A program made the translations under genes and the position numbers. A stretch of DNA of 64,000 bases, taken from Amoebophrya sp. A120 (Eukaryota > Protista > Dinoflagellata). Where the stretch lies: contig CAJINV010000001.1 of the NCBI GenBank assembly GCA_905178155.1, positions 12,956,635 to 13,020,634 of the forward strand, read 5' to 3'. Every line of letters starts with the position of its first letter. Within the stretch, counting starts at the first letter, position 1. Positions 1 through 64,000 of the stretch are shown here, piece after piece. The notes below the pieces were generated by a model. It was not told the origin of the DNA. It saw nothing but the letters and a program-made list of their open reading frames with translations, and did not search any database.

Positions 1-1309
1 CTGTGGCTGGTCCCTTCAAGACACAATCTCTCTGGATTGCAGGAAACGACGGGCCATTGCTGCGACGGGTCTCGTCGTGGTCGTCGCGAGGACGTGAGTG
101 ACTAGTGCAAGAGCTTGCGATGTGGATGTCTTCTCCGGAACCGCGACAAGCAGAAAAGTTGAAGTTCTGCAATGCTTGTTCGCCTTCGATCTCTACCAGA
201 CTGCGTTCTGACCTGACATCATCATGGTCCATTATGACGAAAACTTCTTCTTCATCTTCCTCCTCAAGCGCGGTGGCACTGCCCGCTTCTCCTGCATTCG
301 CGCTAAATCGTACAGCTCCTGTACTACCTTGACCTCCTTGGGCATCTAGTACTTTATTGCAAGACGAACTTGAAGTGCTGGCTCCGGGTTCTTCTTCGGG
401 GTGGCCTGAGCGCAGACACACGTCGGCACCACACGATGCTTTCCCCGGAGTCGGACCTTTTCTTTGTCTTGCAGCTACTACAATCCGTTTGCGGAGGCAG
501 ATTGTGCATAAGACATCCATCTCAGTCCCATCTGCGCTCGCGCCCGAATCGCTCCAGCGGCTGCGATGAAAGGACGGCTGTCCGTTGTAGTGCATTAGTC
601 GGAGCGCTTCAAATACACGCAGCTCTTTCGAGGAAAATTCTTCTGCCGGTGCCTCAAGGAACCGAAACACAGACCCGTCTGCAAGAGTCTTCGAAATCAC
701 TTCTACCGAGCGGCGCGGCTCTGGCTGGCGTGTTGAAGAGGAGGAGCTCATCTTCAAAGTTGGTCTTTTCCTTTTGTTCAGCAGCAGGGGCTGCCTACTT
801 TCATCTTTCTCGTCCTTCATCAGCTCCATTCGATGCTGCGTCGGCACGGAGGCTAGCTGCAAATTTTCTCCAGCAGCGGCAAGAGCTGGATCGAAGTAAG
901 GAGTCTGTGTTAGCAACTCATCTGGTGCGCTGTAATCTTCGCTGGTCCTTATGTGCATGTCTTCGTTCCTCTTCCTGCTACCTGCGAAATTCGGGTATGG
1001 AGCGGTACTAGTGAGGCTGGGCTTGCGCTCTAGTCGTTTGTCTGTTGCATCCCGTTCCCATGCAATTGCAAGCTCAAAATGTGCGTCCTGATTGTACAGA
1101 TGCACGTCCTGATCTCTGCGTTCATCCGATGCAACGGGGTGGGAAATCGAAACGGACGTAAGCCTCACCGCATCACAGATCGTCGCGCCGGGACGTGCGC
1201 AGAGTGTTCTCCAGAGTAGATAAACACAGAGCGCGCAGTGCGGCCAGGCACCGGAGTTGTACCAACGCCAGCTGCTCGACACCGTAACCGTTCTCGTCCG
1301 GAACCTCAT
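1..1309 (-). CDS. Hypothetical protein, N-terminal part (runs off the window edge); possible signal peptide
   Basis: Manual translation from ATG at 1309 (MRFRTRTVTVSSSWRWYNSGAWPHCALCVYLLWRTLCA...) stays open to base 1. It is missing from the ORF track because there is no stop in the window. Confidence 0.65.
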   Translation of the reverse strand, partial: MRFRTRTVTVSSSWRWYNSGAWPHCALCVYLLWRTLCARPGATICDAVRLTSVSISHPVASDERRDQDVHLYNQDAHFELAIAWERDATDKRLERKPSLTSTAPYPNFAGSRKRNEDMHIRTSEDYSAPDELLTQTPYFDPALAAAGENLQLASVPTQHRMELMKDEKDESRQPLLLNKRKRPTLKMSSSSSTRQPEPRRSVEVISKTLADGSVFRFLEAPAEEFSSKELRVFEALRLMHYNGQPSFHRSRWSDSGASADGTEMDVLCTICLRKRIVVAARQRKGPTPGKASCGADVCLRSGHPEEEPGASTSSSSCNKVLDAQGGQGSTGAVRFSANAGEAGSATALEEEDEEEVFVIMDHDDVRSERSLVEIEGEQALQNFNFSACRGSGEDIHIASSCTSHSRPRDDHDETRRSNGPSFPAIQRDCVLKGPAT

Positions 1310-2177
1310 CCTTTGCAATTGCGATCGTTATTTACGGTTGTACTGGGGAAAACACTACAGCAGCGGTTTAGATTGATCTAAAAGCTAGAGTTGAAAATCC
1401 AAAGAAGTTGAAGTATAGGCATCAACATGAGCTCGACTGACACTTATCGCTGCTAATAACGGCGACGACTGCGACACATACCACGAAATCATAGACAGCC
1501 GCAGGTAGAAAGAGATGGATATAGAGTGGAGAAGTAGCAGGAAAACCACGGCGCAGCTTTGCACTACAGAAAGAGAAAGAGAAATGACTAATGACGAGTA
1601 AATCTTCGGTGTCGGCCCAGGTGGACGCCCTGGCCGCTGCATATACTCATCTTCGTGTGCAGTTATTGGCTTTCACCATGATCATCGACATCGAGAAATA
1701 ACTCCGTTTTCTTTTATCCGTTACTGTTTGCCTTTGCTGAAAAGTGGGTAGGAATAGTGCTAGCTAGATCATCACCTTCTGTCGCGAAAAAAATAGCTCA
1801 TATAGCATTGGATTCAGAGGAAAACATCAAAGAAACCTAGCTGCAGTCTGCACCCGCACTTTGGAACCAGTCTGTGTCTGGCAGGACTGTATACGATCTT
1901 CAGTGGCGCGACGAATCTGCTGGATGACGATTCGATCCTTGTCCTATGTATTCCTTGCCATCCACATGATCCACCTGCAAACATTAACTGAACAGCAATA
2001 GAAGAAGAATTGTACATCAAAAACAAATTCCCAAATCAGTTTCCGAGTCATGTCACTCGGACGATATTTATTGCATGCGCTTGCACACAGTCCAACATCT
2101 CTGGTGCTCAAAATAAAGCGACTGTCTTCATCAAGCCAGACTTGCACAGCACAGGCAACTACAGCACCTGTCCAGCG

Positions 2178-4794
2178 TTAAGTATTCGTCGCAAAGAGCG
2201 GATCCGGGTGCTCAACGCGACTGAGTGCCTGCTGCAGCTGGTATTTCACATCGGTAAATGCAATGTCATCGTTTTCCAGCATCGGAATCAAGGTGCCAAT
2301 GACGTCGAAACAGGACGACCTACTGTCGTCGCCGAGTTTCACGCGCTGCGACAACAGCTGCTCGACCTGTACCCGCACGGAGGAGAACAAGTAGGAAATG
2401 CAGTTTCGGTCCGCCATTTCCCGCTCTCGCGTTGTCTGCTGTTCCGTGTTCATGGAGTTGCCTGTTGCAGAGGAAGGACCGCTGGTCAGCCCTGGCAATG
2501 GGTCGGTCCATCTGATCTGTTATTACCTGAAAATTGATACCCATCCGCATCCACAACTTTTTGAGTGACAAACAGACGAACTACTTTACGCGACCTGACT
2601 TCATGTTTTGCATGACAAATTGAGTTGGGAGCAGGGTTTAATTTTCAGGGAATATCTGTTCCTGGAAGAACTGCTCGTCCGAGGTTCTCGGCGCCCCGAT
2701 ATTGGTACTACTCCCCGCCAGAGCGGTTCCCCCGGAAAAATCTCCGGCATGGAACTGAGGCGAAATCGCTCCATTTGCTGCAAAAAGAGATGGCGACATT
2801 GCGTTTGCTGAAGATCCGCCGCCGAGGAGGAACGCAGTGCTCGAGCCCGTCGCTGTCCTTTCGTTGCTACTAGTATTATTTGAAGCCCCCGCTGAAGCTG
2901 ATCCCGATCCACTTGTGCCGCCGCCAGACGATGAGCTGCCGTTTTTACCGGAAGAGGAGGATGATGGCACCAGACTGCGGAGCAGCATCTCGAGGTACTG
3001 CTCGGTGAGCATACTGGTGACGGCGAGCAGCAGCTTTTTCGGCAACACGGCCGCAAAGGAGGACACCGCGGTGCGCAGGTACTGCAGCGAAGTCGACAAC
3101 ACGGCCTCCGCCGCGGCGTAGCTGGCGTCCTCGGAGATGGTCCGCATGTACTGCTGCAGGTGCTCGCACTTTTTGCCCAACTCCCTTCGCAGAAACTTGA
3201 GCAGCGTTACCAAGTGTGCCTGCCCCAATTTGCGGAGGGACGGCACCACGTCCACCAGCCAAGCCAGGGGCCGGTTGCTGCCGTGCTCGAAGGGTAGCAC
3301 GGTGAGGCAGAACGCGAAGTACAAGCAGTCGTTGTAGAAAATACCGCCGGAGAAGGGGTCGGCCGTCAGTTTCCCGCGGTGCACGTGCGGCCGGACCAGG
3401 AGAAACAGGGTGACCAGCTGCCGCGTCAGCATCTGCTGGTCTTTGGTCTGCGCAGGATCGCGGATGCCCAGACGGACCGAATTCCGGACTTCCTCCACCA
3501 GCCGCAGCACCGACTGGGATACGGCGCAGGGCGTCCACAGGTACTGTGCCAGGTCCTTGTCCAACCCGGCCATAAGCTTGTCGTTCTCCGACGTCGCCGA
3601 TACCTGCACGGTGGTCATGTCCTGCGACACCATCCAATTCCGCGCCTCTTCCAGAATCTTGGCGCGGGCCTGCACGCCGGTCTTCCGTTCCGCGGCCAGG
3701 CTGGTCAAACTGGCGTCCCGCGTGGTGTCTACGAAACCGAGCGCCGCAGCCTTGTTCTGGAACTCCAGCAGCAATTGGGGCTCGCCTGAGCAGTCGCGCA
3801 AATAGTCCACCAGCAGCGGCCACAGGTGCCGGCCCAGGGCAGCTAAAGCCTCGTTGTGCGCTAAAAAATCGCGGAGGTAGCCGATCATGCTACCGAGTAT
3901 GCCGAGCAGAAACTCCAAGCCCTCCTCCCCGGACTCGAGGCTTTCGTTCTCGTCCACGAAAGACCACACGGTCACCTCGTCGTGGGGCTTGAAAATGCGC
4001 GCCGACAGCTTTTTCCGTCGCGAGTCCACAAACAGCGGCGCCAAGATGTACTTGTGCATGCGCTCCGAGAGCCACTTGGTCTTACTCTCCAGAAGCTCCA
4101 TCGTGCGGAGGCCCTCCCACACCTGCAGATTCTTCTCACTGCGATTGATGCAGATCGTGTTGGGCAAAAAGCTGAAAATGTTCTGGAAATTGCGCTCCAT
4201 CCGCGACGAAAAAAGTACAGCTCGCTGCCGAAACTGCACCTCCAGCTGCCCCGCAATGTCCTGCAGGATTGCTGCGGCTGTGGAAGGATTCATTGATATT
4301 GTGTGTTGACGTTGAGTGTTTCGTTCCCGTTTGCACGATAGGGATAGTGGCAAAATTTTGAGGCACGAAAAAGCAACCTAGTACAGAAGATTTTTTCTTT
4401 AAAATCTGCTCCATGAAGATTCCTTTTGCAAGTGTCCTCTACATCATACTCCAAATCTTCTTCACTTTAAGTTCTACATCTACTTTTAGAACTTACGTTT
4501 TGTGCATGTGACGGTGGTTTCGAGAAGTATTTTCGCCTTCTGGTACTCGGCTGCGCACTGTTCGTACTTTCGCTCCCCGAGATGGGCGTCAAAATGTGCA
4601 AACAGGACCTGGAGCTGTACCACAGACACGAGAGCCTGCAGGTCCTCGCGTACGCCCAGTTCTCGAGGATGCAGCTGCTCCAGCCGGAGACTGATTTCCG
4701 TTTCCAGGTCGGTCAAATCTTCCAGAGTACAGCAAAAGTCGATGCTCCCAGGATCGCACGCCGCATACACGCGCGCTGTCAAGTCGGATTCCAT
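2178..4794 (-). CDS. ZW10: ZW10/Dsl1-like kinetochore and ER-tethering protein, 3 exons (approx. 4794-4497, 4277-2655, 2515-2178)
   Basis: ZW10 C-terminal-like sequence PCAVSQSVLRL...LFLLVRPHVHRGKL...IFYNDCLYFA...VPSLRKLG. A probable GTAAGT...CAG intron at 4496-4278 and the hairpin intron at 2521-2654 join three ORFs in frame. The 3' end is uncertain. Confidence 0.7.
2521..2654 (-). mobile_element. Introner A: inverted-repeat non-canonical intron in the ZW10-like gene
   Basis: Terminal inverted repeat tattacctgaaaatt / aattttcagggaata (14/15), flanked by direct repeat tctgt (2516-2520, 2655-2659). Removing it plus one repeat gives ...FQEQ-IRWTDPLPGLTSGP, joining ORF 2638..4353 to ORF 2178..2498. 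Confidence 0.9.
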
Positions 4795-5671
4795 TGTGAA
4801 AATAAAGAAGTTGTACGTAGTTCTTGTGGGAAAAATATCACGGCTATGAAGTTCAAGTTGGCGCGTTTGCTTTTCGCTTTTCTATGAAAGGACTTGAAAT
4901 TATTGGTGCAAGAATGATGTTGAAGCAGCTCCGACGCGACGTGTTCAACACGCGCGGCCTTCTTCCGTGTGCGACCAACTGCATATGAAACTTCGACCTC
5001 GGACGCTGAGGAGGCGTCGAAGATCGATCGTCCTATTTGAAGCGCTCACGACGAGATAGAAAAAAAATCTGCAGGCTCACTTTTGGTGATGGTGCCATTT
5101 GCAACATCTGCAAATTTGCTGTCCTGTGAAGATTCGATCGACTTACCACGAACGAAGGCACGACAAATGTGAATGACTGAAACTGCAGCCGGCGTCAATC
5201 CTCGATTTGGCCCGACCACAATTGATGAGTGACGGACAAGAAAACTGAAAAGCCGCCCAGCGCGCCAAGCGGCTTCAAGGACAAGGTGTGAGTGTCGTTC
5301 GCTTCTTCGTCTCGTCCATTAAAGCAATTATAGGCCGCTTTTGTTGATGGCGCTTATACATAAGGATGCTCATCTGCTCCATCTGTATCGGCAACTTGCA
5401 GACATACCACCTCTAACTTGTCCGACACAACCAGGGGTCGGTCGTGTAACATCCACATCACAATCCACTTGACTTCTTCAACCTCGTCGGCTGCCAGCAG
5501 CAACATTACACTGGATGCGCTCTTTTTGCGTTTGCCTCGTGGCGAGATCCCGGCACTTCCTTTATTTCGCCACACCAGCCCGCCGGGGGCACGTGTGCCT
5601 GTAGTGCTGCAGTGTGCTTATACGAGGCTCTGAAGATGTTGTAGAGCAGGTTCTACCTCGTCCGCCCGCGG

Positions 5672-6397
5672 CTAAACCACATGGAGGCCCTTGCCGCCGC
5701 CACTTCGGTGGTATTCCTCTATGGCCAAGTCGTGCAATAACTGTCGCTGTTCCATCACCTGCTTGAGTTTCTCGTAGTGGCCCTTGGTCCGGCGGCCGAA
5801 AGGGGGAGGAGGCTCGGAAATCAAAGAAAAAAGCCTAAACTTGTTCACATCATCGCGGCTTTAGCATGCAAGTCGCACTCGAGTAGTGGATCTGCGATCG
5901 TGCAGTATGAGAGACAGCTGCTCTCGACGTTCCAGTAATTATGCGTGGCTCTGTTTTACTAGCTAGTTCATCGTCATCATGTAAGATCGACAGAACATTG
6001 TTATCAACCAATGCTACAAGCAGACTCGAAGAACTCGAAGTTGCTGCGAACAAATAAAGGTCTCGTTCTCGAATTTCGTATGCGGAATCAGGCCACTGAG
6101 CGCCAGAATATCCCGTACTGAATCGGACATGTCCGCTCCTACTCCGAGCCAAAATTTGACGCGCGAAAATCGAAGCCTGATCTCCTTAACATTCGTGAAC
6201 ACCTTTGGGGAGTAACTGCCCAACACCTCGATGTGTTTTCCGTTCCGGGGATCGCGCTGGTTGCAGGCAACAAGCTTGAAGAAGGGCTTGCTTGGTTTCC
6301 CCGCCGTTTGGAAGCGGAGGATCGGAGGCCCCCTTTCCTTGCTGTAGTAGGGCAAAAACATGCGCCGCACGAGAGAAGGTCGAGAAAGCGACAACAT
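5672..6397 (-). CDS. MRPS16: Mitochondrial ribosomal protein bS16, 2 exons (6397-~6083, ~5812-5672)
   Basis: S16 motif PILRFQTAGKPSKPFFKLVACNQRDPRNGKHIEVLGSYSP...RVKFWLGVGADMSDSVRDIL; N-terminal targeting-like peptide; second exon PPPPFGRRTKGHY... Confidence 0.88.
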
Positions 6398-7326
6398 ACT
6401 CTTTTTGACAGTACAACTCTCGAGGATCTGAAAAAACGAGGGAGAACAGTAGAAATCAGATGAGGTTTGGTTTCTTGTAAAAAACTAGTATCCTCTTCCT
6501 CGACGCAATGTGTATTGCCATCCTGTTCCGACTACGGGAGCGGATGGCGAATGGAACTATCGCTATGTCGATGGATCTCGTGTTCTGCGCAAATCTTTGC
6601 CAGAACGCTGCAACACTTTCGGCTTCTAGATCTAGATCATCCTAGTAAGCGAGGACACATAAACGACGACCGCTTCTTCATCTATAACTAGCAGGCTACA
6701 ACCAGCACTGAAGCCAGTCGATCTAAACATCTTTCGCTTTCCGATACACAAAAAGCAGAAACGTAAAAATATTTCAAGAACGTCGTGAACTACGAGCGAT
6801 CAAGATCGCGCAACTATTTGGATCACCAGAAGAGCAAGATACATTCATCCGAAGCGAACGAGACCGGGCAACACGACGACGGCGTTGACCAGAACGCCTC
6901 CTCATCCTTAACCTACATGCAGACAGTATGCGAGATAGCAAAAAAATCACAGGCACTTATTAGATTACCATGCAAAAACGCCGAGAACGCGGTTTCGGAG
7001 CGAGACGAGGAACAGCAACAGAGCCTGCCTGTAGCATTGCTTTGCTTCGATAAAGATCAAGTTTATGATATGATTATGAGTTGTTCTGTAACAGGCTTAG
7101 AAACTGCATGCGCAGCGAAGTCAGTTACTAGTAGTAAGTCTAAGTAGCATGAATGTCGTCCGGAAATCCACCCAGGTGGGCGTTATCTAGTATTGTCATT
7201 GGATTTTGACTGTCGTTTTCAGCTGTGTGTCTCCAACGAGACTGCCTTCGAAGAAAACTCAGCCATCGACCTGCACGCAAGCGCCGTCTGCTTGTACTAG
7301 CTGACCATTTTTTCTTGTCATTCGCT

Positions 7327-10300
7327 TCATCTCGGTTGGCTACCTCGACCGCCCTGCTCCTGATCCTCGATCTTCAAAAACTGGCCGCCACAGACTTCCA
7401 TGAGCCACCTCGGCTCGATGGCCATCACGGTGCGCATGTAAGTTTTGGTCGTCGTCACCAGTTCGGTGAAGAGCACCACCTCGGGTGGCGGTTTGGCCTG
7501 GAACAGGACCGAGGTCGGGTGCACGCGCGCGTGCTGCCGCTCCGTGGCGGTGCAGTACTCGCCCGTCGTCTTAGAGGTGAGCATGGCCGTATGGGTGAAG
7601 TTGGCCTTCAAGAAACACTTCCGCACCACGTCCAGCTCCGCCCCGCAGGAGCCGATTTGCCGCACGTGCAAACTGTGCTCCAACAGCTCCTTCAGCTGTT
7701 CGCGTACCTTGTCCGCGCGCTGCAGCGCAAAAAAGTTCAGTCCGTAGTTGTGGCAAAAGGCCTTCTGGTGGTGGTATGTGGCCGCCTTGCGCCACTTTCG
7801 GTACACGTTTAACAGCGACAAGTGGTCGCCGCTGGGGTGCAGCAGCGTGTCGCGCAACTCCTTCTTTCGCTTGTCGTCGGTGATGTTCAAGTAGAAATGG
7901 GCGTCGATGCTGAGCATCGCCACGATGCTGAGCACCTCGGCAGTGCACTCGAAGGCGACGCTCTCTAGTAGAACCAGGCCGAACAACGGGTGCAGCGGCA
8001 ACCGAGCGAGCTTGTGGCCCAGCTCGGTCAGCTCCAGCTTCTTGTTCAGCGCGCCGATGCGCTTCAAGAAGAAGCAGGCCTTGATCATGTGCTGCTTCGG
8101 CGGCACGTCGAGGAAGGGGAACTTGTCCACCTGCGCAACGCCCAGGCTCTTCAGCAGCAAAAACAGCTGCGAGAACTCGGTGCGCAGAATCTCGGGCGGG
8201 GTTTGCGCCGCGAACTTCTGGAAGCAGGCCTCGGGGTAGATCCGGTAGCACTCACCGGGCGCCTCGCGGCCGGCACGCCCGCTGCGCTGGTCTGCCTGCG
8301 CCTTGCTGGTCTCGACCACTTTCAGGCACTCCACGCCGGTGGTGGGGTGCGCGATTTTGAGCTTCACATAGCCGGAATCTACGACGTAGCGGATGCCGGG
8401 GATCGTGATGGACGTCTCCGCAATGTTGGTCGCGAGCACCACCTTCCGTGCGTTCGGCGGCGCGGGCGTAAACACCGACATCTGCTGATCGAAGGGGAGA
8501 GCGGCGTACAGGGGGCAGATCAGAAGGTCAGGATCGAGGCTTTGGGTTTCCTGTCGGTTATTTTCTGTAACGAGGTTTTCATCATCAAGTTCGTCACTCA
8601 GCGGAGACGATATCATGTCAGCATCTTCCGCACCAGTAGTCTTTTCAGCGTGATCTTCAAGAACATCGGTGTCGGCGTCTTGGGCCGCCACTGGCGCTGC
8701 ATCTTGGTCCAGAATCTTGACTTCATCATTCGCAATATCGGCACTTCTTCGCGCAGCATCGGCTGCAACCTTACCATTCGCATTGTTGTTTTTCGCACTT
8801 CGCGCCCGGGCCAGAAGACGACTATCGATGTCGGTTCTGCCCACCACTGCGTCCTCACGGCGCTCGCCAAGGAATTCTTCTTCACCATTTTCGTTCTTCG
8901 CAGTCCCTGAAGATGCTCCTGCGGCAGCCTCATTCGACGTACTTTGCTCCATCCGCCGCCGCTCCTCCAGTAGTTGGCAGAGGGATTCGATGGCCTCTTG
9001 TCCTGGCAGGAAGCACAGGATGTCGCCGAACGCCGGTTTCGTCTTGTGCAGCTGCAAAATGGCCGTGGCACAAGCCAGCATGTAGTCGTCTGCGGGGGCG
9101 GGGGTGTAGTAAAGCTTCACCGGGTGCTGCCGTCCGTCAATTTTCAGCACCTCGGTTTTGAATTCATCCTGGAAAAACCCCCGGAAAGTCGCGACGTTCA
9201 GCGTTGCGCTCATAACGATCACCTTCAGTGGCGGCACGTTCCGCTGACTAGGCAGCAACTTTGGTCCTCCTGGTGCTCCACCTTCCAAATTCAGATTCAC
9301 CTGGCCCTCTGTAGAAGTACTACTTTCCGTTCTTGTGGCAGCCGCTTTTTGCTTACGAATGCGCAGGGCTTCCTTCACGAGACCCATTAGAATGTCCGTT
9401 TGGACGCTTCGCTCGTGCGCCTCGTCCAGAATTACACAGCTATAGTCCAGAAACGCCCGGTCCTGTACGGCCTCGCGGACAGCCATACCGTCCGTCAGAA
9501 ACAACACCTTGTTATTTGGCGCGCTGTAGTCCTGAAAACGGACGCGGTACCCGACCGCGCCATGGCCAAGAGTGGTGTGCATCTCGTCCGCCACGCGTGC
9601 AGCAACGCTAGTCGCGGCTACCCGCCGCGGCTGCGTGCACAAGATCTTGCGCTCCACCGCGCGCGCTAAGAATTGCGGCACCTGGGTGGTCTTACCGGAC
9701 CCCGTGGCAGACTGCAAAATCAGCACGTCGGTGTTGTTATAGGCTCGCAGAATCTCCTCTCGGTGTCGCACAACGGGTAGCAATCCGTCTGTTTGTAGTT
9801 CATCGGCGTCTTTCTGCAGCTTCGCAGGAGAAGCCTCTGAAGGTATATTTTCGTCCGCAGAATCCTTCGAAGAAGTGGGAGTGACACCCTGCTTTGCTGC
9901 TTTTCTTCTCTTCTTCTTAGTTGTTCTCGTATTTTGCATTAGCATTTCTTCATCCGCCTCCAATGCTGCGAGTGCGACGGGACGGTCCTGGACGGAGGGT
10001 GGGGCTGTTGATGACACACTGCTAATGGTCGTGTCCAATTTTCGTCGCTTTTTCTTCTTTATTATTGTTGATGTTGTTCCCTTTGAACAACTCGTCACTT
10101 CTATTTTTGTTGCAGGGGCAGAAGGAGAACGACAACGAGCGCCCCTAGCAGTACTAGCTGCGGATTCGTCATGGAGGAGCATTTTTATTGTCCCCTCTGT
10201 TGATCCCTGAACAACCCGCTCCCCCACGTCCGAATCTTCGTCAAGATCCTCATAATTCGTGCGCACAGCAGCTTCTACAGGTCGTCGTAATTCTGCCTTT

Positions 10301-10575
10301 TGTTGGCCACCGCCTTTGCTTTTTTTCCGAGTCGCGCGCGCACCAATCCGAGTTGTCAGGTGGTCTGCAACACATGGTCGGTCGTCTTCGATACTTCTGC
10401 CGGAGGACTCGTCGATTGATGCTACAACTGCTGCTCCTTCACTGGTGCTGCTACTTCTTCCACCTGGTGTAGTACTGGCACCGGTCACGGTCTGTCGCTT
10501 CAATGTCTTCGACTTTTTCCTCATTTTGATTTTCTCCTTCATTTCTACACACAACAATTTTTGACACTTCAACAC
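7327..10575 (-). CDS. DHX33: DEAH-box RNA helicase, DHX33/Dhr2-like (first ATG at 10542)
   Basis: Motifs GSGKTT, TQPRRVAA, DEAHER, MSAT, TNIAETSITI, QRSGRAGR, followed by HA2 and OB-fold-like regions. Lys-rich N-terminus. The subfamily call is an inference. Confidence 0.85.
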   Translation of the reverse strand: MLKCQKLLCVEMKEKIKMRKKSKTLKRQTVTGASTTPGGRSSSTSEGAAVVASIDESSGRSIEDDRPCVADHLTTRIGARATRKKSKGGGQQKAELRRPVEAAVRTNYEDLDEDSDVGERVVQGSTEGTIKMLLHDESAASTARGARCRSPSAPATKIEVTSCSKGTTSTIIKKKKRRKLDTTISSVSSTAPPSVQDRPVALAALEADEEMLMQNTRTTKKKRRKAAKQGVTPTSSKDSADENIPSEASPAKLQKDADELQTDGLLPVVRHREEILRAYNNTDVLILQSATGSGKTTQVPQFLARAVERKILCTQPRRVAATSVAARVADEMHTTLGHGAVGYRVRFQDYSAPNNKVLFLTDGMAVREAVQDRAFLDYSCVILDEAHERSVQTDILMGLVKEALRIRKQKAAATRTESSTSTEGQVNLNLEGGAPGGPKLLPSQRNVPPLKVIVMSATLNVATFRGFFQDEFKTEVLKIDGRQHPVKLYYTPAPADDYMLACATAILQLHKTKPAFGDILCFLPGQEAIESLCQLLEERRRMEQSTSNEAAAGASSGTAKNENGEEEFLGERREDAVVGRTDIDSRLLARARSAKNNNANGKVAADAARRSADIANDEVKILDQDAAPVAAQDADTDVLEDHAEKTTGAEDADMISSPLSDELDDENLVTENNRQETQSLDPDLLICPLYAALPFDQQMSVFTPAPPNARKVVLATNIAETSITIPGIRYVVDSGYVKLKIAHPTTGVECLKVVETSKAQADQRSGRAGREAPGECYRIYPEACFQKFAAQTPPEILRTEFSQLFLLLKSLGVAQVDKFPFLDVPPKQHMIKACFFLKRIGALNKKLELTELGHKLARLPLHPLFGLVLLESVAFECTAEVLSIVAMLSIDAHFYLNITDDKRKKELRDTLLHPSGDHLSLLNVYRKWRKAATYHHQKAFCHNYGLNFFALQRADKVREQLKELLEHSLHVRQIGSCGAELDVVRKCFLKANFTHTAMLTSKTTGEYCTATERQHARVHPTSVLFQAKPPPEVVLFTELVTTTKTYMRTVMAIEPRWLMEVCGGQFLKIEDQEQGGRGSQPR

Positions 10576-10659
10576 TTTAGCTTCACCATGGTTTCGATTG
10601 AAGGGTTAGCCGTCGAATCTTTATGAGTGTATTTTGAAACACTAACACACTTCTTGTTG

Positions 10660-11145
10660 TCAGGATCCCGCACCCGAAAACAGTGCCATTGATAGTGGTG
10701 GAAGATCAAGTGCCTGTAAGACAGAAACTTGAGGTAGCATTTAAAGATGCGGGCAAAAAATCATGAAGACACAGCATCTCGGCATGATCAATGAACCGGC
10801 ACAATATATAATTTGATCTTAATTTTTTCCACCAATACCAGTTGACAGACATGCAGATCTTCAAAGCTGGATGAAAGACATTTCCATGCACTTCCAATTT
10901 GCAGCCACTGGCATGATCTCCTTTCGGTGCGTGTGCCGGTAGTGATAGATCATTTCACCGACCGTCAAGGCAATGGAACGATACCATTCTTGAAGATCGT
11001 GCCCATGACTCATTTCAACATCAAGATCAACCTGAAGATCTCTCCGGGCAAAGATCGATGATTCAGCCGAGAAATTTGTTGCCTTTCGGGTTTCAGATCA
11101 TGTCCTCCGCGTTTGGCGGGTTTGTGTTTCATCTCTGATCCATTC
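10660..11145. promoter_or_regulatory. GATC-dense island upstream of the helicase gene
   Basis: 13 GATC counted by hand in about 480 bp (about 2 expected at uniform composition). Function is inferred only. Confidence 0.5.
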
Positions 11146-11774
11146 AATCAATGCGTTTATTCGCCTTATTGCTGTCTATGTCTATCTCTATTCAAAGTGT
11201 GGCACATACTTGGCGATACCAAAACCGACACCGACAACGCATCAAGCTGCGACAGCGTAGTCCAACTGAAACATGAGGTCTGCGACCCAGAAGCAAGCAG
11301 CTTCGACGTTCCTGGTGCATTGTTGGTTGCTCACAAGCAAGCGACACACAAGTGCCGCGGTGCGGACAAAAAAGTTGATACTATGCGTTCTTAAAAAAAA
11401 TAAAAAAATCGAATCAAGAGCTACACGTAGCAGGGGGTACCTGCTACAAAAAGCTCTTTCATGTCTAGGTGCATATTAGGGTAAAGACTACTAGTAGTGC
11501 ACTTGTGCGTTGTCTGTTCTGGGGTACAGATACAGACGCCACAAAGAAACCCGAGACAGTGTAAACTCGACTGATTTCTACATCATTCCTTCCATAGGAT
11601 AAAAGAAACTACTACTTCTTACTTAGACGACACAACCACAAGAAAAACTACTCGATCTACTGAGTGTTTGTGCTGTCGTCTGAGGTGTTTCAAAAAAAAC
11701 CCGCTGATCATCTGCTGCGTTGGTCGTGAAGAAGAATGCGCTCATTCGAACATTTTGAAGTACGTCGGTTACAC

Positions 11775-14700
11775 TTACACAACCGCGCCGTCACTTCGTG
11801 GCGTGTCCTCTGTGTCTCCGACGTGCAATTTGGGCATGCTCGCCAGCACAGCGGAACTTGCGGTGCTGGTCCGCAAGGACGCGGCACTCCGTATGGGGCT
11901 CTCAAACGTTACATTCTCAACTGTTACATGATTTGTCATGCAAAAACACTATCACTATTCACACGACCCAGCCTGCCTTGCATGACAACTTCTCGACGCG
12001 CTACATAGCACTATAATCAGTCCCAAATCTGTAATGCAAAAGGCGCAATCTTCCTCCTGTACTTTTGCCACTCTTGCATTGCAAATTCATGTAACAGCTG
12101 AGAATGTAACGTTTGAGAACGCCATACTCCGACGGCGGAGCCCGGCGTCTCGGGAGGCGCACTGGCCCTCGTGAATGCCGAGATCGTATCAAATGCAAAA
12201 GTGTCTGGGTCTGGAAACTTGTGATGCAAGTCAGGGAAAAATGCGCATACTGTATATGCACTGCCGAGCATGACAAGTTTTTCCGTGGTTCAGAGTTGCG
12301 TACTCCGCATGAGACACTGCGTTTTTGCATGACAGGCAAGAGAAGCCCTTTGCGGCCACGCAATACAGAGCTCAGAGTCATGCCGGACTAGCATGACATA
12401 TCCCGGAATCATCCAGACCCAGACATTTTTACTTTTGATAGATCGCACGCGGGAACTATTTCGCGACACCCGCGCTGGAGGTATTTGCAATGTACGGGCC
12501 GCAGCCCACACACGCATTTCTCGTGTAGCCGCCGCGTGTTCTCATCCCGGAAAGCGCGATCGCAAAACTGGCACCTGAGCGCGAGCAAATGATCGACTGC
12601 GGGCGCGGCGGCGCGCAAGCTGGTCGTGATCGGTCGAGACACGCCGGCAGCGAAGGACTGCAGATCCTGTCCCCTCGTGGCTCGGCTTTCCAACCGGTCT
12701 GCGTTGGAAATATTTGACGAGAAAGCTGAAGGGCTCTGTCGCTGTTTCAGTTCCTCGCGATGAAAAGCGTCGAACTTTTGCCCATCTCTGACCGGGTGGA
12801 TCGCGACGGACTGAATCGCCGCATCGACCTGCGACTTAAGATCGGTGTGGTCGGCTGCGCGCGCCAGAAACTGGCATCGGTCCAGGTGCCGTGGCAATGA
12901 CGACTGGGTAAAGTTGCGGCCACACCCCGGACAGGCGTGCCACGCCTCCATCTTTTTCTGCTGGAGCGTTTGCACCCGCTGCGGATCGAACTCCGCAGGC
13001 AACGCGATCTTGCGACTCCGAAACCGCTCGACGGAGTAGGTCCCGGGGCCTGGCGCGAGGCGGCGGTCCCGGTCGATGATGCCGCGGTCGTGCAGCGTCA
13101 CCGGAATGGTGTAGCAGGGCTGCGTTTTGGTCTGCTTCACCGGGTTCGCGTACGTTCCGGGGCCCGGCGTCTCATTCCGCTCCGCGGCGAGGACGATGTA
13201 GGTTTGTCTGCCCGGTAGGGACGACGGCGTACTCGCGCCCAAACGGCCTCCGCCCGCGGTGTTGAGCTGGTGCGCGACCTGGTGGCCGTCTGTGTCTGTT
13301 CCGTTATTTTCTCCTGGTCCTGCCGAGTCTTTCGTTTTTTCCAGGGAAGTCGCGGCTGTGGAACCGGAATCTTTCTCGACCACCAGGGCTTTTATGTAAT
13401 CTGGAACCGCCGTGGCATTTTGCTCATCCGAGTTTATTTCCGCATCTACTTCTTCGCCGTCACTCCGCGGTGCGCCCTTCGTAATCGAAAAGAGTGGCGC
13501 GCTCGGACCTCGCGTCCGCTTACGGACCGTGCGGGACTCCAATCCAAGCACCGAGTCCACAGGTTCCAGGGAGAGCCAGTAGGTGTCAAAAGCCTCGTCT
13601 GTCGAGGCAGCGTAGAGGCCGCGCAGCTCTTTTTTCGTTACCACGCCGCCTCCGAGTACGCCGTCGTAGCGAAATTCCGAACGGACCGCAGTCCTCGTCC
13701 GCGAAGTAAGTCGTGTTTGCAGCCCCACAGTTTGATCAACCTGTTCACCTAGAAGTTCCTCGCTCTGATCTGTAACGACCACTGCAGTATCCCCGCCAAC
13801 TTCTGGCTCTGGCGAGAGCGCGCCCTCGTGCTGCGGTAGGGTGTCGAACCAAGCTCGCAGCTCAGCTTCGTCCGTATCGCCACCATAGGCCGCTTTGAAC
13901 TCCTCGAATGAATATTCCACCTGCTCTGGGTCCTCCGGATCGTATCTTTTCACAACTACAGCTGGAGCTAATACGGCCTCCTGGCCTGATTGTGCACCTA
14001 CTGCTCCACCTTTTACCGGTAGGCCCTGCCAGAACGCTTCGAAATCTTCCTCGGTTTCGTCTGAGTAAAACTCCCGAAACTGTTCCCGGGTGTACTCGCC
14101 CTCCTCTGGGTCCCCGGGGTCGTACCGCTTTTCGTCTTGTTGCGCGCCGGCGCCGCCGACTGCGGCAGCTGGAGGCCCTGCTCCCTCCATGCCTTCTTCG
14201 AGGACTGCATCTGCGGTGCTCGGTCGATACCAGGCGCCGTCATCCTGCTCTCCCTCCGCAGCCGCTCCTGCAGTTGCTGGCGAAGAACTCGCTCCGGCGA
14301 CGGCTATTGGCAACGACTGGTACCAGGTGTTGAACTGCGCGTCGGTCTCGTCGGGGTAGAATTCCCGAAACTCCGCGCGTGTGTAGGCTGCTTGCTCCGG
14401 GTCCTCCGGGTCCGTGCGCTTTTCCTCTGGTGTGTTAATGCCCGCGCCCCCCTCGTCGGGAGCGAACAAGAAGCTCGATGAAGGATAGCGGGAACAGCAT
14501 CTTTTTGACAACGCTTCTTTGTCACAATACTCATCCTGCAATGCCTGTTTACCATCTCGTCCGACGTTGACCACGAGGACGTCCTGATGACGAGCGAAAC
14601 CACGATCAAAATCTACCGCACCACTGCATTCACTGTTTCTTTCTGGGTAATACAGAAAAGCCGGTGGCAAACCCCTGGGCTGTATGCAATCGACCGCCCG

Positions 14701-15963
14701 AGCCTCGTTATCTGCGAACACCCGGTCGATATTGCGCTTTCCTCGCGCCGGCTGGTCACCGATTTGATGCCTCACACGACCTCCTGCGCGGGCAGCCGAG
14801 TCGGCCTCATCACTACCGACCTGCAGGTGCCCGTGGTCCAAAAAGCCACCCTCGCGCACGTCGCGGCAGCTGGCGGTAGGCATGGCTTTTCGCACGGGGT
14901 ACGCCGACACGTCGAACTGCTGCACGCCCCTGCGGTTCCGATGCTCCGCCGCGGCTTCCTGCCCGGTGTGCTGCAGCGCTATCCCGCCATCATGGTCCTG
15001 AAACCCGCCGTCTTTGTAGTCACGCCGGTACTGCTGCTTTAGCGGCGCCGATTTTGCGACTGTTAGTGGCCGCCCGAGCCGATTTTCGACTACCCCGGGC
15101 CCGCCGGATTCTCCATCTTTGAACTGGTGGAATATCGAGTAGTCGCTGTGCTCCTGGCTGAAGTCCAAGTTCCGCAGTGGGCGGGACTTATCGATGGTAG
15201 TGGCGTGAGGTTTGTGCTTGAACCAGACTTCGGCGTCTGTCTTCGCTTGGTTTTCCTGGTCCCCGATATGAAAGCCATTCCGAAAGTCGGCCGAAAAGTC
15301 CACTGTTTGTTTCTTCCGGGCATCCGGCGCAACAGCGTTGGGGCCGCTATTCGCCGGTGCGCCATCCAGGCGGCGCGTCACGTCCGTGAACTTCAACCTT
15401 TGCGACGTGGATCTCTGCTTCAACTGCTCGGTGGGGTTTGAGGAGACAGCTTCTGGCGTCCTCGGGCGCAGCCGCGCAAGTTCCGGCGGCCGCGGAGCTG
15501 ATGCTGAAGCAAGAGCAGGGTCATGGTTGATTTTTTCTGTCGGCGCCAACAGGTGGTATTCCTTGTGCCAGTCGCTCGTGTCGTTTTTGGGCGGAATCTT
15601 CACTATACCGCCGTAGTCCGGCTCCTCCCGATACCACCAATACGGGTTCGCACCCACAATGTCGGCGCTGTTTCGGTCCCTGGTCTCGTCCAGCACACTG
15701 TAGCGATCCCGCTTCACCTCAGCATTCCGATTGTTGCGGTTGTGATTTTTCTGCAGACTCTGCCCAGCTTCGTCACACCGCCCGTCCGGGTGCGGCTGAA
15801 GGCTGAGAAGATCATAATTCCGTATATTCGGATCACTCTCCTTCTCGTAGCGAAGGTGCTTGTGACGAAAATCGGTGCGGTGAAGGTCGGCCGGCTCGAA
15901 CAACGGGAGGCCCGTGTATTCCGGAACCTCGCTGTCAGGTGGGAGATCGCACTCGACCGTCAT
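11775..15963 (-). CDS. Large protein with 4 acidic 'RYDPEDP..Y..EF..FY..W..LP' repeats, 2 PGPGTY (SHIPPO-type) repeats, a C2HC zinc finger and a TRAF-like zinc finger; 3' end split by two introners
   Basis: ORF 12409..15963. After removing introners B and C the frame continues CREIVPACD-LGIHEGQCASRDAGLRRR-SAASLRTS...DGAVV* (TAA at 11775-11777), which completes the Cys/His finger. Confidence 0.8.
11892..12126 (-). mobile_element. Introner C: inverted-repeat non-canonical intron
   Basis: Terminal inverted repeat tatggggctctcaaacgttacattctcaactgttacatga matches the other end at 37/40. Direct repeat ctccg at 11887-11891 and 12127-12131. Confidence 0.92.
12187..12440 (-). mobile_element. Introner B: inverted-repeat non-canonical intron
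   Basis: Terminal inverted repeat tatcaaatgcaaaagtgtctgggtctgga matches the other end at 26/29. Direct repeat gatcg at 12182-12186 and 12441-12445. Removal restores the zinc finger. Confidence 0.92.
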
Positions 15964-16885
15964 CTTGGCGAGAAAGGCTCAACCGTCAAGAGCGCATGGA
16001 ACGCAGGAAAGATATTACAGTGCCAGGGACAACACGAATACTTCGTGAAAACAACGCCTCCTTCGAATCAGATACAAGCCGCAGGAGCTACTTCTAGCAC
16101 AATGGTGAAGGGGATTCTTCTGTTAATGGTATGGTGTAAATGAAGTTAGTGCTACTTGTGTGCGTCGCAACTGATTGTAAATTACTTATTCACTTTGTTG
16201 ATGCGAGTGCGACGTAAACGAGGCACACGACGTGACCCGTCGCACGCGCAGCTTTCACTGGAAAATGAACGACCGCAAGCCGAATACGAAGTGGAAACAA
16301 GCTTGCAATACATGGATAAGGTAACAGGAAGGTGCAGAAGCACGACGAATGAACTGTGTTGCACGACACGACACATTGTGTAGAACGACTAAAACATCCT
16401 GGCTGAGGGTCCATCGCCTTCTCCTTTCTTTTGTTGCTGGACGAAGAAGAAATGGAAATGGATTCAGCTGCGCTCTACTACACAATGAACGAGGACCGAA
16501 TTACGGTTGAACCGCAGCTACTGTTGCGCATTTTCACTTTTAGACTTTTACAACGACAGGGATAACCTTATTGCATGGCATGAACGATGAAAACACCGGA
16601 AACTCTTAACGAAACTCTTGCCTTGCAGCTGTTTACGAAATTTGCAAGAGCACCAATGGATGAATGGCGAACCTTTATCTCCGAACACAGTCGCTCTTTC
16701 GTACGAAGAGCGAAAGCTACGCCTTTCGGGCATAGTGGCGAGCTAAGCACTACTACTGCGCCTGTGTGTATGAGGAACTTCTTCTGCGAATATTAGGACA
16801 AAGACATATGGAGGACATTCACATGTCGTGTCTGCATGCTAGCACCACTGGCAACAGCGAGCTGAAAGTAGAACCCCGATCGAAT

Positions 16886-17489
16886 TTACTTCAGCACGGT
16901 GACCTTCCTGCGTCCCTTGATTTCCTTCTTCTCGAGGGAAGGAGTCAAAGACTGCGCCAAGCGGTCCGCCTTCGTCTTGTCCTTGACAACCAGAGTGTAC
17001 CTGAAATTTTGATTTTGTTGGATATTTAGATCGATCGAGGACGAGGACGTTTCGATGTTGGCCTCAGTCATGCTACAACTCTCTCAGCAATAGGCGTCGA
17101 AACCGAGTAAAGCAAATCAAACTTCGAGTAAAACTCGTGCGGGTCTGCAAAATTGGTTTAGGTTTCCTTTCGACGAAAAGCACACCTTCCCTCTTAAGCT
17201 ACTCATACCGACACTCTACTGCGTATTTCGCCATGTTGCTCTACACGGCAGTGAAGATGAATATGGAAAAATGCGCCAGCACTGTCTTTAAATTGTCCAA
17301 AAGTTATCTCGAAAGGCAAGGAAAAGCAAAATGTGCATATTCATACAGGTAGCGGGAGCAGCGAATCTTGAACTTGGTGACGACGTTGCCGCTGGACTGC
17401 TCCGGACTCTTCAGGATGATCACCTTCTTGGCATCCTTTCGGCGGGAGTGCTGCAAGAAAGTGCGGATTTCCTTGATTTCCTTCGGCAT
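16886..17489 (-). CDS. RPL38: 60S ribosomal protein eL38, 2 exons (17489-17347, 17000-16886)
   Basis: [18 protein letters not shown]...[10 protein letters not shown]|[18 protein letters not shown]; canonical GTATGA...TTTCAG intron 17346-17001. Confidence 0.96.
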
Positions 17490-17634
17490 CTTTTAGTTTT
17501 GGTTTCCGAAATGATTTGTCCTACTATGCAGAAGAATTCTCCTCTGAAGTTCCCTGTGGTTTTTGTTTCCACGGTGACAAAAATTGGTTGGCGAAAAAAA
17601 TATACATTTATGACAGGGAGGTGTCCGTGGTTTT

Positions 17635-18300
17635 ACCGATCTTCTTTCACAGTGAGCATTTTTCCACGAATCTCATATCAGCCGATCCTTTGTCCGGATG
17701 TGCATTCTGATCTCCAGATATCTAAAGAAGCAGATCTGGCGGAAGATTTAGATTTTCGCCTTTTTTAGAACCCGATCGCTTTCGAATTGATTTTGATCCT
17801 GTTGTGCCTGCACATGATCCGAAATGACTCTCATGAATTTCAATTTCTCATTCTCTTGTCTCTTTTGAATTTGATTTTGATCTCATGTGCCGTCTGCAAT
17901 TTGAATTTCTTTCACCACTGAGACAAGATCGAAGGAGGCTTTGGAGATTCTCCTCCGATGGATCTTTTAAGGAACAAAAATCTTCGCTCGAAATAATACA
18001 TTGCCTAGGGTGCATAACTCAGCGTGTTCTGTACAAAATCTAGCTCAGGCACATTTCATGATGTCAATCACATTGACCTTGACACCATGGAAAAGCACTC
18101 AGGCGTCAGGAGATGCAGGGTGAACAACATCTGGCGCAATCACTTTAGATGCGACAAGTTTTTTTGATCACGAATTCGTCCCCGTCTGTTCACTCTTTCG
18201 ATCCAGGAAATTGCCGCGTCTAGTTCTTGCAAGTCAGATGATGGAGCCTGATCTCCTAGAAAGACGATCGCTACAATCTAAATTGCGACTGCGCGATCTC
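17635..18300. promoter_or_regulatory. GATC-dense island between the eS31 and eL38 genes (upstream of RPL38)
   Basis: About 15 GATC in 660 bp by hand count, 10 of them in the 330 bp nearest RPL38. Confidence 0.5.
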
Positions 18301-18483
18301 TCTCGTTTCCGTCGTTGAAAAAGCCACTCAATCATCATCTATTTTCATCTTCGCCGCACACGGACTCAAAATAGAGAGAAAAACATCAACTGCCAAGCAG
18401 TTGCAGCTCATCTTCCGTAAATTCGACACGCCTTCCGTGCGCCGTCACGACATCGGAGTTCCTCCGAAGTTTAAATTTGGTGT

Positions 18484-19147
18484 CTACTTCTCCTCCTCCT
18501 TGTTGAACATGAAGGTGAGCCCCGACTTCCCGCAGTGGTATCGGTTGTGGTGCATGGCCATGAAGACGCCAGCTCCGGCGATCGGGCTCTCCTTACGTAA
18601 GCGGGTCACCTTTCCATCGCCGCCGACCTAAACCAGAAATTTAGATTTAGATGTCATAGTACTAGCTCTTCATCAACATGCTCGGCTTTTGGAGCTCACA
18701 AGCAAATCACTTTTTGAAACTACTAAATGTGGCATCGTGGACGAATCCGAATCTGTCGTTCCTAGCTAATAGCTTGTCCGTTTATGATGACCCTATGATC
18801 ACAGCAGAAGGTGAAGTACGTATTGTTATTGGTTTTACCTTGTAGTATTTCAGCACTGCGAGCTTGACCTTCTTGTGCTTGTGCTTGATCTTCTTCGGCT
18901 TGGTGTACTGCTTCTTCTTGCGCTTCTTTCCCGCACCGAGCAGGTCGACGTTGACGTCGACAGTGCACTCCTCTTGCAACACATCCCCGACGAAGGCATC
19001 CTCCGGAATGTCCTTACCCGCGTAGGACAAGTGGAGATTTTCCTCAACATCCAACGTGGAAATCAACTCACCCACGGTTGCCTTCTCGTCGATGCAACGC
19101 ACCTGGGAGGTGCCGTCGACACCACGCACAAAAACCTGCATCGGCAT
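18484..19147 (-). CDS. RPS27A: Ubiquitin-like / 40S ribosomal protein eS31 (S27a) fusion, 2 exons (19147-18839, 18627-18484)
   Basis: [31 protein letters not shown]|[39 protein letters not shown]; canonical GT-AG intron 18838-18628; divergent Ubl N-terminus MQVFVRG... Confidence 0.95.
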
Positions 19148-20035
19148 AGCTCTGCAAAGAAATGATCCGACTAGGTGTAAGAGAGGTTCGATAGAAACAA
19201 ATAAACGGGAAAAATCCTAGGACCACAGCGAACCGGGGCGGACTGAAGAGTCAAGTGAGGAGCACAATGTTGATTTTGTTTTTCCAGTTTCAAATTGAAT
19301 GATGAAGAAGAGCCAATAACCGGCACTGAACCCGCAGCGCGATCTTCAGCAGTACAGCGCAAGCCGAAGCTTTAAATTTAGGTGCGTTCGTGCATGATCG
19401 TTCTTGTTCCATAATACCCATGCTCGACGTCCGAAGTGAGATCCATTAGCTAGTAGCGCATCGGAAGATGCTACTTCCACTCGCTGCAAGATACAGATGA
19501 TACACACATATACATATTACGAATACGCTACCAGGGCACTTGATCTTTCATCTCCTCGAAATGGATCTTAAAAAACTCAGCAACTGTACCAGAATAGGGG
19601 GAACAAAGAGTACACAGGATCTTCCACACATCGACATCTTCTACTAGACCAGAAATCCTTATTCATCGACGCTGGTAGTGTGCACCCTAAACTAATGATC
19701 GGTTTGCTGCCCTCAACTCCTTCAACTGTAGTCACACGACGAGCCATTACCTTTGCTTCCAAATCCAATAGGAGTGTCACGGCTTTTGCTTTACTGCTCG
19801 CAGACATTATTCACGACAGAGAGTTCAAAGATAAAGTCCATACGCAAGAGTGAATGCGTAGCGCAGCTTTCACATTCATATTCGCTGCCGAAAAGATAAA
19901 GAAAGTGGTAGTTCTAGTTGTAGCTCATTGATTCGTTTGCAAAAAAGACAGGATGCAGACGAGTTGCCATTCTTCATTCAGCACGGAATCAGTCGCCAAC
20001 ACTGAAACATTCGCGGTGGGTACGTCCCCTCAAAC

Positions 20036-23000
20036 TTACGACCGCATTCCTGCCCTCCCGCCCTGCTGCAATGGATTTTGCAGGTTCTCGCGCAATACAC
20101 GCCCTTGGAACTGCCTCTGGATGTGCTGTCTCGCCTCCCGATCGCGATTCATCTGCGTCGCAGATCCTCGTGCCGCTGCAGCACCTTCGCTGACGAAGTA
20201 ACTCCTCCCAGCTGTCGAGCCTCCGGCCCCTGCGCCGCTTCCACGCCGCTGTGCGGGCGGCAGCACGTAAGAGCGCGGGTCGGTGACAGAGTACGTGCCG
20301 ACTGTGCTGTCGGGCGGAGGCGGTGCGGAGCATTTGCTCATGCAGGTCATCTCGTTTACCGCGTCGAGTTCCTCCCAGTAGTCTTCTAACGTCTGCAGTC
20401 CCTGCTCAAGCACCACGTCGACCACATCCTCGCCGTCGTACGTGGCCCTGTTTTTCAGATGTGCGTTCACCGAGGCGGACCGCGGCTCGGGGACCCGCTG
20501 CTTCACCGGCGAGAGGCCCTCACGCTCGATGTACGCGTCCGCCGCCGCCAGGGCCTTTTCCGCCCAGTCGGTTTCGGACCAGTCGGTTCCCGTGGGCGCA
20601 GGCAGCGGCTGCAGCGCAACGGGGCGAGCCAAGGCCAGCTGCAGTGCCTCCTGCTGCTCTTCTTGCTCCATGCGGAGCTGCGCCGAAGTCGTCCTCGCGC
20701 CAGCTGTGGTTGATTTTGGCACGGCGTGCTGATCCAAAATGTTGGGATCCTCGGAGACCACCTGCAAAATCGCTTTGCCTGGCCGCGAAGGCACAAACGG
20801 CGGCTGCTCTCCGTACCGCGTTTCGTTCAGCGTCTCAATGTCTCCCGTTGCGAGGTAATTCTCCAAGAAGTGCGAGTCGTGCTCTGCCCGGGACGCCGAC
20901 GTCATGAATGTGTGCTCTGCAGCCCGGTCGCCGGCTGTCTCTGCGCTCATAAACACTTCTTCCCCGCGCCGCTTGATGTTGTTCCCCGCAGCACTAACGA
21001 GATCATCCTTGCCGGGTCGCGCCTCCCCATGATCGGCTACCCTGCTGTTTTCGTCCCCCGGTGCGGAGACTTTGCTCTGTGAAAGCAAATCTTCCCTGCT
21101 GGCACTTCTTCCCTCACCACCCTCGGCACCGCGCTCCTCTTGGTCTTCTGGAACAAAACCGTCCATGCTGTAGGCATCGCTCGTCGTCTCGCCCCCCGTG
21201 GTTCGGTTGAAAGGAGGGTCCGCCGCCTGGTGTGACCCCTCGAAGAGAAAAAGCGTGTTTGTGTAGAAGCTCCATGGAGTACTAGAGAGTTCCAGCTCCT
21301 GCTCCCGCTCGCAGAACGCCACGTGTTGACCTGCAATTTTTATTCCACCACTGCCACTCAACATCGGTGCGCCGCAATCGTTGTGTTCAGGAAAACTTTC
21401 ATCGATCTCCTCTGGAAGTCCGTCTCCGTCCGATTCTGCATCGAGTAGAAGCTCCAGAATCTCGTCGTCAAACACTTCGACCTCTGCGCTTGCATCCGCG
21501 GAGGTAGCACCATCTCCCTGGGCGAAAAAGCAGCGATCTTGAGGATCTTCATTCTTTGCCCTGTCATCTTGTCTACGTCTCGCTGACGAGGTGGACGCCA
21601 GCGTCTTCGAGGCATTTTTACCAAGCGTCGTGACCATTTCATCTTCGGCTCGACCTTGTTCGTGCTCCATTCGGTCCACGATTGTGCCCTTCACGGAAAG
21701 GTCTTGTTCTTCTATGTGCACTTCGTCGAAACTCAGCGCCGATTCTTCACTCTGGTGCACGCCCTCCAGGAACACCATGTCCTTTTGCTCCTGTGTTGCA
21801 GCAACGTTAACGGAGTCGGGATTTTGTTCGACAGTGTCTGCAGCAGCCATCTTTTTCAACCTGACGAATTCTGCGAGTTCAGCGTGCATTTCCGCGTCCG
21901 GATCGTACTTCTTTTCTGTAAGCGCTGCGTTTCCGCGGTGGCGCGACCGCGGTGATACTGATTTCTTGTCTCGCTTACTTGGTGACGTCGCAGAGCCGCC
22001 GGCTCCACCACCACCGCCCGCAGCTGACAGAGGATCAACGTCGTGCACCAGCTCTGTGAAGGCAGGTTTAGACGAGACAGCAGTTTCTTTCTCTTCACCC
22101 AGACTGTTGTCCGCTGGCTCTTCTTGTTCTTCCAGAATGTTGACTATGCGTGGCGTCCGCGGAGGGCGTTCTTTCCAGTACCGTCGATAGGGTTTGACGT
22201 GCACCAAATCGGGGTCGGCGGGACCCCACACTATGGTCCCGTCCTCGCCTGAGCCGAAGCGCGTGCGGCCGACGCCATACCCATCCTCTCCACCGCTTTC
22301 GCCCGGAGCTGCATAATTCAGCAAGGCTGGCGCAGGAGCAACATTGGGAAGATTCCCCGGTAACGCCCGTTCCGCCGCGTTGAGCAACTCGATTTTTCGT
22401 AGCACCACCTCCCTTCGTTCCCGCAAATCCTCCTGTTCGCGCTCCAGACGCTTCAACAGCCGTGTTGTTTTCGACCGCTGGAGCAACTTCCCGCAGCACA
22501 GCAAAACTAGACCCAGGACCGCGATGGGCCGCACGCCGCAGTTTCGAACGAGGTTGAACAGAGGGTATTCGTAGAACCCCCGCGGGCGGGTGTTCTCGAA
22601 GACGTCGCTGAACTGCCGGATAAAACGCGTCTCCACCAAATCATGGTTCTTGAAGGCGAAACCATGCCCGAAGTACTCGCGGAAGTGCTCATAATTTTGT
22701 TCGCCCTGCTGTTGACCCTCGCGGGTCAGACTGAAAAGAGTTTTGTAGTCGTCTGCCGCCTGCGGCGCGTAGTACCCGTCGTTGTGGAATTTGTAGGAAT
22801 CAGCGCGGAGAATGAGGGCCAAAATTTCCAATCTCGCATCCAGAGATGATGAACTACTGGACGAGGTCTCGTCCTGATCGGTTGTAGAATTTCCCAGCGC
22901 CAGCCCGCTCCCAATTTCATCGTGCTTGCGCTGCAACACCTTGCCGGCCACCGCGATGGCGTGGTCGTAGTAGCCGCCCATGTGGAGGAAAATCCCGACG

Positions 23001-23626
23001 AGCACGTCGATCAAATCGTGGTAGTCCGCAGACTGGTGCACGCAGCGCTGGAAGGCCTCGTTGGCCTGCGCCGTGTCGTTCATTTTCGAAAACAACACGC
23101 CCTGAAAAAAGTACACGACGGGGGAGTTAGGACACACCGCGAGGGCCATAATCGTCTCGGCGACCCCCTGTTCGAACTTACCGAGGATGCTCAGGCAAAT
23201 CACGCGGCGGACCAGCAGGTCGTGTGCGACGGGAAAGTACCGGTCCAGGTCCGGGAGGAAGCGGAAGAACTCGTAGGCCACGGCGTAGAAATCCATAGCT
23301 TTCAGGTATTCCTTGCGGTCAAAAAACGCGTTGGCCTCGCAGATGGCGCGCTCCACCGAAACCAGGTCGTAGTCGAAGTCGTTGCCGAACCCGCTCATGT
23401 AATCGATCACCAACTCGCTGACGCCGGGCAGTTGCGGGACAAACCGGCGCACGCCCCCGTACGGCGGCAACGCGGCAGTCCGCTTCGCTGCCAAGACCAA
23501 CTCCTGCCTGGGGTTCACCAGGAGTTCTTGGTCGAGGTGATCACCCTGATACGCTGGATTCATCGCGTCCGCAAGCTTTCCCACTCCACGGGCAGACGAG
23601 GGAGGCGCTTCGATTTCGTCCATCAA
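20036..23626 (-). CDS. TPR-repeat protein with a long acidic disordered C-terminus
   Basis: 1196-aa ORF with TPR-like helices (EANAFFDRKEYLKAMDFYAVA; VYFFQGVLFSKMNDTAQANEAFQRCV). Confidence 0.8.
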   Translation of the reverse strand: MMDEIEAPPSSARGVGKLADAMNPAYQGDHLDQELLVNPRQELVLAAKRTAALPPYGGVRRFVPQLPGVSELVIDYMSGFGNDFDYDLVSVERAICEANAFFDRKEYLKAMDFYAVAYEFFRFLPDLDRYFPVAHDLLVRRVICLSILGKFEQGVAETIMALAVCPNSPVVYFFQGVLFSKMNDTAQANEAFQRCVHQSADYHDLIDVLVGIFLHMGGYYDHAIAVAGKVLQRKHDEIGSGLALGNSTTDQDETSSSSSSSLDARLEILALILRADSYKFHNDGYYAPQAADDYKTLFSLTREGQQQGEQNYEHFREYFGHGFAFKNHDLVETRFIRQFSDVFENTRPRGFYEYPLFNLVRNCGVRPIAVLGLVLLCCGKLLQRSKTTRLLKRLEREQEDLRERREVVLRKIELLNAAERALPGNLPNVAPAPALLNYAAPGESGGEDGYGVGRTRFGSGEDGTIVWGPADPDLVHVKPYRRYWKERPPRTPRIVNILEEQEEPADNSLGEEKETAVSSKPAFTELVHDVDPLSAAGGGGGAGGSATSPSKRDKKSVSPRSRHRGNAALTEKKYDPDAEMHAELAEFVRLKKMAAADTVEQNPDSVNVAATQEQKDMVFLEGVHQSEESALSFDEVHIEEQDLSVKGTIVDRMEHEQGRAEDEMVTTLGKNASKTLASTSSARRRQDDRAKNEDPQDRCFFAQGDGATSADASAEVEVFDDEILELLLDAESDGDGLPEEIDESFPEHNDCGAPMLSGSGGIKIAGQHVAFCEREQELELSSTPWSFYTNTLFLFEGSHQAADPPFNRTTGGETTSDAYSMDGFVPEDQEERGAEGGEGRSASREDLLSQSKVSAPGDENSRVADHGEARPGKDDLVSAAGNNIKRRGEEVFMSAETAGDRAAEHTFMTSASRAEHDSHFLENYLATGDIETLNETRYGEQPPFVPSRPGKAILQVVSEDPNILDQHAVPKSTTAGARTTSAQLRMEQEEQQEALQLALARPVALQPLPAPTGTDWSETDWAEKALAAADAYIEREGLSPVKQRVPEPRSASVNAHLKNRATYDGEDVVDVVLEQGLQTLEDYWEELDAVNEMTCMSKCSAPPPPDSTVGTYSVTDPRSYVLPPAQRRGSGAGAGGSTAGRSYFVSEGAAAARGSATQMNRDREARQHIQRQFQGRVLRENLQNPLQQGGRAGMRS

Positions 23627-24605
23627 GTAGATAGGAAAGAACTTTTAAAGTTTTTCTATTCGTTGCTTTGCTAGCAGATAATTTTTTCTTTGATGTCACA
23701 CTACTCGCCCAACATCTTTTCAAGAGCAAACAGACCTAACAACTACTGGCCCTCTCCAGATCGAACGATTCGCGATAAGAAGAAAAAACTGCACGAGCAG
23801 CCACGACCTCTCTGCACAAGCACATCAATGTGCCGCTTTCTCGCGCTCTCCATCGACGCCATAGCCGTCCACGATCGGATTCGGCTTCACTCTTCTAGCA
23901 CGACGACAACGAGTTGTTTTGGTTGCAATTTCGAATTTCTACTTTCAGTGGCATTTGCATACAACCGTGTCAATAGCACAACTCTGACTTTCACTTTGGA
24001 GAAGTGTACTAAGTGCTGGTGCCCACTTCGCAATGTGTTTCCGCCCTACTTCTTCATCTTTCTGTATCCTATGTTTTTGTCTTGAGCATCATTCAAGAAA
24101 GCCATTCGCATTTCATTTGCGACTTGTCACATCTATCTTACACGTTGCAATCCCCACCTATTGACATATTCATTTTCATTCAGTCAGAGCATTCATTTTG
24201 CGTACATAGCACTACGTTGGCCTTGGCGTTGCAGAAATATGCATAAAATCAGCCACCCTTGCGTACAAATGAAATAGAAAAGCGCGCAGCAGCCTCGAGA
24301 TGATGATGATGAAGCGATGGCATTACAGGAGCACGCGTCTTCGTTCGCACAGGGACAGGTAGCGTCACGACAAAATTGCATGTTTTCATTCTGCCGTCTC
24401 TCAGTATTGGTAATGAAGAAGGTGGAGCAAAAATAAACGCCTTTCCGTTTGTGCTTTGTTCCAAAGACTTGTCTGCAGCTGACTTTCTTGTTGTACTTGC
24501 AGCCTATGAACAGCAGGAAGGTAGGAGTAAGATAAAGTAGTTGAGTACTCGTTACTTTGGTACGTAGGGCGTCATTCCCTCCTGAAAGCAGTACCAAGGC
24601 AATCC

Positions 24606-25085
24606 TCAGAAGCGCGGACGCTCGTCATCCTCCCACGAATGTGAAGATGCCGCCTGCAGATGCTCTTGATGACCACCATCAGGTCCAGGGGCAGAGCCTG
24701 CTGCGCTGCTGCTTTTCGTCGTGGCATCGACGGTGCTCCTGCCGACCTCCTTAATTTCCTGTTGTGGCCCGCCCCCGCCCATGTATTTCAGTTCAGCGGC
24801 TAGAAGGCCGTGCAGTGTCTTCTCCGTGTGTGCGTGCATACGTGTCTTCACGTACCCGTGGGCTGCCAGGCGATCTGGGTCGATTTGGACGGTTTGTTGG
24901 TGTGAAGATGCCCGTGGTCCACCGACAGAACTAGGGCCAAAACTGCAAGAACTGGAATGAATCGGTGTGCTAGCCCCTTCCATAACTGCCAGTTCCTTTG
25001 CTGCTACATCATTCCTCAACACAGCGGCCGCGGCTCTGACGACGAAAGCCGACTCGCTGACCTCGTCTTCCCAAACGCAGTCCAT
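24606..25085 (-). CDS. Small hypothetical protein
   Basis: Open frame from ATG 25085 (MDCVWEDEVSES...), GC-richer than its flanks; no recognisable domain. Confidence 0.5.
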   Translation of the reverse strand: MDCVWEDEVSESAFVVRAAAAVLRNDVAAKELAVMEGASTPIHSSSCSFGPSSVGGPRASSHQQTVQIDPDRLAAHGYVKTRMHAHTEKTLHGLLAAELKYMGGGGPQQEIKEVGRSTVDATTKSSSAAGSAPGPDGGHQEHLQAASSHSWEDDERPRF

Positions 25086-25587
25086 TTTAATACTTGAAAT
25101 TTTCGGTGTTAAGGTTGATGTTGAAGTTGAACACTCGGCGGAAGACCATAGAGGAGACCCTCGCGGGTGACTACACAAGTTTAAGGTTTCTGGTTGTAGC
25201 CAACTTCAGCACGAACACGAAGAGGATGAACGACATCTCGATTCCATCGGATCTCTCAGCAGAAGAAATAAGCTTGGAGCTAGTAATCCGCCCGCTACAT
25301 TTCTGGAACGTGCTTTGCCGTGGAACTTCTTCCTCTGTACATCGCAATCCAAGGTCTCGCTCCTCTGCAAAGATATACTTAAAACACGTCGGAAAAAACA
25401 CGAACAATGAATCGTACAAAGGTGCTGTAGCTAGTACGGCGTTGGGCTTTGCATCTTCATCATCATTGCCTGCTAAGAACGAGGCGCAATTTGAATTTGT
25501 CGTTCTACCAAAATCATGAAAAAACGGAAACGTCCAAAAGAAAAGGAAACAGTCGGTCCATCCAGGTATTCGAAAGTTAGTTTTGAC

Positions 25588-28500
25588 TCAGCTTCTCTGG
25601 GATCCGCGTTTCTTGCTTCTCGTTGATGCCGCCTTGCTGGTCTTCGTCGATGTCGTTGCGTCTGCCGCGTGCCCAACCAACGACTCACCTGCAGAGGACG
25701 CGTCAGCTCTGTCTTTTTTCATGAAGATAATCCGGCGCCAGAAACCTCCGGAACCTCCCAAGGCTGTTGCTCCGATGCAGCTGAAAAGCAGAGCGAGAAC
25801 CATCAACGAGGCCGCGATTGGCAGTACTAGTGCTCCCCCGCTGCTCGACGGAAGGATTGCTCCGAGCACTCGGCCGAAGTAACTGTCATGTGATGGCGCC
25901 GCGAGTTTTGCTATCCCGCTTTGCATCCTCAAAAGCAGAAGCGCCAACCCGCTGGGTGCAGCACCGCGCGATTCTTTTCCATGCGATGTTGCAGTACTGC
26001 TTCCGGAATTTCGATTTCCTCCTGCTGCGAATCTCCGAGAAAAAAAGCTTCCTGTGCCGGCCGCGTCTGCACATCGCTTTTTGATGCGAAAGGAAAGCGT
26101 GTCTGCGTCCTCCGGCAACGGCTTCTCGATCGGCAAAGCGATTTCCACGTCTAGATCTCCGTCCGCATTTGCGCCTTTGCTCGAAATCTCTTCGGAGCCC
26201 TGACGGTCCGAGACCCCCTCTTCTGCAGCTGCCGCGTCGGGCACCGTGCATTGAAACTGTGCGGTCAGCAAGGTGTCTCTGTCGATCGAAGTAATATCGT
26301 CACCGCGCACCAGCTGCACACGGAGCAGATCATTTGTTGCTTTCTGCTCTTCGGATGATGTTGGTGATGCTCCGTTGCTCAAAACCCGAACTCGTGGCGG
26401 TCCCCGCAACAGCACTGGCTTTTCCGCGTGCAGAACAAAAGTCGCAAGATTTGCTTCAGCGGGGAGCAGCAACAGCTTGTCGGAAGTACTAGTAGGGAAG
26501 AAAGAAGAAGAACCAGATTCACCGGTAGCGGTGCTTCTACCTGATTCATCAGTTTGGCTTTCGTCCTTCGAATTACTCCGCACCGCAGCAAGCAGCGACA
26601 AGGGTCCGAACATGGTGGCGTCCCGACTTATTACCGTGATCCCTCGCGCCCCACCACACTGTTTGTTCCAGCGTAAGCCGTCTCCCCGGTATTGCTCTTT
26701 CACTGAAGCCCAGCGTGGCTTCAGGGTGCACTGAAACAAGCCGGAGCGGGCGCACTGGTAGTCCACCGTGACCTCAGAATACCGAGAACGCTGGGAAGAT
26801 GAATCGCGTTTGATACCTGCCTCGACATTGCGGTTGCTCACAGTAGGCGCTTGAGTACTTCTGGTTGACTTGTCCGTCATCTCCGTCTCTCCCGCACGAA
26901 ATTTGAAGCTCGTCCGCGTTGGTAGCAGGGCCTTGGACGTTTGTGAACCATGCACACCGGCGGTGGCGCATTGCACCTGGTATTCGTCCGCAGCGTCGGC
27001 GCGCAGAATCCGAAACACTGATCGATCCTCATCCCACGCAAGGTCGGCCGGAGCACTTACCTCTCGCTCACCCTCGAGCAAGGCCAGTGGCATAGAAACC
27101 TCTTCCCTCAGAGTAGTAGTTGCACCACCAGGACGAGCGGGAAGATTTTCGCTCAACATCGCCAGGGCCTTCATCTCCGGTAGTACCGCGTGCTGGTTGG
27201 CAGCGAGAAAGGAGTACCGGTCTTGCAGAACAGCGGGACGAAAGAACGCAGGGCTACTTGTTCCGAGAAGATTCTCCCTGATGATGTCAACATTTTCTGC
27301 GGCCTGTTCTTGTGCTCTGGAGATGACCACATCATGATCTCCGGACAAAACCTGTGCCAGCACGTAGTCGGGCCGCTGCTTTTCGTGGCCACAAAAAATT
27401 GCGCGCTCGAAACGAACCGGGGCGTAGGGTTGGTAAGCCGGGAAAGCGGAAAAAGTCACACGGACCAAGCCCGGACCGTAACTGTCGCACTTGAGAATCA
27501 GTGCACCAGCACCGAACAGGGTTGATGATGAGGAATCCAACGAGCGCGTTTGTAAAAACGACACGGCCCCCGCTCGCGTGGTCAACAGGTCGCTCTCTTC
27601 GACTACATCTGGTGCTGCTGCTGCTTCTGCGGAAGGTTTGAAAGAGGTAGATGTCGAAAATCTGATCGAATCGGGCAATTCTGGGCTCTCCAGCCCGTCG
27701 TCGTTTAGTTGTGCTGTACTTGCCGTATTAGAAGATGCTGGTGAGTTTGGCACAGTTGCTAGAGCTTGCTCGCCGGACGAAATGTAGTCCCGGTTTCCAC
27801 GGCTGGACTCCTCGGCAGTTACGCTAGACGTAGTCGTGTCTCCTGTGCTGACACCGTCGCTGCTGTTGGCAGCAACTTCAGGCATACTCAGAGCCACTTC
27901 CTCACCTCGGCGATTCGCGGTAGCTGTCTGGTGCAACAACTTCTGCATGGCCCGCCGACTTGGAACGGATTTTGATTTTGCCCACAGCATGGCGGTACTA
28001 TCTTGCACTTCGTCCGAGGTACTAGCCGGTCGCTGATCGAGAATGCTCCCACCGCTTGCCAGGGAGCCCAAGTAGTGGGAGAGCCGACTTGAAAGAGAAC
28101 CCTGGACTTCAATTTCCACGGGGGAAAAAACGACTTCGGACGGCGCGGTTAATGCCAGGGGCACAACGAGTGCCGAATCGAAAACCCACACAGGGCTGTC
28201 CGCGAGCAAAGCCGGCACTGCTCCAGCTGCTGTAGTAGACGTGTCGGCAGCAGCACCAGTCCCTCTATTCCCTGCTGAATGAAAGTTATCGCTCCCGCCT
28301 GCCGGAGAAATATGCGGTGCGGTTTCTGCATGCGATGAAGCTGAAGTTGAAGATGACGAGGACTTCTCCGAGAAATACAGAACCGGCGTGGCAGCGTTCC
28401 CGACGAGGTCACCCAGCTTGTGCACTGACGAAAAGAAGTTACTCGCATCTACCAGGCCACGCGCGACTCCTTCTTGCACCAGAAACGGGTAAGAATTGCT

Positions 28501-29478
28501 GTCATCTTGTTCTTGACTCTTGATGTCCTCATTGCCCGGGTCTTGCGCAAACGAAGCGCCAGCTGTTGCGGATTTTCTGCTGTCTTCGCCTTCCGCAGCA
28601 GACCGTGCACCTGAAGCTGCAAACCGTGCCGCCTCCAGATGCCGCCGCACACTTTCCGCTTCAGCCGAGGCCGTCGACAATTCGTCTTTCGAAGAATCGA
28701 AGAGCTTTTGCGAACTTTCCGGGGTGCCGTCCTGCAGCACGGAGAGACCGATCAGCGGAAAACCCAGACAGTGCTTCTCGAAATTCACATCCACGATGCT
28801 CCTGTGGGGGTCGGATGCAAGCTCGATCGTCCCTGCTGCGGCATTGCGCGGTCTTTCCAGCTCGAAGCGTAGCGTGATTTTGGCCTGGCCAGAGCGCCGA
28901 CAGGTAAAAAGCAGCTCGCCAGTGACAAGGGACGAGGACAATGATTTCGCAGAGGCTGCGCTTGTTCCGCCCTGTAAAAGGTTTGCACTCGTCTGATGGA
29001 ATTCCGCGAACGCGACTTGATCGGCGCTCGTGTGGACCGACAATTTGGTCAGGCGGACCGTGGACGTGGGGGCTTCGCTTTCAGCTGCACCAGTTGTAAC
29101 CCACCTATCTGTCTGGATATGAATTTGCTTCCGAAACTCCGCTGCTGGCACGATCGTGGTTGGTCGCCAGTCAACGCCCCTCTCCAGCGCCGCTTGATAC
29201 GCGGATGTTGTGGCAGTGTGCTCGCCGGCGGAGACATCGTCGCGGCTACTATCATCCTTTGCAGCATTTCGCCCAGCGGACTGCAGAAGTCCCGTGCTGG
29301 TGTCTGTGGCGCGTCGCTCTGATACGGACCCTGCGACGACAAGATCATCGATGCCAAGTTCTGTACCGACGAAAACATCGTGAAATGGAGCGAAGCGATC
29401 CTCGTCGCTGTTCTCCTCCAGCAGCCCCCGTGTCGCAACGGCCACGGAAAAACACCAGAACCTCCGCATCGCCTCCAC
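25588..29478 (-). CDS. Large putative type I membrane/surface protein with repeated Cys-spaced beta-rich modules
   Basis: 1296-aa ORF with a signal-like N-terminus and a TM segment (ALVLPIAASLMVLALLFSCIGATAL). Recurring 'xC..SG...ITL...F.K.C' pattern (FTCRRSG..FEKHC; LKCDSYG..FERAIFC; YQCARSG..WNKQC; FQCTV..IKKRC). Confidence 0.8.
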   Translation of the reverse strand: MEAMRRFWCFSVAVATRGLLEENSDEDRFAPFHDVFVGTELGIDDLVVAGSVSERRATDTSTGLLQSAGRNAAKDDSSRDDVSAGEHTATTSAYQAALERGVDWRPTTIVPAAEFRKQIHIQTDRWVTTGAAESEAPTSTVRLTKLSVHTSADQVAFAEFHQTSANLLQGGTSAASAKSLSSSLVTGELLFTCRRSGQAKITLRFELERPRNAAAGTIELASDPHRSIVDVNFEKHCLGFPLIGLSVLQDGTPESSQKLFDSSKDELSTASAEAESVRRHLEAARFAASGARSAAEGEDSRKSATAGASFAQDPGNEDIKSQEQDDSNSYPFLVQEGVARGLVDASNFFSSVHKLGDLVGNAATPVLYFSEKSSSSSTSASSHAETAPHISPAGGSDNFHSAGNRGTGAAADTSTTAAGAVPALLADSPVWVFDSALVVPLALTAPSEVVFSPVEIEVQGSLSSRLSHYLGSLASGGSILDQRPASTSDEVQDSTAMLWAKSKSVPSRRAMQKLLHQTATANRRGEEVALSMPEVAANSSDGVSTGDTTTSSVTAEESSRGNRDYISSGEQALATVPNSPASSNTASTAQLNDDGLESPELPDSIRFSTSTSFKPSAEAAAAPDVVEESDLLTTRAGAVSFLQTRSLDSSSSTLFGAGALILKCDSYGPGLVRVTFSAFPAYQPYAPVRFERAIFCGHEKQRPDYVLAQVLSGDHDVVISRAQEQAAENVDIIRENLLGTSSPAFFRPAVLQDRYSFLAANQHAVLPEMKALAMLSENLPARPGGATTTLREEVSMPLALLEGEREVSAPADLAWDEDRSVFRILRADAADEYQVQCATAGVHGSQTSKALLPTRTSFKFRAGETEMTDKSTRSTQAPTVSNRNVEAGIKRDSSSQRSRYSEVTVDYQCARSGLFQCTLKPRWASVKEQYRGDGLRWNKQCGGARGITVISRDATMFGPLSLLAAVRSNSKDESQTDESGRSTATGESGSSSFFPTSTSDKLLLLPAEANLATFVLHAEKPVLLRGPPRVRVLSNGASPTSSEEQKATNDLLRVQLVRGDDITSIDRDTLLTAQFQCTVPDAAAAEEGVSDRQGSEEISSKGANADGDLDVEIALPIEKPLPEDADTLSFRIKKRCADAAGTGSFFSRRFAAGGNRNSGSSTATSHGKESRGAAPSGLALLLLRMQSGIAKLAAPSHDSYFGRVLGAILPSSSGGALVLPIAASLMVLALLFSCIGATALGGSGGFWRRIIFMKKDRADASSAGESLVGHAADATTSTKTSKAASTRSKKRGSQRS

Positions 29479-30218
29479 TCAAAAATTGGGTTCGACCGAA
29501 CTCACCAACGGCTAGACTTCTGTGAGCGATGTGGCGATAGGACAAGCGCCAACTTCAAATTAGCTCGCTTGCGTACAACCTCCTGTCCTGAGCTTGCGTG
29601 CGTGCAAGCAAGCCACGATGGCATTTTTGACAGCAGGCGACGTGCGCCAGAGACCCAAATTCAGGACATTCTCCGCGCTCCAAAAATAAAAGGTTTATGG
29701 CACGAGAACGGACACACGTGTTGAGCGTGGCTTGACATCGCCACGGAACATCGTTATCACAGACAACAGGAAGGCCCGTCGCATCAACCTTTTCGGGACC
29801 TAAATCTGACTGTGTCCTCTCAGGAGCCAAAAACTCCTGTCTGCTACAACTCTCCACGCCACGACCTCTGTCATGCGTTTTCTTTTTATGGAAAATTGCA
29901 CTTTTTGTTCTCTCGCCCTCCACCGTCTCTCGAGTCAACTCTACACCACGGCAAGAATGAACACCGCGCTGTTAATGGCTGAAATGCTAACCCTAGTAGA
30001 GGGTGACAGCTGCAGTACTCCCTGTACGGCAGGGGTGGCGTTTTTTAGTTCAGGAAAACAAATCACACTTTCTACAGGAGAATCATGGTTGCCCTAAATC
30101 GGCTTCATCTTCGCTTCATCATGCTATTTGTCCGTCGTGTCAGATTGACAAAACCGATTCTCACGTTCGACTGGAACTCGACAAATTATTGCCATCCCAA
30201 ACAGACGCGGAGTTGGAT

Positions 30219-30969
30219 TTACTTCTTCTTGGGCTTCAAGCTCTTCTTGACCTCCTGGTTGACCTTCTTCTTTGCCAGCATCAGCTTGAATCGGTCCAAA
30301 TCGGTCAAGGCGGCCTGTCAAAAGGAGAAAGAAAGAATAAGTACACCGAGAAACATAAAGATGTCAGATTTAGATTTTGCTCTTTTTACGTCGCTCCCGC
30401 TCGCTAACAGAATATTGTGCAATAGTTCATCAGTCACATAATTGCAAACAAATCTGCATCAGCGCAAAGCCAAAAAAGACGTACACAGCATGAGAAAATT
30501 GGAGAAAAACTAAAGAAAGTCAGTTGTATACCTTGGCCTTCTTGGCGGCGATCTTCTTGGCCCAGGCGGACTTCTCCCAGTTGCTGACAGTATCAGATTC
30601 CTTCAAGGCCTTCTTCAGAGCCTTTTCCTTGGCGCCGCGGCCGAGGTTGCTCTTGAAGCCGGTCAGGGAAACCCACTTCAGGGGAATCATCTGCCTCTTC
30701 ACGCCGGTAGTCGGGCCGTCAATCAAAACTTTGTTGATGGAAACCTGTTCAAGTTCAGATAATTTAGCTTTAGAGTTCTTTGACATCACAATTGTATCAT
30801 GTCATGGCAAACAAAAATGTTAAGTACTTCGAAAAAATCTAAATCAGCGACTGGAAAATAAGCGTACCATGTCGACGATGGTAGCCATCTTTCCCTCCAG
30901 AGGTCCGTAGCGGACGAGGACCAGGCGGCCCGGCTCAACGAAGCGCTTGAAGAGAGGTGCGTCAGCCAT
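30219..30969 (-). CDS. RPL14: 60S ribosomal protein eL14, copy 1 (exons 30969-30868, 30744-30532, 30314-30219)
   Basis: [34 protein letters not shown]|[11 protein letters not shown]...[11 protein letters not shown]|[16 protein letters not shown]; two GT-AG introns. Confidence 0.97.
30361..30439 (-). ncRNA. Candidate intronic box C/D snoRNA in RPL14 intron 2 (second copy 33294-33372)
   Basis: Sense ATGT-GAC-TGATGA ... CTGA-CAT: C-like box, D box and short terminal stem over 79 nt. The CTGAC could instead be the branch point. Confidence 0.3.
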
Positions 30970-31119
30970 TTTGTGTGATTTGGTTTTGTTTCCCCGAAAC
31001 TAAAATTCTAAAACGAGAACCCTCGTTTTAAATGTCCCTGTGTGCGGTTTCGAAAAAAGCGACATGACAAAGGAGGGTCTTCTTTTTATTTCACGTGCAG
31101 CAAAAGCAAGTTCTACTTC

Positions 31120-31650
31120 GAGAGATCCTTCAAGATCCCGCTGGAACTCTAAATTTTCTCCAGATGCGGATCCAGACTTTTACCGGAATTTGACGGCTGA
31201 TCTAAATTCTAATTCTTTCTCGGGCAACAGATTTGGTATGCGGATCGATCATCTGGATCTGCTTCTTTATCTTCTGGGGATCAGATTGAGACTTTGTAGA
31301 TCTAAATTTCAGCCTGCACCTTTTCTCAGAACTTTCTACCACTCAAATCGAGATCAGTCATTTTTTTCAAAATCTGATCCTTAAGTAGTACGCAATGGCT
31401 GGTTGAAATTGCAAGAAGATCATCAGGAGCACGTGTCGAGGATCAATTTCTCAGATCTTTAGTTATAGTTGCATATTACGCTTACAACTCCAGTGATCTT
31501 GTCGCCATCGTCAACATTATATAGACAATGGAGACAAGGAGGCGCTGCATGGGATCTTTAAATTTTGCCCTCGTCTCTCGGAATGCAAAAGATAGATCTC
31601 GTATAGCGGAGTTTTCTCAGCATCAAGAATGAAAGTTCAACTTCAGATCA
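31120..31650. promoter_or_regulatory. GATC-dense island upstream of RPL14 copy 1
   Basis: 18 GATC in about 530 bp (hand count). Confidence 0.55.
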
Positions 31651-32126
31651 TGAACCCGCACCACTATTTTGCTTGTGTCTTCCCGTGGCCCGTGTCTGGA
31701 AGCGTTCAAGAGACAACTTCAAGAAAGCCGGAGATCGGTTGGCTTTGCTGCTCTTGTTGTATTCGAAATGATCACAATGTGCGAAACTGTGCATTCTTGC
31801 TAGATCATCACATTCACAAAGAAGCAAAACCATACATGGAAATACACTAAATGCAGAAGCTGAATGTTCTCGTGTGAAAATGGTTTCTGTGCCAGCATGA
31901 GGCTTGTTCACCTACTTCATTTGTTGCCCATTCACGCCTTGCCAAAGGAGCTTTCGACGAGATGCCAACGCGTGCTTCTCGATACACCAAGACCAGCCCT
32001 TTTGCGACGCCCGGACACGCGCAACACAATTCGAACTTCTCGATGAAGAGCATCTCAAGAATCTTTAAAGTTCACTTCTACTTCATTTTGATGATCTACG
32101 GAACAAGACGCAGGCGTGGTTTCTAT

Positions 32127-33097
32127 TCACATTTTCTCGAAGAAGGGAAACTTCTCCATCCAACATCCATCCACCAGGTGTAATCGCTGTCTTGATACAC
32201 CGGCCCTCGATACACCGACCCTGCCCAGCATGGTGTCAAACTTCCGCGCGCTGCCCTGCGCGTCGCCCAACCACAGGGACAGAACGTCCGTCACGTCCGC
32301 GTCATCCGGGATTTTTTCCAAGTGCCCCGCCGGCTCCTTCACCTCCAGGCACTTGCGGAAGCACTTCGTCGGCTGGGTGAGTTCCGCGCCATCCAAAGTG
32401 CCGTCGGAATTCCCGTCGAGACAGGTGAAGATGTGCCGCACCCGCGGGATCGGCATCACCGTGTGATCGCCGCCGTGTCGTCGCCGTCCGTTTTTGAACA
32501 CGCCAGCGAGTTCTTCCTCGCTTAAGCCGTCGGCCACCGGTTGGGCCAGCGTGACGAGCTGGTTCCACAAGTTGAAGTCCGTCACGCCCCACTTCAGCAA
32601 CTCCGAGACCGCGCCGTGCTTCGCGGCCAGCTGCCGGATCCCCTTGTACAAGCAGGCTTTCCCGCAGGGAGAGCCGATGTTGGCGCGCTGCTTCTCGCAC
32701 TCGGAAGCCATGCCGTGGATCCCGTGCCAGTCATCGAGGCACGCGTGGTAGGCGGGGGATTCCGGATAGTCGTGGATCAAGTCCAGGTCAGAACATTGCG
32801 TCCCCTCGGCTTTTCTTTATCCTTCTTTATGTTTTCGTTTTGCGCGAAGCCGGTGAAAAAGCTCCCGACCCCCGTTGCCGTCTCCGCTGCGGTGGGCGTC
32901 GGGATAACGTTTTGGCTCAGCACTTCGTTCATCGGCGAAGCTACCAACGAGAGCTCGTCCTCCGAGGGGTCCGCTTCGGAAACGGATTTTGAGTGCTGAC
33001 CACCGCGTCCCGAAAACTGGCTTATTTTCGACGTGGATTTGTTCCTCGGTCTGCGTAAACAGAAAATAGACTTCTCATCTATCCAACATCCATCCAC
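32127..33097 (-). pseudogene. Captured GC-rich gene fragment with an EF-hand; frameshifted or chimeric
   Basis: ORFs 32777..33097 and 32127..32780 overlap in different frames. EF-hand loop IFTCL-DGNSDGTLDGAE-L. Both ends run into copies of the methyltransferase 3' end. Confidence 0.6.
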
Positions 33098-33151
33098 CAG
33101 GTGTAATCGCTGATGGAAACCAATCTATCCCAAACAGACGCGGAGTTGGAT

Positions 33152-33904
33152 TTACTTCTTCTTGGGCTTCAAGCTCTTCTTGACCTCCTGGTTGACCTTC
33201 TTCTTTGCCAGCATCAGCTTGAATCGGTCCAAATCGGTCAAGGCGGCCTGTCAAAAGGAGAAAGAAAGAATAAGTACACCGAGAAACATAAAGATGTCAG
33301 ATTTAGATTTTGCTCTTTTTACGTCGCTCCCGCTCGCTAACAGAATATTGTGCAATAGTTCATCAGTCACATAATTGCAAACAAATCTGCATCAGCGCAA
33401 AGGCAAAAAAGACGTACACAGCATGAGAAAATTGGAGAAAAACTAAAGAAAGTCAGTTGTATACCTTGGCCTTCTTGGCGGCGATCTTCTTGGCCCACGC
33501 GGACTTTTCCCAGTTGCTGACAGTATCAGATTCCTTCAAGGCCTTCTTCAGAGCCTTTTCCTTGGCGCCGCGGCCGAGGTTGCTCTTGAAGCCGGTGAGG
33601 GAAACCCACTTCAGGGGAATCATCTGCCTCTTCACGCCGGTAGTCGGGCCGTCGATCAGGACTTTGTTGATGGAAACCTGTGTAGGTAATTTGGCTTTAG
33701 TCATCACAATTACATCATATCATGGAAGACAAAAAATGTTGATATTCAAATCCACATTTCCAAAAAAAGCTAAATTCACGAGGACTTGAAAAATAAGCGT
33801 ACCATGTCGACAATGGTGGCGATCTTTCCCTCCAGAGGTCCGTAACGGACGAGGACCAGGCGGCCCGGTTCGACGAAGCGCTTGAAGAGAGGTGCGTCAG
33901 CCAT
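33152..33904 (-). CDS. RPL14: 60S ribosomal protein eL14, copy 2 (exons 33904-33803, 33677-33465, 33247-33152)
   Basis: Same exon lengths as copy 1; differences are mostly synonymous, with one M/I change in exon 1. Confidence 0.97.
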
Positions 33905-34049
33905 TTTGTGTGATTTGGTTCTGTTTCCCCGAAACTAAAATTCTAAAACGAGAACCCTCGTTTTAAATGTCCCTGTGTGCGGTTTCGACAAGAGAAATAA
34001 ATAAAGGAGGGGCTTCTTTCACGTCCAGAATAAGCAAGTTCTATGTCGA

Positions 34050-34570
34050 GAGATCCTTCAAGATCCCGCTTGAGCTCTAAATTTTCTCCAGTTGCGGATC
34101 CAGACTTCTATCGGAATTTGACGGCTGATCTAAATTCTTTCTCAGGCAACACTTGTTCGGAATGCGGATCGCTCATCGGCTTCTTTATCTTCTGAGGATC
34201 AGATTGAAATTTTGGAGATCTAAATTTCAGCCTGGAGCATCTCTCAGAACTTTCTGGCACTCGAATCAAGAAGATCAGTCATTTTGTGATTACGTAGTAC
34301 CCAGTGGCAGGAGCTTGAAATTTCAAGAAGATCATGAGGAGCACAATCTGTGGCGGATCAATTCATTGCTCAGATCTTGATCTTTTTCTTTAGTTGCATA
34401 TGCTTACAACTCCAATCCAATAATCATGTCGCCGTTCTCAACCTCAAATAGACAATGAACCTCAAATAGACAATGAAGACAACGAGGGACGGCATGGGAT
34501 CCAAATCTTTAAATTTCGCTCAAGCTCTCGTCTCTGGTGATGCCAAACATCAAAAAGTAAAAGGATCTCT
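34050..34570. promoter_or_regulatory. GATC-dense island upstream of RPL14 copy 2
   Basis: 14 GATC in about 520 bp (hand count). Confidence 0.55.
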
Positions 34571-58358: not shown

Positions 58359-61300
58359 CTACGGTCCGACATGTTCGCCCTGTTCGTCGTGGAGGTGTCC
58401 TTGATCTCGTGCCTGTGCAAGCATGAAGGTACTGTTGATCGAGTTTGGGTTCGCAGTTGCCATGGGAAGGAGGCGCTCCAAATCTTGTTTCGGAAGCCCC
58501 AGTCGCAGTGCCGTGACCGCGGCCGTCACAGACACGATTAGTATCGCGAGCAGAAGTAAACTCGATAGAAACACTACAAAATGTCGAGATAAGCTCCAAA
58601 CCGACGAAGATGTGCATTCGTCTGTGAGTACCGGCTGGGCTGCGGCCAGGTTCAATTGCTGCTTCTCTGCGTCGGACTTGGAGTTCAGCTCGGCAAGCCG
58701 AAACTTCATATCCTCCAAAACCCGCTCTACGTCCTTCACACTGTCATTCAGTTTTCCCAGCGTTTCGCCGTGGCTATCAGCTTCCTTTTGCTCTCTTGCC
58801 TTCTTCTCCTCCTCTTCTTTCCTTTGTTTTTCTTCCTTCTCCGCCTGCTCCTTTTCGTCTTTTGCATTTTGATAGTCGTCCTCCTTTTTTTCTTTTGCAG
58901 CCTTTTCAGCCTCTTGCTTTTTCTCCTTTTCCAACTTCTCCTTCTCCTCTGTGTCTTTTTTCGCCTGCTCCTCTTCGGAATTCGTATTCCCATTGCTTGC
59001 TGCTGGCAATGCTTCTGGCGCATTTTCATTTATCTGTGCTCCCTCCCCTGCGACCTTGGCTGCTGCTTCGCCGCCATCGCTGGCTTCCGCGGCCAACACC
59101 TGCTTTTCGGTTTTCTTCAGGTACTCGTCGCGCGCCTGGGCCTCGATGCGCTCCTTCTCGAATTTCGCGTCGTCCGCCTTGCCCTTTTCCGCGATCTCCT
59201 GCTCCACGACCTCTTGCCGGCGTTTGATATTTTCCTCCGCCTCCTCGGCGGATTCCTTGGCGTCGTGCACTTTCTCCATTTCCTCGGCTCGAATTTCCAC
59301 GTCGCGGTTCACCTTCTCGAGCGCCCTCTCGGAGCTGCGCCGCTGCAAGGCCTGGGCGCGGTCCGCATCGTCCGCCAGCAGCTTGTCCCGCACCTGTCGG
59401 AGCTGATCCGCTTCCGCCCGCAACGCCAGCGCCTGCGCGTCCAGGTCCACACTGCGCGACCTTTCGTGCTCGGCGGCCCGCTCGGCCTCCAGCTTGCTCA
59501 GGTTCTCCTGCGCCTCCGCGTAGGCGCGCGTGCCGCTCGACTGCAATTTGATCTCCGCTTTCAGCTTGTTGATTTCCTGTGTCAAATATGCAATACAATT
59601 TTCCCGTACTACATGTACAAGTTGCATCACAAATTTCAGCAATTTGGAGTAGGTCATGCTAAACGTCGAGGGTCAAAACCAAGTTTTGTCATGCGGAGAC
59701 CGCATTCCGATTTCCACGTGTAGTACGGGAGATTTACTGTGGATATCAAGCTCGCGATGGCCGCGGCGGCGTTCATCTTGCGCTCCGCGTCGGTTTTCTC
59801 GAACTGGTTTTCTACCTCTTCCACCTTCTTTTGCGCGTCCTCCTCCTGCTGTTTCGCCGCGCTCACGAGGTCCTTGTCCTGCTTCAAGATCTTTTCGTTC
59901 TCTTCCGCCTCGTTCGATTTTTCCCGCTTCTCCTCTTCCGCAATCTGCTTTGCCCGCTGGTCCACCTCGGCCGCCTTCGCGGTCACGTCCTCCAGGCCCT
60001 TCTGCACGCCGACGGAGTCGTCCTGTAAATTGTCCAGGTCCACGGCGATCTTGTCCGCGGCTTGCTTTCTCACATCCGACGCGAGGTCGGCCGCCTGCTT
60101 CGCCACCTCCGCCTTCGCGTCCAGCGCCAGACGCTGCCGGTCTTGCGCGGCGTCCATGCTTTCCAGGGACACCTTCTGCCGCGCCATTTCGGCGGCGTGC
60201 CTTGTCTTTTCCTCCTCGGAGTCCTTCGCGAGCTCTTCGCCCATTTTCTGCGATCCCACCACGGCCTTCTGCAAGGTTTTGTCCGCGTCGCGCAGCACTT
60301 CCTGGGCCTTCGCGTTTTCCAGCCGGGCGTCGGCCTTGATGCGCTCGATGGTGGTCAGTGTCTTCTTCACCTGTCCGCGCGCGGTCTCGCGCTCGGTGCG
60401 CAGCCGCTCCAGGGTGTTCTCCGTGATCGACCCCATGCCAGGGTGGTCCAGGGCCTTCAGCTTCTCCTGCTGCAGCTTGGCGCGCGCGAGCTCCAGATCC
60501 AGTTCGCCCTGCACGTTGTCGGTTTGCCTTTTCAGTTTTTTCTTCGCCGTCTCATCGAGGTTTTTCTATCCAGGAAAAGACACCCATCCCCATCCATTTT
60601 CTGCATGACAAATAGTGGAATTTATGCACGTTTTGCATGACAAATTGGATGGGGATGGGTGTTTTTTCCTGGATATTTTCATCGTGTCTTCCATCAACTG
60701 CTTCATCTTCGCCACCTCGTTTTCGTATTCCGTCGCCAGCTGCTTCTCGAGAGCCAGGCTCTCCGCGCGCGCGGCGGCGCTGGGCTCCGCGGCATTCACC
60801 TGCAGGAACGCGGACTGTTCTCCGTCAAGGTCAAGTGAGGCTCGCGCGCCCGGCACTTCGTCGCAAAACGGGAGAGAGCTGGCGGACACGACGTTTGATG
60901 GGGCATGCTGGAGCTCGTGCTCATGCGTTTTCTTTTCCCGCCGAAGCAGGCGGCGTTTCTTCACTCGGTGGACATGCACTTCCAGCGCACTTGTTGCAGC
61001 TGCACCTTCTTCAGCAGCCGGCTTGTCGCCATCGGCAGCAGCCGGCCCTTCATTAGATTCTTCTTTCGATTCAGTTTCTGCCACTGCAGGCTCGTCCTCT
61101 TTTTTCTCTTCGCTCGCCGTCGTGTTTTCTTCTTTCTTCTCGGCGTCATCGGAAGCAGCAGAGGATTCCTCGTCTTTCTTTTCAGCATCTTCTACTCCTA
61201 CTTCAGCGGGCTTTTCATCTTCTGACTTTTTTTCCTCATCGCCTTTTTTGTCTTCGGAGTCTGATTCGTCTTTTTTTTCCTCGTCATCACCACTGCTTGA

Positions 61301-62206
61301 CGCCACAGCATCTTCGGATGCCTCTGCTTTGTCCTCCTCTTTTTTCTCGTCTTCGTTTTCCTTATCGCTAGCCTCCTGGTTTTTGCTGGATGATTCCGCA
61401 GCTTCCGCATCTGTAGCTGTTGTCGTCGTTGATGTTGTCGAGGTCGTCGTAGTGGTTTCACCGTCTTCCTCCTTCTTGTTCTGACTGGGAGAAGTATTAC
61501 TGCTAGCTGTCCCACCGCCACCGCCAGGTAAAATGTTTCCCTTTCCCACTCCCACACTGCTGGTTCGTTGTTTACACACCACAATGCCGCCGTCCACAAG
61601 AATCTGTGTGACAGTCGGACTGGAGCCGTCAGAGGAACCCCCGCTGGCGCTGGTTCCAAACAGGGAAAAGCTATCGCGTTTGGCTTTCGCCGTCTCGAGA
61701 TTATCCAGGTCGGACAGGTAGGGGTTGTGCAACAGATTGTTGTCGAAGTAGTGGTCCAGATGCAGGTACAGCTCGTACGGTTTTCTGGTCACGCCGGCGT
61801 TCCAGAGGAGGTTCGGATCGCAGGTCCGGACGTACCAAGAAACGAACAGCCACCAATAAATCCAGGCGAAGACATAGGCATAGAACAGGTACCTGTGGTT
61901 GGGATGCTTGCGAAAATACGCCTGGGTCTTGCGGATGCGCACCCGAATCGCGATGTACACGCGCTCGCGCCGATTCCAAAGGAGGAGCAGCCCGGTGTAG
62001 ATCAAATAGAAGAGCGCCGCGTAAAGGAACAAGTTCTTGTGGACCCAGAGAAAACAGGCCACATTCCAGGCGAGCTGAATCAGGTGCTTGATGACAAAAA
62101 GAGCGAGCTCCAGAAGCTTTCCAAGAAAAGACAGAAACGCGTTCCATAGCTTGACTACCGGCGCGAGAATCCAACCGGGGGTAAAAACGCCGGTTTTGGT
62201 CTTCAT
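58359..62206 (-). CDS. Multi-pass membrane protein with an acidic linker and long coiled coil; 3 exons joined across two introners
   Basis: ORFs 60566..62269, 59654..60514 and 58359..59657 fuse in frame once introners E (EDTMK-NLDETAKK) and D (IASL-TQEINKL) are removed. N-terminal TM helices and a C-terminal TM segment FVVFLSSLLLLAILIVSVTAAV. Confidence 0.82.
59587..59745 (-). mobile_element. Introner D: degenerate inverted-repeat non-canonical intron
   Basis: tat...ata ends; 30-nt arms with a perfect core tcccgtactaca / tgtagtacggga; flanks tcaaa (59582-59586) and tcaag (59746-59750), 4/5 identical. Confidence 0.88.
60567..60675 (-). mobile_element. Introner E: inverted-repeat non-canonical intron
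   Basis: Terminal inverted repeat tatccaggaaaagacacccatccccatcca matches the other end at 29/30. Direct repeat ttttc at 60562-60566 and 60676-60680. Confidence 0.93.
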
Positions 62207-62558
62207 GATCTCTGTTGGTTCCTTATTTCTTCTTGGAAGGTGCAGGTGCTGGATTCTATCGGTCAGCAAAACTGCTCTTCAGGGTCAGCTGAAGCTGCAC
62301 CAGGAAACTGAAAATATGAATTCGGTGCGCCTTTTCCTCCCTTAGTTTTTTTTTTCCATTGCAGAGCAGAGATAGCTAGAGGTAGAAGTAGCTGCTCATC
62401 AAGTCTATCTTGCGAATGCGATTGTGCTTTCAGCTTGTACAAAGAAACCAATATGTTCTCGACGTCGAGCGCCTCGTGATATCCATCGTTATTCTTGTTT
62501 TTCTTCCTCTTTTATCGCCAAGATGCCTCGAGAATCGCACATGCGAAATTCATCTTCA

Positions 62559-62578
62559 TCTCTCTCTCTCTCTCTCTC
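62559..62578. repeat. (TC)10 microsatellite
   Basis: Directly visible dinucleotide run. Confidence 0.85.
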
Positions 62579-63756
62579 ACTTTGTTGTCCTCTCCTACTC
62601 CTTGCGAGAAGCGTCGAAAGTATGTAGTGCGGCGTCGCTCGGGTTCGCATCATATTGGCCTCGTCAGTTGCCCATGCACAGCAACCTGGACAAAAATTTT
62701 GACGATGTGTCCGCCCCATCCGACTTACTTCGCCCTGCCGTGGTCCGTGTTTGTTAAGACGATGGATTTGTTTCCATCTAGCCCTTTGCTGACGCCACGT
62801 GGTGTAGACCCAGACTGAAACCTTTTGTTTTTCTTGCGATGGTGCGAAGACAGGCGTCACACGAGAGACAACGATCACAAGTTCTGCCATATCCGAAAGT
62901 AAAAGTATGTGTAAAGCGGTAAGAGACTGAAGAAAAACGAAACCACTACGACCTCGCGCGGAGATAACAGCAGTCACACCTCCATAAGTAGCTCGTCAGA
63001 GTGCATTGTTTAATATGTCGACCATCGCGCAACGCGAGACACGTTAAGCACATCAAATAAGTGAATACTGCTACTAGGATGTCGATGTCATTTTTCAACA
63101 CGAGCGTACTGCTGCTTTAAAAGAAACACGAGGAGACGAATGCTGTTGCGTTCATTTCGTAAGGTACCCGTGCCTCCACAGGCGGTGGCGGTGGGTGGCA
63201 CAATTTCATGCAAATTTTACGCATATCAACAATTTTGATTTTCATTACATACGAACGCGGACGAGGTAAAAATGGCAATCACAATCCCACTGGAAGAATC
63301 GCTCAAACCGTATTTGTATTTCATTCGTTGGGGACAAGTAGAAGGCACAGACTGAAGCATTTTTGCTCCAACCAGAACCATCTTCGTTCAGCATTTTCAA
63401 CATATCGCTGCGCCTATGGCAACTGCGAATTAAGTTTAACTTTAAGAGCCCCGTAGGCATTATCTAGTGTACCTATACCTATAGTTTCAGTTCGTTATTG
63501 TTCTTGCGCTAAATTTGATTTACACAGAGTAGCGATCATGAAAAACAGAGTTGCTAGTACAGTAGATGTTGTAGTAATTTGTTCGAATTGTTAGCCCTTG
63601 TAGTACAGATTGATTCATCATAAGTAGGTTCTGTGACGAGTTCTGCTCCTTTGATTTCGAGTGCGCTGATGCAGGTGGACAAGCGGCGGGAGGACGAAGT
63701 GTTTATTCTTGCTGTACTTTGATGTTCACCCCGAAAGGCAAATGATTTATCTTAGT

Positions 63757-64000
63757 TTATCCCCCAATCGCAGCGTCTAGCAGGTCAGTGTGCTGCATGT
63801 ACCCCGGAACCGGCTTCCCGCCGGGGCACCAAGCACGGTAGTTCACCTGCTCTTGCTGGTCCGAATCGGATCGAGATTTGTTGGAGGATGTTGTGGTGCT
63901 GTGGTTCAGATTTATGTACGACCCACTGCGTGAGCTATGGAGGGAGCGATTTCTTCCTGGATGAAAGCCGACTTCTCGGTCGTGCTGGTGTATATTCTTG
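63757..64000 (-). CDS. Possible 3' end of a gene entering from the right edge
   Basis: Open frame NIHQHDREVGFHPG...LLDAAIGG* ending at TAA 63757-63759; no homology recognised. Confidence 0.3.
   Translation of the reverse strand, partial: KNIHQHDREVGFHPGRNRSLHSSRSGSYINLNHSTTTSSNKSRSDSDQQEQVNYRAWCPGGKPVPGYMQHTDLLDAAIGG

Follow-up and report, generated by a model that had tools for sequence, protein, structure and literature searches.

Non-canonical removal of transposon-like introner elements from Amoebophrya sp. A120 transcripts, with a probable cut inside the target-site repeat

How Amoebophrya removes tens of thousands of introns that lack GT-AG borders has been a question since 2021. The stretch of DNA analysed here, 64,000 nucleotides of Amoebophrya sp. 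A120 (the window), raises it again, with five inserts that interrupt coding frames and carry no usable GT-AG pair.

The five inserts are introner elements of Amoebophrya sp. A120 in the sense of Farhat et al. 2021 (PMC7789003). The elements themselves are no discovery, and we count the class as known because that study and Gozashti et al. 2025 (PMC12130899) already describe A120 elements. According to the introner passages of Farhat et al. 2021, inverted repeats in A120 begin with TAT, followed by some 7 variable bases and a run of 3 or more A. Direct repeats of 3-5 nt lie over the exon/intron borders (given as 5 bp in the legend of Fig. S19). The ends are non-canonical, there is RNA-seq support, and 29,850 copies in 1,954 families are reported. 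The same passages leave the intron border unknown and the splice signature unclear, and argue against general mobilisation by a transposase. All 9 of the commonest published A120 non-canonical ends have T as second base, and A25 elements begin TTA. A120 is reported to have almost the full set of spliceosome proteins along with U2, U4, U5 and U6, with U1 RNA undetected. The first-pass annotation had made the link to these introners, and the A120 host, TAT start, direct repeat, non-GT-AG removal and repeated copies all support it.

A search of the whole window returned all five elements exactly where the first-pass annotation had placed them, each running TAT..ATA with inverted ends. The flanking 5-bp direct repeats it described are perfect in four; element 4 is the exception (TCAAA/TCAAG). 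When 20 or more of 30 end bases must be complementary, these five are the only TAT..ATA pairs in the window, and their repeats match at 4/5 or 5/5 positions; 100 block-wise dinucleotide shuffles gave a mean of 0.29 pairs of this kind, and of 0 once a repeat of at least 4/5 was also required. The features are as follows (^ marks a cut).

2181..4794, minus strand: host gene of element 1 (P0001, 752 aa, ZW10_C domain), also with a GT-AG intron at 4278-4496
2521..2654, minus strand: element 1, 134 bp, TAT..ATA, repeat TCTGT twice (2516-2520, 2655-2659), 139 nt removed from the ZW10-domain gene; likely intron 2517-2655 (AT..AG) or 2518-2656
5814..6080, minus strand: a further non-canonical skip (the sixth) of 267 nt, with TA..GA or AT..CG as ends and a possible A^TAC start
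11777..15978, minus strand: gene interrupted by elements 2 and 3, open over 1234 aa once they are removed, with a C2HC zinc finger and, below the Pfam cut-off, SHIPPO repeats
11892..12126, minus strand: element 2, 235 bp, inverted arms of 44 nt, repeat CTCCG twice, 240 nt removed; likely intron 11888-12127 (GT..GA) or 11889-12128
12127..12186, minus strand: mini-exon between elements 2 and 3, 60 bp with the two inner repeats counted, net 55 nt in transcript contig X3
12187..12440, minus strand: element 3, 254 bp, repeat GATCG twice, 259 nt removed; likely intron 12183-12441 (CT..AT) or 12184-12442
58359..62278, minus strand: gene interrupted by elements 4 and 5, open over 1213 aa once they are removed
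59587..59745, minus strand: element 4, 159 bp between unequal repeat copies TCAAA/TCAAG, 164 nt removed; likely intron 59583-59746 (AT..TG) or 59584-59747
60567..60675, minus strand: element 5, 109 bp, arms of 34 nt, repeat TTTTC twice, 114 nt removed; likely intron 60563-60676 (AT..AA) or 60564-60677
2608, 11933, 11978, 12219, 12325, 59622, 60601 and 60633 (starts), both orientations: 8 copies of the internal motif TTGTCATGCAA with at most one mismatch

All 8 window copies of the motif fall within the five elements, and each element has it. AAA stands at positions 11-13 of at least one end in 4/5 elements, and at 13-15 in element 2. Predicted folding gives z of -10.0, -8.0 and -10.7 for elements 2, 3 and 5, and is weak for elements 1 (-1.8) and 4 (-1.9).

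Deleting each element with one repeat copy (139, 240, 259, 164 and 114 nt) joins the minus-strand frames, from 579 to 686 aa, from 1189 to 1234 aa and from 570/303/437 to 1213 aa, so the claimed fusion of flanking frames is borne out. The P0001 protein is 100% identical (99+541+113 aa) to a protein annotated in Amoebophrya sp. A120, and element 1 is already left out of that gene model. A Pfam search of the 1213-aa host protein of elements 4 and 5 returned no family. If retained, the elements cause a frameshift in 3/5 cases and an in-frame stop in the other two (elements 2 and 5).

RNA-like contigs skip the element plus 5 nt for element 1 (X3, X6) and element 2 (X3), and skip elements 4 and 5 at the predicted lengths (X3, X5, X6). 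We infer the skip of element 3 in X3 from pieces of one contig that leave a 55-nt gap, the mini-exon. This evidence consists of assembled contigs from 2 samples of 1 study, and their label as RNA is a guess. The same contigs also skip 7 GT-AG introns of neighbouring genes, ordinary introns that had been pointed out before; all 7 canonical introns of the window begin GTA. A GT-AG register is possible in 0/5 elements, and with the observed skips this upholds the proposal of non-canonical removal. The accompanying statement that no register ever yields a GT or GC donor fails for element 2, which has a register reading GT..GA on the transcribed strand. The 5814-6080 skip, missed at first pass, appears in X6 only (one contig, depth 24). 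It has imperfect inverted ends of about 8 nt, one degenerate motif at 5861 and no clean 5-bp repeat, and is probably a decayed element.

DNA-like contigs (X1) run ungapped through elements 1 and 4 at background depth; the suggested check for empty genomic sites found none at these two elements. Many partial X1 contigs lie on the element ends, another sign that the elements are repeated. Removal had been left at the RNA or DNA level. We place it at the RNA level because X1 contigs keep elements 1 and 4, RNA-like contigs skip them, and the 5' TA appears strand-specific (below).

For comparison we used about 350 elements from 540 kb of loci of a related strain, picked with element 3. Among 363 elements scanned for repeats up to 10 bp, 257 have a perfect 5-bp repeat, 1 has a 4-bp repeat and none (0/363) a 6-bp repeat. 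The duplicated bases are near-random, and the same 5-bp/TAT rule spans many inverted-repeat types. The end type of element 3 is the commonest, though the loci were chosen with it. Elements 2, 3, 4 and 5 gave 20, 38, 2 and 7 blastn rows, and element 1 had no match in these loci at E 1e-10. The ends had been called invariant; this holds for 5/5 window elements, but 23 elements in the related loci carry one-base variants of TAT/ATA, TAC being commonest. Longer copies (457-1148 bp) preserve ends and repeat around unrelated cargo. Families are oriented relative to transcription as 28:20, 16:11, 8:8, 8:8, 8:3, 7:1, 8:0 and 1:3. A GT-AG pair is possible in 8/132 oriented elements, against 4 in the antisense control. 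One conserved 357-aa dehydratase gene (locus L053) requires removal of 15 such elements, each with one repeat, and Rpb1 (RNA polymerase) fragments are also interrupted. Element length plus 5, modulo 3, is unbiased (126, 98, 121; p 0.14), as any exact removal would give, whether from DNA or from RNA.

The strict internal motif, TGT[C/G]ATGC, is present in 318/345 related elements (9.9 per kb vs 0.05) and absent from 27/345. It lies in both orientations, 33-34 or 41-45 nt from the end in the pooled set, a phasing that weakens when families are weighted equally. Because of the two orientations and the set distance, the motif suggests double-stranded DNA binding of a candidate protein.

Where does the cut fall? 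Four letters of the element 4 repeat fit either side, and transcripts retain the first base of its upstream copy; therefore the 3' cut lies past ATA. Among 8 mismatched junctions, 3 are informative and place the cut after base 1-4, at least 3 and at most 4; at the first of them, 118/119 homologs have a residue requiring downstream base 5. A cut inside the 5-bp repeat, after base 3 or 4, is thus likely, on a register drawn from 4 junctions, 3 of which come from another strain set against gene models of A120. Register 4 may be preferred to 3. If the exon keeps 4 repeat bases, within a register of 3 or 4, the donor would have T at +2 and A at +3.

The two ends of the elements also seem to differ. 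Variants at T1/A2 occur 10 times at the intron 3' end, 0 times at the 5' end and 2 times unoriented (p 0.002), after thresholds were relaxed following a first run with 2 oriented cases. Orientation agrees with an independent method in 141/149 cases. Since all 10 orientable T1/A2 variants are at the 3' end, the 5' TA appears to be kept strand-specifically and the 3' ATA to be free of this constraint. Variants at base 3 number 7 at the 5' end, 3 at the 3' end and 1 unoriented. With both ends pooled, TAT is conserved no better than inner repeat bases (9, 10 and 15 of 209 vs 3-13). Every position of the repeat shows mismatches (11, 7, 4, 8, 8), and at the positions of the likely cut the base composition of the repeat does not depart from a phase-matched null. 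Against this null we saw no GT/AG selection in the repeat (AG at bases 3-4, 19 vs 15.1 expected) and no excess of +1 purine or AG; the usual first/last-base pairing therefore has no counterpart here.

We somewhat favour removal from pre-mRNA by a relaxed spliceosome. The terminal TA of the element would be read as a donor, N^TA, equivalent to +2 and +3 of GTA, and the hairpin would act as a ruler that places the acceptor 4 bases beyond ATA. Consistent with a spliceosome, the skips occur in RNA-like contigs together with 7 GT-AG introns and not in DNA-like contigs. Against a hairpin role, elements 1 and 4 fold weakly (z -1.8 and -1.9), and the stems show no bias towards G.U over A.C in the RNA strand (91 vs 82, p 0.54). 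A branch A within ATA is unsupported, as a change from ATA to GTA is tolerated. The earlier idea of structure-guided removal stands in so far as removal is non-canonical; as a purely structural route it goes too far, since removal seems to require a sequence signal (TA) at the 5' end. A bolder version, which we hold tentatively, is that this spliceosome needs neither GT nor AG, given UA at +2/+3 from the transposon end and a hairpin-measured acceptor. Any TA..TA transposon with 5-bp duplications would then make a perfect intron in either orientation, and one integrase-type transposase binding the shared TGTCATGC motif, not the variable inverted repeats, could explain the roughly two thousand "families".

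The remaining explanations differ in the level and the agent of removal. Ciliate internal eliminated sequences have TA-bounded inverted ends and pointer-like repeats. By analogy, the elements might be excised from DNA at some life stage, and the same features here, with a single DNA-like run and the loss of rare variants in contigs, count in its favour. The ungapped X1 contigs over elements 1 and 4, with no empty-site joint, and a constraint that tracks the transcribed strand make programmed excision very improbable. We give slightly less weight still to false junctions ("falsitrons") from reverse-transcriptase slippage over a hairpin between direct repeats. That combination is the published artefact signature and all the RNA evidence is cDNA-derived; yet retention would bring frameshifts in 3/5 elements and stops in the others, a conserved enzyme and Rpb1 fragments are split, and neither the strand-specific 5' TA nor the tolerated repeat mismatches are expected of an artefact.

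The more serious competitor, with perhaps a one-in-four standing, is a non-spliceosomal, structure-guided nuclease and ligase acting on RNA, as suspected in euglenids, for which the 5' UA would be the recognition site. GT, AG and branch consensus are all absent, U1 RNA is undetected in A120, terminal stems are strong in 3/5 elements, the 457-1148 bp copies keep ends and repeat around unrelated cargo, and euglenid introns are described as leaving as circles without a lariat (PMC11282704, in part). Set against this, the kept TA and likely register coincide with +2/+3 of the GTA donors of the window, the A25 start TTA agrees, and the same source describes Fritillaria transposon-derived introns as apparently spliceosome-excised. 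A spliceosome for which the hairpin is incidental, the acceptor being set by a motif-bound protein or by pairing through the duplicated 5 bases, seems unlikely. The motif is in 5/5 window and 318/345 related elements, weakly folding elements 1 and 4 are still exactly removed, and no wobble bias marks the RNA strand. But the motif is bidirectional and its end distance suggests double-stranded DNA binding (less so with equal family weights), mismatches fall at all five repeat positions, and 27/345 elements lack the strict motif.

Under the favoured relaxed-spliceosome reading, this would be among the most relaxed spliceosomes known, which would explain low-cost transposon spread through coding exons. 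A fixed register and a strand-specific TA would predict the start of a lariat or circle, two indispensable minigene bases and a sequence-free 3' end. The shared motif offers a probe for the missing transposase.

We take the five inserts to be probable non-autonomous derivatives of an integrase-type DNA transposon, and a single transposase family may lie behind them. The ORFs searched, 28 from 7 longer copies, 14 from the window and 115 from the loci, yielded no transposase. IS3EU and GingerRoot, as partly covered in PMC10045372, PMC12730594 and PMC6839031, have TA..TA or TAY..RTA termini, 6-bp duplications (GingerRoot 72/77) and no target base preference. The present elements share the termini, the TAC variant and the lack of target preference, but we reject textbook IS3EU because duplications are 5 bp (257/363) and never 6 (0/363); of the earlier IS3EU lead, the termini fit and the duplication length does not. 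For Ginger1/Ginger2, described with duplications of 4-5 bp (6 for Ginger2 in another source, each covered in part), the 5-bp length fits and TG..CA termini do not match TAT..ATA. IS481EU termini (TNT..AYA) fit, but its duplications near 4, 15 or 25 bp are not matched (4 bp in 1/363, up to 10 bp scanned). The 5-bp length also fits hAT5, with no hAT protein among the searched ORFs (window and 540 kb loci).

Similar by description is A120 family 38 of Gozashti et al. 2025 (PMC12130899), listed with 5-bp TSD, TA/TA termini, Ginger affiliation and an integrase-like ORF. In the part covered, its five copies keep a coding remnant, whereas the window elements are non-coding (109-254 bp); most other A120 rows of Dataset S2 read "TIR DNA, Unknown" (50 of 58 rows covered). 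Common mobilisation may be supposed from this likeness of description. In the covered text of Farhat et al. 2021 (PMC7789003), the internal motif and the 5'/3' asymmetry are absent; the Fig. 3 logos may already show T at +2. What our sequence comparisons would add is the cut inside the repeat, the strand-specific 5' TA, the internal motif and the 5-bp, never 6-bp, rule. Euglenid and Fritillaria introns, as described in part of PMC11282704, likewise have transposon-like inverted ends, target-duplication-like repeats and no GT-AG. Euglenid junctions tend to Y^R, a preference that our elements lack relative to the phase-matched null. Fritillaria favours AG-AC/AG-AT. In our elements a random 5-mer supplies the outermost bases of the intron, and nothing but the TA following the 5' cut appears fixed.

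Five TAT..ATA inserts of 134, 235, 254, 159 and 109 bp are present in the window, as the first-pass annotation had described (elements 1 to 5, at 2521-2654, 11892-12126, 12187-12440, 59587-59745 and 60567-60675). No other TAT..ATA pair in the window reaches 20 of 30 complementary end bases. In 100 shuffles of the window the mean was 0.29 such pairs, none carrying a repeat. The 5-bp flanking repeats are perfect in elements 1, 2, 3 and 5 and imperfect in element 4 (TCAAA/TCAAG), which modifies the original description. Long frames surround the five elements on the minus strand, and computed removal of each element with one repeat copy fuses them, as had been proposed. If retained, elements 1, 3 and 4 cause a frame shift, and elements 2 and 5 introduce stops. 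The claim that no register (number of upstream repeat bases kept in the exon) yields a GT or GC donor fails for element 2, which has a GT..GA register, while GT-AG is available in no register of any element. An element-free stretch of about 47 kb separates elements 3 and 4, with no TAT..ATA element at 20001-58000.

Contigs were compared with the window over all but 20001-44000. The sets X3, X5 and X6 are RNA by the tool's guess, not by record, and come from two samples of one study. Element 1 is skipped in X3 and X6 (139 nt), element 2 in X3 (240 nt), and elements 4 and 5 in all three sets (164 and 114 nt). For element 3, the 259-nt skip in X3 is deduced from the 55-nt gap separating the listed pieces. 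As expected of RNA, these sets also skip 7 GT-AG introns in neighbouring genes, and several bins have no X3 cover where cover by the DNA-like X1 contigs is flat. X1, which is probably the window's own source, spans elements 1 and 4 ungapped, and no empty-site joint was seen among the X1 rows displayed. X1 contigs accumulate on element ends, where the summed depth reaches 117,694 in one bin and 9,700 in another, the usual level being about 43-45; this pile-up reflects many look-alike ends and is not usable as copy number. A sixth non-canonical skip (5814-6080), seen in one X6 contig, has no clean 5-bp repeat. A|TAC is a possible reading of its start, in keeping with the N|TA rule (a cut after repeat base 4).

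For a larger sample, a pattern derived from element 3 matched 147 metagenome-collection loci, 143 of which were used, all from JACKZZ01 (540 kb including overlaps). Judged by its genes, JACKZZ01 is a close relative of A120 and not the same strain, because these differ from their A120 counterparts: one at a single residue, a second by many substitutions and small indels, and a third being 96% identical. A survey that made no TAT assumption and excluded query-matching clusters gave 331 inverted-repeat clusters. Their dominant class is TAT..ATA with a 5-bp repeat (112), and 152 have no repeat at the tested offsets. The loci hold 363 short TAT..ATA elements; the 5-bp repeat is perfect in 257 of them and matches at 4/5 positions in 51. 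Target bases are near background composition, and a gapped catalogue holds 365 elements, compared with 2 in shuffled sequence. Density is 5-6 per 64 kb in the window and exceeds 10 per 10 kb in some related loci, which were chosen because they hold an element.

One related locus (L053, 2120-7274) has a 357-aa dehydratase gene in 16 exons, interrupted by 15 elements. Its product, P0011, is a bacterial-type UDP-N-acetylglucosamine 4,6-dehydratase, with the shortest exons at about 8 nt net. The searched exon is 44-60% identical to prokaryote-collection proteins, and horizontal acquisition is possible. Ten long TAT..ATA pairs were also found. Six of them, 457-1148 bp long, read as short elements that carry cargo; the others are probable cross-pairings. 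A 6.2-kb pair in L059, considered as an autonomous copy, was rejected as a host gene full of short elements.

Cargo elements in related-strain loci, each with both ends and the repeat kept around unrelated cargo
L022, 5314-5770: cargo element
L041, 571-1051: cargo element
L042, 3862-4492: cargo element
L062, 5791-6762: cargo element
L064, 8960-9455: cargo element
L073, 6550-7697: cargo element

Once the 1148-bp cargo element is excised, the junction agrees with the A120 protein at 21 of 21 residues. The 972-bp one sits amid RNA polymerase Rpb1 fragments. Elsewhere, an ORF at L011 3800-5008 matches the C-terminal part of the A120 protein P0010 (906 aa) at 96% identity and has a CCHC-like knuckle at its end; it has no Pfam family and is possibly retroelement-related.

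As for canonical splice signals, GT-AG is possible in 8 of 132 oriented elements with perfect repeats (antisense control 4), and any of GT-AG, GC-AG, GA-AG or AT-AC in 19 (antisense control 12). A further 32 of the 132 have no GT/GC donor available and no AG either. No AG excess was found in 168 repeats against a phase-matched null. Element families are inserted in both orientations, and the 5' and 3' ends of 206 elements show no composition difference over bases 4-34. A GA donor was considered, all five window repeats containing GA, and rejected: the idea was post hoc, GA/TC was present in 3 of 10 flanks inspected by eye, and the repeat fits the null. The first A of ATA as branch point was not supported.

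Where the two repeat copies are mismatched, the product reveals the exonic base. In element 4, transcripts retain base 1 of the upstream copy. Eight mismatched junctions were comparable with A120 proteins. Five were synonymous; the three informative ones put the number of upstream bases kept at 1-4, at 3 or more, and at 4 or fewer. The first of these has an arginine requiring downstream base 5 in 118 of 119 homologs and a methionine requiring upstream base 1 in 3 of 3 inspected; by these homologs it stands independently of the A120 annotation. Because all four junctions fit 3 or 4 bases kept, the cut lies inside the repeat, after base 3 or 4, and not at TAT or ATA. The data fit both registers. 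None of nine listed non-synonymous position-4 mismatch cases discriminated register 3 from 4: 30 exact look-ups gave 4 A120 proteins (one without cover of its junction), no homologs were found for the L032 case, a representatives search contributed nothing, and inspection by eye did not separate the registers. AT bias as a pointer to the mutated copy failed on cases of known direction.

Register 4 gives an intron start N-T-A-T; the canonical introns in the window start G-T-A in 7 of 7 cases. T is the second base in each of the nine commonest published non-canonical ends of A120, and those of A25 are all TT, in elements starting TTA, their placement within the ambiguous repeat being unstated in the available source text (Farhat et al. 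2021, PMC7789003). Among 206 elements, 101 have the first repeat base at codon position 3, 59 at position 2 and 46 at position 1 (p 6e-6), a phase-0 excess if the register is 4. JACKZZ01 elements showed no target preference that would be strong enough to produce this bias. On their sense strand, T is modestly depleted at repeat bases 2-4 (68 against 98 expected), possibly an artefact of the null model.

An asymmetry in the 5' TA was predicted in writing ahead of the test. In the strict search, 14 elements had a one-base end variant, 6 of them changed in T1 or A2. Two of the 6 were orientable, both at the 3' end; by eye, five lie at the 3' end and one is unassignable. Relaxed thresholds gave 23 elements, overlapping the strict set. 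Here 10 T1/A2 changes lie at the 3' end and none at the 5' end, with 2 left unoriented (two-sided p 0.002), whereas 7 base-3 changes lie at the 5' end and 3 at the 3' end, with 1 left unoriented (Fisher p 0.003). Orientations given by this rule and by the ORF method matched in 141 of 149 cases. The 5' TA is kept strand-specifically (10 vs 0, with thresholds relaxed after the first search).

The reading we lean towards, somewhat above even, is that an integrase-type transposase inserts copies and a relaxed spliceosome removes them. The transposase would insert non-autonomous copies with a 5-bp stagger, and the element ends would pair in the pre-mRNA. The spliceosome would likely take N|TA as donor, with an acceptor set about 4 bases past the stem. 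Donor and acceptor so placed would lose exactly one repeat's worth, and thus restore the exon for any target or orientation. No transposase was found among ORFs of the window and related loci. The viral contigs searched gave 0 matches.

Two results count against this simple picture: with ends pooled, TAT is conserved no better than the inner bases of the inverted repeat, and the stems show no wobble bias. Removal by a non-spliceosomal nuclease-ligase is a rather unlikely alternative. An acceptor defined by a motif or by the repeat is improbable. Excision of the DNA is highly improbable, and an artefact of reverse transcription, whose signature of a hairpin plus a short direct repeat is described in the literature, slightly more so. 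Neither a symmetric excision of DNA nor an in vitro slip would distinguish the promoter-facing end, yet T1/A2 variants are asymmetric.

The elements also share an internal motif. All 8 window copies of TTGTCATGCAA (at most 1 mismatch) lie inside the elements' 891 bp, compared with 0.06 in shuffled elements. TGT[C/G]ATGC is present in 318 of 345 related elements and in none of the 7 canonical introns. Its density in the related elements is 9.9 per kb, compared with 0.05 per kb for the remainder of the window. The motif lies just internal to the inverted repeat and is found in both orientations, its distance to the end being mostly 33-34 or 41-45 nt. When end types are weighted, 43 of 67 clusters have it within 60 nt of the end, with less strict spacing. 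Ends share the start TAT-(C/G)-N6-AAAA, beyond which end types diverge. In hAT and CACTA elements, subterminal repeats are bound by the transposase, and by analogy we read the motif as a putative subterminal transposase-binding repeat.

In terms of other window genes, 7327-10605 (minus strand) encodes a DEAH-box helicase with HA2 and OB-fold domains, without any tie to the elements; this class includes spliceosomal helicases. At 18839-19147 (minus strand), an N-terminal segment of ubiquitin-like appearance ends in LLGAG and is followed by a lysine-rich stretch of the kind typical of ribosomal S27a. No Pfam family was found there at E 0.01, and a highly divergent fusion is possible.

The element 1 host gene encodes a protein with 100% identity to one annotated in Amoebophrya sp. 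A120, and the A120 gene model already leaves element 1 out. In the text available, A120 introner elements have inverted repeats that "started with the TAT triplet" and 3-5-nt direct repeats (5 bp in one example), with 29,850 copies in 1,954 families; U1 RNA was undetected, with an intron border "that remains unknown" (Farhat et al. 2021, PMC7789003). In the portions available of a later survey, A120 family 38 is listed as "Ginger; 5-bp TSD, TA/TA Termini", integrase-like homology is described in the absence of true Ginger termini, and the A120 rows (50 of 58) are mostly TIR DNA with superfamily unassigned (Gozashti et al. 2025, PMC12130899). Given the protein identity and these descriptions, the window elements belong to an already published class, in the strain it was published from. 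The literature text searched, with figures and Roy et al. 2023 (Curr Biol) outside its scope, gave no prior report of the register, the 5'/3' asymmetry or the internal motif.

Every feature tested of A120 introner elements is found in the window elements, and the termini of Ginger are not. The likeness to IS3EU proposed in the first-pass annotation, taken here together with GingerRoot, holds for the termini and not for the 6-bp duplication (0 of 363). Because of this, membership in IS3EU does not stand, whereas the description of an element that works like an integrase-family TIR transposon does.

Follow-up and report, generated by a model that had tools for sequence, protein, structure and literature searches.

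A repeated GCA(T/A)NACA(A/G)(A/G) box as a candidate DNA site common to unalignable introner families of Amoebophrya sp. A120

Short intron elements of Amoebophrya sp. A120, a marine parasitic dinoflagellate, carry in their interior an array of boxes with the form GCA(T/A)NACA(A/G)(A/G). Judging from the sequence patterns described below, we consider this array a candidate double-stranded DNA (dsDNA) site for one trans-acting protein which would move all families of these elements, with a probability of roughly 0.68. Its closest class is likely a putative subterminal DNA-binding array for transposition machinery, as in known MITEs. The motif is without an earlier description in the literature searched (text and supplement text), while the elements themselves belong to a known introner class.

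Elements and boxes in the window

The window, i.e. the whole analysed stretch of 64,000 nt, harbours five elements, all with TAT..ATA ends and a 5-bp target duplication (in D with four of five letters identical). Thus, 5/5 show a direct repeat at their borders within the 3-5 nt range of A120-type introners, and no register yields GT-AG ends in any of them. All motif copies listed in the preliminary description were recovered at their given positions, and the observation was confirmed: GCATGACAA has 7 matches in the window (0.56 expected; 0/100 shuffles reach 7), and all 7 lie inside the five elements, which cover 891 of the 64,000 bases. Further, TTTTGCATGACAAA at up to two mismatches has 7 matches (0.89 expected), and the looser core GCAT[GCT]ACA has 16, 12 of them within the elements and 4 outside. 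The features are as follows (window positions; elements without strand).

2521..2654, element A, 134 nt, a divergent E-family member; TAT..ATA; duplication 2516-2520 and 2655-2659
2563..2572, plus strand, degenerate box of A; TTTTGCATGACAAA-type match at 2559-2572 with 2 mismatches, aligning with the first box of E
2610..2619, plus strand, box of A; GCATGACAA and matrix match
11892..12126, element C, 235 nt, group 5; duplication CTCCG
11932..11941, minus strand, box 1 of C; TTTTGCATGACAAA-type and matrix match
11980..11989, plus strand, box 2 of C; GCATGACAA and matrix match
12028..12037, minus strand, box 3 of C; GCATTACA variant
12076..12085, plus strand, box 4 of C, degenerate; matrix match
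12187..12440, element B, 254 nt, group 0, the most repeated family; duplication GATCG
12218..12227, minus strand, box 1 of B; GCATCACA variant
12268..12277, plus strand, box 2 of B; GCATGACAA and matrix match
12307..12316, plus strand, box 3 of B, degenerate; matrix match
12327..12336, plus strand, box 4 of B; TTTTGCATGACAAA-type and matrix match
12360..12369, plus strand, box 5 of B, degenerate; matrix match
12391..12400, plus strand, box 6 of B; variant and matrix match
59587..59745, element D, 159 nt, group 10; duplication TCAAA/TCAAG
59590..59599, plus strand, box-like sequence in the left terminus of D, right behind TAT; score 12.1
59624..59633, plus strand, box of D; GCATCACA variant
59685..59694, minus strand, box of D; GCATGACAA and matrix match
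60567..60675, element E, 109 nt, group 7; duplication TTTTC
60603..60612, plus strand, box 1 of E; GCATGACAA and matrix match
60635..60644, plus strand, box 2 of E; same direction, 32 bp past box 1

In box 6 of B, other family members have an A at 12399, which restores GCATGACAA (variant depth 10,018/10,125). Upon folding, element E forms a single long hairpin. A candidate sixth element at 57092-57275, with weak repeats and without a box, was rejected.

Element A sits within a minus-strand ZW10-like gene. An RNA-type contig joins 2514 to 2654 and skips 139 nt, corresponding to the element plus one duplication; cutting out A gives a 686-codon frame. Element C lies close to a minus-strand zinc-finger gene's 3' end. 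D and E interrupt one minus-strand reading frame, and cutting out both, each with 5 nt, results in a frame of 1213 codons, compared with at most 677 for other cuts. Removal was thus read from the RNA-type contig for A and from the reading frame alone for D and E.

Survey of elements and relations between families

Elements were called without using the motif in 647 kb of metagenome-assembly loci. This yielded 408 candidates (detection control: 14 false calls vs 415), in 346 of which the 5-bp duplication is exact, the filter itself having demanded at least four of five letters. The duplicated targets are diverse (278 distinct among 342). In a terminus-blind scan, in which inverted-repeat pairs with an exact 5-bp duplication were collected and the end letters were not preset, 289 of 313 pairs had TAT..ATA ends. 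The terminal inverted repeat consists of TAT, approximately seven variable bases and AAA, with A at positions 11-13 in 78-95%; element C is an exception, since its A run is shifted two bases later. The elements share the traits of MITEs: they are short, non-coding and present in many copies, with inverted repeats and a target duplication. For B, C, D and E, relatives are present among the metagenome loci, and these elements are thus repeated in the genome; 8,056 contigs of one DNA run fell mostly on B and C.

Families were finally defined by clustering on the inner inverted repeat; single-linkage and BLAST clustering were dropped, as families were chained or over-split. For motif statistics 397 elements were used, i.e. 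the 408 candidates minus nine in groups 12-19 (six of the nine had the core) and minus two counted twice (L006 is a repeat of L051).

According to the preliminary description, the inverted repeats are mostly unrelated, and an 18-nt identity between A and E was its lead example of a motif common to different families. The first statement stands for B, C, D and E, which, under masking of the motif together with 15 end bases, do not align with each other (Z at most 1). It fails for A and E: they align from end to end, still with Z of about 5 after masking, and belong to one family. The 18-nt identity therefore reflects ancestry, and this example is no evidence for a dsDNA site. After masking of boxes and ends, about nine lineages without mutual alignment remain among the family consensuses. 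Weak alignments remain between groups 1/10, 2/8 and 4/6, and the box map of group 11 is that of groups 4/6, so a descent of the lineages from a deep common ancestor may be considered.

Enrichment and form of the motif

The exact core GCAT[G/C/T]ACA was found away from the ends in 382 of the 397 motif-blind elements. A matrix match is present in 210 of 211 elements outside the bait family, the matrix having been trained on these same elements. GCATGACAA is about 70-fold denser in elements (473 in 104,788 nt) than far away from them (19 in 308,518 nt located more than 330 nt from any end).

In its general form the motif reads GCA(T>A)(G>C>T)ACA(A>G)(A>G)TTT, and the TTTT upstream of it is typical for some families only. 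The number of boxes, proposed to be two to four per element, has its lower end at two and reaches about seven once degenerate copies are included. In reverse, the motif presumably resembles the animal Sox-Oct element and the apicomplexan TGCATGCA site; TGCATGCA itself has no match within the elements. A viral collection gave no match with the B arm. A double-motif search of the collection gave two, which were rejected as unrelated AT-rich phage DNA.

Spacing of boxes and structure of the ends

The boxes form an array of two to seven copies on a grid of approximately 16 bp, starting about 35-50 bp inside each end. Of 10 representatives, 8 contain a pair in the same direction at 31-33 bp, which corresponds to three helical turns (null mean 1.6; 0/20,000 reach this value), and 31 of 39 neighbouring gaps deviate from a multiple of 16.3 by no more than 2 bp (null 11), the spacing classes having been picked after inspection of the data. 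Plain 10.5-bp phasing gave a signal of 0.05 only, compared with 0.40 near 16.5. As in subterminal repeats, a short repeated motif thus lies inside the ends, in either orientation.

In 5 of 12 groups the top-scoring motif match near the end begins directly behind TAT, or a match there comes close to the top score. This likeness between terminus and box was seen in groups 0, 1, 4 and 10, weakly in 11, and is absent in 2, 3, 5, 6 and 8. Overall it is weak, with 56 of 2000 permutations reaching the observed score and 59 of 792 ends matching. In a nested TAT..ATA element of 764 bp, a related ATGACA repeat forms subterminal runs that point inward.

Selection on the box

The core varies less than the rest of the interior: alleles per column amounted to 0.353 vs 0.519 for singletons, 0.046 vs 0.184 for doubletons and 0.024 vs 0.224 for alleles in at least three copies. 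Relative to background, core changes were found at 0.68x when private, 0.25x when inherited by two copies and 0.11x when inherited by three or more. On trees the value was 0.46x for terminal branches and 0.24x for internal ones (odds ratio 1.9, p 8e-9). The depletion is not accounted for by CpG context. That it becomes steeper with more inheriting copies fits a loss of the motif that blocks copying rather than survival. Private core changes in the largest subfamilies are at 0.77x background, and in decayed copies the ratio of core to interior stays at 0.3-0.4. The private depletion together with this ratio makes selection after insertion possible; a post-insertion test on shared insertions turned up duplicated loci and one short pair only.

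Such selection bears on an alternative which we judge unlikely, namely a host protein that would bind the motif at the DNA level and label the non-canonical introns for co-transcriptional removal or chromatin handling. Transposition would then select the motif for no other reason than the lethality of insertions left unspliced in genes. The orientation-free, DNA-like spacing would be expected here just as under the preferred reading. The mild depletion of private changes, the better retention of the core than of the interior in decayed copies, and the persistence of the motif in AT-rich, decayed DNA where no ends can be called (92 matches in 426 kb) are all in line with it, as is the statement in the text of PMC7789003 that U1 snRNA went undetected in both A25 and A120. 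However, the steep rise of the depletion with the number of inheriting copies argues against a host mark, A with one intact box is still removed exactly, and two RNA-supported GT-AG introns have no box; the motif is therefore no general intron mark.

We regard it as very unlikely that the motif is a functionless leftover of one ancestral repeat array behind all families. A and E do share it by descent, the interiors of some groups are related, and a common origin would also account for the shared spacing. However, in comparison with its neighbours the core is 4- to 9-fold less changed on multiplying lineages within subfamilies, and the sequence between boxes cannot be aligned across lineages. 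Common descent may hold, yet it cannot be the whole account.

Strand of the boxes and RNA-level explanations

Elements sit in genes in either orientation: group 3, in which 124 of 129 copies have boxes one way, is found in genes 14 times sense and 18 times antisense, with the host strand assigned from a codon model. This matters for the possibility, still more improbable to us than a leftover array, that the motif is an RNA signal, either branch-point-like or a site for an snRNA or protein on the pre-mRNA. We take the T-N-A-C core to resemble the branch-point consensus yUnAy, the variable position of the box suits a branch site, and a sense copy lies 40-50 nt away from the 3' end in many elements. 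However, the boxes do not keep to a sense-strand position at one fixed distance from the 3' splice site. Antisense copies outnumber sense copies overall (431 vs 357), and A is spliced with its box in antisense. Among 161 elements in long open frames, strong boxes are antisense only in 31, sense only in 19, on both strands in 109 and lacking in 2; 24 of the 31 antisense-only elements would shift the frame if retained, and the gene for the largest subunit of RNA polymerase holds two antisense-only elements.

Pairing of inverted boxes in RNA was rejected, since their variable letters do not covary in any of 8 spacing classes (largest excess 63/159 vs 56.3 +- 2.9). As a check on the hairpin model, G-U exceeds A-C in sense-strand arms by 210 to 181 (p 0.16), and an Rfam scan of the window gave no match. 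The earlier preference for a dsDNA site over RNA pairing is supported by the strand-free arrangement, the lack of covariation, the 31-33 bp spacing and the depletion on multiplying lineages; the transposase that had been proposed as the binder was not found among the elements and reading frames surveyed.

Proposed mechanism and search for a transposase

None of the 408 elements contains a long reading frame, and no transposase or integrase family was detected among 162 reading frames from the 647 kb. In our preferred reading, a dsDNA site for one trans-acting protein, several protomers of an integrase-clan DDE transposase (Ginger or IS3EU-like, judging from the ends and the duplication), or its helper, would load on the array. 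They would also pair up the TAT-N7-AAA ends and integrate the element at a stagger of 5 bp. The inner inverted repeat likely acts as an RNA hairpin that would let the host remove the element together with one duplication. Since it needs to match only its own partner, this family-specific repeat would be free to diverge.

It is tempting to speculate that one DNA-reading protein, perhaps a domesticated transposase, both copies the elements and marks their exact removal, but we think this rather improbable. If true, an intron would be defined by a DNA-bound factor and not by RNA splice signals, in a lineage without detected U1 snRNA.

As a rule, families that have transposases of their own are distinct in the inner inverted repeat. 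The least probable alternative, a box needed for copying but read by a host bending or chromatin protein that serves several transposases, each with its own inverted repeat, agrees with the differing inner repeats and with the missing terminus-box likeness in half of the groups, but TAT..ATA ends and a 5-bp duplication are common to all groups, which points to one enzyme. At the sequence level, this alternative and the preferred reading make the same prediction.

Comparison with known systems

Farhat et al. (2021) described, in the text of PMC7789003, A120 introners in 1954 families grouped by inverted repeats; they reported no transposase in A120 and argued against general mobilisation by transposases. 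Our elements resemble these introners in being probable non-canonical introns with inverted and direct repeats and TAT-seven variable bases-AAA ends. In the searched text and supplement text of that paper, a shared internal motif or spacing rule is absent. Among 40 of the 58 A120 rows of PMC12130899, families of 106-322 bp match the element lengths found here, and families other than family 38 are mostly left as unknown TIR elements. Family 38 was described there by Gozashti et al. (2025) with integrase-like frames and as 'Ginger, 5-bp TSD, TA/TA termini'. It shares with our elements the 5-bp duplication and the TA/TA termini, but differs in its length of 810 bp and its Copia/Gypsy-like frames. 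The motif string has no match in 12 of the 14 supplement files of that paper.

In the Emigrant MITE, according to the part of PMC1636448 consulted, Lemi1 proteins bind the end and the subterminal repeats, and the arrangement of the repeats matters. Short inner repeats in both orientations, partly similar to the termini, are common to Emigrant/Lemi1, to CACTA, hAT and Sleeping Beauty as cited there, and to our elements. In contrast, the Emigrant repeats belong to one family with its own transposase, lie near the ends and have demonstrated binding, whereas here one motif, known from sequence alone, extends over about nine lineages of intron elements and fills their interior on the grid of ~16 bp. 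As far as covered in PMC10045372 and PMC6839031, IS3EU/GingerRoot elements have TA..TA termini like ours but a 6-bp duplication; Ginger2 shares a duplication of 4-5 bp (PMC10045372), but Ginger2/TDD elements have TG..CA ends. By sequence, the combination of TAT..ATA and a 5-bp duplication matches neither IS3EU/GingerRoot nor Ginger.

Implications

The finding bears on the mobility of the Amoebophrya introners, which number tens of thousands, and on their removal in the absence of GT-AG ends. One motif and one spacing rule over families which cannot be aligned suggest a single mobile system with one trans-acting protein. The motif could provide a defined DNA bait for that protein, a route to the autonomous partner and an annotation marker for these introns. 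Further, a division of labour is suggested, in which the conserved array would serve copying, while the arm, free to change as long as it matches itself, would serve splicing.

The box in elements A to E

In the window, five elements were delimited by a scan for inverted ends with target duplication:

2521-2654, element A, TAT..ATA ends, 5-bp duplication
11892-12126, element C, TAT..ATA ends, 5-bp duplication
12187-12440, element B, TAT..ATA ends, 5-bp duplication
59587-59745, element D, TAT..ATA ends, 5-bp duplication
60567-60675, element E, TAT..ATA ends, 5-bp duplication

They are MITE-like introners of the A120 type, and their ends match the description (TAT, seven variable bases, AAA) in the relevant passages of PMC7789003. 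Their 5-bp duplication departs from the 6 bp of IS3EU/GingerRoot and their TAT..ATA ends from the TG..CA of Ginger, as defined in sections of PMC10045372 and PMC6839031; a single A120 family that shares these ends and this duplication length is classed as Ginger in PMC12130899. All motif copies located in the preliminary description are present. GCATGACAA has 7 matches versus 0.56 expected, all within the five elements, which make up 1.4% of the window.

The long reading frames of the window (1-64000) all lie on the minus strand, in line with the blocks of co-oriented genes reported in Amoebophrya, and the best named relative of an encoded helicase is from Amoebophrya sp. A25 (73% identity). 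At 30194-35288 an AT-rich unit of ~2.9 kb is duplicated in tandem (79% identical overall, with a 300-nt stretch identical); the seven frames tested there gave no Pfam match.

Elements as probable introns

A contig of a presumed-RNA run joins 2514 to 2654, i.e. A and one duplication are skipped; this run also skips two GT-AG introns, and A is present in a DNA contig. Removal of D and E, each with 5 nt, results in a 1213-codon frame versus at most 677 codons for other cuts; B and C, candidate introns, are situated close to a gene's 3' end. GT-AG ends were found in no register of A-E.

Among the genes of the window, an intronless DEAH helicase of the spliceosomal DHX16/Prp2 type (7327-10605) is expressed in RNA-type runs. 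The gene at 16997-18930 is highly covered in such runs and has canonical GT-AG introns (17001-17346, 18628-18838); loose ends near 18837 may reflect a trans-splice or paralogues. The stretch 5814-6080, skipped by an RNA-type contig, has no GT-AG ends in the register given; it contains neither a box nor any TAT..ATA element among those called, and is possibly another non-canonical intron class. In a different sample labelled as this species, 88 raw RNA reads have the B arm (12407-12440) joined to a different interior, yet the motif is kept ~14 nt before 12407.

Enrichment in a larger sample

With 21 motif-free bases of the B arm as bait, 135 loci were obtained from one metagenome assembly (647 kb once merged). 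When the ends were left open, inverted-repeat pairs flanked by an exact 5-bp duplication numbered 313, and 289 of these had TAT..ATA termini. Motif-blind calling yielded 408 elements (control, 14 of 415); the 397 retained fall into 12 groups by inner inverted repeat, with the bait family over-represented (186/397) and the remaining 211 coming from flanks. The interior 8-mer shared most widely is GCATGACA, and the full motif reads GCA(T>A)(G>C>T)ACA(A>G)(A>G)TTT; depending on the group, an element has 1.8 to 6.1 copies of it, versus 0.2-0.4 in shuffles. Since the core GCAT[G/C/T]ACA is carried by 382 of the 397 elements, GCATGACAA occurs 4.51 times per kb inside elements versus 0.062 far from any end, and the box is missing from two canonical introns with RNA support and from one further skipped stretch in the window, equal frequency elsewhere, which would have counted against the proposal, is not seen.

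The sampled loci also contain 57 end pairs without a 4-of-5 duplication, some with apparent 4- to 8-bp duplications; a C-5 cytosine DNA methylase spread across two adjacent frames (L009:2627-6082); and two perfectly matching inverted copies, each at least 1871 bp long, flanking genes (L035:3277-5147 and 15208-17078), which are an inverted duplication, a large element or a misassembly.

Descent and spacing

It had been proposed that the motif is conserved while the arms diverge freely, recent shared ancestry over the whole length being the alternative. B, C, D and E show no mutual alignment when boxes and ends are masked (Z at most 1). Among the five, only A and E align end to end, and thus their 18-nt motif identity is due to descent. 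After masking, the consensuses of the families separate into about ten lineages, and weak similarity links group 1 to group 10, long 2 to 8, and 4 to 6; the box map of group 11 is that of groups 4/6, leaving nine.

Nested in a group 1 introner is another TAT..ATA element, 764 bp long, whose duplication matches at 4 of 5 positions (L059:18697-19460). Its subterminal CAGATGA(CA) repeat runs, mostly inward-facing, have the ATGACA core in common with the box, and the element possibly represents a sister lineage of different specificity; three frames tested gave no Pfam match.

Box centres cluster at distances of 16-18, 31-34 and 46-49 bp, with the best period near 16.3 and no signal at 10.5. In 8 of 10 representatives, two boxes pointing the same way lie 31-33 bp apart (null 1.6; 0/20,000 simulations), and of 39 gaps between neighbours 31 fit the 16.3 grid (null 11), spacing classes having been picked after inspection and deep common ancestry being a possible contributor. 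The outermost internal box is usually 36-52 bp from the element end, and the very end of the element resembles TAT plus box in several groups, by a weak test (56/2000 permutations).

DNA or RNA

The occurrence of boxes in both orientations had been taken to favour a dsDNA site over snRNA pairing, and the larger sample supports this. Using host strands from a codon model (254 of 392 elements assigned, consistent within loci), we found no sense-strand enrichment (357 sense versus 431 antisense), and inverted neighbouring boxes do not covary. Families with one-directional boxes insert in both orientations (group 3: 14 to 18). Of the 161 elements that lie in long open frames, strong boxes are antisense only in 31 and sense only in 19; the gene for the RNA polymerase largest subunit (L045:4312-15859), split by ten introners from four groups, includes two antisense-only ones. 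Near-palindromic boxes pair inside a hairpin in E, which is family-specific.

Selection on the box

In subfamilies of at least 8 copies, with core columns taken from each subfamily's own consensus (a small bias), private alleles in the core are at 0.68x background, doubletons at 0.25x and alleles in at least 3 copies at 0.11x; CpG is not an explanation. In trees of 17 subfamilies, the core ratio is 0.46 for terminal branches and 0.24 for internal ones. Such a pattern is to be expected if copies with a damaged box can no longer multiply. The box may also have a host role, as some depletion persists among private core changes and, in decayed copies, the core is better preserved than the interior (ratio 0.3-0.4), but sparse sampling and alignment anchoring can produce both effects alike.

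Proposed mechanism

The most probable reading (0.68) is that a putative protein that would transpose all these families binds the array as double-stranded DNA, its protomers spaced by three helical turns along the same side of the helix. All families have the TAT-N7-AAA ends and the 5-bp stagger in common, which points to one integrase-clan DDE enzyme for all. The sequences show how the elements are built, that box orientation is free, how boxes are spaced and how selection acts on them; a binding protein, what kind it is and what the hairpin does are inferred. For hairpin-guided splicing, the family-specific arm would need to match its own partner only. No transposase was found in the 408 elements or 162 reading frames of the metagenome sample. 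The array would act as the subterminal repeats do in the Emigrant MITE, to which Lemi1 proteins bind in a manner that depends on how the repeats are arranged (PMC1636448).

Searches of texts and supplements, including portions of the A120 introner papers, retrieved no earlier description of the motif. The array is a real, lineage-wide feature of already known elements. It unites the element families, and the missing mobilising protein becomes directly catchable.
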